Source: an uncultured Staphylococcaceae bacterium (GTDB lineage: Bacteria; Bacillota_I; Bacilli_A; RFN20; CAG-826). Taken from it: a stretch of 37,366 bases of DNA. This document shows positions 1 through 37,366 of the stretch, piece by piece (the first letter of the stretch is position 1; each line of letters begins with the position of its first letter). The stretch spans positions 1-37,366 of the forward strand of contig CAZKHP010000002.1 in NCBI GenBank assembly GCA_964552695.1, given 5' to 3'. Both the position numbers and the translations under genes were made by a program. The notes beneath the pieces were generated by a model, which worked only from the letters and a program-made list of their open reading frames with translations, made no database searches and was not told where the DNA came from.

Positions 1-143
1 CTGGCGACGCCGACGGTATTGTCCAAAAGATTCATTTCTTCAAGGACTTCGGCGACGATTTTGTGGATGATGCCGTGGGTACAACCCGGGCAATAGTGGG
101 TCTTTTTATCGGATAAACCTTTGGTTTTTTGATATTTGATCAT
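1..143 (-). CDS. 2-oxoacid:ferredoxin oxidoreductase, beta (TPP-binding) subunit; N-terminal fragment, gene runs off the window
   Basis: Not in the ORF track because there is no stop in the window. Reverse translation from ATG 143..141 gives MIKYQKTKGLSDKKTHYCPGCTHGIIHKIVAEVLEEMNLLDNTVGVA. The CPGC-THG N-terminus is typical of KorB/PorB/VorA-type beta subunits. The start overlaps the alpha-subunit stop in an ATGA (140-143). Confidence 0.75.
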   Translation of the reverse strand, partial: MIKYQKTKGLSDKKTHYCPGCTHGIIHKIVAEVLEEMNLLDNTVGVA

Positions 144-1207
144 AACCGCACCAACTTTCCGAAGTTCAAAATCGCTTGTTCGACTTCTGTGGGGTCGGGG
201 ACGTTACCGCCCGCACGGCCATAGAAAGCGACCGGGAATTTTCCGCGATTGGCAATCTCGACATCGTCGACCATTTGGCCAAGGCTCATTTCGACGACCA
301 AAATACCTTTGCAGGTCGCAGGAATCTTGGCAAAAGCTTCTTTCGGGAAGGGCCAGACCGTTATCGGACGGATCATACCGACACGAATGCCTTTTTCGCC
401 AAGGGTTTCGATGGCGCTACGGGCAATACGGGCCATGGATCCGTAAGCAACGATGACATAGTCCGGGTTTTCCATGTTGATCAGTTCGTAGCGAACTTCG
501 TTTTTACGCACCAAATTATATTTGGCTTGTAAATCCAGATTGTGTTTTTCGAGATGATCGGGGTTGAGTGAAAGGCTGTTGATGACGTTTTGGCCGGTAT
601 GGTATTTTTTGCCCATGGCGGCCCAGGTTTTCGCAGGGATTTCTCTTTTCTTATAAGGAACATCCATATCCACCGATTCCATCATTTGACCGATGAGACC
701 ATCGATTAATATCATAACTGGATTCCGATAGATATCGGCGACGTCAAAGCCTTCTTTGATGTAGTGAATGGTTTCTTGAATCGACTCGGGAGCATAGACG
801 ATGAGGTGATAGTCGCCATTCCCGCCGCCGCGCGTGGCTTGATAATAGTCCGCTTGCGAAGGTTGAATGCCGCCTAAACCGGGTCCGCTTCGCATGACTG
901 AAACAATCAAGCATGGAAGTTCGGAACCGCAGATATAACTTAGACCTTCTTGTTTGAGAGCAATACCCACGCTGGAAGAGGAAGTCATCGCCCGTTTTCC
1001 TGCACCGGCAGCGCCGTACACCATGTTGATGGCGGCGACTTCCGATTCGGCTTGGACGAAAACCTTTCCGGCTTCGGGAAGGTATTTGCTTAAATACTCA
1101 GGAACCTCGTTTTGAGGCGTGATAGGATAACCGAAATACGCATCGACCCCGGCTTGAACCGCGGCCAACGCAATGGCTTGGTTGCCTTTTAAAAGTTGTT
1201 TACTCAT
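140..1207 (-). CDS. 2-oxoacid (2-oxoisovalerate/2-oxoglutarate-type):ferredoxin oxidoreductase, alpha subunit
   Basis: 355-aa ORF. The N-terminus MSKQLLKGNQAIALAAVQAGVDAYFGYPITPQNE and the segment AESEVAAINMVYGAAGAGKRAMTSSSSVG are characteristic of the POR/KOR/VOR alpha family. It is translationally coupled to the delta and beta subunit genes. Confidence 0.9.
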   Translation of the reverse strand: MSKQLLKGNQAIALAAVQAGVDAYFGYPITPQNEVPEYLSKYLPEAGKVFVQAESEVAAINMVYGAAGAGKRAMTSSSSVGIALKQEGLSYICGSELPCLIVSVMRSGPGLGGIQPSQADYYQATRGGGNGDYHLIVYAPESIQETIHYIKEGFDVADIYRNPVMILIDGLIGQMMESVDMDVPYKKREIPAKTWAAMGKKYHTGQNVINSLSLNPDHLEKHNLDLQAKYNLVRKNEVRYELINMENPDYVIVAYGSMARIARSAIETLGEKGIRVGMIRPITVWPFPKEAFAKIPATCKGILVVEMSLGQMVDDVEIANRGKFPVAFYGRAGGNVPDPTEVEQAILNFGKLVRL

Positions 1208-1430
1208 CGATGGATTCCACCTTGATGACGGAGTCTGGGCACATCATCGCGCAGAAGGTGCACCCGATGCATTTTTTGATATCGGTGACGCTCACCAAAG
1301 GATACCCCGCCTGGTTCATCCTAGAGGCGTCGAGTTGCAAAATTTTGACCGGACAAAAATGAACGCAGAGCCCGCAACCTTTGCAAGCCTCGTTATTGAA
1401 AGTCAGTCGATGTTCTTTCATGGACATCAC
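1200..1430 (-). CDS. 2x[4Fe-4S] ferredoxin-type delta subunit of the 2-oxoacid:ferredoxin oxidoreductase
   Basis: 76-aa ORF with two Cys clusters (CKGCGLCVHFCP and CIGCTFCAMMCP). Candidate starts are GTG 1430, ATG 1427 and ATG 1421. An AGGTG Shine-Dalgarno in the end of the upstream gene favours 1421. It overlaps the alpha-subunit start by 8 nt. Confidence 0.85.
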   Translation of the reverse strand: MMSMKEHRLTFNNEACKGCGLCVHFCPVKILQLDASRMNQAGYPLVSVTDIKKCIGCTFCAMMCPDSVIKVESIDE

Positions 1431-2513
1431 CTACTTTTTAATATAATTGGAATGAATATTTTTGATTTGCTCAATGCGCTTTTTGGCAAATACTTTGGCG
1501 GCTTCTTGCGTAGAAATGTTTTCGGAATCGGCAATCTTGAAGATGTCTAACAGACGATCGTAAATCCGTTTGAGATCGACTTCGACATTTTCCTTTTTGT
1601 AACCGATCAGTTCGTTGTAAACGTTAATCAAACCACCGGCGTTGATGACGAAATCCGGAGCATAGAGAATGCCCTTTTCGCGAAGCATCGGTCCATGGAC
1701 TTCTTCGTCCAGTAACACGTTGTTGGCAATGCCGGCGACGATCGTGGCTTTCAGTTGCGGAATGGTTTGGCTGTTGAGAATGCCACCTAACGCACACGGG
1801 GCAAAGACGTCGACCGAGACACTATAGATTTCTTCAGGTTTCACGAAGATGACTTCAGGATGTTTTTTCTTCAATGCCGCGATGTGTTTTTCATTGATGT
1901 CGCAAGCATAGATTTTTTTAGCACCTTCCTCAAGCAAATAATCGATGAGGAACGTACCGGTCGCGCCAACGCCTTGAACGGCGTAGCTGTACTTACTGAT
2001 TTCGGAGTCGTTGAACTTGTATTTCAATGCGGCTTTAATGCCATAGAAAGCACCTTTGGCCGTAAACGGAGAGGGGTTCCCCGATTTGCCTTCAAGACCG
2101 ACGACATAATCCGTTTCCATATGCACAAAACTCATATCGGAAGTGGAGGTGTTGACGTCTTCGGCGGTGATGTAACGTCCGCCCATGCCTTGAATGTAAC
2201 GTCCCAAAGCTCTAAAGAAGGCTTCGGCTTGTGCAGGTTCCGGGTGGTTGCCGATGACGACGGTCTTGCCGCCACCAAGGTTCAATCCGGCCGCTGCGGC
2301 CTTGTAAGTCATCCCACGAGATAAACGCAGACAATCAATCAACGCTGCTTCTTCTGACTCATAATTCCATACACGCGTACCACCCAATGCCGGGCCTAAT
2401 GTCGTGTCATGGATCACCGTGATGCCGCGAAGTCCTGTCGCTTCATCATAAAAGTGCACGACCTGCTCATATTTGTGCTTGGCCATGTACTCGAAAACTT
2501 TGAAATCGCTCAT
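1431..2513 (-). CDS. Leucine dehydrogenase (Glu/Leu/Phe/Val dehydrogenase family)
   Basis: MSDFKVFEYMAKHKYEQVVHFYDEATGLRGITVIHDTTLGPALGGTRVW...KAAAAGLNLGGGKTVVIG is the classic Leu/Val dehydrogenase N-domain, followed by a GxGxxG Rossmann segment (VQGVGATG). I chose the start at M15 of the track ORF: AAAGGAGAAAATAATG gives a strong RBS, and a TGTATAAT -10 box lies inside the track's N-terminal extension. Confidence 0.9.
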   Translation of the reverse strand: MSDFKVFEYMAKHKYEQVVHFYDEATGLRGITVIHDTTLGPALGGTRVWNYESEEAALIDCLRLSRGMTYKAAAAGLNLGGGKTVVIGNHPEPAQAEAFFRALGRYIQGMGGRYITAEDVNTSTSDMSFVHMETDYVVGLEGKSGNPSPFTAKGAFYGIKAALKYKFNDSEISKYSYAVQGVGATGTFLIDYLLEEGAKKIYACDINEKHIAALKKKHPEVIFVKPEEIYSVSVDVFAPCALGGILNSQTIPQLKATIVAGIANNVLLDEEVHGPMLREKGILYAPDFVINAGGLINVYNELIGYKKENVEVDLKRIYDRLLDIFKIADSENISTQEAAKVFAKKRIEQIKNIHSNYIKK

Positions 2514-2546
2514 TATTTTCTCCTTTATTTTTTTAACGCCAAAACC

Positions 2547-2554
2547 ATTATACA
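2547..2554 (-). promoter_or_regulatory. Extended -10 promoter element (TGTATAAT) for the leucine dehydrogenase/oxidoreductase operon
   Basis: The minus strand reads TTTTTTATTGTATAATGG about 35 nt upstream of the ATG at 2513. No good -35 box is present, so it relies on the extended -10. Confidence 0.45.
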
Positions 2555-2585
2555 ATAAAAAAGCGCTTTCATCTATTTTTCTATG

Positions 2586-2614
2586 AAATAAATGAAAAGG
2601 CTCTTTAGAGCCTT
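2586..2614 (-). terminator. Intrinsic terminator after the GGDEF/HD-GYP gene
   Basis: Minus strand: AAGGCUC-UAAA-GAGCCUU followed by UUCAUUUAUUU. It begins 10 nt after the stop at 2624. Confidence 0.6.
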
Positions 2615-2623
2615 GGAAGAATG

Positions 2624-4639
2624 TTAGGAGAGCTTGTTTTCATTTAAAGCGCGAATGAATGAAGACACAATATTTGGGTCAAGAAGCGACCCTGCGCACT
2701 TATTCATTTGTTGGATGGCTTCGTCTTGACTGCAGGGGACCGTTTTATCGATAGGATTCACGCATTTATCATAGAAATTTAAGACCGCGAGAACGCGTGC
2801 ACGGAAGGGGATGCGGTCGCCCGAAAGGCCGCACGGATATCCTGTTCCGTCATAGCGTTCATGGTGGGACAAAACATCGAGAGCAACATCGGAATACACA
2901 CCTGAGGCAGACAAAATTTGATAACCGATTTCGACGTGTTTCATGGAGACGTCATGCCCATTCACGGCTTCAATCCAGGACGGCTTCTCATCCATCGCCG
3001 CGATGCCGATTTTTCCGATTTCGGAAAGGCGCGCCAGTGTTTTCAAAGGCTTGATTTCAAGGTCGTTTAAACCTAGGTAGCGGGCAAACATGACCGCGAG
3101 TTCCGAAATCCGTTGAGCATGCTGTTCCTCTAAAGGATAAGAGGCAAAAAACCTCTTCTCAATCGTTAGAACTAAATAATTTTGACGTTTATGCAAGAAA
3201 ACAAACTTGTCTTCATACATTTTCTTTTCGGCTTCAGCGATAATTTCTTGAATGTTTCCATCTTTGTTTTTGACTGCACAACCAAAGGCTACGGAAACGG
3301 CAAATTCACCCAACTTAAAGCAGCTGATATCAGCCTTGAAGTCATTTATCATTTTTTGAACGGATTCAATATTGGAATTGGCGATAAAAAAGAGAAACTC
3401 GTCGCCGCCGGTTCGGAAGAAAGCAAGTGAATCCTTGAAGATTCTATAAATTTTCTGGGTCACTTCGACGATGACGCGGTCACCGGTTTCATGGCCAAAA
3501 CCATCGTTGATCAATTTTAAGTCGTTGATGTCGGCCATAACGACCACCAAAGGCCAATGAGAGGATGCATCGATTTCGGCAATTTTTTCGTTAAAGAAAC
3601 GGCGGTTCAAAAAGCCTGTTAAGCCATCCCGGTAACTTTTTTCAAGAATCAGTTTTTCGTATTGTTTTTGTTCTGAAATGTCTTGAAAGAAAACGGTAGC
3701 GCCTATGATTTCATTCCGTTTGTTTTTTAAGGGCATGACTTTGCAGTCGTAAGTCAGATTATCGGGCAGTTCTTGCTCAAAGTGAACGTTGTCGCCCTTA
3801 AAGACTTTCTCAAAGAGAACGCCGATATCGCGGTTCAATATTCTGGAAATAGCTTCGATTTGTAAGGGATCATTGATATGGATTTCTTTTCTTAATTCAT
3901 CTTTAATGGTTTGCGCGTGCGTGCTGTTAAAGGAAATATAACGTCCCTTGGTATCAATCGAGAAAATGTTGATGTTCGAGGCAACGTCGATACTGGCTTG
4001 GAGCATCAGTTCGGATTGCTCCAATTTTCGCAAGTTTTCGACTCTGTTTTTTTGGTACAAAAGCGGCAAACATGCAATTAATGAAAACAGAGGGAACAGG
4101 GCTAAAATCAAGGGGATGAGGAACCAAGCGTTTTGGAATAAATTCGGAGTGAAAAATGGGACAATATTAAAGAGTAGTATCACTGCATTGATAAGACCAA
4201 AAACATAAAATTCGAGCAAACGGTTTGGTTTGTTCTTTTTCCAAATAAAACGCCAAACCAATCCCAAGAGCGAGGAAGTTGCTATGCCAAGCGATCCGGG
4301 AACCATTCCGGAACCGCCCATAACGAAGATGCGGTACATAATTCCAATGACCGCGCTGATGGCAACGGAAATGGGGCTGAAGAAAAGACCGGCCGTGCTA
4401 AAAATGATGGAACGCGTATCCAAACGCAATTCGGTCACATCATCGAGGATGAACCCGTTAAACATAATGTAAACGGCAGCAGCCCCTAAAACGATTCCGG
4501 AAACAATGTCGAAAAGTTTTTTGTGAGATTTCAGTGTAATGTTTCCAGCGATATAAATGTAACAAATGGCAAAAAGAATGACGACGTTTTCAATGATTTT
4601 CAATAACAAGCCAGTCAACCATGGGACATTCGTCAACAT
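2624..4639 (-). CDS. Membrane sensor with 5TM (LytS-type) N-domain, PAS, GGDEF diguanylate cyclase domain and a C-terminal HD-GYP domain with a degenerate HD motif
   Basis: Multi-TM N-terminus and a PAS-like middle region. The GGDEF domain is LTGFLNRRFF...DINDLKLINDGFGHETGDRVI...FRTGGDEFLFF. The HD-GYP domain is HAQRISE...LSEIGKIGI...HHERYDGTGYPCGL, with SE in the position of the canonical HD in HDIGK. I chose the start at M13 (GAGAGGTAATTATG RBS), because the predicted promoter lies over the track's upstream ATG at 4675. Confidence 0.88.
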   Translation of the reverse strand: MLTNVPWLTGLLLKIIENVVILFAICYIYIAGNITLKSHKKLFDIVSGIVLGAAAVYIMFNGFILDDVTELRLDTRSIIFSTAGLFFSPISVAISAVIGIMYRIFVMGGSGMVPGSLGIATSSLLGLVWRFIWKKNKPNRLLEFYVFGLINAVILLFNIVPFFTPNLFQNAWFLIPLILALFPLFSLIACLPLLYQKNRVENLRKLEQSELMLQASIDVASNINIFSIDTKGRYISFNSTHAQTIKDELRKEIHINDPLQIEAISRILNRDIGVLFEKVFKGDNVHFEQELPDNLTYDCKVMPLKNKRNEIIGATVFFQDISEQKQYEKLILEKSYRDGLTGFLNRRFFNEKIAEIDASSHWPLVVVMADINDLKLINDGFGHETGDRVIVEVTQKIYRIFKDSLAFFRTGGDEFLFFIANSNIESVQKMINDFKADISCFKLGEFAVSVAFGCAVKNKDGNIQEIIAEAEKKMYEDKFVFLHKRQNYLVLTIEKRFFASYPLEEQHAQRISELAVMFARYLGLNDLEIKPLKTLARLSEIGKIGIAAMDEKPSWIEAVNGHDVSMKHVEIGYQILSASGVYSDVALDVLSHHERYDGTGYPCGLSGDRIPFRARVLAVLNFYDKCVNPIDKTVPCSQDEAIQQMNKCAGSLLDPNIVSSFIRALNENKLS

Positions 4640-4665
4640 AATTACCTCTCGCTGAATTCCCCATA

Positions 4666-4694
4666 ATTTTATCATGGAAAAAAAACATTTTCAA
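4666..4694 (-). promoter_or_regulatory. Sigma-A-type promoter of the GGDEF/HD-GYP gene
   Basis: Minus strand: TTGAAA - 17 nt - TAAAAT, with a TG at the extended -10 position (TGATAAAAT). The -35 box lies in the 3' arm of the preceding terminator. Confidence 0.55.
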
Positions 4695-4711
4695 AAATAC
4701 ATGAAAATGTT
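4678..4711 (-). terminator. Intrinsic terminator ending the long riboswitch-controlled operon
   Basis: Minus strand: AACAUUUUCA-(8-nt loop)-UGAAAAUGUU followed by a run of U. It starts 22 nt after the stop at 4733. Confidence 0.75.
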
Positions 4712-4732
4712 AGATAATAAGCGGCAAAAAAA

Positions 4733-5458
4733 TTAATCGTGTTCGGATAGTTCTTGGAAAAGTGTTGAAATGATATTGCCGATCAAGGGTTCGGTTTCAA
4801 GCCCTTTACGTATAAAGTTCAATAATTCATCTTTGTGACCAATGACATAGCTGATGGATTTTAAAGCAATCCAAGGGATATCAAAAGCACGGCAGGCAAG
4901 CGCCACTCCTCCAAGCTCGGTATCAAAGGCATCGATGCCGTCGACATAGGCATAGTGGTGATTAATCAAGCTTTCAGCTTTTACTCGGTCGGTATAAAAC
5001 TTGTTCGTCGACATGACGAATCCACGGGCCAAACTCTTATTGGTCATTTTTTTACCAATAGTTTCAATTTGCAAAAGATAATCATCTTCGGAAAGAAAGA
5101 ATTGCGGCATGGCGGCAATTTGACCGTATTTAATGCCATTTCCCCAGGGGGTAAAATCCACACCTCCCAAGTACACACGGTCGGCCATATAAAGATCGCC
5201 TTGTTTGAGGTTCTCATCAAAGGCGTGAAGCGAGCCCACATTTAAAACAAAATAGGGGTGATACTTATCGATGCAAAGACCGGTGATCATCGCAGCCAAA
5301 GAATTCGATAATCCAGTGGTCGATACAGCAACCTGTTTTCCCGAATACTTTCCTAAAAAAACCTCGGTTTTGCCAGCGATTTTTTCGACATAGGAAATAT
5401 CCATTTTGGTCCGGAAATAGAGAATATCATCATCTGTTGCGCCCAGAATCAGGATCAT
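4733..5458 (-). CDS. MTA/SAH-nucleosidase-like protein (PNP_UDP_1 fold), divergent active site
   Basis: 241-aa ORF. By eye it aligns with Pfs/MtnN: ILILGATDDD vs IGIIGAMEEE, FDTELGG vs VEMEATA, and WIALKSISYV vs FVVVRAISDV. The catalytic Asp of the ISD motif appears to be replaced by Tyr. Its start overlaps the EAL gene stop (TAATG). Confidence 0.6.
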   Translation of the reverse strand: MILILGATDDDILYFRTKMDISYVEKIAGKTEVFLGKYSGKQVAVSTTGLSNSLAAMITGLCIDKYHPYFVLNVGSLHAFDENLKQGDLYMADRVYLGGVDFTPWGNGIKYGQIAAMPQFFLSEDDYLLQIETIGKKMTNKSLARGFVMSTNKFYTDRVKAESLINHHYAYVDGIDAFDTELGGVALACRAFDIPWIALKSISYVIGHKDELLNFIRKGLETEPLIGNIISTLFQELSEHD

Positions 5459-7032
5459 TAAAAGGACTTCCTTTCGAATCGATTTTTCTTGATGAAAATT
5501 ACGTATTCATCGTTGGGTAGAGGCCTACTATAATAATAGCCTTGAATGGCATCACAAGCCAGTTGCTCTTTCAAGATCTGAACCTGCTTCTTGCTTTGAA
5601 TACCTTCGGCGACCGCTTTCATTTCCAAAGCATGGGCCAATTTGATGATGGCTTTAACGACCTCGCGGGCCTTGGCATCCACTTCGATATCATCCAAGAA
5701 AGATTTATCGATTTTGATGGAGTTGACCGGCATGCGTTTGAGTGAGCTCATCGAGGAATAACCGGTTCCAAAGTCATCAATCGCCACTTGAATATTAAGC
5801 CCTTGAATTTGTTTCAGAATGGATAAGATGAAAAGGTTATCTTTTGCGGTTGCCGATTCGGTAATTTCCATTTCCAAAAGGAGCGGGTTTACTTTGTATT
5901 TGTCCAATGTGGCTTTCATAAAGTCGATCAAGTCAGTTTTGAAGATGGATTTCCGGGAAAGGTTAACCGAAATCGGAAGCAAACGTTCGCCCTTAGCTTT
6001 CCAGTTGGCGATATCCTGACACGCCATCTCAAAAACGTAACGGTCGATGGCGATGATCAGCTCTGATTGCTCGGCAAATGGGATGAAAGCGGCGGGAGAA
6101 AGAATTCCTTTCTTCGGGTGGCGCCAACGGATCAATGCTTCGGCCGAGAAGAAACGGTCAAGATTTAAATCGTACTTAGGCTGGTAGAAAAGTTCAAATT
6201 CGTGGTTTTTCATACCTTGGACGATTTCTTCGTAAAGCGGAAGGTCGTTGGTCCCGGCATTTTCAAGGGTTTGTTTATCATAAACGATGATGCCGCCGTG
6301 TTCGTTAAAGTTTCCGTAATCGCACGCCATGAGCGAACGACGGAGCATCTCTTCGGGACTCGTGTTCGGTTCGGTATGGAAATAGACGCCATAGGCAAAA
6401 TCACGGCCGATTTGTAGACTATTTTTTTCCAAACACTTTTTAATGTCCTCTTTGATACGGTCCAAAATCGGGTTGATATCATCCTCGCGCGTATAGCGCA
6501 CATAGAGTAAGAAATTTTCGTTAAAATCGTACCCGTAGAAGGAGTCGGGGATCTCGGCTAAGTTTTCTTCGACCACACCGAAGACCAGGGCGGGTACTTC
6601 GGAACCCATTTTGTAGCCTAATTGACTGATGGCGTCCTTTTTAATTTTATAGATTGAAAAGCTAACAACCGCGCCATGATTAATATCAAAATCGCGGATA
6701 TTTGCAAGGTTTTCTAAAAACTGCGGTTCCGATTTTGCGTTTTTTAAGGTGGTGAATTTTTTCGGGTTAAAACGGACCGAGGTTGTCTTTTTGGCTCGTC
6801 CGATTTCGAGCGAAACCATGATGTAACTTGAAACCAGAAATAAACCTGTCAAAAGTGAAAAAACAAGTGCCCAAGAGGGACGGATGGCCCCATTAAAAAA
6901 GCCCACCAAGAAAAGCACGACATAACTGATCGTTAAGACACCCAAAAAGATCACAAACACGAGGTTGATTGTTTTGCGAAATTTGGGTTCTTCGAACAGC
7001 CTAGTCTTTTTTTGTTTGATCAAGGGGGGCAA
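5458..7032 (-). CDS. Membrane-anchored c-di-GMP phosphodiesterase (degenerate GGDEF-like region plus intact EAL domain)
   Basis: Two N-terminal TM helices. The EAL signature set is present: AEALIRWRHP, SVNLS, EMEITES, AIDDFGTGYSS, IKIDKSF, AEGIQ, QGYYYSRP. The track start is TTG 7032. A second TTG at 7023 has better spacing to AAAGAGG. Either start overlaps the end of the sipW-like gene. Confidence 0.88.
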   Translation of the reverse strand: MPPLIKQKKTRLFEEPKFRKTINLVFVIFLGVLTISYVVLFLVGFFNGAIRPSWALVFSLLTGLFLVSSYIMVSLEIGRAKKTTSVRFNPKKFTTLKNAKSEPQFLENLANIRDFDINHGAVVSFSIYKIKKDAISQLGYKMGSEVPALVFGVVEENLAEIPDSFYGYDFNENFLLYVRYTREDDINPILDRIKEDIKKCLEKNSLQIGRDFAYGVYFHTEPNTSPEEMLRRSLMACDYGNFNEHGGIIVYDKQTLENAGTNDLPLYEEIVQGMKNHEFELFYQPKYDLNLDRFFSAEALIRWRHPKKGILSPAAFIPFAEQSELIIAIDRYVFEMACQDIANWKAKGERLLPISVNLSRKSIFKTDLIDFMKATLDKYKVNPLLLEMEITESATAKDNLFILSILKQIQGLNIQVAIDDFGTGYSSMSSLKRMPVNSIKIDKSFLDDIEVDAKAREVVKAIIKLAHALEMKAVAEGIQSKKQVQILKEQLACDAIQGYYYSRPLPNDEYVIFIKKNRFERKSF

Positions 7033-7810
7033 CCTCTTTCTTGGCTTCTTCTTCCATTTCCTTGCGAATGCGTTCCTTTTCCATTTCTTTGATAATGGAA
7101 AGTTTCTCTTGTTCTTTTATTTTAACAAACTCTTCATCGGATAACTCTTCTTCTGATAAAACTTTTTGGGCCGTTTCATTTTCTTCTGGCCGCATCTTGG
7201 CCGCCTTGACGAAATCCACGATTGAACTGGCAAAAACTGCTCCTAAAGGAATCAACACCAAAAACAGGGTGGTAATCGGGCTAGAGAAGAACTTTGAGAA
7301 AGCTCCCAAAGCGGCGCTCGAAGAGATGACTTTTCCCATGACAAATTCTTCGGGAACAAGATCGGAGTTGGCAAGCGTGCAACCTTGCGTTGGGCAGGTT
7401 TGGGCGTTTAAATTGTCCCCCAAACATTTGAAGGTCAAGGTGCCATCGCCATCATCGATAATTTCAATAATACGGTGAGTGATGATCAAGGAATCGTTGG
7501 TCCGGAAAAAGGTAATAATGTCGCCGTCTTTCGCTTCTGGAGTCGTAGAAGCCACAAGGGTATGCACGTCGACTTTTTTGACGATGACACCATTGCCGAC
7601 CGGAAGTTCGGGCTCCATGGAATCGGTCAAAACGACAAAGGATTGATAACCTAAGAAGGAACTGACACCAAAATTGTTGCGGGCCGAAATGAATCCGGTA
7701 ACTTGGACCACCAGTAACAATCCGACAAATGTTCCCAGAACCCAAGTGAGGATTTTCCCGAACAATGACTTCTTGGTTTTTACTTCTTTTTTCTCAACCT
7801 TTGTTTCCAT
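7001..7810 (-). CDS. sipW: SipW-type (ER/archaeal-type, S26B) signal peptidase I with an extra C-terminal Lys/Glu-rich cytoplasmic tail
   Basis: N-terminal TM helix. Ser box VVLTDSMEPELPVG, His box IITHRIIEI, GDNLN box, and a second TM helix (ITTLFLVLIPLGAVFASSIV). These are followed by a ~60-aa tail EEELSDEEFVKIKEQEKLSIIKEMEKERIRKEMEEEAKKE. RBS GAAGGAACAAATCATG. Confidence 0.82.
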   Translation of the reverse strand: METKVEKKEVKTKKSLFGKILTWVLGTFVGLLLVVQVTGFISARNNFGVSSFLGYQSFVVLTDSMEPELPVGNGVIVKKVDVHTLVASTTPEAKDGDIITFFRTNDSLIITHRIIEIIDDGDGTLTFKCLGDNLNAQTCPTQGCTLANSDLVPEEFVMGKVISSSAALGAFSKFFSSPITTLFLVLIPLGAVFASSIVDFVKAAKMRPEENETAQKVLSEEELSDEEFVKIKEQEKLSIIKEMEKERIRKEMEEEAKKEVAPLDQTKKD

Positions 7811-7822
7811 GATTTGTTCCTT

Positions 7823-9229
7823 CTATTTTTTCGTGGTTATAGCGGCTTTTTTAATCTTCAAACGAGTAGCTTTGAGACGGGCTTGTTCTTCCGCAATACG
7901 TTTGGCAGCAGCAGCCTTGGCGGCTTTGCGTTCGGCCTCCAATAATTTCTTTTTCTTTTGTTCTTCTTGAAGCAAACGTTTCTTTTCCAAGAGAGCTTCT
8001 TTGGCAAGGCGTGCTTTCTCTTTCTCTCGTTCTTTTTTCTCCAAAGCTCTTTGAATGGCCCGTTCCTTTTTCTCCAAAGCAAGGGCGATTTGACGCTCTT
8101 TTTCTTTTTCCTTGCGAATTCTCGCCTTTTCTTTTTCAATCTCACGCTTTTTCTGACGTTGAAGTTGCGCTTCGGTCATTTTGCGTAAAGCGACCGGCTT
8201 GTTTCCCATACGATCCATGAAACGATCGTCGGCGATATCGCGGTCCAAAATGGGTTTGACGAAACGGGGCGAAATTTGATACTTCGAAGCCTTCTTGTCA
8301 TCCAATTTGGCTTTTTCAGTTTTCAAGGTCAGATAGTTGCTCAGAATGAGCGTATAGATTTGGGTGAGGTATTCGTTATTGAAATCCATTTTTCTTTCTT
8401 TAACGGAATAGGTCACGCCTAAGGCGTCGTAACGACCGATGAAAAGCCAAAGCTGATACGCGGCACGATAGTCTGGGTTGCTGCGGATCATGTTGGTTTG
8501 AGAAATTTTACCAGAAACTGGAGGCGCTTTTTTTAAAGCTCTCATAAAAGGAGAGTTCACTAAGTATGTGACGCGTTGTCTTAATGTTTTTAAACGGGCA
8601 AGCAAGTCATCGTTAGCCGCCCTTTGTCCTTCATCGTCGCTGGGAACGACGAGTTTCATCTTGGTTTCAATCTCATATTTTGCTCCGCCGATGGGAACGA
8701 TGGCCTTGAGGGTCATCATGTCGCTGTCGGTGGTGTCGCCGTGTTCGTCAATGTAGCGATAACGCATTTCCACGAACAATGCCAACTTACGAATCAAGGT
8801 CATTACGAAACGGTTTTCGTAAATGGCCAATTCTTCTTCGACGAAGGTACCTAAAATCTTGTCAGGAATGACATCACCTTTGGCGTTGATTTCTTTAACA
8901 AGTTCACTATGCTGGGAAAGGTGTTGAATGGCTTTTGAACCGGTTTTTTTGGCCAATTCGACAGGAACGACGCTGTATTCTTCGCGAATGAATTGGCGTG
9001 GGTTTTTAACAATCCGTTCCAACGGGTGCAGAGAGTGTTCGACTTCGGAAATGAATTCGGCATCGAATCGTTTGCTTTCTTTCCGCATGATGCCACCGAT
9101 TTGGGTCTTGGGGGCAGCCTTTATTTCCTTCAACATGTGCGTAAAAGACTTATCACTCGACACAATCTTGTTGAGTCGTTTGTGATACTTCTTTTTCAGT
9201 TTGTCGACGGTCAATGCTTTGGTTGCCAT
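7823..9229 (-). CDS. Hypothetical soluble protein, partner of the McrB-like NTPase; ~330-aa globular region plus ~130-aa Lys/Glu/Ala/Arg-rich predicted coiled-coil tail
   Basis: 468-aa ORF sitting 11 nt downstream of the AAA+ gene and 12 nt upstream of sipW. No TM segment and no signal peptide. No PD-(D/E)xK motif recognisable by eye. The tail is QRQKKREIEKEKARIRKEKEKERQIALALEKKERAIQRALEKKEREKEKARLAKE... Confidence 0.7.
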   Translation of the reverse strand: MATKALTVDKLKKKYHKRLNKIVSSDKSFTHMLKEIKAAPKTQIGGIMRKESKRFDAEFISEVEHSLHPLERIVKNPRQFIREEYSVVPVELAKKTGSKAIQHLSQHSELVKEINAKGDVIPDKILGTFVEEELAIYENRFVMTLIRKLALFVEMRYRYIDEHGDTTDSDMMTLKAIVPIGGAKYEIETKMKLVVPSDDEGQRAANDDLLARLKTLRQRVTYLVNSPFMRALKKAPPVSGKISQTNMIRSNPDYRAAYQLWLFIGRYDALGVTYSVKERKMDFNNEYLTQIYTLILSNYLTLKTEKAKLDDKKASKYQISPRFVKPILDRDIADDRFMDRMGNKPVALRKMTEAQLQRQKKREIEKEKARIRKEKEKERQIALALEKKERAIQRALEKKEREKEKARLAKEALLEKKRLLQEEQKKKKLLEAERKAAKAAAAKRIAEEQARLKATRLKIKKAAITTKK

Positions 9230-9240
9230 AAAGTTCCTGA

Positions 9241-10761
9241 TTAACTCATCTTAATGTATTTTTCGAGCACGGTGCGCGATTGTTTAAAAGCGCCCTTACC
9301 GAAGAGTTTATCCAATTCGTTGAGCAATTGGTTCATTTCGTCGTGCAAGAAGGCTAAGTTTAACGTCACGAATTTTTTCAAAATCTTGCTTGAGAAAATG
9401 TAATCCATGGCTTCAATGTCGGTTCCTCCGCAGGCGACGTAGGTCGGAACGAAGATTTTCATTTGTTTGATGATACGGTTACCAAACGCGATATTGAATT
9501 TTCCAACGATGAATGCGTCGAGTTTTGCGAACTTATTCAGCAAATCCTCGGACATCGGATAATTCGTTCTGGCTTCTTGGAAAAGCTTATCGAGGTATTG
9601 GAAAGGAAGAGGCATGGATTCGGTGAATGGGCAGTCGAAGGCAACGCCTTTTCCGGAGAATTCAAGCGACATGGCACGGTCGTAGACTTTATCGGTAATG
9701 GTGAACGTGGAGTCATCGTTGTTGGCGGTACCGATGAACCAAAGGTTTTGCGGAATCAGAAGTTTGCCTTCGTTCAAGTGCTTCGGGTCTCCCGCTTCGG
9801 GTTTGTTAGAAATTTCGATTTTCCATTCGGCCACGTTCGGCATTTCCATGATGGACAAGAATTCGGCAAAGTAATATTCGATACGCGCTAAGTTCATTTC
9901 ATCGAGAATGATGAGGTTGTTGTCTTCGCGGTACGTAGCTTCATAAACAGCCTTCAAAAAGTCGGTTTCGTTGAATTTTTTAGAGAATTCGTTGTAATAA
10001 CCGATCAGTTCGCTGCGGTCACGCCACGACGGTTGAACCGAACAAATCTTCGTATCGTTTTGGAAGAATTTGCCTAAAGCGTAAGGTAAAGAAGTTTTAC
10101 CAGTACCGGAGATACCTTCGAGAATCAACAATTTCGAAGTTCCCATGCCGGCGAAGAAGGTACGAAGTGTTTTTTGATCGTAATACAGCTTCATTTGCGA
10201 AGCCGCAAAGTTGCGGAATTTGTTGACTAATTGATCCAGAGAAATATTGGCATCTGCTTCCAAAATCTCGACATGCGTGTTGTAGGTCGTGTATTTGAAA
10301 TCGACGGCTGAAAGTTTGGGAAAGCGGGAATTGGTGAAGTTCGCTTCGGATTCAGGTTTAGGTTGCCCTGGCGGAATTCCTAACGAACCTACTTTCAAGT
10401 TGAGAATTTCGTTTTTCTCCATGACGGCAGTGTAGAGTTGATCATTTAATTCTTGAACTTGTTTGACCAATTTTTGCCGATCCAGACGGCCGTTGTTATA
10501 GGCGATGAACCGTTTGATGACAAAGTAAGCCAAATAGATTAGGCCGCCCAAAAGTGCTAACCAAAGCAAATTGAAAAGGACAAAGAAAAACCAGCCCCAG
10601 AATCCAAATCCATTGATATAGGCATTCAAAATATCGCTGTAATTTCGGAAATTACCGGGAACGGAGCTCCAGGGAATGCCGAAGGTTTCCTTAAAAAACA
10701 GACCGAGATCTTTAAAGAATGCCTCAAATAATTCGCGAATGTAACTGAAGAAATCTTGCAT
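9241..10761 (-). CDS. Membrane-anchored McrB-family (AAA_5-type) AAA+ NTPase
   Basis: Hydrophobic segment GFGFWGWFFFVLFNLLWLALLGGLIYLAYFVI near the N-terminus, then a coiled-coil-like stretch. Walker A LILEGISGTGKTS, Walker B LIILDEMNLARIEYYFAEFLSIME, and a McrB-like signature WFIGTANNDDSTFTITDKVYDRA (compare IIGTMNTADRS...RRF in McrB). Confidence 0.78.
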   Translation of the reverse strand: MQDFFSYIRELFEAFFKDLGLFFKETFGIPWSSVPGNFRNYSDILNAYINGFGFWGWFFFVLFNLLWLALLGGLIYLAYFVIKRFIAYNNGRLDRQKLVKQVQELNDQLYTAVMEKNEILNLKVGSLGIPPGQPKPESEANFTNSRFPKLSAVDFKYTTYNTHVEILEADANISLDQLVNKFRNFAASQMKLYYDQKTLRTFFAGMGTSKLLILEGISGTGKTSLPYALGKFFQNDTKICSVQPSWRDRSELIGYYNEFSKKFNETDFLKAVYEATYREDNNLIILDEMNLARIEYYFAEFLSIMEMPNVAEWKIEISNKPEAGDPKHLNEGKLLIPQNLWFIGTANNDDSTFTITDKVYDRAMSLEFSGKGVAFDCPFTESMPLPFQYLDKLFQEARTNYPMSEDLLNKFAKLDAFIVGKFNIAFGNRIIKQMKIFVPTYVACGGTDIEAMDYIFSSKILKKFVTLNLAFLHDEMNQLLNELDKLFGKGAFKQSRTVLEKYIKMS

Positions 10762-10771
10762 TCATTTGCCC

Positions 10772-11872
10772 TCACTTTTTCAGGGCTATGGGCTCGTTGG
10801 GTGCCCGATAGCGACCGGTTAATCGAAGCGATAATAAGAAGCTGGCGCGTTCTACGAAATCGTTATTGTCGCGGTCCCACCCTTCGGAATAGACCGTAAC
10901 CACCATGCGTACCGGGGTGTTTTCGGGAAGATACGCAAGCGCGCTTCCGAGAAGTTCTTTGTCCGATAGTTCGGTTGTGGTTTTACTTGTTTCGCGTCCT
11001 AAGACAAGGCCGTTTTCGATGGAAGAATCCAAGTCGATGGGAAGAACGCTACCGTAGGTGGAAGCATTGAAGGTGGTCAAGGGTTCCGTGGCGGTTGCAC
11101 GACCGTTTTCGGAATATACGATTTTGCTTGGATCATCCATTTCCCCGAAGAGAATCTCACGATAAGCATCGATTTCACCGTTGAAATCATAGAAGCCATC
11201 TCGGGCAAGGATGTCGAGGCGCCCGGCAAAGAGTGTAGTCGATGCCGTGTCGGTGTTGGGTTCCCAGATATTAAACCCAAAGGGGGAAAGGAAGCTCACA
11301 CGCATGCTTTTGTGAACATTATTTAAAGCCTCTTCGTTTCCGGCAGGACTTTCAGCGTTCTTTGCACTGTCCGGAAGAAGGGTGGCACTATCATCGAGAT
11401 AGAGATACATATCCATGTTCGACTTGAAATAAAATTCAAATTGGAAGAATCCGGAGTTCGCGATGTTGGAATCCGTGGTGTTGTTATACGTGGTAAATCC
11501 TTCGCGGAGTACTGGCCGTAAGGTGGGGTCGGATAAATCGGTGGATTCATTCAACCAACGGCTTTGGAACATCGAAGAAACAGGGCTTAAGGTGCTCTCG
11601 GGGTTAAAATAGCCGTAATCTACGAGATTTTCTTCACTCAATTCATCAAAGAATTGAATATCTCCGGCATTTCCGAGTTCGGGGTGATTTTCAGGGACGA
11701 TCAGACCGATTTTTAAATCATCCGCTCCGCCATAAGTTACTTTGAACGTATCGAGGGTGACCGCATTGGCAGACGCAAACCAAGCAAAAGTTCCCGTGAT
11801 TAACCCGCTTAAAGCGAGTAAACCGACGACGGAATTGATGATGAGGTTTCTTTTGTTGCGAAGTGCGTTCAT
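10772..11872 (-). CDS. Secreted SipW-signal paralog P7 (366 aa), TasA/camelysin-like fibre-subunit candidate
   Basis: N-terminus MNALRNKRNLIINSVVGLLALSGLITGTFAWFASANAV. C-terminal block VTVYSEGWDRDN, a variant of the W-x-E-G-x-D motif. RBS AAAGGA. Confidence 0.7.
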   Translation of the reverse strand: MNALRNKRNLIINSVVGLLALSGLITGTFAWFASANAVTLDTFKVTYGGADDLKIGLIVPENHPELGNAGDIQFFDELSEENLVDYGYFNPESTLSPVSSMFQSRWLNESTDLSDPTLRPVLREGFTTYNNTTDSNIANSGFFQFEFYFKSNMDMYLYLDDSATLLPDSAKNAESPAGNEEALNNVHKSMRVSFLSPFGFNIWEPNTDTASTTLFAGRLDILARDGFYDFNGEIDAYREILFGEMDDPSKIVYSENGRATATEPLTTFNASTYGSVLPIDLDSSIENGLVLGRETSKTTTELSDKELLGSALAYLPENTPVRMVVTVYSEGWDRDNNDFVERASFLLSLRLTGRYRAPNEPIALKK

Positions 11873-11888
11873 CGGGAGGTCCTTTCTC

Positions 11889-12977
11889 TTATTTTTGGGA
11901 AACGAACTTTAAGTCGGCACCGAACGTGGCGGCGATGACCTGAGTGGTACATGCATGGTCCCAACCCTCGAGCCAAATGGTCATATTGATTTCCGCTACG
12001 CCCAGATCGTTGGTTGTGGCCAACGGAGTTCCAAGCGGGCTGTACTTTGATATGGGATTGTAGGTAGCGGTTTTGGGAATGGCATTGACCAGTGGAGAAG
12101 CCCACATAAAGCTTTGAGCTTCATAGAAATATTGGTTTTCTTTGTTCGGTTCAACATAGATTCCGCTGGGTGTGCCCCAATTGTCTTCGGTTAATTCGTT
12201 TTCGAATTCTCCATAGGCGATTTCGTAGTACTTTCCGGCAGCGTTCCAACTGGTGGTGTGATCGTAGATGCCGTTGCCATCGAAATCCATGCGTCCTCCG
12301 ACGTCGATGGACCCGGCTTCTTTGGCGGCCGGAGCAATGATGTCGGTGATTTCATCGGTTTGAATGCCCATGCGCAGAGCTTGGGTGACGTTTTTGGATC
12401 CGATGAAGCGCATGCCATAATCGAAATAGATGTGATAGCCAGCAACTCCTTGAGTATCGTCGTTGGGATTGTCTTGGCTGACACGTGCCATCCGGAACAG
12501 AAGCGAGAAGCCAACATAATTGGAGCGGTTGGCGACCGTATCGATGGGGCGTAACCGTCCCCCGTTAACCGGGGATGAAACGGAGTGCTCGTAAAGCGTG
12601 ATGTCGTCACCTTCCTGATAACTCCCGCTGGTCAAAGGAAGTACTGTATGATTCGCAGAGTATCCCTCGCGCGCGTATAAAAAATCGAACGTTTCGGGCT
12701 CAATCTCCGTATCCGTCCAATAAACATACCCTTCACCGGGTATGTTGTGCGTATCGGGCGTGAAATTATACCGATGCCGTTCTTCTTCGGTCAAAATATG
12801 GCTGACTCGGAAACCCATTTGGAGCGTATCGCCTTCGCCGCGTAAAGTGCCGCTGACGGTTGCGCCCGTGAGGTCTATGACCTCAAACCATGCAAAAGTC
12901 CCCGCGGTTACAGCCAGGGCGGAGATGATGAAAGAAGTCGCCATCAAGGCTATTTTGCTTTTATTTTGCATGATCAA
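11889..12977 (-). CDS. Secreted SipW-signal paralog P6 (362 aa), fibre-subunit candidate
   Basis: N-terminus ...KSKIALMATSFIISALAVTAGTFAWFEVIDL. C-terminal block MTIWLEGWDHAC. The track start is TTG 12977; an ATG lies two codons downstream at 12971. Confidence 0.7.
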   Translation of the reverse strand: MIMQNKSKIALMATSFIISALAVTAGTFAWFEVIDLTGATVSGTLRGEGDTLQMGFRVSHILTEEERHRYNFTPDTHNIPGEGYVYWTDTEIEPETFDFLYAREGYSANHTVLPLTSGSYQEGDDITLYEHSVSSPVNGGRLRPIDTVANRSNYVGFSLLFRMARVSQDNPNDDTQGVAGYHIYFDYGMRFIGSKNVTQALRMGIQTDEITDIIAPAAKEAGSIDVGGRMDFDGNGIYDHTTSWNAAGKYYEIAYGEFENELTEDNWGTPSGIYVEPNKENQYFYEAQSFMWASPLVNAIPKTATYNPISKYSPLGTPLATTNDLGVAEINMTIWLEGWDHACTTQVIAATFGADLKFVSQK

Positions 12978-12998
12978 TAAAATCCTTTGAAAAAGAAA

Positions 12999-13853
12999 TT
13001 AGGCTTCGCTGGTTTCGTCGAGAAGGGCAGAGATGACCATGCCGAAGAGCATGCTGGCTCCGACAGGAGGCAGGTAGGTGCAGTCGGGATCATCGCCTTC
13101 AAGCCAAATCACGATGGTGTAGCGGATAACGACATCCGGATCAAGATGCAGGTAATTGTAGTTCACGATATTGCTGGCAGATTCAAACACTTCCGCCCGG
13201 ACACTGTTCTCAGGCTTTGAGGCGCTGCAGGTATAGGGAGGAACGCTTAAACCATTTCCGACACACTCGCCATTGATGCGCGTGTTATTGTCATCGTAAA
13301 TTGCATAGTTCGTGGTTTTTGCAAAGGTGCGGTAATTGTGTGTGACTTCTTCACCCACGACATTTTCATAAAGACGCACACGGATGTATTCTTCGATAGG
13401 AACGGCACCCTCAATGATGTTTTCTCCCTGACTTAACGACAAGGTTGCCGAGAAGTCGACCGGAGCATTGCCTTGGTTCTTTAAAAAGAAGGTGTAGGCA
13501 AAATAGGTGGAATACATGAGGATGCCATCCTCATCATAAACATCTCCGTTATGCGATCCCAGACCATTGACATCGTCCAGGACTTCGTGCGCGGGTAAAT
13601 AATCAACTGATTCCGCACGGGCAGCGTCGAGGTTTGAGGCCCGAAGCAAACTCGTTTTTTTGGTAAAGTTCGCGTCCGTCGATATGGTGAGTGACGCGCG
13701 GTTCTGTTCAAGCTCAACGGTGTACCGACCGATATTGGTCCCCAGGTAGGAGATTATGACGAAAGTAGCAATGGTTAATGCGCTTGCGGCGGAAACGATT
13801 GCTGCGATTTTTCGTCTTTTCCTTGTTTGGGCGTACTCAGTTGGGTAGATCAT
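12999..13853 (-). CDS. Paralog P5 (284 aa) with a divergent N-terminus, probably uncleaved; membrane-anchor or base-subunit candidate
   Basis: First gene after riboswitch 1. The N-terminus is MIYPTEYAQTRKRRKIAAIVSAASALTIATFVIISYLG, with a basic stretch and a TM helix; ATFVII replaces GTFAWF. It retains the family C-terminal block IVIWLEGDDPDC and a camelysin-like FFLKNQGNAPVDF strand. Confidence 0.65.
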   Translation of the reverse strand: MIYPTEYAQTRKRRKIAAIVSAASALTIATFVIISYLGTNIGRYTVELEQNRASLTISTDANFTKKTSLLRASNLDAARAESVDYLPAHEVLDDVNGLGSHNGDVYDEDGILMYSTYFAYTFFLKNQGNAPVDFSATLSLSQGENIIEGAVPIEEYIRVRLYENVVGEEVTHNYRTFAKTTNYAIYDDNNTRINGECVGNGLSVPPYTCSASKPENSVRAEVFESASNIVNYNYLHLDPDVVIRYTIVIWLEGDDPDCTYLPPVGASMLFGMVISALLDETSEA

Positions 13854-14018
13854 GTGTCTTTACCTTTCGTTTTTCAACCACGAAAAGGAAGTTGTTGAAA
13901 ATGAAACTTTTGACAATGTGTGAATGCCCATTCGCCTGGCCGCCCCATTAAAGCGGCTCGGCGGGGAACCTTCACTAATTTCCCGAACGCAGTAGGCGTT
14001 TCGAGAAACCCCCTATTG

Positions 14019-14101
14019 AAATAAAAATAGATGCTAACCAATCATTGCCCGGAACTGGGAAGTACTACTCTCATTCCATTTTTGGCAACTGGCTACCATC
14101 T
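14019..14101 (-). terminator. Expression-platform terminator of riboswitch 1
   Basis: On the minus strand, AGAUGGUAGCCA-GUUGCC (the 3' part of the aptamer) can pair with GGCAAU-(GAU)-UGGUUAGCAUCU. That gives about 18 bp with one G-G mismatch and one 3-nt bulge. The 34-nt apical region has its own GGAAG/CUUCC hairpin. The stem is followed directly by AUUUUUAUUUC. Confidence 0.6.
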
Positions 14102-14162
14102 CTCGTTTGAGTTAGGCCCTATAGCTTTGCGTCGCTAAGTTTCCTTAGTTTTGCTATTGTCA
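14084..14162 (-). promoter_or_regulatory. c-di-GMP-I (GEMM-I) riboswitch aptamer, copy 1
   Basis: The minus-strand RNA is UGACAAUAGCAAAACUAAG-GAAA-CUUAGCGACGCAAAGCUAUAGGGCCUAACUCAAACGAGAGAUGGUAGCCAGUUGCC. It carries the GEMM-I hallmarks: GCAAA(A)C, a hairpin capped by a GAAA tetraloop, ACGCAAAGC, a CCUAAC...GAUGG segment resembling the 11-nt tetraloop receptor, and GGUAGC. By eye it aligns with the Vc2 aptamer. Confidence 0.82.
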
Positions 14163-14168
14163 ACATCC

Positions 14169-14196
14169 ATTATAGAGGTTTTTGCGTTTCTGTCAA
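14169..14196 (-). promoter_or_regulatory. Consensus sigma-A-type promoter driving riboswitch 1 and the ~9.5-kb operon
   Basis: Minus strand: TTGACA (14196..14191) - 16 nt - TATAAT (14174..14169). The aptamer starts within about 10 nt downstream. Confidence 0.75.
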
Positions 14197-14496
14197 CATT
14201 CTCGCCTTTTACACATCGTCTTTTTTGCTAGAAAAAATTTAAGAAAAGCCCTCGATTCAATCAATTTTATTAATATAACTATCACCATTTTTTGAATTTT
14301 TGAAGAAATTTTCATACTCCAAAAAAATTTTTCGAAAAATGTTTTTGGCAAAGGAAGATTCTCACAGGTTAATTGAATATGGTACCGCCGACGATGAAAG
14401 TTTTTTCATAAGCATGGGTGGCTTTCACGGAAGCGTCATGCGAGCTCTTTGGAACGCGCGCGAAGGATTGCTTTTTATTCCGATCAATTATAGGCA

Positions 14497-14538
14497 ATAA
14501 AAAAGCCTGTTCCAGCCTCATTAAAGGTCCAAACAGGC
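14497..14538 (-). terminator. Intrinsic terminator after the small membrane-protein gene
   Basis: Minus strand: GCCUGUU...AACAGGC stem followed by UUUUUUAUU. Confidence 0.65.
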
Positions 14539-14583
14539 ATTTTGTCGTATGGGTATATAAATAGTCTTATCGGAAGCGATAAA

Positions 14584-14970
14584 CTACTTTTTGGCTTCTT
14601 TAGCCTTAGCTTCTTCCATTTCCTTGAGAATCTCTTCGCGGGCTTGTCTTTTGGCTTCAGCAATAAGTTCTTCGTTCGAAAGCGTCGACTTTTTTGCTTT
14701 GTTTTCGTTGTAGAGCGTTTTGATCAGCAAATAGATGTTGAGGAAGAAAAGCGTAATCAACGGAAGGACGATCAGGATGAACATCCAAGCCGGGTTAGCT
14801 TGCAGCCAGGAGATGAACTTCATGAAGGCGCCAGCTTCGGCAGGGATGATGTTGGTGGCGAACATGGCGAACAAGGAGACTGTAAGCAAGAAAACGATGA
14901 CCACAATTTCAGCGACCACTAAAATGGTCGATAGCGACTTATTTTTTCCGGACAGTAATCCTTTACTCAT
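14584..14970 (-). CDS. Small two-TM membrane protein with a Lys/Glu-rich C-terminal tail
   Basis: 128-aa ORF with RBS AGGAGAATTAAAATG. Two hydrophobic helices, then the tail NEELIAEAKRQAREEILKEMEEAKAKEAKK. That tail resembles those of the SipW-like peptidase and the 468-aa protein. Confidence 0.7.
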   Translation of the reverse strand: MSKGLLSGKNKSLSTILVVAEIVVIVFLLTVSLFAMFATNIIPAEAGAFMKFISWLQANPAWMFILIVLPLITLFFLNIYLLIKTLYNENKAKKSTLSNEELIAEAKRQAREEILKEMEEAKAKEAKK

Positions 14971-15012
14971 TTTAATTCTCCTATATGAAAATATATCGCA
15001 TACAATATAACT

Positions 15013-15056
15013 AAAAAAAACTAGGGTGTCAACTGGATAAGCCAGTGAAACCCTAG
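15013..15056 (-). terminator. Strong intrinsic terminator after paralog P4
   Basis: Minus strand: CUAGGGUUUCACUGG-CUUAU-CCAGUUGACACCCUAG followed by eight U. Confidence 0.8.
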
Positions 15057-15088
15057 TAATTTTGTGGAAAATAGGCTATTTGACTAGA

Positions 15089-15997
15089 TTACGCAGCGAC
15101 ACCGTAGATGTCAATGCTGAAATCGAAGACTCCGCCGAGGGCGCCGCCACCAGCAGTGACGTTTTCGCATTCGGGATCTTCGCCTTCAATCCAGGCGCGG
15201 ATCGTGATGTCATCGGAGTAGTCGGGAGTGGCAGCGTCGGTACCATAGAGGGTAACGATCGGTTTGACGTGAGCGGCGGTGGCAAGAGCGGTCGTGGTGT
15301 AAGTGGTCAACGAACCGGCGTGGAAGTTGTCGGTATCATCGAAAGCAGCGGTTTGGGCGACCGAATCAAAACCAGAAACGGTTTTCCAAGTTTTGGCAGC
15401 ATCAGCTTTAACATATTTGTATGCGGCATCGTCAGCATCCGGTGTCCAAATGAAGACTGGGACGTTGGCTTCGTCAAGAATCGCAATGCGGGCGCAGTTA
15501 ACGGCCGCTTCATCTTGAGGATCATCCGCAGTGTGCGGGGTGATCGTGGTGGCTCCGCCAACATAGACGTTCATGTTGCCGGTAGCAACGGAACTTTGAG
15601 AAATCGTCAAGGTAAAGTCGACATAATATCCATCGGCAGCGCCAATACCCGAGGTAAGAAGGGTGGTCACGCTATCGGCCGTGGAAGAATCGGTATCAGC
15701 AGAGTTCCAAATGGGTTTGTAGAAGTTCGCACCATTACCGGAAATATCGGTAATTCTGTGAACGCCGGAAACGGAAATGTTTTGTTCGTCAGCGGATTGG
15801 TGGGCGACAGTGGTCAGTAAGCTGGATTTCCAAGCAACGGTCAAGTCAGATGAGCTCGAATAGACTTCGGCGGACGAATAGTTGATTTGAGCATTACGAA
15901 CGGTTGTGAACCAAGCGAACGTGGAAGCCGAGGCGGCAGCAGCTGTCAGAACGAGCATGCCGGCGGCACTAATTAAAATCTTATTCTTCTTATTCAT
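15089..15997 (-). CDS. Secreted SipW-signal paralog P4 (302 aa), monocistronic; major-subunit candidate
   Basis: N-terminus MNKKNKILISAAGMLVLTAAAASASTFAWFTTVRNA. Mature part is rich in Ala/Thr/Ser/Asp. C-terminal block IRAWIEGEDPEC. Very strong RBS GAGGAGGATTTTATTCATG, with its own promoter and terminator. Confidence 0.75.
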   Translation of the reverse strand: MNKKNKILISAAGMLVLTAAAASASTFAWFTTVRNAQINYSSAEVYSSSSDLTVAWKSSLLTTVAHQSADEQNISVSGVHRITDISGNGANFYKPIWNSADTDSSTADSVTTLLTSGIGAADGYYVDFTLTISQSSVATGNMNVYVGGATTITPHTADDPQDEAAVNCARIAILDEANVPVFIWTPDADDAAYKYVKADAAKTWKTVSGFDSVAQTAAFDDTDNFHAGSLTTYTTTALATAAHVKPIVTLYGTDAATPDYSDDITIRAWIEGEDPECENVTAGGGALGGVFDFSIDIYGVAA

Positions 15998-16138
15998 GAA
16001 TAAAATCCTCCTCTGGATTACCCTTTCATTATTGAAGGGTTCATGCTGTCAAAGTTAATGGGACTTTGACATAATTAACGGGCAATTTCGCTAATTATTG
16101 CAATACTCGAGGGGGCGAGATTGTTAATAAGCAATTAC

Positions 16139-16167
16139 ATTATATATCGGTCTTTTAAAAAGTGCAA
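16139..16167 (-). promoter_or_regulatory. Sigma-A-type promoter of paralog P4
   Basis: Minus strand: TTGCAC - 17 nt - TATAAT. The ~135-nt leader contains two clean hairpins (GUCAAAGU...ACUUUGAC and ACCCUUC...GAAAGGGU). No GEMM-like motif is present. Confidence 0.6.
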
Positions 16168-16321
16168 GTTTTTTGTTTTTTGTTAAAAAGCACTTATTTA
16201 ATCGATACTTTTTCCAAATTTTGTTTTGAATTTTAGATTGTTTGGCTTATTTGATTGTCCACTATTTTCTTACAAATTTCATACAACCCATGGACTTTAT
16301 TCTATACTTATACACACGTGT

Positions 16322-16353
16322 GCGAAAAAAGAAAAAGGATCCCGGAAGGATCC
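16322..16353 (-). terminator. Intrinsic terminator ending the riboswitch-2 operon
   Basis: Minus strand: GGAUCC-UUCCG-GGAUCC followed by UUUUUCUUUUUU. It starts about 30 nt after the stop at 16385. Confidence 0.75.
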
Positions 16354-16384
16354 AAAAAAGTTTGTTAGACAAGTGTCCAAAGAT

Positions 16385-17227
16385 TTAAGAGATATTGACT
16401 GACAACTCGGTGATTGAGAATGAGAGATTTTTATAGACATTGGATGTTCCTTCGACATCGGAAAAGTAATAATCATGACCGCTACTGGTATAAGAATAGG
16501 AATAATACGTTGATGGTGCATTGCTGAATTCGATCGTAAAAAAGAAAATGATTTTATCCGCTGGAACTTCATCAAAATCGAGAACATCTTGCGCGAGGGT
16601 AATGTTGGAAGGTCCGGATGCAGCTGTTTGATTGAAACGATCGGTTTGACTGGTCGATGTCACAAACGCATTGGCTCCGGTTGTAATGCTGCCGCTATTG
16701 CCATCGATCGCCGTGGAATAAACATTGATTGCCTGCGCGAGGTTAATCGGGGTATTGGTGGTTGCGTTGTAGAACGTCGTGGACGGAACCGCAACGTAGT
16801 CGGTGAGCCTTAAAAACACGGTTTTATCAATAGCAAAATCGCCGGTCACTTCCAAAGCATAGGTAAATCGAAGACTGGGGTATTGCGCATTGATGATGAC
16901 GGTTTGAATGCCGTTCAGATAGGGATCTTCGCTGATTGGCAGGAATTGCGTATCGTAATTGTCGACCGTGACGATATCCGAAGGACTAAGAGCAACTTCT
17001 GGGCTTTGGTACCCATTGGGCGTTCCGTTGGAACCATAGTTCTTGGTGAAGTATTTGAGTTCGTAGGAAATATCGCCGGAGGCTTGAACGGTCATGGCGG
17101 TCACCCCGGCCTCCCGTTTAAACGAAAACCAGGCATAGGTCAAGTATAAAAAGGATGTCAAAGAAATCGCCGCCGACAACGTGGTGATCACCAAATTGAT
17201 CTTCAGTTTTTTCGATGTCAATGCCAT
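16385..17227 (-). CDS. Secreted SipW-signal paralog P3 (280 aa)
   Basis: N-terminus MALTSKKLKINLVITTLSAAISLTSFLYLTYAWFSFKRE. It lacks the W-x-E-G-x-D block. It starts 2 nt after the stop of the 759-aa gene. Confidence 0.68.
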   Translation of the reverse strand: MALTSKKLKINLVITTLSAAISLTSFLYLTYAWFSFKREAGVTAMTVQASGDISYELKYFTKNYGSNGTPNGYQSPEVALSPSDIVTVDNYDTQFLPISEDPYLNGIQTVIINAQYPSLRFTYALEVTGDFAIDKTVFLRLTDYVAVPSTTFYNATTNTPINLAQAINVYSTAIDGNSGSITTGANAFVTSTSQTDRFNQTAASGPSNITLAQDVLDFDEVPADKIIFFFTIEFSNAPSTYYSYSYTSSGHDYYFSDVEGTSNVYKNLSFSITELSVNIS

Positions 17228-17229
17228 CG

Positions 17230-19509
17230 TTAGAATCCCGCCAAAACGGCCTGCTGATAATCCGTTGTATTAGTTAGAGGGAAGCTCGTTGAGTTCGTAT
17301 AAAGACCGTGAACGTAAGTGTAAAGCGGATTGCTGCTGAGTTCGCGGTAAAACCGATAGACGGTTCCGGAGGTGTTTTGGTTGTAGTTGGAAACGTTGAG
17401 TTGGACTTTGACGTTGCTGGCTTCGTTCCACGCCACATACGTTCCACTGACAAAGTCAGTGCTGCGATTCGGGAGCGAATATAAATAGTCGATATTAGAG
17501 GTTTGCGAGGACACGTCGCCGTCTTTGGACGTGAAACGGATGTCCATGCGGATGATGTTCAATTCGAAAGCGTCCGCCGTAAAATTGTCATAATTGAAAC
17601 GAACTGTGTCACTTGTATCATTGTCTGTTGCAACCGGCGTATTTTTCCCAACCCCGATGGCAATCAACGGAAAATAGTTTGAAGCGGACCAGAAACTGGA
17701 AGAAGTATTCACGGTAAAGGAGAGGGTTTCGCTGCGTAAAACGCCGCTGGTTGTTCCCGCACCTTGGGTTTTGACGACGGGATGCTGACTGGGATCGTAA
17801 ATCAAAACGTTATCTTGATAGGAAGTTCCTAAGTTCGTCCAGTGATCATCGTAGACAAGGTCATATTTTGTGTTGTTGTTTTCAGAAAGGTTAGGATTGT
17901 AACGATTATAGAGAATTTGAAAGTTGTTGCTTGTCGAAGTGCTGTTGGCAATAAAATCCATCGTCACCGAGATTTCATACGTCGTTGAAGTTCGGGTAAA
18001 CCGACGGACGGAAGAGTTGGTGGTATTCAGCCACAACCAAAGGCCATTTCGCATGGTAGCATCGCGTCCAAACCAGTCGTAGGTATACCAGAAAAGGAAG
18101 CGGTAACGCAGGTACTCTTCACGGGTTCCGACGCCCAAAGGGCTGGTAATCCGTTGAACATAATAGGTATCTGTTCCGCCACCGGGATTGGTGTAAGAGA
18201 CATGGGTATTGGCTAAGTTAGGGTAGAACCGGGTCAAGGAGGCTTCGGTAGAGGTTAAACCATAGGCGGTTGTGGCAGAAATGGCGCGGTTGTATTGGGT
18301 GGTGTAGTTTACAATCGGGTTATTACCTTCATAAACTGAGTAAGAAGTTCCGTCGAGGCCGTTGGCCGGAATGATTTCGTTGAAATCCAACAAGGTTTGG
18401 TCCATGTTCGCGCCGGAATCATCCAAAGGGTTATCGGTGCGGGCGTATCCAATCAAGATACTATACGAACGGGCATTTCGGCCATTGACGGTTATTTTGC
18501 CATTGGATGTTCCGGAAGCATTGGCCCCATACATTCCCAAAAAGGAAGCCGAGCCGTCCAAGTGGCCGACAAACAAGCCGACATAAGTACCGTGGGGATA
18601 CGTCGTATTATGAACGCATTTAAACCACCCGGGGTTGACCGTGGAGCTTCCGACTTCGACCGTGCCGTTGCCTTTAACGTTGATTTGCCAACGTTCCAAG
18701 GTGTACGAGATGATTTGATTGTTATAAAGGGCAAAAACCCGCGCAATTAATGAGACCGGATAGAGCGTTGTTGGTTTTGAGGTATTCGGTTGTCCACAAG
18801 TCCAAACTCCTGAACTCGATTCATAAAGAAGACTCGTATTGGTGCTTTGGTAGACGATGGTGTAACTGGCGTTGTCAGTTCCGGTGACTGTGGTTCTTGG
18901 CACAGTAAAGCGAGCCGGCGTAGCATTGGTAAACGTCAGGTTTCCGATATTGGTCCCTGCAGTGTTGAGTATGGAGTACATAGGGTGAGCACTGGGGGCC
19001 GAAACAGCAGTTCCCACGGTGTTTGCCGTAACGTTGACGGTCGGTGTTTGTAAAACGAGATTCCGAATGGATCCTCCCAAAGCGACATAGCCGAACATAC
19101 CGATATCGTCAGTATTAGCCCCGTTAACCACAAGATTGGTTATTTTATAACCATATCCGTCAAACTGACTGTAGAACGGATAATCTTCATTGCCGATAGG
19201 AACCAACGCATCCCCCGAATAGGTGATATCGCTAGTCATGCGGAAATACGTCGAGCTGCTGAAAACACCTAGAACGTTGAGTTTCTGAAGGGTTCTTAAA
19301 TCGCCCGAATTGCTGATGAGGAAAGGGGCCGTTGACGTTCCTGAACCGCCACTGGTAAACATACTGCTGATGTTGACGGTGTTCGCGTCAATCGGTAATT
19401 CATATTGGTTGGCGTTCAAATAGGCGGCATAGCTAAAAGCCGCTACCGAAACCGCGCCGGTTGCCAACGAGAGGATAAGAATTGCCGAATACAGCGTCGT
19501 TTTTTTCAT
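17230..19509 (-). CDS. Large secreted paralog P2 (759 aa); tip-adhesin candidate with a beta-helix-like N-terminal module
   Basis: N-terminus MKKTTLYSAILILSLATGAVSVAAFSYAAYLNA, a variant of the family motif. It is followed by PFLISNSGDLRTLQKL...FRMTSDITY...PIGNEDYPFYSQFDGYGYKITNLVV...DIGMFGYV..GGSIRNLVL. This pattern opens many GLUG-type/parallel-beta-helix surface proteins. The remainder is rich in Asn/Ser/Thr/Tyr. RBS AAAGGAG. Confidence 0.68.
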   Translation of the reverse strand: MKKTTLYSAILILSLATGAVSVAAFSYAAYLNANQYELPIDANTVNISSMFTSGGSGTSTAPFLISNSGDLRTLQKLNVLGVFSSSTYFRMTSDITYSGDALVPIGNEDYPFYSQFDGYGYKITNLVVNGANTDDIGMFGYVALGGSIRNLVLQTPTVNVTANTVGTAVSAPSAHPMYSILNTAGTNIGNLTFTNATPARFTVPRTTVTGTDNASYTIVYQSTNTSLLYESSSGVWTCGQPNTSKPTTLYPVSLIARVFALYNNQIISYTLERWQINVKGNGTVEVGSSTVNPGWFKCVHNTTYPHGTYVGLFVGHLDGSASFLGMYGANASGTSNGKITVNGRNARSYSILIGYARTDNPLDDSGANMDQTLLDFNEIIPANGLDGTSYSVYEGNNPIVNYTTQYNRAISATTAYGLTSTEASLTRFYPNLANTHVSYTNPGGGTDTYYVQRITSPLGVGTREEYLRYRFLFWYTYDWFGRDATMRNGLWLWLNTTNSSVRRFTRTSTTYEISVTMDFIANSTSTSNNFQILYNRYNPNLSENNNTKYDLVYDDHWTNLGTSYQDNVLIYDPSQHPVVKTQGAGTTSGVLRSETLSFTVNTSSSFWSASNYFPLIAIGVGKNTPVATDNDTSDTVRFNYDNFTADAFELNIIRMDIRFTSKDGDVSSQTSNIDYLYSLPNRSTDFVSGTYVAWNEASNVKVQLNVSNYNQNTSGTVYRFYRELSSNPLYTYVHGLYTNSTSFPLTNTTDYQQAVLAGF

Positions 19510-19521
19510 GGCGTCTCCTTT

Positions 19522-20409
19522 CTATGCGTAAATGGGTGAGTTGGAATACGAAATGTTCAAGTTGAAATCGATACCGAAACGAAGTGGATAGCTTAAAAGC
19601 GTTGGATTAGCCCGAACGAAGGACTGGAATAAGGCTCCATCCATGCTTAATTCGATCATGAGGCTGGTTGCAAAAACAAAGTTCCCGGAAACTTTGGTCG
19701 CGAATTTGGGAATGAAGGATTGATTGGCCAACCCGGTTGTATTCGTCACGGGAGAACCGGAAAGATCACTGGCATCGAAAAGGGTAATACCACTGGTTCG
19801 TTGCCCGGAGGTTCTAAAGAAACTTGCCAGAGTTTTCGCTTCCAAAGCCGGAATTTGCGAAGGGAAAGCCGAAACCATCGGGCTTGAAGGACTATTGTCA
19901 ACTGCCACATAACGGTAATTGAAAGGGTAAGCCGTTGAAAAATTGAGCTCGCTGGACGTTGCGGTGGGAATGGAGACATATTGCATATTGGCAGTCACAT
20001 AACCATAACGGTCGGGTTGGATGAAACGAAGTTCGAGATAATAAGTCGGTAACCCCGGAACGTAATAAGCGTTTTCGTTGTAATAAGCTCGCGTCAAAAG
20101 GTAATCGGTTGCAAGAGCATTTGAAAAGTCAACATTCACTTGGCCGTTGGTCAGTGAGCTTTGGGTAACGTTCAATCGATCGGTTTGATCGACATAATAA
20201 GCTACTTCGGAAGTACTGGGAGTTTCGCCATAGCGCCGTTCATAAATGTGGGCTTCGATGGTTACTTCGGAATTTCCCGTTGAAAGAGCCACCATGTTGG
20301 TGACGGAGCGACTGTATTTGATCCACGCAAAAGTAGCGCTTGTTAATGCAAGTGCACTGGCCACAAGGGCAATGGTGGTTGTCATAATCAGTTTGCTTTG
20401 TGGTTTCAT
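19522..20409 (-). CDS. Secreted SipW-signal paralog P1 (295 aa), first gene after riboswitch 2
   Basis: N-terminus MKPQSKLIMTTTIALVASALALTSATFAWIKYSRS. The RBS AAGAGG lies immediately after the riboswitch terminator U-tract. Confidence 0.68.
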   Translation of the reverse strand: MKPQSKLIMTTTIALVASALALTSATFAWIKYSRSVTNMVALSTGNSEVTIEAHIYERRYGETPSTSEVAYYVDQTDRLNVTQSSLTNGQVNVDFSNALATDYLLTRAYYNENAYYVPGLPTYYLELRFIQPDRYGYVTANMQYVSIPTATSSELNFSTAYPFNYRYVAVDNSPSSPMVSAFPSQIPALEAKTLASFFRTSGQRTSGITLFDASDLSGSPVTNTTGLANQSFIPKFATKVSGNFVFATSLMIELSMDGALFQSFVRANPTLLSYPLRFGIDFNLNISYSNSPIYA

Positions 20410-20422
20410 GGGACCTCTTCGG

Positions 20423-20467
20423 AAATAAAAAAGCAGCCGCTACCATTCACTTAGGCAACTGGCTACC
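20423..20467 (-). terminator. Expression-platform terminator of riboswitch 2
   Basis: Minus strand: GGUAGCC(A)GUUGCC-UAAGUGAAU-GGUAGCGGCUGCU, about 13 bp with one bulged A, followed by UUUUUAUUU. The 5' arm is the 3' end of the aptamer. Confidence 0.75.
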
Positions 20468-20532
20468 TCTTAATCTTTGGAGGCCCTTTAGCTTTGCGTC
20501 GCTAGATTACTCTAGGTTTGCTATTTACTAAC
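20454..20532 (-). promoter_or_regulatory. c-di-GMP-I (GEMM-I) riboswitch aptamer, copy 2
   Basis: The minus-strand RNA is GUUAGUAAAUAGCAAACCUAGA-GUAA-UCUAGCGACGCAAAGCUAAAGGGCCUCCAAAGAUUAAGAGGUAGCCAGUUGCC. It has the same conserved blocks as copy 1: AAUAGCAAA, CGACGCAAAGCUA, AGGGCCU and GGUAGCCAGUUGCC. The first hairpin shows compensatory changes (CUAGA/UCUAG here vs CUAAG/CUUAG in copy 1). Confidence 0.82.
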
Positions 20533-20535
20533 TTG

Positions 20536-20564
20536 ATTATATAGATGCGATATAAAGTTGTCAA
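20536..20564 (-). promoter_or_regulatory. Consensus sigma-A-type promoter driving riboswitch 2
   Basis: Minus strand: TTGACA (20564..20559) - 17 nt - TATAAT (20541..20536). The -35 box lies 5 nt after the stop codon of the upstream 1000-aa signalling gene. Confidence 0.75.
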
Positions 20565-20569
20565 ACAGT

Positions 20570-23500
20570 CTACTTGCCCCCGCCCACGAATTTCAGGAAG
20601 TCCGAAATAGACATTGGCTTGGCAAAATAGAAGCCTTGCACCATGCGAATATTGAGCCGTTTCACGATGTTCGCTTGATCTTCGGTTTCGATTCCTTCGA
20701 TGATGATGTTGTTGTTCATTTCCCGGATTTTCGCGCGCAAATGGTCAAAGCTTAAGAAAGCCGAGCTGTCGCTTTCAATCCCGCGGACAAGGTCTCTCTC
20801 GAACTTTACACAGTTGAAAGGGAGCGAAGCGGCAATTTGGAAATCAAGCACTCGATCGGTATAGTTATCAAGACAGAAAACAATGTTATTTCCTTGCAAA
20901 TCCTTCATGAATTTGCGAGTTTCGTTTTCTTTTTCGGCGACGGTTTTTTCTGAAATTTCAAGTTGCAAGAACCCTTTTGGAAACTTGTAACGAGAAACGA
21001 TTTGTTTGACAGCTTCGCGGAATCCGGAATCGAGCACCGAATCGGTTGAGACGTTGACTGCAAGGCGTTCTACGCCATTTTGTCGGAATAGATCAAAACC
21101 GTAGTTTTTCCACATTTCCCCGACATTGTATAGAAGTGCCTTTTCGATATCGACAAGAAGATGGGCTTCACTGGCAGTTGCCAAAAATTCACTCGTTGAA
21201 ATATATCCGCGGTTTGGATCATAAAGACGGGAAACGAGTTCTCCTCCGACGGGTTCGGTATTGTTGATGTTCATGATGGGGTTGATGTAAATTTCAAACT
21301 TCTGCTTTGTGACCGCTTCGCGGATCAGGTCAAGCACATAACCTTTCCGTTCGGCTTTACGTGTCTTTTTATTGTCTGCGACATACATCATGTCGTTGCC
21401 GGCTTTTTGGGTACTCTTAAAACCGGCCGTCAGCATGGCTTCAATTGCCGCAGCATCGCGGACATCGCCGGGGTATGCGGCAATCGTCATCCAGAAATGA
21501 GGACTCTTAGGATCATTTCCTCCGATTTCTCTTGCGGTCGCATAAATGGATTCAGCCATTGAGAAAGCGGCGGCGCGCGTTGCTTCAGGGAAAGAGACGA
21601 AAAGCGTATTTCCGCTATAGCGATAAATGAAGTCGCCAAAACTGGCGTTTTCAAGTTTTCGGCAGAGTAAGTTCAATGTTGCGGACATGACTTCATCGGG
21701 CTCGAAAGAGACCGTGGGAGGAACATTGCATAAAGAAATCGAGAATAGGTATCCGTTACGGTCATCGCTAACAGCATTTTGAACATCCAGCTCCAGGCGT
21801 CTTCGATTTTTAATCGAAAAGTCCATATCCAAATAGCGTGGTTCGGTTTCCGCTAACGCCGCTCTTAAGGGGCGAATGGAGATGGCGGTTTCGTGAGAGT
21901 TGGCGGAAAAATTCATCAAGGAACGTAAGAAAGGCAAAGGTGAAATCAAAGGCATCGGAATTTCTTTGGAACCCACTTTCAAGGGGCAATTCGGACAGAT
22001 TGAATCACGGTTATGAAAAACCTTATAACAACGCTCGCCGAGTGTCTTTTGCGATTTATAGAAGGAAGCCAAGTTTGAAGAAAGATAGTTTAATGAAAAA
22101 GTGTTTTTGTCGATGACATAAACATAACGTTCATCCATTTTCAAAACATGCTCGAGCAGTTCATTCTTGCTTCGCTCGTAGTCAGAATGGACAACTTCCT
22201 TTATAAAGGTACCCAATAATGCACCGGCGAAATTCAAAATGGTTTGTTCACTCACGGTCAGAGAACGGTTTTTCTGGCTGGAGCAAAAGTAAACAAGGCC
22301 ATAGGTTCGCTCTTTATTGCCGATGACTTGGAAATGGAATGTTTTGATATCGAGATTGGTCAAAATTTTCCCAAGGCTGATAGGATAGGAATCAACATCG
22401 GATCCATAAACTGCTCCGGAAGCATCTACGGCCGCAAAGATGGGTTGAAGGTCATCAAAAGTAATGCGTTTGAGTTTTTGGAAGGTCGGATGTTCATGGA
22501 GACGGCAATCTTCGAAGCCTACCCGAAATTCGTCTAGCGAAGCATCCAAAAGCAAGTAACCAGCATTATGAAAACCAAACTGACTGGAAATTTTGAGAAG
22601 GTTTTGCCGAATAAATTTGTCGAAACTATCTTTGTTTTGCACATTTTTGGCTTCGAGAATCAAAGCTTCGGCGTTGAGCAAAAACAAACGGCCGACGCTT
22701 TCGAAAGTTTCACGATGGGAAATATCACTTTGCCGAATTGCGGGAAGGTAAATGAAGTAGTCCTTACTTTTCTCAAGGGCGAAAAGCGCGTCTCTTTCAA
22801 GGTCACGCCGGGTTGTGTAAGGATAAATAGCGCCACCGATACGGATTTGAGCAACTTCCATTCCTTTTCGGTTCTTTTCAACTTTCGTCGGAACAAAGTG
22901 AATGTAGAAATTTTCGATTTTTGCCTTCAATAAACTTAAGGAATTGACTTTGGGTAAAAACAAGGCAATCGTGTTCGGAAGGTATTCACCGATGACCCCT
23001 TCTTCAAAATATTCGCGCAATCCTTTAACGAGTTCGCCCATAAAAGGCTGAATATCAGGGTTCAAAATCCGAATCAAAATAAACGCGGAACGATAGGACG
23101 CGTTGGCTTGTGAAAGGAAGAAGACGGCTTGATTATATTCGCCTTTGGATAGCAGTCCGCCGGCCTTGATTCTTTTTTCAACTTCTTCCGGAATCGGTTC
23201 GCCGCTGATCGTGGGTTCCAGTTTGCTGTAACGTTCCAAAAGTTCGTTAACGTCATTTTCCAAAACAGCGAGCTCTTCAATGTTCTTATTGCCATCTTTT
23301 GGTTTTTCGGCGAGCGTTAAGCCATAATAAAGTTTGGTGGAAATTCCCGCCAAACCCTTGTTAATGGCCGAGTTGATGGTCATCACATGGCGGTAAATCA
23401 AAAAACCAAAAAGTCCATTTAGAACCAATGTCAAGATGAGTAAGCCCACCAAAAGGAAAGCATTGTTAATTGTAAAATAGTTTATGACAATGGCGGCCGA

Positions 23501-23578
23501 AACCAAAACCACCGAAGAAATCATTCCGAGGATAAAGCTGGCGACAGTTTGGTCAAGGTCGTATTTAAGAGTTTTCAT
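20570..23578 (-). CDS. Large membrane-anchored signalling protein with degenerate GGDEF-like modules, a Cys4 motif and a partly degenerate C-terminal EAL domain
   Basis: Two TM helices after MKTLKYDL. There are GGDEF-like regions with YLPNTIALF and YSGNTLFVSF in place of GGDEF, and a CYKVFHNRDSICPNCP motif. The EAL-like end reads GGELVSRLY, NVS, LEISE, CLDNYTD (for DDFGTG), VKFERD, IEGIE, QGFYFAKP. I chose the start at M33 of the track ORF. The track start is GTG 23674 without an RBS, and a TATAAT box lies inside that extension. Confidence 0.75.
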   Translation of the reverse strand: MKTLKYDLDQTVASFILGMISSVVLVSAAIVINYFTINNAFLLVGLLILTLVLNGLFGFLIYRHVMTINSAINKGLAGISTKLYYGLTLAEKPKDGNKNIEELAVLENDVNELLERYSKLEPTISGEPIPEEVEKRIKAGGLLSKGEYNQAVFFLSQANASYRSAFILIRILNPDIQPFMGELVKGLREYFEEGVIGEYLPNTIALFLPKVNSLSLLKAKIENFYIHFVPTKVEKNRKGMEVAQIRIGGAIYPYTTRRDLERDALFALEKSKDYFIYLPAIRQSDISHRETFESVGRLFLLNAEALILEAKNVQNKDSFDKFIRQNLLKISSQFGFHNAGYLLLDASLDEFRVGFEDCRLHEHPTFQKLKRITFDDLQPIFAAVDASGAVYGSDVDSYPISLGKILTNLDIKTFHFQVIGNKERTYGLVYFCSSQKNRSLTVSEQTILNFAGALLGTFIKEVVHSDYERSKNELLEHVLKMDERYVYVIDKNTFSLNYLSSNLASFYKSQKTLGERCYKVFHNRDSICPNCPLKVGSKEIPMPLISPLPFLRSLMNFSANSHETAISIRPLRAALAETEPRYLDMDFSIKNRRRLELDVQNAVSDDRNGYLFSISLCNVPPTVSFEPDEVMSATLNLLCRKLENASFGDFIYRYSGNTLFVSFPEATRAAAFSMAESIYATAREIGGNDPKSPHFWMTIAAYPGDVRDAAAIEAMLTAGFKSTQKAGNDMMYVADNKKTRKAERKGYVLDLIREAVTKQKFEIYINPIMNINNTEPVGGELVSRLYDPNRGYISTSEFLATASEAHLLVDIEKALLYNVGEMWKNYGFDLFRQNGVERLAVNVSTDSVLDSGFREAVKQIVSRYKFPKGFLQLEISEKTVAEKENETRKFMKDLQGNNIVFCLDNYTDRVLDFQIAASLPFNCVKFERDLVRGIESDSSAFLSFDHLRAKIREMNNNIIIEGIETEDQANIVKRLNIRMVQGFYFAKPMSISDFLKFVGGGK

Positions 23579-23730
23579 AGATTTTCTTTCTTTTTCTTTA
23601 TTTATTATATTACATCGGTCTTGAACCAAAAGAAGAAACCTGCAAAATTTAGGCTTTTCCGCTTTTTTGCTCACGAACTCATAGATTTTCTACCATGGAT
23701 GAAAGGTATGCGTGATAAAATACAATCATC

Positions 23731-25080
23731 ATGGATAAGAATTTTGTTTGGGGCGCTGGCACTTCCGCCTACCAAATCGAGGGTGCTTTTAATGAAGACG
23801 GGCGTTCACCATCAATCTGGGACGTTTTTAGCCACACTCCCGGAAAAATCGAAAGGAAACACACGGGTGACGTGGCTTGCGATCACTACCATCGTTACAA
23901 AGGGGACGTAAAACTTTTGGCCGAACTCGGTGTGAAAGCCTATCGTTTTTCGATTTCCTGGAGTCGGGTCCTTCCTAATGGAATCGGAAACGTCAATCAA
24001 AAGGGATTAGCCTTTTATGACCGCCTTTTGGATGAACTCGAACGCTACGGTATTGAACCCTATGTCACGCTATATCACTGGGATTTGCCACAGATTTTGT
24101 TTGAGAAGGGTGGCTGGCTAAACCCAGAAATCCCAAGTTGGTTTGAATCTTTTGTCGACGTTGTGACCAAACATTTTGGCAAGCGTGTTAAAAACTATAT
24201 CACCATTAACGAACCGCAAATTATCGTCGAAGTCGGGATGCATAGTCACGAACACGCTCCGGGCATTATCTATTCCACTCGGGAATGTTTGCAAGCCTCC
24301 CATCATATCCTTTTGGCACACGGTCTAGCGGTACGGAAAATTCGGCAGAATGTTCCGGGAGCGCTCATTGGTTTTGCCCCATGTTCCGACTCGGTCGTTC
24401 CGCCTCATAACGATCCCCACTCAATTGAAGAAGCACGTCGATTGTTTTTTCACCTAAGGAAAGACAATTTTCATGTTGTTACTTTGTTTTCTGACCCTGT
24501 CTTTTTGGGTGATTATCCGAAGGAATACTACGAGATGTATCAAGAGGTCCTGCCTAAAATGGGCAAGGATGACTTGAAGATCATTTCGACACCAATCGAT
24601 TATTGCTATCAAAATGTTTATACCGGAGCGTACTGTGATCTTGATGTCTCTGGCAAAGGGTATATTAGGGATTTTCCCATTGGAAGCCCTCAATCCAATA
24701 TCGTTTGGGAAGATGTCGTTCCTGAGACCACCTATTGGACCCCTAAGTTTCTTTACGAACGCTATCACAAACCGATTTTCATCGGTGAAAACGGCATGTG
24801 TTGCCATGATTCGATCTCAAAGGATGGCAAAGTTCATGATCCCAACCGCATCGATTACATGGATCGTTACCTGACTGAACTCAAGAAAGTTCAAGAGGAC
24901 GGAATTCCGGTGGTCGGTTATTTCGCATGGTCATTATTAGATAATTTCGAATGGGCTTGGGGATACACCAAACGCTTCGGTATCGTTTACGTTGATTTCG
25001 GCACCCAAAAGCGCATCCCTAAAGACTCCTTTTACTTCTACCGCGATACAATTGCCACTCACGGAAAGAATCTTCGCTAA
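23731..25080 (+). CDS. bglA: GH1 beta-glucosidase
   Basis: WGAGTSAYQIEGA...ACDHYHRYKGDVKLLAELGVKAYRFSISWSRVLP, acid/base motif TINEP, nucleophile motif IGENGM, and C-terminal FAWSLLDNFEWAWGYTKRFGIVYVD. Confidence 0.9.
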   Translation: MDKNFVWGAGTSAYQIEGAFNEDGRSPSIWDVFSHTPGKIERKHTGDVACDHYHRYKGDVKLLAELGVKAYRFSISWSRVLPNGIGNVNQKGLAFYDRLLDELERYGIEPYVTLYHWDLPQILFEKGGWLNPEIPSWFESFVDVVTKHFGKRVKNYITINEPQIIVEVGMHSHEHAPGIIYSTRECLQASHHILLAHGLAVRKIRQNVPGALIGFAPCSDSVVPPHNDPHSIEEARRLFFHLRKDNFHVVTLFSDPVFLGDYPKEYYEMYQEVLPKMGKDDLKIISTPIDYCYQNVYTGAYCDLDVSGKGYIRDFPIGSPQSNIVWEDVVPETTYWTPKFLYERYHKPIFIGENGMCCHDSISKDGKVHDPNRIDYMDRYLTELKKVQEDGIPVVGYFAWSLLDNFEWAWGYTKRFGIVYVDFGTQKRIPKDSFYFYRDTIATHGKNLR

Positions 25081-25137
25081 AATTTCACTCGATCAACAGG
25101 TACTTCAATAGTGTTTATAATTTAGATAGAGGTATCT

Positions 25138-25959
25138 ATGGAAACAAAACTTGGATTAGTAAATCTTCCAAAACTTTCTGCCCGCCCAAAACAAACCAAC
25201 AAGTATGATTATGGAAGTGTTTTGATTATTGGAGGAAGCGTAGGTTTTTTTGGTGCTCCCGCTTTAAGCGCTTTGGCCGCCTATCGAAGTGGCTCTGGAC
25301 TCGTCACGGTTTTAGTCCAAAAAAAAGACTATCCTTTTTATCAAAACCTCAACCCTGAGGTTATGGTTCGTCCTTATGAAAACCTCCATGATTTGAACGA
25401 AGCACTCATTAAAAAAGACGCCGTCTTGTTTGGCCCAGGGCTTCGGGGTGATGATTCTCTTAACGAAGATGTTCTGTGGCTCCTTTTACAAAAAAATATC
25501 CCCCTCGTGATCGATGCTTCAGGTTTAACTACCTTAAAACGACTCCTCGATGAAGACCGAAAATTTGATGATGTCGTGGTGACTCCACATATAGGGGAAG
25601 CTAAAAGGCTGCTGGATACCGAAGAACCTCTCAAAGAGGTCGAACGGTTGACACAAAAAGGAATGACCGTCGTTTTAAAAGGAGCCGATGTCTGGATTGC
25701 CAATAAAAAAGAGCTATATTTAGCCGATCGAGGTAACCCCGGAATGGCAACTGCCGGATCGGGTGACGTGTTAGCAGGAATCATCGTCAGTTATTTGGGA
25801 CAAAAAAAACTGCCGATCGAAGCCGCCCAACTTGGCGTCTACATACATCAATCGGCAGGGGGGTTGGCTAAAGACGAGGTTGGAGAAGAGAGCTTAATGG
25901 CTTCCGATATCATCCGATATCTCCCGAAAGCCATTCAAGAACTCAAAACGAAGCAATAA
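25138..25959 (+). CDS. nnrD: ADP/ATP-dependent NAD(P)H-hydrate dehydratase (YjeF C-terminal/YxkO family)
   Basis: YDYGSVLIIGGSVGFFGAPALSALAAYRSGSGLVTV, VVTPHIGEAKRLL, VVLKGADVWIA, NPGMATAGSGDVLAGII. Confidence 0.88.
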   Translation: METKLGLVNLPKLSARPKQTNKYDYGSVLIIGGSVGFFGAPALSALAAYRSGSGLVTVLVQKKDYPFYQNLNPEVMVRPYENLHDLNEALIKKDAVLFGPGLRGDDSLNEDVLWLLLQKNIPLVIDASGLTTLKRLLDEDRKFDDVVVTPHIGEAKRLLDTEEPLKEVERLTQKGMTVVLKGADVWIANKKELYLADRGNPGMATAGSGDVLAGIIVSYLGQKKLPIEAAQLGVYIHQSAGGLAKDEVGEESLMASDIIRYLPKAIQELKTKQ

Positions 25960-25966
25960 TTCGAAG

Positions 25967-25987
25967 GCCGCGAGAGCGGCTTTTTTT
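25967..25987 (+). terminator. Intrinsic terminator after nnrD
   Basis: GCCGC-GAGA-GCGGC followed by TTTTTTT. It overlaps the stop of the convergent lipoprotein gene. Confidence 0.75.
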
Positions 25988-26456
25988 ATGAAACGCTCCG
26001 AATATAGGAGTTTAGTTCACGCGCGTTCAACTTTTCAATCTTGTATCCCGGGTATTCGTCAATGTGTTGTTCCGCATAAACGATGTCTTCATATTCGGAT
26101 TGCCAGTTGGGGAGAGCGGATTGATACGCGGAATCATCAAACTCGGCTTGGGTCGTGGCCATGATGCCTTCGATCGTAAACTCAGTTGTGCTGTCATCAT
26201 AATAGAAATCCATGTATCCCGCGAAACCGTTGGTCGTGATGTCATAGGATACTAAATAGGTGTCCTTGTAAGCTTCTTCGGTGTAGGAAATGAAATAAGC
26301 ACTGGTAATGGAAAGCTCGGGCATAACGGTATCAAGCAAGAAGTATTGGTCAATACCCATTTTGGCTATTTTTGAACCCGTTCCGCATCCAACCAAACCG
26401 ATAGCGCTGGCAGACAGTAGTGTCAAAGCACCGATACGTGAAAAAACCTTATTCAT
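25986..26456 (-). CDS. Small lipoprotein of unknown function
   Basis: 156-aa ORF with the lipobox signal MNKVFSRIGALTLLSASAIGLVGCGTGS and RBS AAGAGGATTT. Confidence 0.7.
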   Translation of the reverse strand: MNKVFSRIGALTLLSASAIGLVGCGTGSKIAKMGIDQYFLLDTVMPELSITSAYFISYTEEAYKDTYLVSYDITTNGFAGYMDFYYDDSTTEFTIEGIMATTQAEFDDSAYQSALPNWQSEYEDIVYAEQHIDEYPGYKIEKLNARELNSYIRSVS

Positions 26457-26694
26457 GAAAATCCTCTTTCTGCTTTTTAGCTACTTCAATTATACGAAAA
26501 AAGCCCAGCAAAAAGGCTTTAAAAAGAAGCGTTTAAGTAAAATGTGTTGATGGCAAAAGTGTTTATCGCCACGACACTTGTCGCAAATAAATACCATCGA
26601 AACAAAAAAGAAAGGAAATCGTTAGTTTTTACACGACTCCAAACCAACGCAATATCGGGAATAAAAAACACGCTTTCTGAAGTTCAAAGTCTTT

Positions 26695-26723
26695 TTGAGC
26701 CACAGACGGGTATTTGATATAAT
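26695..26723 (+). promoter_or_regulatory. Sigma-A-type promoter with extended -10
   Basis: TTGAGC - 17 nt - TATAAT with an upstream TG (TGATATAAT), 25 nt before the ATG at 26748. Confidence 0.6.
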
Positions 26724-26747
26724 GTCAAAGGTACGCGGAGGTAATTC

Positions 26748-27245
26748 ATGGAAAGCATTAAACCAGAAGAACTCGAGTTAAAAGTTTTTTCCCGTATCGG
26801 TTTGGATTGGTTTTTGGTCTGCGCCGAGAAAGAAGGAAAAATCAACGCCCTTACCGCCTCTTGGGGACAGATGGGGCAACTTTGGAATAAATGGGTTTTT
26901 ACCATATATATCAGACCGCAAAGGTATACCAAAGAATTTATTGACCATTCCGAACGTTTTTCACTTTCTTTCTTCAACGGGAAACATGACGAAATGTCTT
27001 ATATTGGAACTCATTCCGGGCGGGATGTGCCAACGAAAATTGAAAAAGTTGGGCTTCATCGGGAAGATATTGACGGCGTTCCCGCTTTCCAAGAAGCTAA
27101 CTTGATTTTCATTTGCCGCAAACTGTATGTTCAACCCCTTCAAAAAGAGTGCTTCCTCGATCCGAAACTGGCGGATCGGAATTACCGTCAAGGCGATTTC
27201 TCGGTTGCATACATCGCTGAAATCGAAAAAATTTACCGTCGCTGA
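26748..27245 (+). CDS. Flavin reductase-like (FMN-binding split-barrel) domain protein
   Basis: 165-aa ORF. Size and pattern fit the flavin-reductase-like/DIM6 fold (GKINALTASWGQMGQLWNKWVFTIYIRPQRYT). RBS GGAGG. Confidence 0.6.
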   Translation: MESIKPEELELKVFSRIGLDWFLVCAEKEGKINALTASWGQMGQLWNKWVFTIYIRPQRYTKEFIDHSERFSLSFFNGKHDEMSYIGTHSGRDVPTKIEKVGLHREDIDGVPAFQEANLIFICRKLYVQPLQKECFLDPKLADRNYRQGDFSVAYIAEIEKIYRR

Positions 27246-27256
27246 AAGGAACACCT

Positions 27257-28525
27257 ATGAAACGCACATTGGCCCAAAAACTGGTTCACCGAAAAATCAA
27301 AAAACCGCCGTTTATTCTTTACAATTTGTTGGGCCGTGTCTGGCAACTCCTGTTCTTTAAAAAGCTGAATGTGTCCGTTGAGTATCGTCAGGACCCGCGG
27401 AAAACCAAGGGGCCTTATATCGTTGTATCAAACCACGCTTCCCGCCTTGACTATATTTACTCCGGGATTCCTTTGCTCCCACACACTTATAATTATGTTG
27501 CCGGGTATAACGAATTTTTCCGGTCTCATTTGCGCGGTATTTTCCACCTTTTGCAAATCATTCCGAAGAGAAATTTTACCGCCGATATCTATACCATAAC
27601 CCAAATCAAACGCATCATTAAAAAAGGCGGACGAATTGTCATTTTTCCCGAAGGTATGAGTTCTATTTCCGGTTCCAATCAACCCTGTGCGTTAGGAACT
27701 GGAAAACTGCTGAAACACTTGGGTGTTCCAGTTTTTGTGATGAACATCAAAGGCGGATATCTGACCAGCACGAAGTATTGCTTGGATGAAAGACCCGGCC
27801 GAGTTGATGTGGTGGTTGATCGTCTTTTCACACCAGAAGAACTTACGGGTATGTCCGATGAAGCGATTCAAAAACGTGTTGACGAAGCCATTCATCACGA
27901 CGATTACGCTTGGAACAAACAGGTTAAAGCGGCTTATGACGGCCATGGTTCATTGGCCAAAAATATGGGAGATTTGCTGTATTTATGTCCTCGTTGCGAC
28001 AGTGAACATACGATGGTTGGAGAAGGCAATGGTCTCAAATGTTCGCATTGCGGAAATGGTGCTACGCTCAATGAATACTACGACTTGGTTCCGCTCGATG
28101 AGCAATGCGTGATCCCCGAGACGCCACGGGTTTGGTTTGACCTTCAACGCGAAAAAATAAAAAAAGAAATCTCGGCCCCCGGTTTCGAGATGCGCATGGA
28201 GGCAGACTTAGGCATGCTTCCCGAGTATCAACCATTAAAAGATCAAAAGACCTCCGAAATTGTAGGATCAGGTATGATCGTTCTTAATCACAACGGTTTT
28301 TCTTTTGAGGGCTTGCGGAAAGGTCAACCGTTTAGTTTCCATTTGATGCCCAGTGAAGTACCTACGTATGGGATGTGTACCGATGTAACCCGTTTTTACA
28401 CATTTTTCGACGGAACATTCTATGAATTTTATCCAAAACGGAATATTGTCATGAAATGGTTTTTGGCCACCGAGGAAATTCATCGCCTCAGAGGTGGCAA
28501 ATGGCAGGATTTTCCAAAAAAATAA
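27257..28525 (+). CDS. PlsC-family (lysophospholipid) acyltransferase with a C-terminal extension containing a Cys4 zinc-ribbon-like motif
   Basis: Acyltransferase HX4D block VSNHASRLD and FPEGMSS block. A CPRCDS...CSHCGN motif follows further downstream. Confidence 0.75.
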   Translation: MKRTLAQKLVHRKIKKPPFILYNLLGRVWQLLFFKKLNVSVEYRQDPRKTKGPYIVVSNHASRLDYIYSGIPLLPHTYNYVAGYNEFFRSHLRGIFHLLQIIPKRNFTADIYTITQIKRIIKKGGRIVIFPEGMSSISGSNQPCALGTGKLLKHLGVPVFVMNIKGGYLTSTKYCLDERPGRVDVVVDRLFTPEELTGMSDEAIQKRVDEAIHHDDYAWNKQVKAAYDGHGSLAKNMGDLLYLCPRCDSEHTMVGEGNGLKCSHCGNGATLNEYYDLVPLDEQCVIPETPRVWFDLQREKIKKEISAPGFEMRMEADLGMLPEYQPLKDQKTSEIVGSGMIVLNHNGFSFEGLRKGQPFSFHLMPSEVPTYGMCTDVTRFYTFFDGTFYEFYPKRNIVMKWFLATEEIHRLRGGKWQDFPKK

Positions 28526-28554
28526 AAATGTTTTGACAGTCGCAAAAAAAGATT

Positions 28555-28577
28555 AAATCCTTTTCTAAGGATTTTTT
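28555..28577 (+). terminator. Intrinsic terminator after the acyltransferase gene
   Basis: AAATCCTT-TTCT-AAGGATTT followed by TTT. Confidence 0.65.
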
Positions 28578-28701
28578 CCTTGTGTTCATCGGCATTTCTT
28601 GAAGGGCTACTGTGCGCACACGTTCTTTTGTCACTTGAAATCGCTTCCATTTTGTTATATCATATTAGGGAAATCGGTTTCCCCCATTCATGGAGTAACA
28701 A

Positions 28702-31700
28702 ATGAATATAATCAACGAATTCAAGCTGGAGAATTATCAACAGGAACGCCCTTTTGCGAGTTTCCTTTCAGGAATTTCAGGAAAAAAGGGTATTCCGATG
28801 TGGTCTTTTTACGTTAATCGCGGTCAAGGAATGGCGTCTTTTGGTCTTCACGACAAAAACGGTGCCATCATGGAATTTTTCCCTGCCAACGCCATCTATC
28901 GCCATATTTCCCGAATCGGTTTTCGGACTTTTATCAAGATTAATGGGAAAGTAGAAGAATTTTTCGTAGAACATAACCCTGGGCAAACGATGGTGATCCG
29001 TCCCGATCAATTCTCGATCATCGAAGAAAATAAGAATATGGGTATCCGTGTCGCGATAACCTATTTTACCTTACCAAATGAATTTTTGGCCGGCCTCGTC
29101 CGTAAAGTAGAAGTGACGAATCTTTCCGACGAACCCAAAGACATCGAACTTGTGGATGGGCTAGCGCAGCTTTTGACCAGTGGCCTTGATTACGGCGGAT
29201 ACAAAGCCGTTTCCAACCTTCTCCAAAGCTGGATGGAAAGTGAAAACAATCCAGACTATATGTTTTTCACGCTTCGTGCTTCGACCGGTGACTCGGCGAA
29301 AGTCCAAGACACCGTGGACGGAAACTTCTATTTGACCGCTTCTAAAGAAAAAAAGGTTTACATCAGCGATTGCGGAGTTCTTTTTGGCGAAGATACATCG
29401 TTGGCGACGCCGCATGGTTTTGAAGCTCATGACGTCAAAGAACTGTCAAAGATGCCGCAAACGCATGTGAACCAAATACCCTGTGGTTTTACCGCGATGA
29501 GCGTTCATTTGAAAAAGCACTTGGTTTTCCACACCTTGATCGGTCACGCCAACAATCGTCAGGAAATCATCAAGCTTTTAGACACCCTCACTCCCGAATA
29601 TTTTTCGAAAAAAGAAGAAGAAAACCGTTTGTTGCACGAACGTCTCTCACAACCGGTTCAAACCAAAACCGCCTATCCGATTTTGGATGCCTATTTCAAA
29701 CAATGTTTCTTGGATAACGTGATTCGTGGCGGAGTGCCGATGATCGTCAACACGCTTGACGGCACCATCGGGTATCATATTTTCTCCCGTAAACACGGCG
29801 ACCTTGAACGCGATTATAACTTTTTCAGCATTGAGCCGGCTTATTTCTCGCAAGGCAACGGAGCCTTCCGCGATGTTTTGCAAAATCGCCGCAACGACCT
29901 CTTCTTTGAGCCCCGTCTGGGTGATTTCAACCTGCGTCAATTCGGAAGTTTGATTCAGGCGGATGGCTACAATCCGTTAAGCGTCGAAGGCATTAAGTTT
30001 ACCTACGCCGGCGACTTGTCCAAATATCCCGAAAACATAGTGGCCGTGCTGAAAGGCGAATTTACCCCGGGGACCCTTTACACCCAATTGGTGGCCGCCA
30101 AAATGGATGGCGAGAAAAAACTCGAGGAGATTTTGGCTCAGTCCCATTACGACATCAAAGCCTCCTTTGGAGAAGGCTATTGGGAAGACCATTTCACCTA
30201 TCTTTTTGATTTAGTGGAAACCTATTTGGCGCTTTTCCCCGACAAAGAAGAAAAAATGCTGTTCACCGCAGACTACCCTTTCTTTGTTTCGCCGGTTTAT
30301 GTTCTTCCCAGAAAAGAAAAATATGTTTTGAACGCGAACGGAAAAGTCCGGCAATATGACGCGGTCCATCACATCCCGAATGCTCCCGGAAGCGCTTGGC
30401 TTAAAGGCGCGGACAATCAAAAAATCCGTGTCGACCTTTTTGGAAAACTGTTGACGCTTGCTTTGAATAAATTCGCCCATTTGGATCCGGCCGGCATCGG
30501 GCTTTCCTACGAAGCCGAGAAACCGGGTTGGAACGACGCGATGAACGGTGTCCCCGGTCTTTGCGGTTCAGGCGTTTCCGAAACAATCGAACTCAAAAAG
30601 TTGGTCGATTTCCTGTTGGCCTCGGCGAATCGCTATCCCGAGAACGAAGTCCGTTTGCTGGATGCGACCTGCAAGTTTGCCAAAACCCTTAACGGAATCG
30701 ATGAAAAAACCACGTTCAAAGCGTGGGATAAACGCATGGATGCCTTGGAAGCCTACCGCGAATCGTTGAAACTTCCTCAAAAAACTTGCTTAGGCACCTG
30801 TTCCGATAGCCTTTCGATACTAAAGAAAATGGATAAAGAATTATCGCTTGCCCTCAAACGCGCCAAAGAAGTCCGCGATATTTATCCAACCTATTTAACC
30901 TTTGAAGCGGACCACTATGAAACGTTGACTGAAAACGGCGAAATCAAAAAAGCAGCCAACGGGTTACCCTTGGTTCGCGTCACCTCCTTTACGATGAAAC
31001 CGTTGCCTGCCTTCTTGGAAGCTCCGGCCCGTTATTTATCGAGCCTCAGCGATGTCAAGGAAGCCAAAGCGATGTATCAAACCATTCACACGCTTCCGCT
31101 TTACGACAAAGCCAACAAGTTCTATCAAACCAGCGAACCGCTCGATGCATGGACCAACGAAATCGGTCGGATCCGGGCATTTACTCCGGGATGGCTGGAA
31201 CGTGAATCGAACTTCCTGCATATGACCTATAAATACATGTTGGGTCTGCTCAAAGCCGGCTTGTACGATGAATTCTTCAGTGAAATCAAAACCAATCTGA
31301 CCTGCTTCATGGATCCCAAAATCTACGGCCGTTCGCCCCTCGAGAACTCGTCATTCATTGCCACGAGTTCCAACCCCGACCCGAAAAAACGCGGTCAAGG
31401 CTTCTACGCCCGTTTGAGCGGGTCAACCGCCGAAATCCTCTCCATGTGGAGGTTCATGTTCTTAGGTAAACATCCCTTTGTTTACCAAGACGGAAAGCTT
31501 CGTTTCCAACTGGAACCGGTCCTACCCAAAGAGATGTTCGTCGATGGGGTTGTGGAAAGCACCTTATTTGGTTCCATCAAGATCGTGCTTCATAATGAAG
31601 GCACAGTCGATACGTACGCCGAAGGCGTTCGCGTCGGGAAATATAGCGTGCAATCATTGTCTCAACAAGCGCAAGTCATTGTCGGTCACTGCATAGAGGG

Positions 31701-31782
31701 ACCTTTAGCGCATGCCATTCGTAATGGTCAGGTCTCCGAAATCCATGCGTATATCGAAGGAGGATCGAAACCGAACGATTAA
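28702..31782 (+). CDS. Large cytoplasmic GH94/GH149/GH161-like glycoside phosphorylase-type protein (cellobiose-phosphorylase superfamily)
   Basis: 1026-aa ORF with no signal peptide. The N-terminus FLSGISGKKGIPMWSFYVNRGQGMASFG recalls cellobiose-phosphorylase-like annotated proteins of Firmicutes. PGWNDAMNG contains the W-N-D catalytic-acid motif of GH94-type phosphorylases. The context is a GH1 enzyme, CBM-rich lipoprotein and sugar-binding protein. The subfamily cannot be assigned by eye. Confidence 0.55.
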   Translation: MNIINEFKLENYQQERPFASFLSGISGKKGIPMWSFYVNRGQGMASFGLHDKNGAIMEFFPANAIYRHISRIGFRTFIKINGKVEEFFVEHNPGQTMVIRPDQFSIIEENKNMGIRVAITYFTLPNEFLAGLVRKVEVTNLSDEPKDIELVDGLAQLLTSGLDYGGYKAVSNLLQSWMESENNPDYMFFTLRASTGDSAKVQDTVDGNFYLTASKEKKVYISDCGVLFGEDTSLATPHGFEAHDVKELSKMPQTHVNQIPCGFTAMSVHLKKHLVFHTLIGHANNRQEIIKLLDTLTPEYFSKKEEENRLLHERLSQPVQTKTAYPILDAYFKQCFLDNVIRGGVPMIVNTLDGTIGYHIFSRKHGDLERDYNFFSIEPAYFSQGNGAFRDVLQNRRNDLFFEPRLGDFNLRQFGSLIQADGYNPLSVEGIKFTYAGDLSKYPENIVAVLKGEFTPGTLYTQLVAAKMDGEKKLEEILAQSHYDIKASFGEGYWEDHFTYLFDLVETYLALFPDKEEKMLFTADYPFFVSPVYVLPRKEKYVLNANGKVRQYDAVHHIPNAPGSAWLKGADNQKIRVDLFGKLLTLALNKFAHLDPAGIGLSYEAEKPGWNDAMNGVPGLCGSGVSETIELKKLVDFLLASANRYPENEVRLLDATCKFAKTLNGIDEKTTFKAWDKRMDALEAYRESLKLPQKTCLGTCSDSLSILKKMDKELSLALKRAKEVRDIYPTYLTFEADHYETLTENGEIKKAANGLPLVRVTSFTMKPLPAFLEAPARYLSSLSDVKEAKAMYQTIHTLPLYDKANKFYQTSEPLDAWTNEIGRIRAFTPGWLERESNFLHMTYKYMLGLLKAGLYDEFFSEIKTNLTCFMDPKIYGRSPLENSSFIATSSNPDPKKRGQGFYARLSGSTAEILSMWRFMFLGKHPFVYQDGKLRFQLEPVLPKEMFVDGVVESTLFGSIKIVLHNEGTVDTYAEGVRVGKYSVQSLSQQAQVIVGHCIEGPLAHAIRNGQVSEIHAYIEGGSKPND

Positions 31783-31872
31783 ATCACTCAGGATGAACGC
31801 GGCCAGGGAACGCCGCCAAAATAGTGCCGAGTCGATCAAACATTCATTTCGAAAGGAGAAAAACAAATCGAT

Positions 31873-34515
31873 ATGAACAAACGTCTATTATCCGTCATGT
31901 TGTTAACGTTGATGGGCTTGACCGTCGCGTCATGCAGCCTCAACCCGTCCTCCAGTTCTGAAGGAAGCTCTTCAGAAGAATCATCCAGCCCCAGCTCTTC
32001 GGAAGTGGTGCTTACCGCGATTACCATCTCTGGCGCGGATGACATCGAACTCGATTTCCAAGCCGAATTCAACGCCCTCACCGGTGTTACCGCAATCGGC
32101 AACAACGATGTTGATTACACCAGCTCCATCATTCTTCAATCCACCTCCCAAGCGGTCAACTTGACCACCGGTGCCGTGGATACCACGTCCGTCGGCGTGC
32201 ATGCGATCCGTTACACCGTCACCTCCGGAACGATCACCGCTCAAAAATGGCGGTATGTCACCGTCAAATCACCCGAAACTCCTGTTGGACAAATGCTCGT
32301 TAACCCCGACTTTGCCTTAGGAACCGCCGGATGGGATGATCCGTCAGTCGTCTACATCGCCGATGGCGCTGCCATGACGTTGTCGACCGAAAACGGAGCC
32401 CTGAAAGCCGAAGTCGTCTCGGGCGCCAACCCCTATACTCCGCGCTTTGGTCAAATGAACGTTCCCTTTGAAATTGATACGATTTACGAAATCAGTTTCG
32501 AAGCCAAATCGAGCGTTACCAAGATCATTAACCTCCAAGTCGGCGAATTGCTCTCCGGAGCTCCGTACTTCACCGATTTCAAACCGGGATTAACCGTCCA
32601 CAAGACGATTACCACCGAATGGGCTACCTATTCCTATAAATTTACGCACACGCAAGACAACAAACGTGGTGGCGTCCTCTTCGAACTCGGCACCGTTGAA
32701 TCGCAAGATATCGATGCCACGATGTGGTTTGATAATGTCGCCATCGAAGTTTCCACACCCGATGCCGATACGACTGCCCCGGCCTTTACCGGTGTTGTCG
32801 CCGACGTCAATGTCACGGTCGGATCCGAATACAATCCGATGAGTGGTGTCACCGCCTACGACGTCGTCGATGGCAACGTGACTGCCAACATCGTCGTGAC
32901 GATCGCCAAGGATGGCACGCCGGTTGAAACCGTCGACACCTCCGTTGCTGGCGTTTACGTCGTGACCTACACGGTCGAAGACGAAGCCGGTAACATCGGC
33001 ACTGCGACGACCAACGTCCACGTCGTCTCGATGCTCTTCAAAGAAGCCAACCTGATTTCCAACCCGTCCTTCAAGGATCCGTTCAATGAAACCACCCCTG
33101 AATGGTCGCTTTGGTACCAAAACTGGGGTGCTGCCCCAGTGGTTACCCCGACACTCGATAACGTCGCGGGAACCTATTCAATCGCGATGGTCGGCGGCGG
33201 TGACGCTGCTTGGGCCATCCAAGTCGTCCAAGACAATGTCTTAACCGTCGAAAGAGGCAAAACCTATCGCTTGTCCTTAGATGCCTTCTCCTCGGCTGCT
33301 CGTCCGATCAATATGGCCGTCGGTTACGCCTTTGGCGATAACCAATACGAACAATACGCCCGTCAAGATGCCATCATGCTCGACACCACGACCGGAACGT
33401 ATGACTTCGTGTTCACCGTGACCAAACCCACGCACGCCGTCAAGTTGACCATTGAATTGGGCAACCAAGCCGGATTCGCGGACAGCACGGTCGTACTCGA
33501 AGAAGTCCGTTTACAAGAACATGATTCTGCTCCGATCATCAACGACGGAGGCTTCGAATCCACCGGTTGGAGAGGATTCTTCAACGACTGGATGGGAACC
33601 ACTGGTTCTTATGGCATCGTCGATGGAGAATTCAAGATTGATGTCACCAACTATGTTAGAAATGCAAATCCTGGTGACGTTGAGTGGGGGTTACAACTCA
33701 TTCAAGACGACAAGTCTTTAGGCGGCCCCACCGAAAACGGTGTTATCGCCTTGACTGCCGGAGCCACCTATACCATCGGTTTTGATGCTTACGCTTCCGA
33801 AGCCATGAACATTCACCCGTACATCATCTCCTCCAGCAACTGGGCCAACCTGGTTGCCGAAGGTCAACGCACTGTGGCCATCACGACCACAAAGACCCAC
33901 TACGAAGTCACCGCGACTGCCGGATCAACCGTCTTCGGAAACGAAATTCTGAAGTTCCAATTCGGCGATGCTTGGGCTTCCTTCAGTGGCGAAACCAAAT
34001 CCGTTATCTTTGATAACATTACCGTCAAAGATTCCACCAGCACTCCGTTGACCAGCGTTTATAACAGCGATATGGAAACCGTCTTAGGCGGTCACTCCTT
34101 CTTCTCGCCCAGCGCCAACAACACGATGAAACGTGGCGATGACGGCGCGGTCTTCAACATCGTCGACCTCGGCGGTGCTGCTTATGAACCTCACTATTAC
34201 TACATCATCAGCGCGCTTGAAGCCGGAAAATACGCCGCTGTCCTCACGCTCTCTTCCACCGTCGCCCGCGACTTCCGTTTCAACATCATCCTGCCGGATT
34301 CGGGTTATGCTTCGATCCTCCCGGATACCAAGTATGACTTCCATCTCGATGCTGCTACCGAAACCACGCTCGTGATCGAATTCACTGTCGCCACGCCGCT
34401 CACCAACGTCAAAGTCGAACTCGACTTCGGTACGCTCGGTGATCCGCTTGTCTCTGCCGCCACGGTCGTTACGATGAAACAAATGCTCGTCTACCGTGAC
34501 TACAATGCCGCCTAA
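31873..34515 (+). CDS. Surface lipoprotein with Ig-like (DUF5011/HYR-like) domains and several CBM4/9/22-like carbohydrate-binding modules
   Basis: Lipobox MLLTLMGLTVASCS followed by a Ser-rich linker. Ig-like repeats are present (GVTAYDVVDGNVTANIVV...VDTSVAGVYVVTYTVEDEAGN). Four modules open with CBM-style N-P-x-F/...-W motifs: NPDFALGTAGWDD, NPSFKDPFNETTPEW, NDGGFESTGWRG and YNSDMET. Confidence 0.7.
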   Translation: MNKRLLSVMLLTLMGLTVASCSLNPSSSSEGSSSEESSSPSSSEVVLTAITISGADDIELDFQAEFNALTGVTAIGNNDVDYTSSIILQSTSQAVNLTTGAVDTTSVGVHAIRYTVTSGTITAQKWRYVTVKSPETPVGQMLVNPDFALGTAGWDDPSVVYIADGAAMTLSTENGALKAEVVSGANPYTPRFGQMNVPFEIDTIYEISFEAKSSVTKIINLQVGELLSGAPYFTDFKPGLTVHKTITTEWATYSYKFTHTQDNKRGGVLFELGTVESQDIDATMWFDNVAIEVSTPDADTTAPAFTGVVADVNVTVGSEYNPMSGVTAYDVVDGNVTANIVVTIAKDGTPVETVDTSVAGVYVVTYTVEDEAGNIGTATTNVHVVSMLFKEANLISNPSFKDPFNETTPEWSLWYQNWGAAPVVTPTLDNVAGTYSIAMVGGGDAAWAIQVVQDNVLTVERGKTYRLSLDAFSSAARPINMAVGYAFGDNQYEQYARQDAIMLDTTTGTYDFVFTVTKPTHAVKLTIELGNQAGFADSTVVLEEVRLQEHDSAPIINDGGFESTGWRGFFNDWMGTTGSYGIVDGEFKIDVTNYVRNANPGDVEWGLQLIQDDKSLGGPTENGVIALTAGATYTIGFDAYASEAMNIHPYIISSSNWANLVAEGQRTVAITTTKTHYEVTATAGSTVFGNEILKFQFGDAWASFSGETKSVIFDNITVKDSTSTPLTSVYNSDMETVLGGHSFFSPSANNTMKRGDDGAVFNIVDLGGAAYEPHYYYIISALEAGKYAAVLTLSSTVARDFRFNIILPDSGYASILPDTKYDFHLDAATETTLVIEFTVATPLTNVKVELDFGTLGDPLVSAATVVTMKQMLVYRDYNAA

Positions 34516-34528
34516 ACGGAGGTATTGT

Positions 34529-36007
34529 ATGAAAAACAGAAACATTGCTTTATTAGCCGTTCTCAGCTTTGCCATCGTTGGATGTGGAGGCGACCCCTCC
34601 ACATCCACCTCCAATTCAACAGGTACTTCCGGTTCGAGCAACTCCAGCTCGGGCCAAGTGCAAACCATTGAATTGACCTATGCCGACTGGGGAAACCAAG
34701 AATTCAATCAACGGATGATCGACAACTTCATGGAGAAATATCCGAACATTCACGTTTCCTTACGTCAAGACATCACCGGCAGCGGTGCGACCTTCACGGG
34801 GAACCTCGTCACGGCCGCTCAAGCCGGTCTTCTCCCGGACGTCTTTGCCACCGATAACGTGCCGACCGTCATCAACGCCGGTCTCACGCTGGACGTCGCC
34901 GATCTCTGGGACGCCGACCCCGATACCGAAATGGTCTACGACAACATCGCCCTGACCGGTGTCTATAACGGCAAACGCTATGCCGTTCCGAGCTTCCAAT
35001 TCTTAAAAGGCATTATGCTCAACATGGATATCTTCGAAGAGGCCAACCTCTCGACCGTGGAAGGCAAATACCGCATCGATAACGATGGATATCCGGTCAA
35101 AGACTGGACATTCTCGGAATTCGTGGAAATCGCCAAAGCCATCAAGAATTTTGACTTAGACAACCCGGAAAACCTCGTTGTCGGGTTGGATACTTGGTAC
35201 GGCACGCCCGACTTCCAACAAGTCTGGCCGATGATGAACAACGCCAGCGTCCAATACGATACGTGGGACGGGACGAGTTTCCATTACACCTCGGAAGACT
35301 GGATTTACGCCATGCAAGAAAAGGTCAAACTCCATCAATTAACCGATGGCACGACCACACGCTTCACGGCCGAAGATCTCGCCAACTACCCGATTCTCAG
35401 CGCTTACCTCATCCAAACCGGCGTGGCCGCGATGGATATCGAAGGTTCGTGGCAGTTCTGGGTCATCAACGACGTCAAGAAAAATCTCAATCAGGATATC
35501 GGTTTCTGGCCGTATCCCTCGGGATCGGAAGGCTTGTTCCCGCCGACCATTCTTGACTATCAATGTGTTTCCAGCCAAACCATGTACCCCGAAGAAGCCT
35601 ACCTATTAGCCAAATGGATGACGTTCGGCCAAGATGGTTGGGATTCCCGTCTGGATCTTCTTGAAGAAGACAAGGCGGCTGCAATCGCTGCCGACGAACA
35701 ACCCGCATACCTTGATCGTTTCCCTGTTGCCAATTACCCCGGCGTTTGGGATCGTGTCAATGGTTTAGTGGAAGGCATCGAAGGCATCGACTACATTTTC
35801 GACCGTATCGAATACTCGAAACCGGACCTTGATAAATGGTTACCGGGCTATAAAGATTTCTGGGCATGGGCTTATGACCCCGAAAACTCGTATAATTGGG
35901 ATAACCTGGTTACTGCGGGTCCGACGGCTGTCAGCACCTACGCCGTGGAATGGCAAGCCAAAGCGAACGAACTTGTCACTGCCCAAATGGCGGCGCTTGG
36001 TTCTTAA
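34529..36007 (+). CDS. ABC transporter extracellular solute-binding lipoprotein (carbohydrate, family 1)
   Basis: I chose the start at M12 of the track ORF (GGAGGTATTGTATG RBS). Lipobox LLAVLSFAIVGCGG followed by an S/T-rich linker. ELTYADWGNQEFNQRMIDNFMEKYPNIHV is typical of sugar-binding SBPs. Confidence 0.8.
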   Translation: MKNRNIALLAVLSFAIVGCGGDPSTSTSNSTGTSGSSNSSSGQVQTIELTYADWGNQEFNQRMIDNFMEKYPNIHVSLRQDITGSGATFTGNLVTAAQAGLLPDVFATDNVPTVINAGLTLDVADLWDADPDTEMVYDNIALTGVYNGKRYAVPSFQFLKGIMLNMDIFEEANLSTVEGKYRIDNDGYPVKDWTFSEFVEIAKAIKNFDLDNPENLVVGLDTWYGTPDFQQVWPMMNNASVQYDTWDGTSFHYTSEDWIYAMQEKVKLHQLTDGTTTRFTAEDLANYPILSAYLIQTGVAAMDIEGSWQFWVINDVKKNLNQDIGFWPYPSGSEGLFPPTILDYQCVSSQTMYPEEAYLLAKWMTFGQDGWDSRLDLLEEDKAAAIAADEQPAYLDRFPVANYPGVWDRVNGLVEGIEGIDYIFDRIEYSKPDLDKWLPGYKDFWAWAYDPENSYNWDNLVTAGPTAVSTYAVEWQAKANELVTAQMAALGS

Positions 36008-36108
36008 AGGTTTGTCCGTTACTTCGTTTCGCAAACGTTCTTTAAAATCTTTCAACGCGGGTCGGCGAGAGGAATATCCCCTCGCCCCCGCTCTATGGGA
36101 GCGCGCAC

Positions 36109-37366
36109 ATGAAAAGAATATGGGCAAAAATCATCGCCTTTTTTAAAGCATTGAAACCTCGCGGTTACGTGCTTTTGATTGCCGCTATTGTTTTACCCAC
36201 GATTGCCATCATTTCCGCGGTGTGGCCGACCACACTCAACGATTTTGTTTCCGGCGATGCCCTCAAAGACGACTATGACTACATTTCGTTGGAGTCCAAA
36301 TACGGAGTCAAAACCTATTCCACCAAAATGAAGGAATACGCCGAAAGCGGCTATCCCGACAGCGGTGTCACCAGTGTCATTCCCGTCTCGTCGATGAGCG
36401 GAACTACCCTGAATAGTGCCGATGCGACCTACGGAAACACTGTTGCGGATTATGCCGACTATGTCGGACATCCCAGCGACGCCATGTTACTCGACGAGAC
36501 CGCTTCGGTTTCGTTTACGCATACCGCCCATACTCCGGGACTTTATTATCTTGCCATCGACTATATCGAATTAACCGATGCCGTCGACAATACCAAAATT
36601 AGCCTCACGATCAACGGCGAGAGCCCGTTTTATGAAAGCCAAACCCTTATTCTTCCTTCCAGTTGGGCCTTCACAAGCCGAGACTTTGCGCTCGACCGTT
36701 ATGGCAATGAAATCCAACCCAGTTCCGAAAAGGTGAATACTTGGAAGACCTGGAACGTCCAAGACGAACACGGCATGCACGCCGGCTTTTTCGGTTTTGA
36801 ACTCAGCTTCGGCGATGTGATCCGGATCGATTCGGTCAACGGATCTTGCCTCATCGGCGAAATCCACTACATCACTCACGAAAACCTTCCCACTTATGAT
36901 GAATATTTGACGCTTCACGGCGACGCTCCGGTGATTAAACAAAACCTTTTATATTCCGCGCGCAGCATGGATGAACGGAGCGATCCTTCTATCCGTTTAC
37001 GGACCGAACAAGATCCTTCGGCGCTTTATTACGAAACCGATTATTTACGGCTCAATACCGTGTTTGGCGATTCTTGGCGGACCGGCGGGCAAACCATTTC
37101 GTACAATTTCTCCGTGGAAACGTCTGGTTATTATCATGTGTCGATGAAATACCGCCAATACATCATTCGCGATTTGCCGGTGTTCCGGAGCATCCTGATT
37201 GATGGCGAAATTCCTTTTGCCAACCTGGAAAACTACGCCTTCCCGTATACGACCTCGTTCCTCAATCGGACTTTGATGGATGAAAACGGTGAACCGTTGA
37301 AAATCTTCCTATCCTCCGGAGATCACGTCATCTCGTTCAAAGCGGTGGACTTCTCCTACCGTCAAG
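36109..37366 (+). CDS. Membrane-anchored protein with at least two tandem CBM-like modules; 5' part only, runs off the window
   Basis: Absent from the ORF track because there is no stop. I checked by hand that it is open for 419 codons from ATG 36109 (RBS GGGAG). The N-terminus is MKRIWAKIIAFFKALKPRGYVLLIAAIVLPTIAIISAVW. Two related modules are visible: SVSFTHTAHTPGLYYLAIDY...LTINGESPF and TISYNFSVETSGYYHVSMKY...ILIDGEIPF. Confidence 0.65.
   Translation, partial: MKRIWAKIIAFFKALKPRGYVLLIAAIVLPTIAIISAVWPTTLNDFVSGDALKDDYDYISLESKYGVKTYSTKMKEYAESGYPDSGVTSVIPVSSMSGTTLNSADATYGNTVADYADYVGHPSDAMLLDETASVSFTHTAHTPGLYYLAIDYIELTDAVDNTKISLTINGESPFYESQTLILPSSWAFTSRDFALDRYGNEIQPSSEKVNTWKTWNVQDEHGMHAGFFGFELSFGDVIRIDSVNGSCLIGEIHYITHENLPTYDEYLTLHGDAPVIKQNLLYSARSMDERSDPSIRLRTEQDPSALYYETDYLRLNTVFGDSWRTGGQTISYNFSVETSGYYHVSMKYRQYIIRDLPVFRSILIDGEIPFANLENYAFPYTTSFLNRTLMDENGEPLKIFLSSGDHVISFKAVDFSYRQ

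Follow-up and report, generated by a model that had tools for sequence, protein, structure and literature searches.

Organization of the gene cluster

The window, by which we mean the whole stretch of 37,366 nucleotides that was analysed, carries on its minus strand genes for the proteins P1 to P7, a SipW-type signal peptidase, an McrB-family GTPase with an McrC-like partner, a small membrane protein of 128 amino acid residues and enzymes of c-di-GMP turnover (Table 1). A preliminary description of this DNA had counted 15 consecutive minus-strand genes; the interval it delimited contains 13, and 15 are reached only when both flanking c-di-GMP genes are included. The tight spacing it reported was borne out, with intergenic gaps of 21, 16, 10, 11 and 12 nt from P5 to SipW, and c-di-GMP turnover genes are indeed present inside the cluster (EAL) and on both of its flanks (GGDEF plus HD-GYP on one side, EAL on the other). 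We propose that P1-P2-P3, coding for variable accessory or adhesin proteins, form one transcription unit and P5-P6-P7-McrB-McrC-SipW-EAL-MTAN another, each with its own consensus promoter, and that P4, the candidate major subunit, would be a separate monocistronic unit. A Pfam EAL domain was also called at the position equivalent to the internal phosphodiesterase gene in the loci L001, L002 and L003. This co-transcribed enzyme probably exerts negative feedback, in that it would bring c-di-GMP down.

Table 1. Positions of genes and regulatory elements in the window.
Feature	Position	Strand	Remarks
5TM-PAS-GGDEF-HD-GYP protein	2624..4675	(-)	flanking; c-di-GMP synthesis and breakdown
MTA/SAH-nucleosidase-like gene	4733..5458	(-)	last operon gene, kept so in the window's clade
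EAL phosphodiesterase	5458..7032	(-)	membrane protein; overlaps sipW end
SipW-type (ER/archaeal-type) signal peptidase I	7001..7810	(-)	269 aa; two transmembrane segments, charged cytoplasmic tail
McrC-like partner	7823..9229	(-)	468 aa; DUF2357-type N-terminal region, long K/E/R-rich helical tail
McrB-family AAA+ GTPase	9241..10761	(-)	506 aa; hydrophobic anchor 51-87, coiled coil ~93-125
P7	10772..11872	(-)	366 aa; subunit; ...TGTFAWF; YSEGWDRDN
P6	11889..12977	(-)	362 aa; subunit; ...AGTFAWF; WLEGWDHAC
P5	12999..13853	(-)	284 aa; P4/P6/P7 homolog; uncleaved N-terminal transmembrane anchor; motif YTIVIWLEGDDPDC
Riboswitch 1 expression platform	14023..14101	(-)	terminator uses aptamer's 3' strand; predicted ON switch
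c-di-GMP-I aptamer no. 1	14081..14165	(-)	RF01051, 67.1 bits
Core-operon promoter	14169..14196	(-)	TTGACA-16-TATAAT, 12/12
Terminator downstream of 128-aa gene	14499..14538	(-)
128-aa protein	14584..14970	(-)	two transmembrane segments; cytoplasmic tail with SipW-tail charged-helix motif
Strong intrinsic terminator downstream of P4	15012..15057	(-)	overlaps promoter-like 11/12 site at 15004-15032
P4	15089..15997	(-)	302 aa; ...ASTFAWF; C-terminal WIEGEDPEC; monocistronic, GGAGG ribosome-binding site; candidate major subunit
Terminator-like hairpin closing P1-P2-P3 unit	16337..16353	(-)
P3	16385..17227	(-)	280 aa; secreted; ...LTYAWF; mature domain unrelated to P4-P7
P2	17230..19509	(-)	759 aa; large, secreted; degenerate site AFSYAAY; candidate adhesin
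P1	19522..20409	(-)	295 aa; secreted; signal-peptide end ...SATFAWI; mature domain unrelated to P4-P7
Riboswitch 2 expression platform	20427..20471	(-)	terminator hairpin 5' arm is aptamer 3' strand, then U6 run; predicted ON switch
c-di-GMP-I aptamer no. 2	20451..20532	(-)	RF01051, 57.1 bits
Accessory-subunit-operon promoter	20536..20564	(-)	TTGACA-17-TATAAT, 12/12
1034-aa EAL-domain protein	20570..23674	(-)	flanking; conserved neighbour of accessory operon

Predicted control by c-di-GMP riboswitches

Both of the GEMM-I aptamers described earlier exceed the gathering score of 35 for Rfam family RF01051 (c-di-GMP-I), and a terminator hairpin plus U-run lies behind each of them. Directly upstream of each aptamer lies a perfect (12/12) sigma-70 promoter, and within the 16.4 kb scanned these two promoters were the only perfect ones. 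When the expression platforms were folded with ViennaRNA, the terminator overlapped, and was mutually exclusive with, the aptamer in both leaders, and therefore both are predicted to be ON switches: c-di-GMP bound to the two aptamers would block terminator formation and lead to transcription of both units. The proposed gating by c-di-GMP is further supported by related loci, as a riboswitch precedes the operon (P5-like gene) in 16 of the 18 that were scanned, among them loci of Acholeplasma granularum, of Izemoplasmatales and of a Christensenellaceae MAG; in several relatives, the aptamers occur in tandem.

Secreted proteins and membrane anchor

P1 to P7 had been regarded as seven paralogs with the same signal-peptide end. 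The motif is present in six of them (TFAWI in P1, a degenerate SYAAY in P2, TYAWF in P3 and TFAWF in P4, P6 and P7) and is lacking in P5, where no T-[FY]-A-W-[FY] site was found and residues 15-38 form an uncleaved transmembrane anchor. In iterated HMM searches with signal peptides removed, P4, P5, P6 and P7 were homologous (E 1e-6 to 1e-53 between window proteins), and the mature domains of P1, P2 and P3 matched neither P4-P7 nor one another; what unites P1-P3 is no more than the end of the signal peptide, T-[FY]-A-W-[FY], and a search for a family match of P2 found none. At the C-terminus, P4, P5 and P6 also have a common motif, W-[LI]-E-G-x-D-x-x-C, of which P7 carries a variant without cysteine (YSEGWDRDN). 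The motif T-[YF]-A-W-[FY] at the end of a hydrophobic region was detected in 171 ORFs distributed over 83 loci.

The earlier assignment of P1-P3 to the tip of a fibre was a guess and is not supported as stated. The role suggested for P5, in contrast, fits well, as it is a homolog of P4, P6 and P7 carrying an uncleavable signal-anchor. We propose P5 as the membrane anchor of the fibre: a paralog without the cleavage site and with a transmembrane helix would hold the fibre in the membrane, which matters in the wall-less Acholeplasma-like hosts, where a peptidoglycan or sortase route is lacking.

Possible similarity of the subunits to TasA

A TasA-like fold, also part of the preliminary description, is weakly supported. 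None of the subunits matched a Pfam or NCBIfam family at threshold. Peptidase_M73 was matched by more members of the subunit set than any other Pfam family, though by 3 of 143; one of these matches, with 18.9 bits compared to the required 22.5, spans residues 10-84 and therefore reaches past the signal peptide. Similarly, the sole match of the P7 N-terminus was TIGR04088 (cognate_SipW) with 14.3 bits (cut-off 19). With hhalign, the families of P4, P5, P6 and P7 could be aligned to TasA only over the signal peptides, where the subunit motif and the TWA|AF site of TasA fell in register; no similarity of mature domains was found.

AlphaFold models of P5 and P7 were both of medium quality (pLDDT 68-70). 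Among the Foldseek matches of the P5 model (pLDDT 70) were 8aur_A, a TasA fibre (E 1.3e-3, probability 0.90), and 7ueg_A, the AbpA bundling pilus of archaea (E 1.5e-3), the latter with the highest probability in the list, 0.97. However, TM-scores to TasA and AbpA were only 0.24-0.33, these hits lie amid generic jelly-rolls, and jelly-rolls of ephrin receptor and integrin score about equally; the P7 model gave no Foldseek match with E < 0.3. Just past the signal peptide or anchor, confidence was low in both models (pLDDT < 50; P7 residues 1-50, P5 residues 38-51), as would be expected for a donor strand.

Signal peptidase and GTPase pair

The presence of a dedicated SipW-type peptidase was confirmed by a match to TIGR02228 at threshold (51.9 bits, cut-off 51.85) and by the motifs around S64 (SMEP), H112 (THR) and D132 (GDN). 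Its tail has a charged-helix motif in common with the 128-aa membrane protein. In B. subtilis, the C-terminal tail of SipW has been reported to play a signalling role independent of peptidase activity (Terra et al., 2012).

The McrB homolog, whose membrane anchoring and partner had likewise been recognized before, possesses a Walker A (GISGTGKTS), a Walker B (LDE) and a signature (NNDD) that are invariant in 22 homologs, and it matches the PDB profile 6hz4 of E. coli McrB (E 4.8e-5). Full-length identity across orders amounts to 53-64%. The hydrophobic residues 51-87 may form either a single helix or a hairpin, which makes the topology uncertain, and Pfam detected no FtsB homology in the N-terminus. 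Among 24 homologs of the partner, 13 gave a DUF2357 match (E 2.4e-12 at best), and a search of the partner for a nuclease domain detected none.

Conservation across genomes

The gene cluster is real and widely conserved in Acholeplasma-like and other gut Bacillota. Co-occurrence of all parts held throughout the loci with adequate flanks: in 31 of 31, the McrB gene, its partner, SipW, a P5-like anchor gene and at least two subunit genes were found together. Relatives occur in at least 579 species, including the cultured Acholeplasma granularum, and gene order is fixed within one riboswitch-controlled operon across Acholeplasmatales, Izemoplasmatales and Clostridia. Each locus contains two to eight paralogous subunit genes with a strictly conserved post-signal motif. 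Word searches retrieved only 16 and 28 relatives for subunit genes and more than 8000 for McrB.

A proposed c-di-GMP-induced surface fibre of the CoCoPALM type

The novelty claimed for the embedded NTPase has been overtaken by Bell et al. (eLife 2024; PMC11090510), who in three sentences, with analysis deferred, gave signal-peptidase-linked McrBC homologs the name "CoCoPALM" and suggested that they function in the assembly of pili. The present locus is of this named kind, for which no follow-up was found in the literature searched. It shares with CoCoPALM a GTPase of the McrB family fused at its N-terminus to transmembrane and coiled-coil segments, a nuclease-less coiled-coil McrC (DUF2357) homolog, an adjoining signal-peptidase-family gene and the proposed link to pilus assembly. 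As far as we found, the T-[FY]-A-W-[FY] subunit family, the anchored paralog, the c-di-GMP-I riboswitch control, the tail motif common to SipW and the small protein, and the concentration in Acholeplasma-like wall-less Bacilli go beyond that description.

Most likely, the locus makes a TasA-like surface fibre at high c-di-GMP, by means of a signal peptidase dedicated to it and of a GTPase that is anchored in the membrane and derives from a restriction system; the complete scheme, a c-di-GMP-induced fibre (pilus) system of the CoCoPALM type, we hold to be somewhat better than an even bet, and the pilus-assembly proposal for this McrBC clade lends it independent support. Subunits would exit via Sec and remain tethered by their signal peptides until the SipW-type peptidase cuts after T-[FY]-A, directly before W-[FY]. 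By donor-strand complementation, as known from TasA and archaeal bundling pili, the freed N-terminal strand would then fill in the jelly-roll of the subunit beside it. On the cytoplasmic side, the McrB-derived GTPase, presumably a hexamer, and the nuclease-less coiled-coil McrC would together make up a platform; this would dock on the charged tails of both SipW and the small 128-aa protein, and GTP hydrolysis would gate or drive processing and assembly. An NTPase is not required for TasA, AbpA or cannula fibres, and precedent therefore assigns no role to the GTPase.

Alternatively, each SipW substrate might be a surface adhesin in its own right or part of a coat of S-layer-like or matrix proteins, released or displayed after cleavage, with P5 simply a membrane-bound member. 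Strand exchange is a prediction, P1-P3 are mutually unrelated in their mature domains, the generic jelly-rolls among the structural matches include receptor and adhesin domains (FnBPA, Epa, PapG), and the subunit genes diverge fast, like adhesins, as the word searches indicate. Yet we consider this reading rather unlikely given the paralogous genes with their conserved post-signal motif in each locus, an anchor paralog that lacks only the cleavage site, a monocistronic, terminator-bounded candidate major subunit, and the appearance of both the TasA fibre and the AbpA pilus within the five best Foldseek matches of P5; moreover, all characterized SipW-dedicated substrate families form fibres (PMC9674648, PMC9245690, PMC12518558).

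It is also conceivable, though still less probable, that a fibre is made by spontaneous polymerization and that McrB/McrC is no assembly motor: as regulator or positioning scaffold it would set where and when SipW works, for instance through an FtsB-like segment at the division site or through a checkpoint on the SipW tail that depends on GTP. TasA-superfamily fibres do polymerize without NTP (PMC9674648, PMC12518558), and the N-terminal transmembrane and coiled-coil architecture has been called FtsB-like (Bell et al., 2024; PMC11090510). That SipW and the 128-aa protein have charged tails in common suggests docking, not translocation. The peptidase-independent signalling reported for the B. 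subtilis SipW tail would fit as well. Against it, McrB occurs in every one of the 31 loci, and its invariant Walker A/B and sensor residues, together with its identity across orders, point to an enzymatic cycle under strong selection. If the pair were a defence module of the McrBC or CoCoNuT type, merely beside or co-regulated with surface genes, e.g., for surface remodelling on phage attack, this would explain the GTPase matches to E. coli McrB and to the PADLOC defence-candidate model PDC-M26A (2e-42), and DUF2357 is the McrC N-terminal domain, but we regard it as very improbable: neither protein has a detected nuclease, HEPN or DNA-binding domain, the GTPase is membrane-anchored, and PADLOC gave no match for the partner, SipW or P5. 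Furthermore, fixed order with 10-12 nt gaps in one riboswitch operon across orders is unlike a mobile defence island, and the high conservation of the locus contrasts with the rapid turnover usual for defence genes.

Relation to known systems

In McrBC, the DUF2357 partner activates the hexamer. The fibre system proposed here has in common with canonical type IV McrBC restriction and CoCoNuT systems the AAA+ GTPase fold, Walker A/B, the N-x(x)-D signature and the DUF2357 partner; it differs in the lack of a DNA-binding domain and of a PD-(D/E)xK or HEPN nuclease, in membrane anchoring and in its place within a secretion/processing operon. Like the biofilm fibre operons tapA-sipW-tasA of B. subtilis and sipW-tasA-calY of B. 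cereus, it places the gene of a dedicated ER/archaeal-type peptidase beside those of several paralogous substrates and of one accessory or anchoring protein; further shared traits are signal peptides with the ending G/T-aromatic-A-aromatic-F and, as a prediction here, a jelly-roll subunit similar to the TasA fibre. In contrast to these operons, there is no Peptidase_M73 match at threshold, each locus has two to eight subunit genes, a transmembrane paralog and not TapA serves as anchor, a McrBC-derived GTPase pair lies within the operon, riboswitches take the place of SinR/Spo0A control, and hosts include wall-less bacteria.

Genes for the archaeal AbpA/AbpX and cannula protein CanX of the TasA superfamily commonly adjoin signal peptidase I and further TasA-like paralogs (PMC9245690, PMC12518558). 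AbpA is the structure to which the P5 model was matched with top probability; a sequence-level link between these archaeal proteins and the locus subunits was not found, and archaeal bundling pili and cannulae have no associated NTPase, unlike this locus. By analogy with the calcium-dependent cannulae, a conserved acidic loop, EG-D-D-P-D, is a candidate cation-binding site.

A c-di-GMP riboswitch upstream of surface-appendage or adhesin genes is shared with other Bacillota. In Clostridioides difficile and relatives, c-di-GMP riboswitches control adhesins and pili; here, predicted-ON class I aptamers precede SipW/McrBC cargo, not type IV pili or sortase substrates.

Organization of the locus and its riboswitches

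The locus at positions 4678-20564 of the window is real, far beyond chance, and is a member of CoCoPALM, a named and uncharacterized class of McrBC homologs. The preliminary description had read it as a c-di-GMP-gated, TasA-like fibre locus with seven paralogs and a new embedded NTPase module; this outline holds, but the paralog count does not, nor does the novelty of the module, since its class had already been named CoCoPALM (Bell et al., 2024; PMC11090510). Seventeen consecutive ORFs lie on the minus strand between positions 140 and 23674, 13 of them within the locus, so that the reported run of consecutive minus-strand genes is upheld and the reported number of 15 is not. From the gene for the anchor P5 through P6, P7, the AAA+ gene, its partner and the signal peptidase gene, intergenic gaps amount to 21, 16, 10, 11 and 12 nt, respectively, the last of these lying between the McrC-like partner and the signal peptidase gene downstream of it. 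An EAL gene overlaps the 3' end of the signal peptidase gene. The EAL ORF as called begins at a TTG codon and shares 32 nt with the end of sipW (7001-7032), and its real start may be further downstream. The MTA/SAH-nucleosidase-like gene closes the operon, a position conserved in the related loci L001, L002 and L003, and shows a weak match (E 2.3e-9) to NF033570, the model for the Spiroplasma cytoskeletal fibril protein Fib.

Features of the locus in the window and second SipW-like genes of related loci (the latter in their own coordinates)
Feature	Position	Strand	Remarks
EAL protein	20570-23674	minus	1034 aa, flanking
Sigma-70 promoter	20564-20536	minus	perfect consensus, 12/12 match
c-di-GMP-I aptamer	20451-20532	minus	57.1 bits; after 20564-20536 promoter
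P1	19522-20409	minus	
P2	17230-19509	minus	
P3	16385-17227	minus	
Terminator-like hairpin	16353-16337	minus	3' of P3
P4	15089-15997	minus	GGAGG ribosome-binding site
Terminator of P4	15057-15012	minus	strong
128-aa protein	14584-14970	minus	two transmembrane segments
Terminator of 128-aa gene	14538-14499	minus	
Second sigma-70 promoter	14196-14169	minus	perfect consensus, 12/12 match
Second c-di-GMP-I aptamer	14081-14165	minus	67.1 bits; followed by P5
McrB homolog (GTPase)	9241-10761		506 aa
McrC-like partner	7823-9229		468 aa
SipW (signal peptidase)	7001-7810		
MTA/SAH-nucleosidase-like gene	4733-5458	minus	after EAL gene
GGDEF+HD-GYP protein		minus	on flank opposite the 1034-aa EAL protein
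Second SipW-like gene, L066	9237-9953		
Second SipW-like gene, L057	9245-9946		
Second SipW-like gene, L058	9286-9969		
Second SipW-like gene, L063	8902-9672		further loci also have one

Both aptamers match RF01051 over its full length (model positions 1-87) with scores above the gathering cut-off of 35 bits, and both stand behind perfect promoters, which agrees with the two promoter-preceded GEMM-I aptamers noticed earlier. No other perfect promoter match occurs in the 16.4 kb scanned. As promoter-like sites overall are not more numerous there than in shuffled sequence, the promoter signal lies in the quality of these two sites and in their place right before the aptamers, not in their number. 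In each of the two leaders, terminator and aptamer share a strand, the 5' arm of the former being the 3' strand of the latter (...GGUAGCCAGUUGCC...), and the hairpin is followed by a U-run. Aptamer and terminator are therefore mutually exclusive, which means that ligand binding should permit read-through, and RNA folding predicts that both riboswitches are ON switches. A permissive Rfam scan detected no further riboswitch in the leaders of the P4 and 128-aa genes.

Of 18 related loci scanned, 16 have a c-di-GMP-I aptamer immediately before the P5-like gene, and an extra one often precedes accessory genes. Tandem aptamers before the anchor gene were seen in Acholeplasma granularum (L058; 6184-6258 and 6347-6422) and in a Christensenellaceae MAG (L076; 4802-4876 and 4908-4982), which suggests a sharper, more digital response in these organisms. 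A lysine riboswitch (L024, 281-450) and a fluoride riboswitch (L011, 3260-3336) near related loci are unconnected with the system.

Secreted proteins and their signal peptides

The signal peptides of P4, P6 and P7 end in TFAWF, those of P1 and P3 in TFAWI and TYAWF, and that of P2 in the degenerate SYAAY. P5 is devoid of a processing site and possesses a stronger hydrophobic helix (residues 15-38) with a basic run before it. Across 83 related loci, 171 ORFs bear the motif, with the consensus T(133)-[Y57/F49/V29/L24]-A(156)-W-[F103/Y47].

When full-length proteins were used as jackhmmer queries, P1 and P3 merged with P4-P7. After removal of the signal peptides, P4, P5, P6 and P7 alone were mutually detectable among the window proteins in iterated HMM searches (E 1e-6 to 1e-53), and P1, P2 and P3 each recovered their own orthologs only. 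Because the merge disappeared with the signal peptides, it is due to them alone, and because signal-free searches link only P4-P7, the locus encodes four paralogs and three unrelated proteins. Thus, of the seven paralogs with one signal-peptide end postulated in the preliminary description, P4-P7 are indeed homologous, the uncleavable P5 included, and P1-P3 are not related; nor is the end common to all, since P5 lacks the site and that of P2 has degenerated. In an hhalign comparison, the P7 and P5 families matched with 91.5% probability (E 8.5e-7) in a region made up of the last two strands and the motif W-[LI]-E-G-x-D-x-x-C. Searched against 1.84 billion representatives, the P5 family profile retrieved 1368 clusters (50% identity).

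Accessory proteins differ from locus to locus, a pattern to be expected if tip or adhesin parts experience diversifying pressure. The monocistronic, terminator-bounded unit of P4 and its composition make it a candidate for the major subunit. By eye, a segment of P2 (...PFYSQFDGYGYKITNLVV...IGMFGYVALGGSIRNLVL...) looks like the GLUG-type repeat of large adhesins and IgA proteases; such a repeat was not reported in P2 by Pfam at E≤0.1, and P2 had no match among PDB sequences.

Two known kinds of pilus were considered for these proteins. Type IV pilins were rejected, since the conserved motif forms the C-terminal end of the hydrophobic segment instead of preceding it, and the peptidase encoded by the locus is of the S26 type, with no prepilin peptidase present. 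Sortase pili were discarded as well, as the locus lacks a sortase gene and inspection of the proteins showed no C-terminal sorting signal. The sole C-terminal hydrophobic stretch among the proteins is that of P5, and it is predicted to be a beta-strand.

Comparison of the subunits with TasA

At default thresholds, Pfam and NCBIfam returned nothing for P1-P7, the McrB homolog or the McrC-like partner, and no match of P1-P7 to PF12389 (Peptidase_M73) was obtained at E≤0.01. Peptidase_M73 is the Pfam family matched by the largest number of members of the subunit set from related loci, namely by 3 of 143, all sub-threshold; the best match (18.9 bits against 22.5, E 1.4e-3) covers residues 10-84, reaching past the signal peptide. 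The N-terminus of P7 matched only TIGR04088, the model of the SipW-dependent-type signal peptide (14.3 bits, cut-off 19, E 0.035), and no other subunit N-terminus gave a match in this type of search. No PDB sequence was matched by the P7 family profile. When the P4, P5, P6 and P7 families were aligned by hhalign with TasA (a single sequence, 100% identical to 8AUR), only the signal peptides aligned and no mature-domain similarity was detected; TFA/WF came into register with TasA TWA/AF at a probability of only 18%.

AlphaFold modelled P5 as an all-beta sandwich (24 sequences, pLDDT 70), for which Foldseek ranked the TasA fibre (8aur_A) fourth (E 1.3e-3, probability 0.90, TM 0.26/0.30) and AbpA of the archaeal bundling pilus (7ueg_A) fifth (E 1.5e-3, probability 0.97, the maximum of the list, TM 0.24/0.33), with ephrin-receptor and integrin jelly-rolls scoring alike and TM-scores of only 0.24-0.33. 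For the P7 model (16 sequences, pLDDT 68), 8aur_A and 7ueg_A appeared only at E~2 and nothing was significant. The comparison with TasA and AbpA proposed earlier thus gave weak signs of likeness for P5, at these low TM-scores, and no significant ones for P7. The stretch that follows the signal peptide or anchor is modelled with low confidence (residues 1-50 of P7, 38-51 of P5), which is the sole indirect sign of a polymerization by donor-strand complementation. At the sequence level TasA-likeness did not reach any threshold, and the weak signs listed are consistent with a candidate TasA-superfamily jelly-roll.

The signal peptidase and its cytoplasmic tail

The peptidase scored 51.9 bits with the archaeal/ER-type model TIGR02228, which is exactly at the threshold (51.85), and failed the bacterial-type model TIGR02227 (23.7 against 47). 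Its catalytic-type motifs SMEP (S64), THR (H112) and GDN (D132) indicate a Ser-His and not a Ser-Lys enzyme, and a SipW-type peptidase, as annotated earlier, is therefore confirmed. As it does not reach the Bacillus SipW equivalog model (67 bits, cut-off 190), it is not an ortholog of B. subtilis SipW.

The enzyme has two transmembrane segments and a charged cytoplasmic tail of 65 residues. The tail motif LSxEE..K.LK.ELL.EM is common to SipW and the 128-aa protein, both in the window (7001-7204 and 14584-14970; IIKEMEKERIRKEMEEE and REEILKEMEEAKAKE) and in L002 (13080-13814 and 6370-6765; LSEEDRERLKKELLNEM and LSEEEKEKLRQELLKDL). It changes in parallel between loci, and iterated HMM search merges the 128-aa protein with the SipW family. 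In most lineages outside the clade of the window, a second SipW-like gene with a similar tail lies immediately upstream of the McrB homolog and keeps the motifs SDSM and N(T/S)HR, so that two peptidases flank the GTPase pair. From these sequences we infer that the SipW and 128-aa tails are putative docking sites for a cytoplasmic McrB/McrC coiled-coil complex.

The McrB-family GTPase and its partner

The 506-aa GTPase has more than 8000 cluster-level relatives (90% identity clusters), the best 120 of which are 53-94% identical over their full length. A profile of 22 homologs matched E. coli McrB (6hz4_A) over the AAA+ core with E 4.8e-5, and the GTPase matched NF008457 with E 1.2e-4. Invariant in the homologs are Walker A (GISGTGKTS), Walker B (LDE) and N347-N348-D349-D350; the latter signature can be read as NxD plus a second D, according to the CoCoPALM description, or as NxxD, the reading with which an ungapped HMM alignment to NTAD agrees. 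The N-terminus contains a hydrophobic stretch (51-87) followed by a heptad-like stretch (about 93-125), in which Pfam detected no DivIC/FtsB at E≤0.1. Of the aligned homologs of the McrC-like partner, 13/24 match PF09823 (DUF2357, the McrC N-terminal domain; best E 2.4e-12); that of the window has no DUF2357 match of its own and is 21-44% identical to the matching homologs. Its C-terminal 130 residues form a long K/E/R-rich helix, and the McrC-family profile retrieved nothing but coiled-coil noise from PDB sequences. Pfam, NCBIfam and PDB searches revealed no nuclease or DNA-binding families in the GTPase, the partner or their homolog sets.

Canonical McrBC combines a PD-(D/E)xK nuclease in McrC with a DNA-binding McrB N-terminus, whereas the pair of the window has neither and its GTPase N-terminus is a membrane anchor. 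With CoCoPALM, the module shares the McrB-family GTPase, the coiled-coil DUF2357 partner and the associated signal-peptidase-family gene. CoCoPALM is described with an FtsB-like N-terminal fusion; the GTPase has the transmembrane and coiled-coil architecture, but no Pfam FtsB match was found. The shortened NxD signature of the class is one of the two readings of NNDD in the window. Bell et al. (2024) named the class and put off its analysis to a later paper (PMC11090510). That paper was not found in the literature searched, and the text supplements of Bell et al. (2024) searched gave no CoCoPALM details.

Residues 188-307 of the GTPase match the PADLOC defence-candidate model PDC-M26A (2e-42), which would fit a CoCoNuT-like clade. 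Because of this match, defence-prediction pipelines may mislabel the pilus-linked GTPase as a defence gene. The co-occurrence in 31/31 loci and the fixed gene order set out below speak against a defence island inserted by chance, and this reading was rejected.

Distribution and gene order

A genome scan located GTPase relatives in at least 579 GTDB species, including Acholeplasma granularum ATCC 19168, Acholeplasmataceae, Anaeroplasmataceae, Izemoplasmatales, Ca. Coproplasma and Ca. Enteromonas, many "Bacilli/Erysipelotrichaceae" MAGs and some Clostridia (Christensenellaceae, Acutalibacteraceae, Faecousia). Flanks of at least 6 kb upstream and 4.5 kb downstream were available for 31 loci, and in every one of them a McrC-like, a SipW-like and a P5-like gene accompany 2-8 subunit-family genes, which answers the question raised earlier whether sipW, subunit genes and the McrB-like gene co-occur. 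Signal-peptidase-family genes are often present in two copies per locus. The succession anchor-subunits-(SipW)-McrB-McrC-SipW is shared by loci ranging from Acholeplasma to Clostridia, and the full 13-gene order of the window was found again in L001-L003. The cultured A. granularum ATCC 19168 carries the locus with three riboswitches, which makes the system directly testable; literature searches turned up no connection of Acholeplasma to SipW/TasA, to c-di-GMP riboswitches or to pili. Bacilli-type loci with 53-54% identity also occur in "cleanbin" records titled Escherichia coli, Bacteroides uniformis, Hallerella sp. and Paludibacteraceae (L016, L034, L008 and L023), bins that are almost certainly mislabelled or contaminated.

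Proposed mode of action

In the proposed mechanism, c-di-GMP would switch on transcription of the locus, subunits would be exported via Sec and cleaved by SipW before W-[FY], P5 would anchor the fibre, and the co-transcribed EAL enzyme would provide feedback on c-di-GMP. The regulatory and component parts of this scheme are found in the locus itself. We further infer that subunits polymerize by donor-strand complementation and that a GTPase platform gates or drives assembly. The present analysis adds what the substrates are and how they group into families, the anchored paralog, the tail motif common to SipW and the 128-aa protein, a riboswitch control that is conserved and predicted to follow ON logic, and a host range including a cultured Acholeplasma. 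If the mechanism is true, a restriction-enzyme motor (McrBC) has been co-opted for the construction or control of a surface fibre of the TasA type, an unexpected origin of pilus machinery, and this would be the first NTPase tied to an otherwise self-assembling class of fibres. The system is common, and many of its hosts are gut or rumen Acholeplasma-like, RFN20/RF39-type and Oscillospirales bacteria whose surface biology is barely described. For wall-less bacteria it suggests a way to hold a fibre on a cell without a wall, and c-di-GMP signalling in these lineages gains a concrete output.

A bolder version, which we regard as rather unlikely, makes the McrBC-derived GTPase a true assembly (or retraction) motor that couples GTP hydrolysis to hand-over-hand processing. 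A membrane-anchored McrB hexamer, with the McrC-like partner as activator, would dock on the cytoplasmic tail of SipW, and a signal peptide would be cut only once the next tethered subunit had inserted its donor strand, so that the fibre would never leave the membrane. If true, restriction-enzyme motor and signal peptidase would form a new class of NTP-driven pilus machinery, and wall-less Acholeplasma-like bacteria would have in this system their main organelle for adhesion or motility under c-di-GMP control.

Other genes in the window

On the plus strand, three large ORFs of 1026, 880 and 503 aa lie at 28702-36007. The 880-aa protein contains CBM_4_9 and bacterial surface Ig-like domains and has an unusually high GC3 of 0.64; the 1026-aa and 503-aa ORFs are without a family match. 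This may be a separate cluster for glycan-binding surface proteins.

Follow-up and report, generated by a model that had tools for sequence, protein, structure and literature searches.

A membrane-anchored McrB-like GTPase and a McrC-like partner in an operon with a SipW-type signal peptidase and secreted paralogues

We consider it likely that the two genes discussed here are an McrBC pair which has been stripped of its restriction parts and fixed, as a CoCoPALM module, in a c-di-GMP-induced operon for surface proteins that are processed by a SipW-type signal peptidase. McrBC is the textbook example of a motor for DNA restriction. In the present pair the GTPase and the activating subunit appear to have been kept, the DNA-binding and nuclease parts to have been lost, and both genes to have been wired into a surface-protein operon. 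The processed proteins probably form a fibre or pilus.

The locus is part of a stretch of 37,366 nucleotides from an uncultured Staphylococcaceae bacterium (GenBank assembly GCA_964552695.1, contig CAZKHP010000002.1), which is referred to below as the window. The features of the locus are as follows.

4733–5458, minus strand: PNP_UDP_1 (nucleosidase-like) gene, the last conserved gene of the block (Pfam, synteny)
5458–7032, minus strand: membrane EAL-domain protein (Pfam EAL, 1.5e-67)
7001–7810, minus strand: SipW-type (archaeal-type) signal peptidase I, with a C-terminal transmembrane (TM) helix and a K/E-rich tail (NCBIfam)
7823–9229, minus strand: McrC-N (DUF2357)-like partner, 468 aa (PF09823 homologues, hhalign, AlphaFold2, composition)
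9241–10761, minus strand: McrB-like GTPase of the NxD clade, 506 aa (open reading frame with ATG start; AlphaFold2 pLDDT 83.7)
10772–11872, minus strand: secreted paralogue, 366 aa, GTFAWF signal motif, directly upstream of the GTPase gene
11889–12977, minus strand: secreted paralogue, 362 aa, GTFAWF signal motif
12999–13853, minus strand: paralogue, 284 aa, with an N-terminal TM helix and no FAWF motif (sequence)
14081–14165, minus strand: c-di-GMP-I riboswitch heading the sub-operon that contains the GTPase gene (Rfam RF01051, 67.1 bits)
14169–14196, minus strand: sigma-70-type consensus promoter, TTGACA-16-TATAAT (12/12), just upstream of the riboswitch
14584–14970, minus strand: 128-aa protein with two TM helices and a K/E-rich tail, conserved
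15089–15997, minus strand: secreted paralogue, 302 aa, STFAWF signal motif and C-terminal W-x-EG-x-D motif
16385–20409, minus strand: three more secreted paralogues (280, 759 and 295 aa)
20451–20532, minus strand: second c-di-GMP-I riboswitch, with an overlapping terminator hairpin (dG -22 kcal/mol, z -4.5)
20570–23674, minus strand: 1034-aa membrane protein with a C-terminal EAL domain, flanking the locus (synteny)

The GTPase and its partner

The GTPase gene begins 10 nt past the stop of the paralogue gene 10772–11872, and the partner gene starts 11 nt after the GTPase gene ends; both spacings are exactly those given in a preliminary description of this DNA. The Walker A (GISGTGKTS, aa 216–224), Walker B (LIILDEMN, aa 283–290), IGTANNDD (aa 343–350) and DRA (aa 361–363) motifs were likewise found where that description had placed them. 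Conservation was followed in an alignment of 46 sequences, with identity down to 33%. Residues G216, G219, G221, K222, T223, D287, N290, N347, D349 and R362 are invariant, and E288 is nearly so (at least 90%). The segment N347-N348-D349-D350 together with R362 aligns with NTAD...RRRF of McrB, and the motif G-T-A-N-x-D-[D/E]-S-T recurs in the 150 best representatives, the first D being fixed and the next residue D or E.

Sequence comparison supports the assignment of the NTPase domain to the McrB family, as had been suggested from its motifs. E. coli McrB was the only PDB sequence to match (phmmer, E = 2.3e-5), and hhalign aligned the two over 219 columns with 96.6% probability (E = 6.4e-10). 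The NCBIfam McrB equivalog model gave 20.9 bits against a cut-off of 637, and the window GTPase is therefore not an orthologue of EcoKMcrB. Pfam AAA_5 (PF07728) scored 16.0 bits, below its cut-off of 22; the homologue P0006 scored 25.3 bits, and several other homologues are annotated with PF07728. Profile and structure searches against McrB, MoxR and dynein-like proteins had been proposed as a check on the family. The profile comparison did point to McrB, but Foldseek with the AlphaFold2 model returned generic AAA+ proteins, the top matches being MoxR-type (CHU_0153, CbbQ, NorQ, RavA), MCM and dynein, with McrB absent from the top 50.

The protein is divided as follows.

10612–10761, minus strand: aa 1–50, conserved N-terminal segment (AlphaFold2 helices)
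10501–10611, minus strand: aa 51–87, single TM segment (hydropathy)
10384–10500, minus strand: aa 88–126, cytoplasmic helical (coiled-coil-like) stalk (AlphaFold2, conservation)
9244–10323, minus strand: aa 147–506, GTPase module, consisting of N-terminal helices, AAA+ core and helical lid

The hydrophobic segment noted previously ahead of the NTPase motifs is a single TM segment, and is the sole hydrophobic stretch of the protein (Kyte–Doolittle 19-residue maximum 2.25); it is also present in homologues of about 500 aa. It is preceded in the AlphaFold2 model by an amphipathic helix at aa 2–28 (hydrophobic moment 1.4, mean hydropathy 0.12) and a second helix at aa 33–49, within which region F5, W31 and Y41 are invariant in 25 sequences. 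By the positive-inside rule, aa 1–50 are predicted to be on the outside of the membrane. On the other side, the TM helix runs into the stalk as one unbroken helix (aa 54–126), followed by a disordered linker at aa 128–137. The stalk has conserved leucines (L98, L105, L109 and L120). It had been described as a coiled-coil-like linker, and a continuous helix is indeed predicted, but the heptad pattern is weak: in the best register, hydrophobic residues take 7 of the 12 a/d positions.

The module at aa 147–506 is the only block in common with the non-membrane relatives, which are 40–47% identical over aa 140–504. A total of 8439 proteins match the GTPase at E ≤ 1e-3 in the 50% representative library. 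Its length and architecture recur in more than 8000 homologues at the 90% cluster level, which takes this architecture far beyond chance. Relatives with four TM helices also exist, and their genes lie mostly on contigs too short for the context to be informative.

The 468-aa partner is, judged by sequence and predicted structure, a homologue of the McrC N-terminal region without the nuclease. PF09823 (DUF2357) was matched by 15 of 29 partner homologues, and hhalign aligned aa 24–269 with a CnuC-like protein (99.1% probability, 1.7e-18). The homology stops at aa 269. The AlphaFold2 model has a helical bundle with a long β-hairpin stalk at aa 167–196, a disordered region at aa 302–352, and then a single K/A/E/R-rich helix of about 115 residues (aa 353–467). 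This long charged helix stands where relatives bear a nuclease and a zinc ribbon. The model contains no nuclease-like sheet after the DUF2357 part, and none of the 29 homologues matches a nuclease Pfam family. Comparison of the partner family with E. coli McrC by hhalign gave no signal, and Foldseek of the model against the PDB gave nothing at E ≤ 0.001, the best matches being unrelated; the link to McrC therefore rests on the DUF2357 and CnuC-like homology. A profile of the partner matched only lysine/glutamate-rich low-complexity stretches among PDB sequences. The tail is very variable in length across loci (460–2331 aa).

The operon and its distribution

The SipW gene product scores 51.9 bits with TIGR02228 (cut-off 51.85), and 1.4e-18 with the NCBIfam SipW model, which is under its equivalog cut-off. 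Its putative substrates are encoded nearby. Five paralogues of the locus, and the paralogue family P4, carry [ST][FY]AW[FY] after the hydrophobic core. The locus had been described as one for TasA/CalY fibres. The paralogues have a SipW-type signal motif, but no Pfam or NCBIfam match identifies them as TasA, camelysin or pilin, so TasA/CalY fibre is an analogy. As they match no known pilin or TasA family, the fibre itself is putative. A profile search of the PDB with the paralogues returned nothing, and one of 5.8 billion proteins gave 98 homologues, on none of which was there a Pfam domain. One paralogue homologue carries the UniRef name 'SipW-cognate class signal p...', although the NCBIfam model itself gave no match. 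The 284-aa paralogue, whose gene comes first behind the riboswitch at 14081–14165, is a candidate for a membrane-anchored base subunit, and the 302-aa paralogue is possibly the major subunit.

The riboswitch at 14081–14165 is followed by a terminator-like hairpin and U-run which overlaps the 3' side of the aptamer, and is predicted to be an ON switch. The second riboswitch has its own consensus promoter (20564 to 20536). The preliminary description had missed the riboswitch that heads the operon. Genes for EAL and GGDEF proteins flank the locus, and the EAL gene 5458–7032, which overlaps the SipW gene by 32 nt, is syntenic in most close loci.

Gene order was compared in 82 loci from other species, with denominators that vary from gene to gene. 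The partner adjoins the GTPase gene downstream in 67 of 69 loci (gaps of -1 to 91 nt), the SipW catalytic domain is encoded downstream in 52 of 60, and secreted paralogues are encoded upstream in 54 of 58. SipW was counted with the catalytic domain alone, since the K/E-rich tail could give false matches; the whole-protein result held. It is immediately upstream in 19 of 67 loci. A c-di-GMP-I riboswitch lies upstream on the same strand in 31 of 35 loci (in tandem in 7 loci), and a homologue of the 284-aa paralogue is the first recognised gene past it in 35 of 42. Homologues of the 128-aa protein occupy the same position in at least 25 loci. Three Acholeplasmataceae loci showed no partner beside the GTPase; the sequence downstream runs to 1.5 kb or more in two of them (L055 and L061) and to only 891 nt in the third (L073).

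Among the genes flanking the loci examined, none for defence was seen. The arrangement that would have spoken for a defence role, with the pair away from sipW and the paralogues and next to nucleases or defence islands, was not found in the 82 loci. Since the pair stays with SipW and the paralogues and has no defence context, repurposing and relocation to the membrane, as first suggested from the single sequence, is the best reading.

The pair is found in a secreted-protein operon in at least 579 species representatives. The carriers are gut and environmental wall-less Bacilli (Acholeplasma, Izemoplasmatales and RF39-like lineages) and some Clostridia, and include the cultured Acholeplasma granularum (ATCC 19168). 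Of all proteins of the locus the GTPase is conserved best: it is 45–48% identical to the Acholeplasma and Clostridia copies and 45–60% identical across orders, while partner homologues are mostly at 25–40%, apart from three close relatives at 52–84%.

Relation to known systems

CoCoPALM is a pilus-linked gene class which was named in 2024 from computational analysis and described in one paragraph (Bell et al., 2024; PMC11090510). Its GTPase is of the NxD branch, usually with D or E next, and has an N-terminal TM helix and a coiled-coil segment claimed to be homologous to FtsB; it adjoins a McrC homologue (DUF2357) with a coiled coil, and genes of the signal-peptidase family are associated (PMC11090510). 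The window GTPase is very likely a member. It is likewise an NxD GTPase with a TM and helical segment, next to a DUF2357 protein with a charged helix, and there is a signal peptidase in the operon. The published homology of this segment to FtsB did not reappear in our search: Pfam hmmscan found no FtsB/DivIC match at E ≤ 5 and only weak generic coiled-coil matches. A cytoplasmic GTPase would need this segment to be oriented opposite to FtsB.

The CoCoPALM module itself is already published and is not new. Added here are its control by a riboswitch, nuclease loss, data on its distribution, and the observation that no other gene product of the locus is as well conserved as the GTPase. The published description does not mention the riboswitch, the paralogues with SipW signals, the Mollicutes-type hosts, or the total absence of the nuclease. 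A literature search found no follow-up paper on CoCoPALM, and nothing relevant for SipW with McrB, SipW with a c-di-GMP riboswitch, or Acholeplasma with c-di-GMP; the text supplements of the CoCoNuT paper contained nothing on CoCoPALM. To our knowledge, no member of the class has been studied experimentally.

Another known relative is the E. coli McrBC type IV restriction enzyme (PDB entries 6HZ4, 6UT6 and 7VSR). In E. coli, the McrC bundle and β-hairpin stalk insert into the McrB hexamer and stimulate GTP hydrolysis. The window pair resembles it in the AAA+ GTPase core, with its Walker A and B motifs, Asn/Asp signature and arginine finger, and in a partner that appears to derive from the activating N-terminal domain of McrC. 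It differs in that the TM helix and cytoplasmic stalk replace the DNA-binding domain of McrB, the signature is NxD[D/E] and not NxxD, and the partner lacks the PD-(D/E)xK nuclease of McrC. McrBC genes are found in variable defence islands, whereas the window pair is in a structural operon that is the same across 82 loci.

The closest relatives of the GTPase belong to CoCoNuT (CnuB/CnuC; Bell et al., 2024) and PDC-M26, and it is to a CnuC-like protein that the partner aligns. Unlike the window proteins, these have no TM helix, have long N-terminal coiled coils, and retain the nuclease and zinc ribbon. In the one non-membrane relative examined, the context is CoCoNuT-like, with UPF1-type helicases alongside, again unlike the window locus.

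As in the TapA-SipW-TasA operon of Bacillus and the SipW-BsaA operon of Clostridium perfringens, the substrates have a dedicated signal peptidase of the archaeal type, whose gene lies next to theirs, and the substrate signal peptides end in an aromatic-rich motif, which is TFAWF at the window locus. TasA is reported to have an aromatic residue at P2' (PMC10269814). The Bacillus and Clostridium operons differ from the window locus in containing no NTPase, and the window paralogues match no TasA or camelysin model. We know of no SipW/TasA fibre or other strand-exchange fibre that needs an NTPase.

PilB, PilT and FlaI of type IV pili and archaella are alike by analogy only, as cytoplasmic hexameric NTPases coupled through the membrane to filament assembly. 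They are secretion ATPases, of a superfamily unrelated to the AAA+ protein McrB. Type IV pili also use class III signals and a prepilin peptidase, whereas the window locus has a SipW-type signal peptidase I and no gene for a PilC-like platform. Type IV pilus genes of some Clostridia are under c-di-GMP riboswitches.

What the GTPase may do

It is likely that the GTPase acts in the surface-fibre pathway and not in defence. A possible mechanism is as follows. The GTPase would form a hexameric ring a few nanometres under the membrane, hung on six TM-stalk helices, and the McrC-like partner would plug the ring and gate GTP hydrolysis. Conformational work, or a GTP-timed switch, would pass through the TM helices and the N-terminal segment of about 50 residues, predicted to be outside, to the membrane-anchored base subunit, the pre-pilins or SipW. 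In this way the GTPase would control how fibres are initiated, anchored or processively assembled at the membrane. The operon is predicted to be turned on when c-di-GMP is high.

That the GTPase is specifically an assembly or anchoring motor is a more tentative proposal. More speculative again is the suggestion that the GTPase, the nuclease-less McrC-like plug, SipW and the subunits with FAWF signals make up an unrecognised class of filament-assembly machine, in which a domesticated restriction motor would drive, anchor or retract a Sec/SipW-dependent fibre from the cytoplasm under c-di-GMP control. Such a machine would be an energy-dependent counterpart of the energy-independent strand-exchange fibres.

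The GTPase could instead be a GTP-dependent switch or placement factor, with a logic like that of FlhF or MinD for flagella. It would then set the place, time or number of fibre starts, or gate cleavage by SipW, and do no mechanical work. The strong stimulation of the McrB GTPase by its partner in E. coli McrBC (cited in PMC11090510) fits such a role, the short stalk and variable partner tail would suit scaffolding or spacing, and strand-exchange fibres require no energy. Nevertheless, mechano-enzymes typically have just such an AAA+ ring, in which the Walker B glutamate and the arginine finger are intact, and we regard this explanation as unlikely.

It is less likely still that the system remains immune, as a CoCoNuT-like abortive-infection or restriction system which guards the fibre, a likely phage receptor, with the membrane-tethered GTPase sensing phage attack at the pilus base and setting off a response. 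The McrBC ancestry is clear, the nearest non-membrane relatives are of CoCoNuT type (including the one with helicases), and the closest profile in a defence library is the PADLOC candidate PDC-M26A (2e-42). Against this reading, an effector is lacking: nuclease, HEPN and other toxic domains are all absent from the partner. The near-invariant synteny and tight spacing within a structural operon also speak against it, as do the flanks free of defence genes in the loci examined. The extent of conservation across orders is unlike that of patchy, fast-evolving defence genes, and control by a c-di-GMP riboswitch suits adhesion and biofilm genes.

Finally, we think it very improbable that the GTPase is a chaperone ATPase like MoxR or RavA which matures or inserts one of the other membrane proteins encoded here, such as the EAL receptors, its likeness to McrB reflecting shared AAA_5 ancestry: the best Foldseek matches and the sub-threshold AAA_5 score would allow this, but MoxR/RavA chaperones have a VWA-domain partner, while the neighbours here are the DUF2357 protein and SipW, McrB alone was matched in the PDB by sequence, and the invariant N-x-D-[D/E] signature is one that is specific to McrB-like GTPases.

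If the favoured reading holds and the GTPase acts on the fibre, it would be a rare and clear instance of domestication, with an immune motor turned to cell-surface biogenesis, and the first NTPase tied to a SipW-type pathway. Many of the carriers are abundant uncultured gut Bacilli for which we know of no adhesion apparatus. The c-di-GMP riboswitch offers an experimental handle for induction, and Acholeplasma granularum ATCC 19168 a cultured host.

The McrB-like NTPase

The feature at 9241-10761 is real and well conserved. It is an open reading frame of 506 aa on the minus strand, called here the GTPase, with the following elements (those marked AF2 come from an AlphaFold2 model, mean pLDDT 83.7):

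aa 2-28 and aa 33-49, two short N-terminal helices (AF2)
aa 51-87, hydrophobic segment, the sole one in the protein
aa 54-126, unbroken helix that includes the TM segment and continues as a cytoplasmic stalk (AF2)
aa 128-137, disordered linker (AF2), followed by the AAA+ core with a helical lid (AF2)
aa 216-224, Walker A, GISGTGKTS
aa 283-290, Walker B, LIILDEMN
aa 343-350, IGTANNDD
aa 361-363, DRA

The motifs, hydrophobic segment and gene spacings of the preliminary description were all found as listed there. Exactly 10 nt lie between the paralogue gene upstream and the GTPase gene, and exactly 11 nt between the GTPase gene and that of the 468-aa protein downstream. In an alignment of 46 sequences, which spans homologues down to 33% identity, G216, G219, G221, K222, T223, D287, N290, N347, D349 and R362 never vary and E288 hardly does. 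Because the catalytic residues are conserved, the GTPase looks like an active NTPase. The helix of aa 2-28 is strongly amphipathic. The TM segment has four or five Lys/Arg in the following flank versus one in the preceding flank, so that by the positive-inside rule the NTPase is predicted to be cytoplasmic and the conserved first ~50 residues to lie outside.

The sole sequence match found by phmmer in the PDB is E. coli McrB (E=2.3e-5, aa 192-381), and the family profile matches the same protein with 96.6% probability (E=6e-10). The GTPase itself scores under the Pfam AAA_5 threshold, while its homologues exceed it. When 1.84 billion representatives were searched exhaustively, 8439 relatives passed E<=1e-3, of which 746 reached E<=1e-30. 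The best 150 carry the signature G-T-A-N-x-D-[D/E]-S-T, in which the first Asp is constant and is followed by Asp or Glu; this signature is the 'NxD' variant by which Bell et al. (PMC11090510) define a major branch of McrB-like GTPases. The relatives have three architectures: about 500 aa and, as in the GTPase here, one or two hydrophobic helices at the N-terminus; 550-700 aa with four TM helices; and 700-870 aa with no TM segment. The analysis shows the GTPase to be an intact, membrane-tethered McrB-type NTPase.

The partner protein

The partner (7823-9229, minus strand, 468 aa) has no Pfam match of its own. DUF2357, the McrC N-terminal domain, is matched by 15 of 29 family members (best E=1e-12), and the family profile matches a CnuC-like protein with 99.1% probability over partner residues 24-269. 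Against E. coli McrC, hhalign gave no signal, and a Foldseek search with the partner model did not find McrC; the proposed kinship with McrC therefore rests on the DUF2357 and CnuC-like homology. The AlphaFold2 model (pLDDT 79) predicts the following:

aa 167-196, beta-hairpin with 14 residues per strand, within a helical bundle
aa 302-352, disordered stretch
C-terminal part, single 115-residue helix (composition 24% K, 18% A, 17% E, 12% R)

This model contains no nuclease fold, and no nuclease family occurs among the 29 homologues; in the corresponding C-terminal ~385 residues, the partner's relatives have zinc ribbons. The analysis shows the partner to be a nuclease-less McrC-type activator.

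Partner length ranges from 460 to 2331 aa across species, reaching 1596-2331 aa at three related loci (L014 4599-11594, L071 9017-15760 and L019 6556-11346). Past residue 400, the L014 and L071 partners are V/T/S/E-rich, not K/E-rich, and the DUF2357-like region of L014 starts about 400 residues in. In three Acholeplasmataceae loci (L055, L061, L073), small FAWF-signal genes directly follow the GTPase gene and no McrC-like partner was found beside it, although this absence is uncertain for L073, which has only 891 nt of downstream sequence.

Locus context and c-di-GMP riboswitches

Of the GTDB species representatives, at least 579 matched; 80 loci were taken from these and compared, together with three from metagenomes, and denominators are loci with enough sequence. 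The GTPase and partner genes are constantly linked, as parts of one operon, with the genes for SipW and the proteins presumed to be its substrates. The partner follows the GTPase gene in 67/69 loci, with gaps of -1 to 91 nt, a SipW catalytic-domain homologue lies downstream in 52/60, and homologues of the secreted paralogues lie upstream in 54/58; a SipW-like gene is immediately upstream in 19/67. Carriers include Acholeplasma granularum ATCC 19168, other Acholeplasmataceae, Izemoplasmatales, Anaeroplasmataceae, many uncultured 'Bacilli' and 'Erysipelotrichaceae' genomes, and, in Clostridia, Christensenellaceae, Acutalibacteraceae, Ruminococcus and Faecousia. By sequence identity the GTPase is the best-conserved gene of the locus (45-48% across these orders; most partner homologues 25-40%, three close relatives 52-84%). 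Several genome bins with this Bacilli-type locus (L016, L034, L008, L023, L044, L078) are titled Escherichia coli, Bacteroides uniformis, Hallerella, Paludibacteraceae or Bacteroidales, probably through mistakes of binning or labelling in the source assemblies.

EAL and GGDEF/HD-GYP proteins flank the window locus, and the following features surround the operon:

2624-4675, minus strand, 5TM-LYT/PAS/GGDEF/HD-GYP protein
14081-14165, minus strand, c-di-GMP-I riboswitch (Rfam), ahead of the 12999-13853 gene
20451-20532, minus strand, second c-di-GMP-I riboswitch (Rfam), ahead of the first paralogue
23731-25080, plus strand, 449-aa protein, presumably a family 1 glycoside hydrolase as read by eye
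31873-34515, plus strand, large surface protein with CBM_4_9 and Ig-like domains

The two c-di-GMP-I riboswitches listed are those that Rfam finds in the window. Both have consensus promoters, and each heads one half of the locus. A perfect TTGACA-16-TATAAT promoter directly precedes the one at 14081-14165, and the genes then run paralogue (12999-13853), paralogue, paralogue, GTPase, partner, SipW, EAL, nucleosidase. Each riboswitch is followed by a hairpin and U-run (dG -22 kcal/mol, z -4.5 for the hairpin in the second leader). The 5' arm of this terminator-like hairpin overlaps the 3' part of the aptamer, which suggests that both are ON switches. With a covariance model built from 13 instances, an upstream riboswitch in the same orientation was found in 31 of the 35 loci having at least 6 kb of upstream sequence, and the arrangement recurs at L001, L002, L058, L062, L066, L076 and others; seven loci, such as that of Acholeplasma granularum, have tandem riboswitches. 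The next recognised gene is a homologue of the 284-aa paralogue in 35/42 cases. All this points firmly to c-di-GMP riboswitch control of the GTPase operon, which was mentioned neither in the preliminary description nor in the literature searched.

Five secreted paralogues carry [ST][FY]AW[FI] after the hydrophobic core, and the P4-type, 362-aa and 284-aa paralogues have W-x-E-G-x-D at the C-terminal end. One homologue carries the UniRef label 'SipW-cognate class signal p...'. The locus had been proposed to encode a TasA/CalY fibre. The paralogues have a SipW-type signal motif, but Pfam, NCBIfam, the PDB and a large protein database gave no match of them to TasA, camelysin or any other family, and 'TasA-like fibre' is therefore an analogy. 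The 284-aa paralogue (12999-13853, minus strand) has an N-terminal TM helix without the FAWF cleavage-type motif, and may be a membrane anchor or base subunit.

At least 25 related loci conserve, in the same place, a 128-aa protein (14584-14970, minus strand) that has two TM helices and ends in a K/E-rich tail. In distant loci this protein also matches the short genes that directly precede the GTPase gene, which may reflect similarity of TM or low-complexity sequence. SipW (7001-7810, minus strand) is extended at its C-terminus by an additional TM helix and a K/E-rich tail, resembling the tails of the partner and the 128-aa protein, so that three locus proteins have charged helical tails.

Class membership and possible function

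The CoCoPALM class is described in one paragraph by Bell, Koonin and colleagues (eLife 2024; PMC11090510), where its analysis is deferred to a later paper; our literature search found no such follow-up. The window locus agrees with that description in every respect that could be checked; the homology of the GTPase N-terminus to FtsB was not reproduced. The locus differs from restriction McrBC in the absence of a nuclease, a DNA-binding domain and a defence context. The GTPase is a member of a class previously named from computation. The class is widespread and now has clear experimental handles. The earlier proposal of an McrB-type module repurposed at the membrane is largely right.

We suggest that the GTPase would form a hexameric ring beneath the membrane, which the partner hairpin would plug and stimulate, by analogy with McrBC. 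GTP-dependent conformational work or timing could then travel via the TM helices and the external N-terminal segment to the anchor subunit, the pre-subunits or SipW. Alternatively, the GTPase could be purely a placement switch, or a MoxR-like chaperone; the Foldseek matches of the GTPase do include MoxR/RavA/NorQ, but with MCM and dynein these are generic AAA+ matches and do not discriminate. Least compatible with the data is a defence guard: PADLOC matches the GTPase to the defence candidate PDC-M26A at 2e-42 because of its kinship with CoCoNuT-type TM-less relatives, but no defence-island context was seen in the loci examined, so that the outcome which the preliminary description named as refuting its repurposing idea, the pair standing apart from sipW and the paralogues and next to nucleases or defence islands, did not turn up there.

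One such TM-less relative, of 745 aa with a long N-terminal coiled coil, lies at L086 372-9270, after two UPF1-like helicase genes and before the gene for a 650-aa CnuC-like protein; this is a defence context of the CoCoNuT type. At another related locus (L088 59-8915), a 614-aa four-TM relative has on one side a 366-aa protein that weakly resembles SipW and on the other a 464-aa DUF2357 protein ending in a zinc ribbon; next come an ABC transporter and a large secreted protein. This arrangement may be a second membrane-linked variant.

Follow-up and report, generated by a model that had tools for sequence, protein, structure and literature searches.

A probable c-di-GMP-controlled, multi-subunit surface fibre encoded at a CoCoPALM-like locus of an uncultured Staphylococcaceae bacterium

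Seven genes, P1 to P7, in a 37,366-nucleotide stretch of DNA (the window) from an uncultured Staphylococcaceae bacterium probably specify the secreted subunits of a multi-subunit surface fibre that is induced by c-di-GMP and belongs to a CoCoPALM locus. A first-pass annotation had described them as seven paralogues with a common signal end and, in four of them, a common C-terminal block, and had proposed that they are divergent TasA-like jelly-roll subunits. The seven ORFs were confirmed and lie on the minus strand, like every other feature described here, and every N- and C-terminal string quoted for them was found verbatim.

Two c-di-GMP-I riboswitch aptamers (RF01051, gathering score 35 bits) lie in the locus, each with a consensus sigma-70-type promoter immediately upstream. 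Aptamer 1 (20451..20532, 57.1 bits), preceded by a TTGACA-17-TATAAT promoter matching 12 of 12 positions (20536..20564), forms the leader of P1 (19522..20409, 295 aa), P2 (17230..19509, 759 aa) and P3 (16385..17227, 280 aa), and a terminator-like hairpin followed by a T-run (16337..16353) is found 3' of P3. P4 (15089..15997, 302 aa) is followed by the gene for a small membrane protein of 128 aa with a K/E-rich tail (14584..14970), which is kept in every locus covering the region. Aptamer 2 (14081..14165, 67.1 bits), whose promoter also matches 12 of 12 positions (14169..14196), forms the leader of P5 (12999..13853, 284 aa), P6 (11889..12977, 362 aa), P7 (10772..11872, 366 aa) and the CoCoPALM genes. 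The two transcription units thus each begin with a riboswitch and its consensus promoter. A riboswitch in the position of aptamer 1 is also present in related loci L001, L005, L012 and L013, and one in the position of aptamer 2 in all seven related loci scanned. The locus is flanked by the gene for a large membrane EAL-domain protein (20570..23674, 1034 aa), with an equivalent EAL gene of ~1000 aa at related loci.

The N-terminal motif T[FY]AW[FI] occurs in five of the 140 window ORFs of at least 60 aa, starting at residue 26-30: P1 (TFAWI, 26-30), P3 (TYAWF, 30-34), P4 (TFAWF, 26-30), P6 (TFAWF, 27-31) and P7 (TFAWF, 28-32). Shuffling gave a chance expectation of 0.0015 of the seven proteins. 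P2 has SYAAY, a relaxed version, at residue 26. All seven begin with a basic n-region and a hydrophobic h-region that lead into a conserved [ST]-[FY]-A-[WA]-[FIY] end, with P5 as a variant. The alignment register first given to P5 was not confirmed, as its N-terminus (RKRRK...FVIISYLG) is different and itself conserved: one gene with KRKKR...FV[IV]ISYLG is found per related locus covering the region, always the first after the second riboswitch.

Near the C-terminus, W.EG.D is limited among the window ORFs to P4 (WIEGED, 269-274), P5 (WLEGDD, 250-255) and P6 (WLEGWD, 335-340), 28-35 residues before the end, and relaxation to [WY].EG.D brings in P7 (YSEGWD, 328-333), so that the block lies ~30 residues from the C-terminus in P4 to P7. 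Both motifs are genuine, at frequencies well beyond chance. All 60 P4 homologues keep TFAWF, W269, E271 and G272, and all 41 P6/P7 homologues keep E-G-W-D, but the block D is found in just 69 of the 129 sequences of the broad P4 family and the block Cys in 47 of 129 P4-family and 9 of 41 P6/7-family sequences. In the W-x-E-G-x-D-x-x-C block originally described, the Cys is not conserved, and the universal core is [WY]-x-E-G. The lack of a conserved Cys makes the suggested disulfide unlikely; a putative metal site or groove edge made by the conserved E-G(-x-D) residues is possible. The terminal strand noted after the block was seen in AlphaFold2 (AF2) models as a final beta-strand, at residues 291-301 of P4 and 350-361 of P6.

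Profile comparison with hhalign found P4, P6 and P7 to be homologous over their full length (96-99%), with 98.2% for the P4 family against P6/P7 (E 4.5e-14, 279 columns) and 99.1% for P6 against P7. P5 aligned to the P4 and P6 families through the C-terminal block only (60-81% probability). P1 had only residues 1-37 in common with the P4 family (95%), residues 7-64 of P3 aligned to residues 2-61 of P4 (90%), and P2 aligned over the signal only; in P1 and P3 the N-terminal similarity runs 10-30 residues past the predicted cut. The proposed seven-member paralogue family therefore stands in part: by sequence, P4, P6 and P7 are one protein family, which P5 joins via its C-terminal block, whereas P1 to P3 share the N-terminus only. 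The P4 family comprises 2,490 representatives of 50% clusters (E<=1e-3), all unannotated, and the P4 type occurs in two to three tandem copies at other loci. P1 had no Pfam or NCBIfam match. P2 finds its orthologues at E 1e-119 or better, and its family profile matches PDB 3n6z, a 'putative immunoglobulin A1 protease', over residues 50-130 (E 5e-7).

Assignment of the signal peptides to the SipW-dependent class held up. In the signal end, which follows the basic and hydrophobic regions, T-x-A puts small residues at -3/-1, TsTfAWF lines up with GGTWAAF of TasA (hhalign), and TIGR04088 (cognate_SipW) weakly matches 15 of 60 P4 orthologues (best E 0.003), although no window protein reached a score with this model. 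A gene for a SipW/archaeal-type signal peptidase I (7001..7810, 269 aa) lies in the operon; its product belongs to Peptidase_S26, matches NF046067 (E 1.4e-18) and TIGR02228 (51.9 bits against a cutoff of 51.85), and has an extended C-terminal transmembrane (TM) segment and a charged tail. The small membrane protein resembles the C-terminal tail of this SipW-like protein, S269 (blastp, E 0.001). From the motif only, cleavage is predicted after T-[FY]-A.

Between P7 and the peptidase gene lie an McrB-like AAA+ GTPase gene (9241..10761, 506 aa) and that of an McrC-like partner (7823..9229, 468 aa). The GTPase, which has the strongest orthologue E-values of any protein in the locus, consists of an N-terminal TM segment, a coiled coil and the GTPase domain, the first two replacing the DNA-binding domain, and has the invariant motifs GISGTGKTS, LDEMNLARIEYYF and GTANNDDST. 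It matches E. coli McrB (E 2e-5) and the PADLOC candidate defence protein PDC-M26A (2e-42). DUF2357 was detected in orthologues of the partner at 31.9 and 28.5 bits (cutoff 23.3); the last ~130 residues of the partner are rich in K, E, R, Q and A and form a predicted coiled coil, and no nuclease domain was detected in it. The segment 7001-10761 fits the CoCoPALM module, which Bell et al. 2024 (PMC11090510) introduced in no more than a few sentences: a McrB-like GTPase with an N-terminal TM segment and coiled coil, a McrC/DUF2357 homologue with a coiled coil and an adjoining signal-peptidase-family gene. The published account has no subunit genes, regulation or mechanism and defers detail to a 'forthcoming publication'; our literature search found no follow-up paper.

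Gene order is kept in 14 of 14 distinct covering loci (L001, L002/L017, L005/L006, L010, L012, L013, L018, L019 and L022-L027) as major subunit, TM protein, riboswitch, P5-P7-like genes, McrB-like, DUF2357, SipW, EAL and PNP_UDP_1, and persists down to 23-25% subunit identity. The gene for the EAL-domain, c-di-GMP phosphodiesterase-like protein (5458..7032) directly follows SipW in related loci reaching that far, and that for the PNP_UDP_1 family protein (4733..5458) is kept 3' of it. In all 14 loci the SipW-type peptidase gene lies in the same operon and the GTPase and its DUF2357 partner are linked, which argues against the pair being a chance neighbour.

The proposed membership in the TasA/camelysin family was not borne out. 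Pfam Peptidase_M73 matches none of P1 to P7 and one of 60 P4 orthologues (E 0.16). When the P4-family (129 sequences) and P6/7-family (41) profiles were compared with a TasA/CalY alignment (46), the signal peptide alone aligned (hhalign, 10-15% probability), and TasA and PDB sequences gave negative results in HMM and profile searches. The AF2 models of P4 (pLDDT 81.5) and P6 (pLDDT 83.5) have an all-beta body. Around and after the predicted cut, confidence is low (P4 19-43; P6 19-32 and 44-46) next to the confident all-beta body, as expected for a strand without self-complementation. Foldseek gave the TasA fibre 8aur_A as the top PDB match of the P4 model (E 0.018, prob 0.63, TM 0.26/0.32, 205 aligned columns, rmsd 11 A) and, as other weak matches, chaperone-usher pilins (CS20, FimF/FimA, PapD-complex) that were not significant; the P6 model matched nothing, TasA included. 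Neither model thus had a significant structural match to a pilin or TasA-superfamily protein. A very distant TasA-superfamily relationship is therefore conceivable but unproven.

The P proteins could nevertheless be true, highly divergent TasA/camelysin proteins of an elaborate tapA-sipW-tasA operon with the GTPase as an unrelated neighbour. The SipW-class signal, the adjoining SipW gene and the rank of 8aur_A are compatible with this, and the TasA superfamily is very divergent in sequence (bioRxiv 10.64898/2026.01.04.697558). However, in view of the profile and fold comparisons, and of the constant linkage of the GTPase pair, we consider it unlikely. An McrBC-derived conflict or defence system, with the secreted proteins as effectors, decoys or receptors, appears less probable still. 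It would account for the McrB and PDC-M26A matches, the DUF2357 partner and the ever-present PNP_UDP_1 gene, whose fold serves as effector in some defence systems based on nucleotide signalling. Yet the McrC-like protein shows no nuclease domain, the GTPase has a TM segment and coiled coil instead of a DNA-binding domain, PADLOC gave no further match in the locus, and the operon includes a signal peptidase and is controlled by c-di-GMP riboswitches. The authors of the McrBC census also set the CoCoPALM clade apart as pilus-assembly-linked (PMC11090510).

It is likewise improbable, to about the same degree as true TasA membership, that the P proteins are secreted or surface-bound without polymerising, as adhesins, matrix proteins or an S-layer-like coat, and that their N-terminus is a peptidase recognition element. 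This would agree with the lack of a structural or sequence match to known filament subunits, with the resemblance of P2 to an IgA1-protease-like surface protein and with non-fibre roles of B. subtilis SipW, as cited in PMC9674648. A recognition element, however, would not need the similarity of P1, P3, P4, P6 and P7 to extend 10-30 residues past the cut. One abundant small, several minor and one large subunit are a typical fibre layout, the P4 type is amplified in tandem elsewhere, and conserved control by c-di-GMP riboswitches suits appendages for adhesion or biofilm.

For the fibre that we favour, we propose that SipW would cut after T-[FY]-A and expose a conserved W-[FY]-x-x-x-R... N-terminus common to P1, P3, P4, P6 and P7. 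By analogy with TasA and AbpX, this N-terminus may act as a donor strand, inserted into the subunit that follows. The donor strand of TasA is residues 28-38, the segment after the cut that is common to accessory and major subunits in TasA/TapA (PMC9674648), and AbpX has a 'Trp-clamp' donor strand (W2) and Ca sites (bioRxiv 10.64898/2026.01.04.697558). P4 is the candidate major subunit: its family is the largest, it forms a transcription unit by itself, and other loci carry it in tandem. Gene order and analogy suggest P1-P2-P3 as a tip module, with P2 as candidate adhesin through its IgA1-protease-like N-domain and P1 and P3 as minor subunits, and the P5 type as a membrane-proximal base or anchor with a basic cytoplasmic extension and FVIISYLG. 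The E-G(-x-D) block might line the acceptor groove or bind a cation. On the same grounds, the GTPase/DUF2357 pair, SipW and the small membrane protein may together be a platform at the membrane for an energy-dependent step, be it export, ordering or anchoring of subunits. To our knowledge, TasA-type and chaperone-usher fibres do not depend on an NTPase, and the GTPase may therefore have another role.

The locus resembles TasA/TapA/SipW of Bacillus subtilis and CalY/camelysin of B. cereus (PF12389; TIGR04088) in the G/S-T-x-A-x-F-type signal end, the dedicated SipW-type peptidase in the operon, the post-cut segment shared by accessory and major subunits and the all-beta mature domain, here predicted by AF2. 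It differs in that the mature domains have no detectable sequence homology, in having seven subunit genes instead of two, c-di-GMP riboswitches instead of SinR, a [WY]-x-E-G block instead of a C-terminal F-x-F-E-A-T-Q, and an obligatory link to the GTPase/DUF2357 pair, an EAL protein and a small membrane protein. TasA-superfamily loci that combine several subunits with c-di-GMP enzymes have been reported (bioRxiv 10.64898/2026.01.04.697558), and the haloarchaeal tat-fimbriae, tafi (TafA/C/E), are also multi-subunit (PMC11821415, PMC12337348). Archaeal AbpA/AbpX bundling pili and tafi share the co-located signal peptidase I and multi-subunit composition; in AbpX the donor strand is the very start of the mature protein and opens with a conserved aromatic residue, as we infer here, and acidic residues bind Ca2+ at the groove in archaeal TasA-superfamily fibres, as may hold for the E-G(-x-D) block. 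They have no sequence or significant fold match to the P proteins and no reported McrBC-like GTPase, and tafi depend on the Tat pathway. Chaperone-usher and type V pili likewise combine one major and several minor subunits with a large tip adhesin, but are Gram-negative, whereas the present host is inferred to be a monoderm member of the Bacilli and neither a chaperone nor an usher was detected.

The interest of the locus lies in its SipW gene, riboswitches and McrBC-like pair, which the first-pass annotation did not include. To the published CoCoPALM description it adds a subunit family, two riboswitches and conserved EAL, PNP_UDP_1 and small TM genes.

Seven minus-strand ORFs, P1 to P7, lie head-to-tail at 10772-20409 and encode proteins of 295 aa (P1, 19522-20409), 759 aa (P2, 17230-19509), 280 aa (P3, 16385-17227), 302 aa (P4, 15089-15997), 284 aa (P5, 12999-13853), 362 aa (P6, 11889-12977) and 366 aa (P7, 10772-11872); between P4 and P5 lie a gene for a 128-aa membrane protein (14584-14970, minus strand) and a gap of 730 bp. 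A first-pass annotation made from the sequence alone had described the seven as TasA-like paralogs with a TFAWF signal end and a C-terminal W-x-E-G-x-D-x-x-C block, and all the strings it quoted are present in the ORFs. T[FY]AW[FI] was found in five of the 140 window ORFs of at least 60 aa, namely P1, P3, P4, P6 and P7 (residues 26-30), and P2 has SYAAY at the same position (residue 26). Composition-preserving shuffles of the seven proteins yielded a mean of 0.0015 proteins matching T[FY]AW[FI]. Among the window ORFs, W.EG.D was confined to P4, P5 and P6, 28-35 residues before the C-terminus, and [WY].EG.D also takes in P7. These counts and shuffles show that the motif observation was real and non-random, and the N-terminal motif is kept in orthologues.

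Pairwise BLASTP among P1-P7 returned marginal matches only (E of at least 1e-3), all at the termini. As this was insufficient to judge relationships, family profiles were used instead. Orthologues were collected by a word-indexed search (63 P4 and 43 P6 homologues), from 27 related locus records of MAGs and metagenomes, and by an exhaustive HMMER search in which the P4 profile retrieved 2,490 representatives of 50%-identity clusters at E≤1e-3 and 551 at E≤1e-10. Profile-profile comparison joined P6 to P7 (99.1%, 316 columns) and the broad P4 family to the P6/P7 family over the full length (98.2%, E=4.5e-14, 279 columns). It took the broad 129-sequence profile to reveal the P4-P6 link; narrower ones, made from about 11-30 orthologues of the related loci, joined P6 and P7 only. 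P5 aligned to the P4 and P6 families over just 25-39 C-terminal columns that include the block (36-81%). P1 aligned to P4 over residues 1-37 only (95%), P3 over residues 7-64 only (90%) and P2 over the signal only, and once the signal was removed the profiles of P1, P2 and P3 aligned to none of the others. We conclude from the profiles that P4, P6 and P7 are one true family, that P5 is probably a member, and that P1, P2 and P3 are further proteins with a common signal and first 10-30 mature residues. The proposed seven-member family thus holds for P4, P6 and P7 and probably for P5, but not for P1-P3. None of the seven proteins had a match in Pfam, NCBIfam or PADLOC, and the subunit family, with its ~2,490 clusters, has neither a Pfam nor an NCBIfam model, nor a name among the matches listed or looked up.

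P1-P7 have the layout of SipW-class signal peptides, with a basic region, a hydrophobic core and a G/S-T-x-A-x-F-type end near residues 25-30 (in P5 the variant FVIISYLG). The T-x-A fits the -3/-1 rule, and in hhalign the TsTfAWF of the P4 family lines up with GGTWA/AF of TasA. The gene at 7001-7810, which the first-pass annotation did not mention, encodes a predicted SipW/archaeal-type signal peptidase I (NF046067 SipW, E=1.4e-18; TIGR02228, 51.9 bits against a cutoff of 51.85), and SipW-like orthologues occur in 14/14 distinct related loci covering the region. We regard this predicted peptidase as decisive support for the SipW-dependent signal class that had been suggested; motif and co-encoded peptidase together show that assignment at the level of sequence. 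The TIGR04088 (cognate_SipW) HMM matched 15 of 60 P4 orthologues weakly (best E=0.0029) and none of the seven window proteins at E≤1. One homologue carries a JGI label ('predicted ribosomally synthesized...') that we take to be a TIGR04088-derived annotation.

Membership of the TasA/camelysin family, also suggested, did not survive the profile comparison with Peptidase_M73 and TasA. Pfam Peptidase_M73 (PF12389) had no match to P1-P7 at E≤1 and matched one of the 60 P4 orthologues at E=0.16. Against an alignment of 46 retrieved TasA/CalY sequences, the P4 profile reached 10.4% over 40 N-terminal columns and the P6/P7 profile 15.5% over 35, neither aligning beyond the signal; all seven family profiles stayed at or below 38%, confined to N-terminal segments or short (9-residue) stretches, and a single TasA sequence scored a probability of 4.9% against the P4 profile. 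Because Peptidase_M73 did not match and only the signal aligned, membership of the TasA family is not supported at the sequence level, although a TasA-like jelly-roll fold may still be present. TasA remains comparable in its signal end, which resembles the T-[FY]-A end of the P proteins, and perhaps in its donor strand, but the mature domains of P4 and P6/P7 have no detectable sequence match to it. The donor strand of TasA comprises residues 28-38, right after the SipW cut, and this segment is common to TapA (PMC9674648).

The C-terminal block proved shorter than first described. In 60 close P4 homologues W, E and G are invariant and D is present in 59; among 129 broad representatives W is found in 127, E in 126, G in 129, D in 69 and C in 47; and in the P6/P7 family (n=41) E-G-W-D is invariant, with C in 9. 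By these alignments the universal core of the block is [WY]-x-E-G. In the AlphaFold2 models, which are confident and all-beta (pLDDT 81.5 for P4 and 83.5 for P6), the core closes the penultimate beta-strand, after which come a loop and the final strand (residues 261-271 and 291-301 in P4, 327-337 and 350-361 in P6). A conserved disulfide, one of the roles suggested for the block, is excluded because the Cys is not conserved; a putative acidic cation site or groove edge is possible. The donor strand of AbpX opens with a conserved aromatic residue, the 'Trp clamp', and its groove binds Ca2+ (bioRxiv 10.64898/2026.01.04.697558).

P5 differs at its N-terminus. Here a cytoplasmic extension of 10-35 residues leads to KRKKR and then FV[IV]ISYLG[YT]xxG, in place of TFAWF, and since this is a distinct conserved type, the earlier alignment of P5 ATFVI to TFAWF was out of register. 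Each related locus covering the region has a single gene of this N-terminal type, and it invariably leads the genes behind the second riboswitch (window, 12999-13853; L002, 12739-13989; L005, 11874-13031; L012, 11689-12888; and others). In most lineages the gene at this position is a full-length P6 homologue. The P5-type N-terminus could be an uncleaved signal anchor, with the protein as fibre base, or could be cut between T-V-G and E-Y.

Directly downstream of P7 are genes for a McrB-type AAA+ GTPase (506 aa, minus strand), a McrC-like protein (468 aa, minus strand), the SipW-like peptidase, an EAL protein and a PNP_UDP_1 protein. This order is kept in 14/14 distinct related loci covering the region and extends to loci with a subunit identity of only 23-25% and to distant P4-family representatives; by E-values to orthologues, no other protein of the locus is as well conserved as the GTPase. 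The GTPase has a TM segment at its N-terminus, then a coiled coil and a GTPase domain, and matched E. coli McrB chains over residues 191-381 (E=2e-5), NF008457 McrB (E=1.2e-4) and PADLOC PDC-M26A (2e-42). Its Walker A, Walker B and signature regions are invariant (GISGTGKTS, LDEMNLARIEYYF and GTANNDDST); G-T-A-N-N-D-D-S-T can be read as N-x-D plus a second D, as in the NxD clade of Bell et al., or as N-x-x-D. A hydrophobic segment at about residues 53-85, followed by a heptad-like charged helix, is kept in 12 orthologues, and the sole match related to an FtsB-like N-domain was a weak one to FtsL (E=0.048) in the GTPase orthologue of locus L027. In orthologues of the McrC-like protein, DUF2357 (McrC N-domain) scored above the Pfam cutoff of 23.3 bits (31.9 bits in L001, 28.5 in L005); the window protein itself had no direct Pfam match. 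In 11/11 family members K/E/R/Q/A make up 66-83% of the last 130 residues, and a nuclease domain was not detected.

The census of McrBC systems by Bell et al. (eLife 2024; PMC11090510) gave the name CoCoPALM to an architecture of DUF2357 protein, peptidase and a GTPase that has a shortened NxD signature and an FtsB-like TM and coiled-coil N-domain, and left its analysis to a future paper. A McrB-like AAA+ GTPase, a DUF2357 homologue with coiled coil and an adjoining signal-peptidase gene all occur in the window, and in its predicted domain content 7001-10761 (minus strand) fits a CoCoPALM system. The 128-aa membrane protein between P4 and P5 is similar to the TM and charged tail at the C-terminus of the window's SipW-like protein (blastp 32% over 76 aa, E=0.001), is kept in every related locus covering the region and might serve the peptidase as an accessory subunit.

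Each of the two main transcription units in the locus is led by a c-di-GMP-I riboswitch. Both riboswitches are full-length matches to RF01051 on the minus strand, aptamer 1 before P1 (20451-20532, 57.1 bits) and aptamer 2 before P5 (14081-14165, 67.1 bits; gathering score 35), and each has a 12/12 sigma-70 consensus promoter (TTGACA/TATAAT) directly upstream (20536-20564 and 14169-14196, minus strand). A terminator follows P3. Twelve further RF01051 matches were found at equivalent positions in 7/7 related loci scanned; both positions recur in L001, L002, L005, L012 and L013, and the second also in the distant L024 and L025. Aptamer 1 lies only ~41 nt ahead of the P1 start codon, a spacing suggestive of translational control.

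The EAL and PNP_UDP_1 genes (4733-7032, minus strand) also follow the SipW gene in related loci reaching that far. The locus is flanked by a membrane EAL protein of ~1000 aa (20570-23674, minus strand), and close outside it there is also a 5TM-PAS-GGDEF-HD protein (2624-4675). The plus-strand region 28702-36007, across which GC rises from ~0.44 to 0.53, includes genes for a protein of 1026 aa that matches GH149 beta-1,3-glucan phosphorylase weakly and in part, a surface protein of 880 aa in which an Ig-like domain accompanies two CBM_4_9 modules, and a protein of 503 aa whose N-terminus is lipoprotein-like. In TasA-superfamily loci, tip adhesins, anchors and c-di-GMP enzymes are often found (bioRxiv 10.64898/2026.01.04.697558).

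The family relationships, the riboswitches and the invariant linkage to the GTPase pair are direct results of these comparisons, and the best explanation we can offer for them is a c-di-GMP-induced surface fibre belonging to a CoCoPALM locus; the seven proteins would then be SipW-processed fibre subunits, which we hold to be somewhat probable. SipW would cut after T-[FY]-A and expose the conserved W-[FY]... N-terminus as a donor strand, as suggested by the similarity of P1, P3, P4, P6 and P7, which runs past the cut, and by the low-confidence segment around and after it in both monomer models. We are less confident of individual roles. P4 would be the major subunit, since it has its own unit, belongs to the largest family and occurs elsewhere as two or three copies in tandem. 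These P4-type copies, diverged in several related genomes (L002, 9010-11795; L013, 5051-8473; L011, 8913-11777) and single in the window, are reminiscent of amplification or antigenic diversification in major pilin and flagellin genes. P1-P2-P3 might make up a tip module. The P2 family profile matched PDB 3n6z, a 'putative immunoglobulin A1 protease', at residues 50-130 (E=5e-7), through a conserved G-G-x-G-T-S-x-x-P-Y-x-I segment and ~70 residues after it, and the other ~600 residues of P2 gave no match to a Pfam domain. The P5-type protein would provide the base, and the GTPase, the DUF2357 protein, SipW and the small TM protein a membrane platform. Haloarchaeal tafi are also multi-subunit (PMC11821415, PMC12337348).

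Other readings seem to us improbable to differing degrees. The proteins could be true but extremely divergent TasA members: the P4 model found the TasA fibre 8aur_A as its top Foldseek match in the PDB, followed by chaperone-usher pilins, but the TasA match was weak (E=0.018, prob 0.63, TM 0.26/0.32). The P6 model had nothing significant in the PDB or BFVD and no TasA match, and two P4 profiles found only chance matches among PDB sequences, such as antibody chains and RNR. With the mature domains lacking a profile match as well, we consider this reading unlikely. We give the same low weight to secreted or surface proteins that do not polymerise, which would carry the same signal; the similarity that runs past the predicted cut speaks against them. 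That the proteins are cargo of a defence system, which the PDC-M26A match of the GTPase might bring to mind, appears very improbable.

More tentatively, and with rather more doubt than belief, we propose that CoCoPALM represents a pathway of pilus or fibre biogenesis that is powered by GTP and has so far gone unrecognised, in which a membrane-anchored McrB-type AAA+ hexamer, a nuclease-less McrC-like plug, the SipW-type peptidase and the small membrane protein would see to the processing, ordering and assembly (or anchoring or retraction) of [ST]-[FY]-A-W-[FY] / [WY]-x-E-G subunits. The signal class and the module name are already known. No follow-up paper or supplementary detail on CoCoPALM was found in the searchable literature, and searches on SipW with McrB and on SipW with c-di-GMP riboswitches found no account of this locus type. 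As far as this literature shows, the subunit family, its two motifs, its riboswitch control and its fixed coupling to a McrBC-derived GTPase are undescribed.

For metagenome annotation, [ST]-[FY]-A-W-[FY] at residues 25-30 together with [WY]-x-E-G ~30 residues from the C-terminus suffices to recognise the P genes. If the fibre reading is true, the window identifies the missing cargo of CoCoPALM systems, with two c-di-GMP riboswitches as a clear regulatory handle, and offers a testable case of a McrBC-type GTPase re-used outside nucleic-acid restriction. The SipW/TasA principle, in which the peptidase exposes the donor strand, would extend to a sequence-unrelated subunit family, raising the question why an NTPase is kept here when all known donor-strand fibres do without one. 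Should the GTP-powered pathway exist, it would represent a new class of prokaryotic machinery for surface filaments that stands apart from the type IV, sortase, chaperone-usher, type V and TasA pathways, and a functional exaptation of a restriction-system motor.

Follow-up and report, generated by a model that had tools for sequence, protein, structure and literature searches.

A predicted c-di-GMP-I (GEMM-I) ON riboswitch with an aptamer-overlapping terminator in front of a putative TasA-like fibre operon

Many GEMM-I riboswitches, for instance those in front of flagellar genes, are OFF switches. ON switches of this class in which a terminator overlaps the aptamer were predicted in 2007, when 78 of 322 GEMMs were described as having a terminator that overlaps the second hairpin on its 3′ side (Weinberg 2007, PMC1950547), and they were proven with Bc2 from B. 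thuringiensis, for which ON switching was demonstrated both in vitro and in vivo (PMC4933901). The riboswitch described here appears to follow the same logic and is therefore in itself nothing new in kind. Bc2 is located in the cap/cbpA leader, a Bacillota 5′ UTR in which an intrinsic terminator comes after the class I aptamer and ligand binding results in read-through into a single collagen-adhesin gene, which lies directly after the terminator and encodes a surface adhesion structure. The locus analyzed here, within a window of 37,366 nucleotides (the whole stretch of DNA that was studied), has the same arrangement in a Bacillota leader, and its target genes are likewise predicted to encode a surface structure. 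It differs from Bc2 in that these genes form an operon spanning at least 9 kb that encodes an EAL protein along with putative TasA-like proteins dependent on SipW, in that a conserved structured leader of 170 nt follows the terminator, and in that a paralogous second unit of riboswitch and operon is found 6 kb upstream.

In class I aptamers, G20 reads the Gα nucleobase of the ligand, A47 intercalates and C92 pairs with Gβ (PMC6140456, PMC6274999). With Vc2 from Vibrio cholerae, the present aptamer shares the two-hairpin fold, a GAAA tetraloop with a putative receptor in the other hairpin, and the equivalents of A47 and C92. However, Vc2 has G20 and an affinity in the pM range, whereas A is found at this position here; the receptor of Vc2 is the 'Vc2R' variant, whereas a near-canonical 11-nt receptor with C-G replacing G.U is seen here; and the clear P1 helix of Vc2 has no evident counterpart. 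An A20 in a Bacillota GEMM-I aptamer is also known from Cbe 1-2 of Clostridium beijerinckii, although its gene context differs. [quoted passage not shown] The GEMM-Ib riboswitches of Geobacter (Gs1761, Gmet_0970) resemble the present one in having A20 and, as predicted for it, in being ON switches with a terminator and in targeting extracellular structures. They are highly cGAMP-selective, however, and occur together with Hypr GGDEF enzymes that have Ser for Asp, whereas the GGDEF encoded here has the canonical Asp and its neighbors are c-di-GMP enzymes.

Two further systems are relevant for what lies downstream of the aptamer. Bc1 is a well-formed GEMM-I RNA with a long expression platform that fails to respond in vivo (PMC11218506). 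The present locus is similar to Bc1 in that an unusually long, structured stretch of leader comes after the aptamer and may control both transcription and translation, but Bc1 has two terminators 28 bp apart, whereas here one terminator is followed by covarying non-terminator hairpins. The operon itself is reminiscent of Bacillus tapA-sipW-tasA, as an archaeal-type SipW-like peptidase is encoded beside secreted beta-sandwich proteins. In contrast to tapA-sipW-tasA and to bundling pili, to which no sequence similarity was detected and whose fold matches have TM-scores of just 0.26-0.31, the operon adds a membrane McrB-like AAA+ protein and a DUF2357-like partner. Control of the tapA-sipW-tasA operon in Bacillus is exerted by repressors of the SinR type rather than by a riboswitch. 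Two details of the present locus are previously unreported, i.e., the adenine at the ligand-contact position and a second conserved RNA structure lower in the leader.

The aptamer, its promoter and its paralogous copy

The promoter, the parts of the aptamer and the second unit are as follows.

14191..14196, minus strand: -35 hexamer TTGACA, kept in orthologous leaders
14169..14174, minus strand: -10 hexamer TATAAT, separated from TTGACA by a 16-nt spacer
14081..14165, minus strand: c-di-GMP-I (GEMM-I) aptamer, copy 1, by its RF01051 match
14155, minus strand: A at the position of Vc2 G20
14129..14154, minus strand: first hairpin, with G-C/C-G pairs, an AAA internal loop, a CUAAG/CUUAG stem and a GAAA tetraloop
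14140-14143, minus strand: GAAA tetraloop
14128, minus strand: A47 equivalent, first A of the AAA linker after GACGC, mapped from the alignment and published architectures
14111..14116, minus strand: receptor 5′ half CCUAAC, exact in the closest orthologs only
14096..14100, minus strand: receptor 3′ half GAUGG, doubling as part of the terminator 5′ arm
14085, minus strand: probable C92 equivalent, two bases past the U that closes the second hairpin, within the terminator stem
20423..20564, minus strand: copy 2 unit, with promoter (20564-20536), aptamer (20532-20451), terminator (20466-20433) and U-tract (20432-20423)

In a covariance-model scan, copy 1 matches Rfam RF01051 over the full model (1-87) with 67.1 bits (E 3.4e-11) and copy 2 with 57.1 bits (20532-20451). 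As the gathering score of this family is 35 bits, the model accepts both copies that an earlier note on this DNA had assigned to it. It also accepts 28 aptamers in 19 related loci, and the orthologous leaders score 49-73 bits. The order of elements, i.e., promoter, aptamer, overlapping terminator and gene, is that of a 5′ cis-regulatory RNA. The first hairpin has the layout typical of GEMM-I, GC-AAA-(A)CUAAG-GAAA-CUUAG(C)-GAC-GC-AAA, with one A.C mismatch at the base of the 6-bp stem. Its stem in copy 2 (CUAGA/UCUAG) differs from that in copy 1 (CUAAG/CUUAG) by two compensatory pair swaps, as the note had claimed, and the first hairpin of the related locus L081 (CUAUG/CAUAG) is compensatory relative to copy 1 as well. 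The near-identical blocks that had been pointed out between the two copies were also retrieved, namely AAUAGCAAA, CUAGCGACGCAAAGCUA, AGGGCCU and GGUAGCCAGUUGCC.

Of the ligand-contact bases, the equivalents of A47 and C92 are present in copy 1 and the equivalent of G20 is A. The putative position of C92 follows from alignment of the consensus UgCC tail together with the junction layout, G74-C75, of Gs1761 (PMC6274999). An outer closing helix P1, which is not part of the Rfam RF01051 model, was sought by pairing the short stretch 5′ of the aptamer with the sequence past the C92 equivalent, and no convincing one was found there; at most about three pairs can form (14163-14161 with 14084-14082), and these are, as read by eye, not kept in L001, L082 and L096. 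Altogether, judged by its sequence, copy 1 is a c-di-GMP class I riboswitch, an ordinary but genuine member of a family that is already known.

The combination of a GAAA loop and a receptor-like motif in copy 1 with a GUAA loop and no such motif in copy 2, as described before, is indeed seen, copy 2 being devoid of the CUAA block. The CCUAAC...GAUGG motif of copy 1 is identical to the 11-nt receptor CCUAAG/UAUGG at 9 of 11 positions, with G.U changed to C-G, and docking of the tetraloop is only putative. In orthologs the 5′ half reads CCUUAAC (L001) or CCUUACC (L082). The rule linking tetraloop and receptor in GEMM-I RNAs, to which the earlier note had referred, is stated in that form by Weinberg 2007 (PMC1950547). 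It holds in the collected set as well: when the corresponding columns were inspected, a receptor-like motif accompanied 4-7 of the 13 GAAA loops and none of the 19 other loops, these sequences being mutually related. Conservation of GAUGG provides no independent support for the receptor, because GAUGG is also part of the terminator arm.

The TTGACA-N16-TATAAT promoter reported earlier is found on the minus strand, at 14196-14169. Perfect TTGACA-N16-18-TATAAT sites occur only twice in the 37-kb window, one 5′ of each aptamer, compared to 0.03 expected by chance. From the promoter spacing, the predicted transcription start is at about 14163-14161 on the minus strand.

Overlap of the terminator with the aptamer

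Directly after the aptamer, and partly within it, the following elements were identified.

14029..14101, minus strand: terminator hairpin, with 5′ arm 14101-14084 (the aptamer 3′ strand), apical part 14078-14050 and 3′ arm 14049-14029
14019..14028, minus strand: U-tract AUUUUUAUUU, invariant in orthologs

The long helix that had been proposed is present in the free-energy minimum of the leader. In this fold, 14101-14084 pairs with 14049-14029 through 5+12 pairs, with one G.G mismatch, a 3-nt bulge and an apical extension, and AUUUUUAUUU follows. The element has the characteristics of an intrinsic terminator, i.e., a stable hairpin and then a U-rich tract; it is atypically long, and its base proximal to the U-tract is AU-rich and contains the G.G mismatch. 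A simple terminator scan overlooked it solely because its loop is longer than 8 nt. The terminator segment alone folds with -25.9 kcal/mol. For the leader, the minimum free energy of -37.2 kcal/mol belongs to the terminator fold, compared to -30.0 kcal/mol with the aptamer enforced, and by estimate this gap of 7 kcal/mol is reachable by ligand binding at nM strength. In computed folding, nascent RNAs ending at 14078-14040 are aptamer-like and switch to the terminator fold on reaching 14030.

The pairing is strongly conserved. In six distinct orthologs, 96.4% of the cells of the terminator pairing are paired, compared to 18-51% in slid controls, and 20 of 23 pairs are invariant. Covariation within the terminator was not found among the close orthologs, whose pairs are invariant; the 3′ arm is likewise invariant in orthologs whose proteins are just 63-66% identical, while the loops vary. 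In distant lineages the arm sequence has changed and yet is complementary to the aptamer strand, as illustrated by GCCAGUUGC/GCGACUGGC in L018 versus GCCGGUUGC/GCAGCCGGC in L068. The terminator 5′ arm coincides with the 3′ strand of the aptamer, including the C92 equivalent, in copy 1, in copy 2 (20466-20433) and in nearly all of the 31 distinct related aptamers before homologous genes. Because the terminator thus uses the aptamer's own strand, the ligand-bound aptamer and the terminator are mutually exclusive. The ON-switch reading is well supported by the recurrence of the same layout in uncultured Bacillota, where about 30 related aptamers precede homologous genes in this way. The ON logic put forward in the earlier note is hereby strengthened, as the strand overlap is conserved and, by sequence, the logic is that of the proven Bc2.

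Copy 1 is considered to be a c-di-GMP-I (GEMM-I) riboswitch that acts as an ON switch at the level of transcription, with a probability of roughly 0.75. The strong sigma-A-type promoter would start the RNA about 7 nt before the aptamer. At low levels of the messenger, the 3′ arm (14049-14029) would invade the aptamer 3′ strand (14101-14084), which spans the receptor half along with the C92 equivalent and the base of the second hairpin, and the long hairpin with AUUUUUAUUU would cause RNA polymerase to terminate after about 135-143 nt. Bound c-di-GMP would hold the two aptamer hairpins together, aided by the GAAA-receptor contact. With the 5′ arm occupied, the polymerase would read through, via a further structured leader of 170 nt, into the operon of at least 9 kb.

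An intact aptamer does not necessarily switch in the cell, as Bc1 binds c-di-GMP without altering downstream expression (PMC11218506). If this were the case here, the long hairpin would be a constitutive attenuator and expression would be set by a downstream leader element or a protein factor. This is considered very unlikely. The lack of an evident P1 helix fits such a reading, as do the conserved structured element downstream and the SD-sequestering helix that may form there, but strong purifying selection acts on aptamer positions as well as on the complementary 3′ arm, both in the two paralogs and among orthologs, the overlap between aptamer and terminator recurs in distant lineages with other arm sequences, and the single terminator found here contrasts with the dual terminator that masks Bc1. 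It is scarcely credible that ligand binding would promote termination, as in the OFF switches of this class, since the folded, ligand-bound aptamer excludes the terminator through the shared strand with the C92 equivalent, and there is no separate anti-terminator strand between aptamer and terminator.

Position 20 and the identity of the ligand

The ON switch proposed above has an adenine at 14155, the position of Vc2 G20 and Gs1761 A14, where the α nucleobase of the ligand is read. The consensus at this site is AAaGGCAAA, compared to AAUAGCAAA here, and the mapping follows the Gs1761 architecture (PMC6274999) and PMC6140456. Among 32 distinct related aptamers, 16 have A20. The adenine is found in both copies (20522 in copy 2) and in all 16 aptamers of the window's wider clade. 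As GEMM-I as a structural family includes A20 members, this adenine bears on the ligand subclass, not on family membership. With A in place of G20, the expected affinity for c-di-GMP is in the tens of nM, not pM, and 3′3′-cGAMP may bind as well. A natural G/A swap is found between L011 (A) and L016 (G), whose aptamers are otherwise identical over the compared stretch, and this speaks for one and the same ligand being recognized with either base at position 20. The c-di-GMP genes of the operon and its neighbors comprise an EAL gene with intact motifs, a GGDEF gene with canonical GHETGD/GGDEF fused to HHE...GYP, and a second EAL gene. A Hypr identity was ruled out for the window's GGDEF, as its specificity residue is Asp. 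This context of canonical GGDEF, EAL and HD-GYP genes, together with the natural swap, still favors c-di-GMP as the probable ligand.

That the aptamers of this clade are bispecific or prefer 3′3′-cGAMP, in the manner of GEMM-Ib and with the same ON architecture reading cGAMP or both dinucleotides, is unlikely. Some HD-GYP enzymes degrade cGAMP, and an HD-GYP domain is encoded beside the operon. Moreover, the A20 that is shared by both copies and by all 16 wider-clade aptamers is the hallmark of cGAMP-sensing GEMM-Ib; A20 enables cGAMP binding in GEMM-I, its replacement (A20G) turns a Geobacter riboswitch c-di-GMP-selective (PMC6140456), and both ligands are bound by Cbe 1-2, an A20 RNA that occurs naturally in Clostridium. 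Against this, c-di-GMP is bound by Cbe 1-2 and Vc2 G20A at least as well as cGAMP, and G and A alternate in the otherwise identical L016 and L011, whereas G20 RNAs reject cGAMP. The genes argue in the same direction: EAL domains flank both operons, and the sole cyclase encoded in the window carries Asp, the canonical residue (GHETGD), where Hypr GGDEFs have Ser (Ser348 criterion). Within the window, no cGAMP synthase gene of the DncV/CD-NTase type was found, and its only GGDEF is the one that reads GHETGD.

The downstream leader and the operon

The remainder of the leader and the operon contain the following features.

13909..14015, minus strand: conserved 107-nt structured element, consisting of a 14-bp hairpin A and a long hairpin B with an invariant apical UAAUGG
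13863..13888, minus strand: candidate anti-SD CCUUUUCG (13888-13881) and SD GAAAGG (13868-13863), on weak evidence
12999..13853, minus strand: first gene, encoding a 284-aa protein with an N-terminal TM helix and a beta-sandwich, from a large uncharacterized family
4733..12977, minus strand: rest of the operon, its gene order kept in L082, L084 and L097
12977-11889 and 11872-10772, minus strand: two secreted 'GTFAWF...WLEGxD..C' proteins
10761-9241, minus strand: membrane McrB-like AAA+ protein
9229-7823, minus strand: 468-aa protein
7810-7001, minus strand: SipW-like signal peptidase
7032-5458, minus strand: EAL phosphodiesterase
5458-4733, minus strand: PNP_UDP_1 protein

The 107-nt element shows compensatory changes at 18 of 28 pairs (RNAalifold). 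Its pairs are formed in 90.5% of the cases, compared to 34-48% in slid controls, with 17 double-change pairs versus 2-4. A covariance model built from it matches the 10 orthologous leaders only, no further copies being present in 588 kb of window plus loci, and a search of the window and six orthologous leaders gave no Rfam match at E<=10. A leader peptide starting from the invariant UAAUGG was ruled out, as the reading frames that begin at its AUG have 24, 10 and 2 codons in the window, L001 and L082, respectively (by eye). Closer to the gene, a CUUCYUU/UUUUCG stretch pairs with the SD region in single-sequence folds of L001, L095, L082 and L096, while an alternative hairpin is obtained in the window's own group. 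These folds suggest a candidate SD-sequestering helix within the 170-nt conserved leader between terminator and gene.

Since the conserved 107-nt element lies between the terminator and the start codon, the riboswitch may not be the sole checkpoint. Its output may be gated or overridden by the structured leader that follows, and the co-induction of the fibre operons by c-di-GMP may need a second condition. A more specific version is a two-checkpoint leader, in which the A20 GEMM-I ON switch, responding to c-di-GMP and possibly to cGAMP too, would gate transcription, and the new 107-nt RNA would bind a ligand or protein and gate translation via the SD-sequestering helix. As it stands, this version is speculative and rather doubtful.

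No convincing terminator was found within the operon, and a good one is located at 2614-2597, past the GGDEF-HD-GYP gene. The first-gene protein and the other putative fibre proteins have no sequence match in Pfam, NCBIfam or PDB, Peptidase_M73 included. The first-gene family counts 886 representatives, mostly from uncultured Bacilli and Clostridia of gut, rumen and freshwater, and in profile comparison it shares only a C-terminal WLEGxDPxC motif with other proteins of the operon. An AF2 model of the 284-aa protein, based on an alignment of 103 sequences, has a pLDDT of 89.5, compared to 52 with 14 sequences. Its top Foldseek matches in the PDB are the TasA fibre (8aur_A) and the bundling pilus of Pyrobaculum (7ueg_A), with a probability of 0.97 and TM values of just 0.22-0.31. 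The SipW-like protein (7001-7810) scores 51.9 bits with TIGR02228, against a cut-off of 51.85; its match to NF046067 (SipW), E 1.4e-18, is below the cut-off of that model, and Pfam Peptidase_S26 is below threshold. The SipW-like peptidase and the fold matches to a TasA fibre and an archaeal bundling pilus lend support to the earlier suggestion that these are fibre operons. Upon read-through, the operon would yield secreted proteins resembling the TasA superfamily, their SipW-like signal peptidase and the EAL phosphodiesterase. As the latter is encoded in the switched operon itself, it should lower c-di-GMP again, and negative feedback is proposed.

The interest of the locus lies in what the riboswitch is connected to. 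It would tie c-di-GMP directly, at the RNA level, to a large uncharacterized family of SipW-associated, TasA-superfamily-like surface proteins, and, with the EAL phosphodiesterase encoded in the very operon that is switched, a negative feedback loop may be built in. Orthologous genes preceded in nature by either an A20 or a G20 aptamer form a series that is useful for the role of position 20 outside Geobacter. In addition, a small new structured leader RNA with good covariation has been brought to light. If the two-checkpoint reading of this leader is true, the TasA-like fibre operon would need two signals.

Aptamers and overlapping terminators

All elements of this finding lie on the minus strand. 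The RF01051 covariance model accepts both riboswitches proposed from the sequence, copy 1 as a full-length match at 14165-14081 (67.1 bits; gathering score 35, E 3.4e-11) and copy 2 at 20532-20451 (57.1 bits), and Rfam gave no further match anywhere in the window. A perfect promoter of the TTGACA-N16/17-TATAAT type stands before both aptamers (14196-14169 for copy 1, 20564-20536 for copy 2); no others occur in the 37 kb, where chance would give 0.03. An extra TTGACA hexamer at 14158-14163, overlapping the predicted transcription start and the 5′ aptamer junction, is found in the closest orthologs only and is probably a coincidence.

The features that the earlier note had described in both copies are present: common sequence blocks, compensatory first-hairpin stems (CUAAG/CUUAG in copy 1, CUAGA/UCUAG in copy 2), a GAAA loop (14143-14140) with the receptor-like motif CCUAAC (14116-14111) and GAUGG (14100-14096) in copy 1, and a GUAA loop without the CUAA block in copy 2. 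The copy 1 motif equals the canonical 11-nt receptor with C-G in place of G.U. The rule linking tetraloop and receptor that the earlier note invoked is stated in the same form by Weinberg et al. 2007 (PMC1950547). Among related aptamers, 13 have a GAAA loop, and a receptor-like motif goes with 4 of these by a strict definition and 7 by a loose one; it is absent from all 19 aptamers with another loop. These counts are descriptive only, as the sequences are related to one another. The invariant GAUGG is not independent support for the receptor, as it also belongs to the terminator arm.

Folding of the RNA 14162-14016 gives a minimum free energy of -37.2 kcal/mol. In this fold the proposed terminator helix is recovered, with 14101-14084 paired to 14049-14029, an apical extension using 14078-14050 and the U-tract AUUUUUAUUU directly after the hairpin (14028-14019). 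The 5′ arm is the aptamer 3′ strand, which takes in the 3′ half of the receptor, the second hairpin's base and the equivalent of the Vc2 ligand-contact position C92 (14085). Truncated transcripts ending between 14078 and 14040 adopt an aptamer-like fold, which flips upon completion of the 3′ arm. Forcing the aptamer pairs to form gives -30.0 kcal/mol; the terminator is therefore predicted to be about 7 kcal/mol better without ligand. In these models aptamer and terminator are mutually exclusive, which is an ON architecture. Copy 2 is a compact version of the same design, in which GUAGCC-A-GUUGCC pairs with GGUAGCGGCUGC, followed by UUUUUUAUUU, about 20 nt ahead of the copy 2 start codon.

A further helix can be drawn between the purine-rich terminator loop 14079-14065 (UGGAAUGAGAGUAG) and the terminator base plus U-tract 14030-14017 (CUAUUUUUAUUUCA). 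It cannot form together with the apical terminator helix. In six orthologs it is 94% paired (slid controls 48-67%), and it includes a compensatory swap from UAG/CUA to UGG/CCA.

Conservation and the leader element

Orthologs of the first gene (12999-13853, 284 aa) range from 92 to 30% identity, and scanning one genome per species with a profile yielded 192 relatives, almost all in MAGs labelled Bacilli, Erysipelotrichaceae, Clostridia or Oscillospiraceae. In ortholog-bearing contigs the entire two-operon locus is syntenic: EAL protein, riboswitch 2, five genes, riboswitch 1, three secreted proteins and AAA+ protein, followed by DUF2357-like, SipW-like peptidase, EAL, PNP_UDP_1 and GGDEF-HD protein. 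In 19 related loci, 28 aptamers pass the Rfam model (49-72 bits), and after nearly all of 31 distinct aptamers there is a hairpin with the aptamer strand GCCAGUUGC... as 5′ arm, then a U-run. In close orthologs 96.4% of the terminator pairs are formed, compared with 18-51% in slid controls; this represents conservation, not covariation, since 20 of the 23 pairs never vary. In distant lineages the arms diverge yet stay complementary, as in the related loci L018 (GCCAGUUGC/GCGACUGGC) and L068 (GCCGGUUGC/GCAGCCGGC), and further divergent arms occur in L097 (AGGCAGUUGGC), L005 (AGGCAACUGGC) and L099 (AGGCAAUUGGC).

In the aptamer of locus L096 (2620-2775) the second hairpin is enlarged by some 70 inserted nt that resemble a partial duplication of the aptamer 3′ strand; Rfam accepts 2620-2705 at 49 bits or 2620-2775 at 53 bits. 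Tandem or divergent c-di-GMP-I aptamer pairs, each aptamer with its own overlapping terminator, precede genes of the same family in distant homologous loci.

Paired-aptamer loci
L021, 1965-2150
L022, 2817-3011
L047, 1689-2011
L068, 989-1983 and 6504-6577

The terminator end of copy 1 is separated from the start codon of the first gene by 166 nt, a leader on which the earlier note did not remark. Nine leaders of orthologous genes, the most distant with 44% identity at the protein level, can be aligned here and reveal one element by RNAalifold and covariation.

Leader element
13909-14015, minus strand: conserved structured RNA between riboswitch terminator and first gene

It consists of a 14-bp hairpin A and a long hairpin B, closed by GUG/CAC and with an invariant apical UAAUGG, and compensatory changes occur at 18 of 28 predicted pairs. 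In the trimmed alignment 90.5% of cells are paired (34-48% in slid controls) and 17 pairs show double changes (2-4 in slid controls). A covariance model of the element gave 10 matches, all in orthologous leaders (E 1e-16 to 1e-24), and none elsewhere in 588 kb; Rfam gave no match to it at E<=10 in the window or six orthologs. The region is no conserved ORF. In most orthologs a CUUCYUU/UUUUCG stretch can pair with the Shine–Dalgarno region just ahead of the start codon. As a guess, the leader element may be a checkpoint that acts on translation or on RNA stability.

Position 20 and the ligand

In the cmscan alignment both copies read AAUAGCAAA where the RF01051 consensus is AAaGGCAAA, which places an A, previously unremarked, at the equivalent of Vc2 G20. 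This residue (Gs1761 A14) is the unpaired base immediately 5′ of the first hairpin and reads the ligand alpha base (PMC6140456); the mapping follows the Gs1761 junction layout and the description in that paper. G20A is characteristic of the GEMM-Ib RNAs, which sense cGAMP, and in a Geobacter riboswitch the A20G change gave selectivity for c-di-GMP. RNAs with A20 can still bind c-di-GMP: Vc2 G20A binds it at 53 nM (cGAMP 120 nM) and Cbe 1-2, a natural Clostridium beijerinckii RNA, at 30 nM (cGAMP 463 nM), with c-di-GMP binding in both cases mediated by a protonated adenine. Position 20 is A in 16 of 32 distinct aptamers, including all those related to the window, and G in the other 16, in Clostridia-type MAGs. 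A natural swap is seen ahead of orthologous genes in two related loci, L011 (1937-2019, A) and L016 (1880-1962, G), the aptamers being otherwise identical.

EAL and GGDEF proteins
5458-7032, minus strand: EAL phosphodiesterase with intact motifs, within the riboswitch-controlled operon
2624-4675, minus strand: 5TM-PAS-GGDEF-HD-GYP protein, beyond a 57-nt gap after the operon
20570-23674, minus strand: 1034-aa membrane protein with C-terminal EAL domain, immediately upstream of riboswitch copy 2

In the sole GGDEF protein of the window, which is fused to an HHE...GYP domain, the canonical Asp (GHETGD) is kept and the GGDEF motif is intact. The operon EAL has a complete set of catalytic motifs, and no cGAMP synthase was found within the window. 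Overall, the signal is likely c-di-GMP, bound at an affinity likely below that of Vc2. The aptamers may instead be bispecific, responding to both c-di-GMP and cGAMP.

With c-di-GMP as the signal, the EAL phosphodiesterase and the GGDEF-HD-GYP protein suggest a feedback loop. Because the ON switch would co-transcribe the phosphodiesterase, the signal would be lowered, giving negative feedback on its own inducer. The 57-nt gap contains a promoter-like site (4694-4666). The EAL domain of the 1034-aa protein is degenerate (ELV for EAL, LDNYTD for DDFGTG) and its position is kept in loci L081 and L083; the protein may be a c-di-GMP sensor, not an enzyme.

Genes under proposed control and known systems

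The putative structural proteins have no match in Pfam, NCBIfam or PDB sequences; several share an N-terminal ...GTFAWF... segment and a C-terminal WLEGxDPxC motif. The 284-aa first-gene family has 886 representatives at 50% identity. A model of this protein from a 103-sequence alignment (pLDDT 89.5) suggests a fold akin to its best two PDB matches, the TasA fibre (8aur_A, E 1.7e-4) and the Pyrobaculum bundling pilus (7ueg_A, E 3.8e-4), a match that is suggestive, not proof, because the TM-scores are only 0.22-0.31. The 269-aa protein (7001-7810) is at the cut-off of the archaeal-type signal peptidase model TIGR02228 and resembles SipW (E 1.4e-18). No link between a c-di-GMP riboswitch and a SipW/TasA-type operon was found in the literature searched. 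Overlapping ends couple the SipW-like, EAL and PNP_UDP_1 genes, and the first good minus-strand terminator beyond the operon is at 2614-2597.

The fibre operon also holds a McrBC-like pair, in an unexpected place, which is conserved in loci L082, L084 and L097.

McrBC-like pair
9241-10761, minus strand: membrane-anchored McrB-like AAA+ protein (NCBIfam McrB E 1e-4; AAA_5 in the L097 ortholog)
7823-9229, minus strand: 468-aa protein with a long Lys/Glu-rich tail (orthologs match DUF2357 weakly)

The copy-2 cluster may form more than one transcription unit, because a terminator-like hairpin (16353-16337) and promoter-like sites (16326-16299 and 15032-15004, TTGACA-17-TATATT) lie within 14970-16390, minus strand, preceding a 302-aa Ala/Thr-rich protein and a 128-aa membrane protein.

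The riboswitch finding is real and the earlier interpretation is correct. Among characterised systems, Bc2 of B. thuringiensis comes nearest. This ON switch of class I, the type predicted here from the folds, relieves an intrinsic terminator ahead of a surface adhesin gene in vitro and in vivo (PMC4933901). Bc1 is a cautionary case, in which the response can be masked by a long expression platform (PMC11218506). GEMM-I ON switches with an overlapping terminator are of an already known kind, 78 of 322 GEMMs having a terminator that overlaps the 3′ side of the second hairpin (Weinberg et al. 2007, PMC1950547), and copy 1 is a further example. The interest lies in the series of A20 aptamers, in a leader element not reported before and in the connection with a fibre family that is uncharacterised.

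Follow-up and report, generated by a model that had tools for sequence, protein, structure and literature searches.

The leader of an operon of three genes, here called P1, P2 and P3, follows a gene for an EAL-domain protein within a stretch of 37,366 nucleotides (37 kb), the whole of which we refer to as the window. This arrangement raises the question of whether the operon is switched by a cyclic dinucleotide and, if so, by which one, in which direction, and to turn on what kind of protein. On the minus strand the leader runs in the order promoter, RF01051 aptamer, terminator, and ribosome binding site (RBS) with the ATG of the gene at 19522-20409, i.e. P1. A preliminary description had taken it for the second copy of a c-di-GMP-I riboswitch with a predicted ON response.

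A GEMM-I riboswitch in the P1 leader

The sigma-70-type promoter at 20536-20564 (TTGACA at 20564-20559, N17 spacer, TATAAT at 20541-20536) matches the consensus at 12/12 positions and was the top site in an 8-kb scan, and the spacing from the hexamers alone predicts a transcription start at about 20530-20528. The EAL gene (20570-23674, minus strand) ends with its stop codon 5 nt ahead of the -35 hexamer, and no terminator was found between this stop codon and the riboswitch promoter. At the far end, the RBS GAAGAGG (20420-20414) begins 2 nt past the U-tract of the terminator and is followed, after a spacer, by the ATG of P1 at 20409-20407, the element as a whole spanning 20407-20420. The complete leader folds at -42.7 kcal/mol (z = -4.15), and 0/200 shuffled sequences folded as well. 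The preliminary description was correct on the promoter and its surroundings, having read a perfect TTGACA-N17-TATAAT that suggests control after initiation, an RBS directly behind the U-tract, and an upstream signalling gene with its stop 5 nt away and no terminator in between.

The RNA at 20451-20532 is a genuine riboswitch of the GEMM-I (c-di-GMP-I) family. It matched Rfam RF01051 (c-di-GMP-I) over model positions 1-87 of 87 with 57.1 bits (E = 9.4e-9), against a curated gathering threshold of 35 bits, a significant outcome for the covariance-model search that had been proposed as a check. The blocks that had been listed for a GEMM-I RNA of ~80 nt, namely GCAAAC, a GUAA-capped hairpin (P2, stem 20516-20501, loop 20510-20507), ACGCAAAGC and GGUAGC, were all found in place on the minus strand. 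Folded in isolation, the aptamer takes up the two hairpins of the consensus structure at -13 to -14 kcal/mol without ligand, and an RNAalifold analysis of 29 aptamers of the family gave 14 pairs, of which 6/14 showed compensatory double changes and no more than one was ever broken. GEMM-I aptamers follow a rule by which a GAAA loop goes together with a receptor motif in helix P3, and a GYRA loop goes without it. This correlation held in 49/49 cases, with GAUGG in 25/25 GAAA-loop aptamers and absent in 24/24 GYRA-loop ones, and the riboswitch at 20451-20532, with its GUAA loop and no GAAA receptor in helix P3, is as the rule expects. Two ligand-contacting positions can also be placed by alignment with the consensus, Cd1 and pilM. 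The equivalent of A47 in Vc2 numbering is an A at 20495, and the C at 20455 corresponds, also by literature mapping, to Vc2 C92, Cd1 C87 and pilM C75. A47 and C92 are ligand contacts, and the C92-equivalent C pairs with one of the ligand bases (PMC6140456, PMC9262584).

The same layout of promoter, aptamer, terminator and RBS stands upstream of every P1 homolog with upstream DNA to inspect (42-98% identity), a recurrence that is more than chance would give. The orthologous aptamers score 58-61 bits against RF01051. The -35 and -10 hexamers are kept in the orthologous leaders and in those of loci L015 and L016, which also have the overlapping arrangement of promoter, aptamer and terminator. Within the window, a copy of the same device (copy 1; 14018-14196, minus strand) precedes the operon at 13853-7001. 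It has a TTGACA-16-TATAAT promoter (14196-14169), an aptamer at 14165-14081 that scores 67.1 bits against RF01051 and whose GAAA loop comes together with the receptor, and a long-range terminator (-27.4 kcal/mol) that is built on, and thus overlaps, the aptamer 3' strand. The automated terminator detector under-calls long-range terminators of this copy-1 type (26/46), and these were checked by individual folds.

Terminator overlap and the direction of control

The intrinsic terminator (20423-20467, minus strand) consists of a 5' arm GGUAGCC-A-GUUGCC (20467-20454), a 9-nt loop UAAGUGAAU, a 3' arm GGUAGCGGCUGC (20444-20433) and a U6AU3 tract (20432-20423). Its stem of 12-13 bp holds one bulged A and can extend into the U-tract, and the hairpin alone is worth -21.6 kcal/mol, as compared to -13 to -14 kcal/mol for the aptamer without ligand. 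The 5' arm is also the 3' strand of aptamer helix P3 and includes the ligand-pairing C20455, which in the terminator fold pairs with a G of the stem. The RNA can therefore take up either the ligand-bound fold or the terminator, but not both. Designs of this kind have been found experimentally to be ON switches, both in the cGAMP-responsive pilM (PMC9262584) and in the c-di-GMP riboswitch Bc2 (PMC4933901). Moreover, the terminator hairpin (-12 to -29 kcal/mol) and U-tract are kept in 10/10 orthologous leaders, and across these ten the free 3' arm of the terminator varies by pair-preserving changes only. Taken with the recurrence of the layout, this makes it well supported that the riboswitch is a transcriptional ON switch, for which ligand-dependent read-through is predicted. 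The claims that a terminator overlaps the 3' end of the aptamer and that its logic is ON thus hold, the hairpin at 20467-20433 having been found with its U-tract, and the mutually exclusive folds being conserved in all orthologous leaders and documented for pilM (PMC9262584).

The proposed mechanism would work as follows. The constitutive consensus promoter would place the transcript start ~6-8 nt ahead of the aptamer core. Should ligand bind during transcription of the next ~21 nt, helix P3 and C20455 would be locked in the aptamer, the terminator could not form, and P1-P2-P3 would be transcribed. Without ligand, the aptamer 3' strand GGUAGCCAGUUGCC would pair with GGUAGCGGCUGC, and transcription would stop at the U-tract. 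Since the binding window before completion of the terminator is as short as ~21 nt, function would be expected to depend on the kinetics of ligand binding during transcription. In those transcripts that escape termination, the freed 5' strand of helix P3, GGGCCUC (20480-20486), is a candidate anti-Shine-Dalgarno sequence that is complementary to GAGGUCC at 20417-20411 and may mask the Shine-Dalgarno (SD) sequence. Such RBS masking may constitute a second regulatory layer, and the leader could join termination and masking within ~125 nt.

Two other accounts of the leader have to be weighed against a transcriptional ON switch. It could respond in the OFF direction, or the aptamer could have decayed and lost its function beside an ordinary terminator, and we consider either extremely improbable. 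What speaks for them is that Cd1 of Clostridioides difficile, from the flagellar operon, is an OFF switch and is the closest characterised riboswitch by sequence; it belongs to the same RF01051 family and shares the Firmicute-type core ...AAAUA-N-GCAAA-hairpin-GACGCAAAGCUAUAGGG...AGCCAGUUGCC, and it binds ligand in constructs that lack the 3' strand of helix P1. However, the terminator of Cd1 is a separate downstream hairpin that can coexist with the aptamer, whereas the terminator here consumes the aptamer's own 3' strand and excludes the ligand-bound fold. The two RNAs differ further in that Cd1 has G11 (equivalent to Vc2 G20) and a GAAA loop with receptor, while the window RNA has an A at this position and a GUAA loop without receptor. 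Decay is at odds with the strong purifying selection on the aptamer, which is nearly invariant where the host P1 proteins are 42-68% identical, and with the compensatory changes seen across the aptamer family.

The other account is mainly translational, with the ligand freeing the SD sequence from GGGCCUC and the hairpin with its U-tract serving mostly to terminate the upstream EAL gene. The anti-SD pairing appears in the minimum free energy folds of 9/10 orthologous leaders, in 7/10 its duplex exceeds at least 97% of controls with a shuffled RBS in strength, and no other terminator was found after the EAL gene, all of which would fit such a scheme. On the other hand, L007 has no masking helix and those of L011 and L012 are weak, yet all leaders, that of L007 included, keep the terminator, and complementarity of the CCUC/GAGG type can be a chance product of SD composition. 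Copy 1 argues in the same direction. It has ~165 nt between terminator and start codon, so it cannot use SD masking, and still it keeps an overlapping terminator. We therefore regard mainly translational control as highly unlikely and retain the transcriptional ON switch, with masking as a possible addition to it.

The specificity nucleotide and the ligand

In canonical GEMM-I aptamers, G20 (Vc2 numbering) recognises one of the guanines of c-di-GMP by its Hoogsteen face. The equivalent nucleotide here, which corresponds to Cd1 G11 and Gs1761 A14, is an A at 20522 on the minus strand. This column was placed by literature mapping and alignment, using the Cd1 G11C and G11A constructs, the pilM sequence (PMC9262584 supplement), the junction definition of Gs1761 and the Cd1/pilM alignment. 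The preliminary description had pointed to the G inside GCAAA as the specificity base. That G can be ruled out as Vc2 G20, since the Cd1 constructs put G20 directly 5' of GCAAA, and the correct purine is accordingly the one at 20522. The RNA is therefore not of the canonical, c-di-GMP-selective G20 type, and both window copies have the A at position 20 by which GEMM-Ib is recognised, as does every ortholog. A20 is the GEMM-Ib signature, and in Geobacter the A20G change makes a cGAMP riboswitch respond to c-di-GMP instead (PMC6456294). Natural A20 RNAs, on the other hand, range from ~1200-fold cGAMP-selective to bispecific or c-di-GMP-preferring (PMC6456294, PMC6140456). Vc2 G20A binds both c-di-GMP and cGAMP, and for Cbe 1-2, an A20 aptamer from a Firmicute, binding is at 30 nM for c-di-GMP and at 463 nM for cGAMP (PMC6140456). 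With A at 20522, and with a single base setting selectivity in the Geobacter RNAs (PMC6456294), c-di-GMP is not secured as the ligand, and the RNA may be bispecific or cGAMP-responsive.

The enzymes encoded near the riboswitches bear on the same point. Two of them are EAL proteins, and one is a GGDEF-HD-GYP protein. The EAL protein directly upstream of P1 (20570-23674, minus strand; 1034 aa; EAL match 3e-40) is a conserved neighbour of the riboswitch, with EAL motifs that are partly degenerate (ELV, DNYTDR). The sole GGDEF domain of the 37-kb window, that of the GGDEF-HD-GYP protein, has the canonical Asp (GHETGD) where Hypr enzymes have Ser/Thr, at the position of GacA residue 348, and its GGDEF motif is intact. 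As these neighbours look like c-di-GMP enzymes, c-di-GMP is favoured. The earlier assignment of c-di-GMP as the ligand thus stands in part, resting on the GEMM-I family and the neighbouring enzymes, and is weakened by the A20 variant. The most likely ligand is c-di-GMP, bound with a reduced affinity in the nanomolar range, possibly along with 3',3'-cGAMP.

A stricter reading is that the RNA is a true GEMM-Ib riboswitch that selectively senses 3',3'-cGAMP, and that this lineage of uncultured Bacilli induces secreted-protein operons with cGAMP. The A20 of copy 2, copy 1 and all orthologs is what one would expect of it, being the defining GEMM-Ib change and the one whose reversal converts the Geobacter switch. 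The HD-GYP class of phosphodiesterases includes cGAMP phosphodiesterases, and an HD-GYP domain is encoded in the window. In addition, the paired riboswitches of the wider gene-cluster family agree at position 20 almost uniformly, as a lineage-level difference in signal would predict, with 9 loci G/G, 6 A/A and 1 mixed, though closely related loci inflate these counts. Perfect concordance within loci (15/15) is ruled out by the mixed G/A locus L057, which leaves 15/16; in L057 G20 and A20 riboswitches stand together in one gene cluster, which speaks for c-di-GMP and against selective sensing of cGAMP. A20 is moreover insufficient for cGAMP selectivity, since Vc2 G20A and Cbe 1-2 bind both dinucleotides and Cbe 1-2 favours c-di-GMP, while the one cyclase in the 37 kb of genome examined has the canonical Asp and not the Hypr Ser/Thr, and both operons are flanked by EAL proteins. 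On balance, we consider selective sensing of cGAMP unlikely.

The Geobacter GEMM-Ib riboswitches pilM and Gs1761 resemble the window RNA in having A at the specificity position, in being transcriptional ON switches, and in using the aptamer 3' strand as the terminator 5' arm, which sequesters the ligand-pairing C (C75 in pilM) and leaves a short binding window. They differ in the closing pair of P2, which is C-G (CUAAA) in pilM/Gs1761 and G-C in the window RNA, and in their hosts, which belong to the Deltaproteobacteria and have a Hypr GGDEF enzyme dedicated to cGAMP synthesis, whereas the cyclase in the window is canonical. Furthermore, the cGAMP selectivity of pilM/Gs1761 is a measured one, while for the window RNA the ligand is a prediction. 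Cbe 1-2 of Clostridium beijerinckii, a natural A20 Firmicute GEMM-I aptamer that is bispecific and binds c-di-GMP through a protonated A (PMC6140456), is, when compared by description, likely to be the best guide to the behaviour of the window RNA. Its gene context is, as far as known, unrelated to that of the window.

Regulated proteins and a possible matrix system

The three genes behind the riboswitch, all on the minus strand, encode P1 (19522-20409; 295 aa), P2 (17230-19509; 759 aa; synteny conserved) and P3 (16385-17227; 280 aa). All three have N-terminal leaders, hydrophobic in P1 and P2; that of P1 has an invariant S..FAW motif (S24, F27, A28, W29), and that of P3 has a YAWF motif. A terminator-like hairpin with a U-tract at 16353-16337 follows P3, with which the riboswitch-controlled unit ends. 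Searches of Pfam and NCBIfam, relaxed thresholds included, found no domain in P1, P2, P3 or their paralogs, and the homologs of P1 fall into 13 clusters, 0 of them named. Sequence searches of the PDB with P2 and with a profile of the paralog B4 gave no match. An AF2 model of P1 from a 10-sequence alignment was mostly beta with a pLDDT of 59, and its fold search returned non-significant jelly-roll-like matches only. Given the mediocre model and non-significant matches, it was set aside.

More can be said from the leaders. P1 and B4 share the TFAW leader and nothing else, and JGI names the homologs of B4 'SipW-like signal peptide'. The copy-1 operon encodes, at 7001-7810 (minus strand), a SipW-like signal peptidase I of the archaeal/ER type, which passes TIGR02228 marginally (51.9 bits against a cutoff of 51.85), matches SipW NF046067 with E 1.4e-18, under the equivalog cutoff, and gives a weak Peptidase_S26 match. 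It is a candidate processing enzyme for the TFAW-leader proteins. A shared leader together with a SipW-like peptidase in the cluster suggests a TasA-like matrix system, which would fit the usual rule that high c-di-GMP turns surface and biofilm functions on. The SipW-TasA/CalY/BsaA systems of Bacillus and Clostridium, which have a role in biofilm matrix (BsaA/SipW: PMC7395162), likewise place an archaeal/ER-type peptidase next to several secreted beta-rich proteins with a T-[FW]-A-x-F-like motif at the end of their leaders. The window proteins differ from these in that Pfam detected no Peptidase_M73/TasA domain in the regulated proteins and there is no significant sequence similarity. A search for SipW-cognate signal peptides gave no NCBIfam match even at E <= 10, and hhalign of the B4 profile against a TasA sequence gave a non-significant probability of 1.7%. 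The structural match is weak as well, the B4 model (pLDDT 82) having the TasA fibre 8AUR as its best, non-significant, fold match (E 0.023, TM 0.24-0.30). A literature search for a link between a c-di-GMP riboswitch and SipW found no paper. The cluster also encodes a McrB-like AAA protein and a DUF2357-family protein.

A parallel in regulation is offered by Bc2 of Bacillus thuringiensis, which lies upstream of the collagen adhesin gene cap and, likened to the window RNA by description, is a Firmicute GEMM-I ON switch as well; it de-represses a surface/adhesion protein at high c-di-GMP (PMC4933901). The target of Bc2 is a single annotated LPXTG-type adhesin, whereas the A20 aptamer here controls a whole operon, whose unannotated products have SipW-type leaders. 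P1-P3 should be secreted proteins that are turned on when the cyclic dinucleotide is abundant, and the output is plausibly a set of SipW-type-leader secreted proteins of a TasA-like matrix or fibre system. Taken jointly, a GEMM-I transcriptional ON switch of the A20 type, with c-di-GMP as its most likely ligand and secreted proteins as its output, is the best explanation of the locus, and one that we consider quite probable.

With a textbook RNA family and a known type of expression platform, the locus leaves the knowledge of riboswitches unchanged. One bolder interpretation of the A20 in both copies is that it marks a switch of second messenger, such that uncultured Bacilli of digesters and wastewater would use 3',3'-cGAMP or a dual input for an undescribed SipW-dependent TasA-like system. 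We think this distinctly improbable; if true, cGAMP signalling through riboswitches would extend beyond the Deltaproteobacteria and be linked to a Gram-positive surface structure of a new class. At position 20, the riboswitches of the cluster family divide about equally between A and G, usually concordant within a genome, and this split makes the family a natural test bed for A20 outside Geobacter, whether it serves affinity tuning or a change of ligand. For these uncultured Bacilli, the riboswitch offers a way into the function of a conserved cluster with ~10 unannotated genes, in which two ON switches, a SipW-like peptidase and many TFAW-leader proteins point to an extracellular matrix or fibre system induced by a second messenger.

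The copy-2 leader and its conservation

The copy-2 riboswitch lies on the minus strand, downstream of a 1034-aa EAL-domain gene whose stop codon (ending at 20570) stands 5 nt ahead of the -35 element. Its promoter, TTGACA (20564-20559) and TATAAT (20541-20536) with a 17-nt spacer, matches the consensus at 12 of 12 positions and was the best site in an 8-kb scan. A structured RNA of ~80 nt separates the promoter from a terminator hairpin, which is followed by U6AU3 (20432-20423), the RBS GAAGAGG (20420-20414) and the ATG (20409) of the 295-aa ORF P1. Rfam, the comparison by which the preliminary description proposed that the aptamer be checked, gave a full-length match to RF01051 (c-di-GMP-I) at 20451-20532 (57.1 bits, E 9.4e-9; gathering score 35) and a second match in the window at 14081-14165 (67.1 bits). 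In the MFE fold of the leader (-42.7 kcal/mol, z = -4.15, with none of 200 shuffles equally stable), both the P2 hairpin and a terminator stem of 12-13 bp, in which one A is bulged, are formed. Sequence, Rfam match, promoter scan and fold thus agree with the promoter, aptamer, terminator and RBS as they had first been placed.

A search of 5.8 billion proteins gave 13 clusters of P1 homologs, none of them named and every one of metagenome or MAG origin. When the DNA around P1 homologs of 42-98% identity was compared, every locus with upstream sequence had the order EAL gene (~1000 aa), RF01051 match (58-61 bits) and P1-P2-P3. The intergenic regions are alignable end to end: the promoter TTGAC(A/T)-N17-TATAAT is kept (TATACT in locus L010), the aptamer core is nearly invariant, and every leader has a hairpin of -12 to -29 kcal/mol with a U-tract. 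The terminator 5' arm is in all cases the aptamer 3' strand, GG(U/C)AGCCAGUUGCC, and the 3' arm varies (GGUAGCGGCUGC, GGUAGCGGUUAC, GGUAACGGCUGCC, GGUAACUGGCUAC and others), all changes preserving G-C, A-U or G-U pairs. Variation is confined to the 3' arm because the 5' arm is frozen by the aptamer, and such pair-keeping variation is the pattern that would be expected with selection on the terminator itself.

A metagenome profile search with B4 (15089-15997), a paralogous protein with a TFAW-type leader, added 55 loci, and an anchored motif scan over all loci collected gave 67 aptamers, 49 of them distinct. Run on the 12 longest loci, Rfam confirmed 20 of 20 motif-scan aptamers and found one extra. 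RNAalifold on 29 diverse family members recovered both GEMM-I hairpins; six of the 14 pairs show compensatory double changes, and only one pair is broken in any member. The GAUGG receptor motif in helix P3 was present with GAAA loops (25/25) and absent with GYRA loops (24/24), the group to which the copy-2 loop, GUAA, belongs. Given this covariation and the loop/receptor signature, membership of the copy-2 RNA in RF01051 is secure.

Overlap of aptamer and terminator

Folding the copy-2 aptamer by itself gives about -13 to -14 kcal/mol, against -21.6 kcal/mol for the terminator hairpin. The terminator takes up 20467-20454, i.e. the 3' strand of helix P3 together with C 20455, the equivalent of Vc2 C92, Cd1 C87 and pilM C75, which forms a Watson-Crick pair with one ligand base (PMC9262584, PMC6140456). 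With both elements inside the terminator, the ligand-bound aptamer and the terminator exclude each other; ligand binding would allow read-through, and the ligand-free RNA would terminate at 20432-20423. The ON-switch logic put forward earlier is supported by this overlap and by its conservation across the orthologous leaders, a mutually exclusive layout of this kind is documented for the pilM ON switch (PMC9262584), and the predicted outcome is that of Bc2 of B. thuringiensis, an ON switch (PMC4933901). From the mere 21 nt between the aptamer end (20454) and the end of the terminator 3' arm (20433) we infer that the decision is kinetic, as in pilM. The predicted start, 6-8 nt past the -10 hexamer, leaves no space for a P1 helix, which is no problem since the Cd1 binding-study constructs start 10 nt before the specificity base and end at the final GCC (PMC9262584).

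In the terminated fold, the freed 5' strand of helix P3, GGGCCUC (20486-20480), would pair with GAGGUCC (20417-20411) in the Shine-Dalgarno region. Nine of ten orthologous leaders show this helix in their MFE fold, and locus L007 lacks it; in seven of the ten it is stronger than in 97% or more of the shuffled RBS controls. On these folds, RBS masking would be a plausible though unproven second control layer. With no dedicated terminator behind the EAL gene, transcripts of that gene probably also end at the riboswitch terminator under low ligand.

The sister device, copy 1 (14018-14196, minus strand), has a GAAA loop with receptor, its own 12/12 promoter and a long-range terminator (-27.4 kcal/mol) likewise built on the aptamer 3' strand. 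That terminator is followed by some 165 nt of further structured leader before the ATG at 13853.

The specificity base and the ligand

The preliminary description had named the G of GCAAA as the base to check for ligand specificity; the Rfam consensus structure has that G in a base pair. In Gs1761, A14 (the equivalent of Vc2 G20) is the final junction nucleotide ahead of the first P2 pair (PMC6274999), Cd1 G11 corresponds to Vc2 G20 (PMC9262584), and the supplement of the latter paper gives the Cd1 constructs as AAATAGGCAAATC (WT), AAATACGCAAATC (G11C) and AAATAAGCAAATC (G11A). The correct column, position 20 in Vc2 numbering, is therefore the base directly 5' of GCAAA. In copy 2 it is A (20522, AAAUA before GCAAACC), as it is in copy 1 (CAAUA before GCAAAAC), in all orthologs and in pilM (CAAUA before CUAAACC), whereas Cd1 has G.

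A20 is characteristic of GEMM-Ib, the cGAMP subclass, and A20G turns a Geobacter cGAMP switch into a c-di-GMP switch (PMC6456294). Vc2 G20A binds both cGAMP (120 nM) and c-di-GMP (53 nM), and Cbe 1-2, a natural Firmicute A20 RNA, prefers c-di-GMP (30 nM) to cGAMP (463 nM) (PMC6140456); A20 therefore broadens the ligand range and does not fix it. The window encodes two EAL proteins and one 5TMR-LYT/PAS/GGDEF/HD-GYP protein, whose GGDEF domain has the canonical Asp (…LINDGFGHETGD…RTGGDEF…) and not the Ser/Thr of Hypr cGAMP-making GGDEFs, and this gene context favours c-di-GMP. We regard c-di-GMP, with or without a cross-response to cGAMP, as the fairly probable physiological ligand and a cGAMP-selective switch as rather unlikely; the c-di-GMP assignment made at the outset is favoured by context, with A20 as a necessary caveat. 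The closest characterised RNA by sequence is Cd1 (G20, OFF), by mechanism pilM and Gs1761 (A20, ON) and Bc2 (ON), and by likely ligand behaviour Cbe 1-2.

Among the distinct aptamers, 25 have G at position 20, 23 have A and one has C. In 15 of 16 loci the two riboswitches carry the same base there (9 G/G, 6 A/A). Because the loci cluster phylogenetically, no statistical conclusion is drawn from this concordance, which would fit either affinity tuning or a change of signal at the level of the lineage. The mixed locus, L057 (2618-2699 and 8451-8529), is the only one found with G20 and A20 riboswitches in one gene cluster and would make a useful natural control for ligand specificity; GGC replaces GAC before GCAAAAC in its G20 copy. 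An aptamer-like sequence at ~1351 of locus L025, with C at position 20 and with the deviations GGCGCAAAG, GGACC and CCATTTGCC, could be a copy in decay or a variant of other specificity. Position 20 is loosely correlated with the base that follows the AAA junction (columns 36-39 of alignment A5, window 20493-20490): A20 aptamers have mostly GCAAAGCU and G20 aptamers mostly GCAAAACU, with exceptions both ways. This may reflect common ancestry alone, or a second site at which the binding pocket is adjusted.

The regulated proteins and their neighbours

The riboswitch-controlled unit encodes P1 (295 aa, 19522-20409), P2 (759 aa, 17230-19509) and P3 (280 aa, 16385-17227), and is closed by a terminator-like hairpin and U-tract (16353-16337). 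Pfam, NCBIfam and PDB-sequence searches with the three proteins found nothing. At the N-terminus of each, a short basic segment leads into a hydrophobic helix and a T/S-x-(F/Y)-A-W motif. The invariant residues are S24, F27, A28 and W29 for the P1 family and T26-F27-A28-W29-F30 for the B4 family, and the 34-residue leader is all that the two families have in common (profile-profile comparison, 94.9%, E 4e-8). The copy-1 operon (13853-7001) encodes further proteins with a TFAW-type leader. A protein of 269 aa from this operon attains the cutoff of TIGR02228, archaeal-type signal peptidase I, and matches the SipW model at E 1.4e-18, under the equivalog cutoff. Homologs of B4 in JGI are annotated 'predicted ribosomally synthesized peptide with SipW-like signal peptide'. 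The B4 model (pLDDT 82) is all-beta, with the TasA fibre as top PDB match at a non-significant E of 0.023; membership in the TasA family is not demonstrated. The complete two-riboswitch cluster is syntenic in locus L016, and the more distant L015 has a reduced form with riboswitches directly ahead of B4-like genes.

The B4 gene (302 aa, Ala/Thr-rich; within 15089-16384, minus strand) has a strong GGAGGA RBS, a leader of ~140 nt and a ~390-nt gap before it after the P3 terminator, and looks like a major subunit that is expressed separately and at a high level. With 63 clusters, its family far exceeds that of P1 in size, and its conserved C-terminal W-[LI]-E-G-[ED]-D motif is common to A1 and A2. 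A 128-aa membrane protein (14584-15032, minus strand) stands behind a third near-consensus promoter, TTGACA-17-TATATT (11/12), and its C-terminal part is similar to the extension at the C-terminus of the SipW-like peptidase (34% over 97 aa, E 1e-7). The copy-1 operon also holds, at 7823-10761 (minus strand; L016 15057-18053), a 506-aa protein that weakly matches McrB-like/AAA_5 and a Lys/Glu-rich protein of 468 aa, the homolog of which in L016 has DUF2357; an McrBC-like pair within a secreted-protein operon is unexpected. At the distal cluster end, the 5TMR-LYT/PAS/GGDEF/HD-GYP protein (2624-4675, minus strand), with GGDEF and HHExxDGxGYP apparently intact, adjoins the second EAL protein (5458-7032) and a PNP_UDP_1 phosphorylase; L015 and L016 share the EAL-PNP_UDP pair in synteny. 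The EAL protein upstream of copy 2 (20570-23674, minus strand) retains EGIE and QGFYF and has ELV in place of EAL and DNYTDR in place of DDFGTG; with its catalytic motifs partly degenerate, it may be a c-di-GMP receptor instead of an active phosphodiesterase.

None of the papers searched links c-di-GMP riboswitches to SipW-type systems. The class of copy 2 and its type of expression platform are both already known, and what is unusual here is that A20 is fixed in both copies of the lineage and that the regulon is unannotated. The best reading of that regulon would be a second-messenger-induced, SipW-dependent secreted matrix or fibre system.
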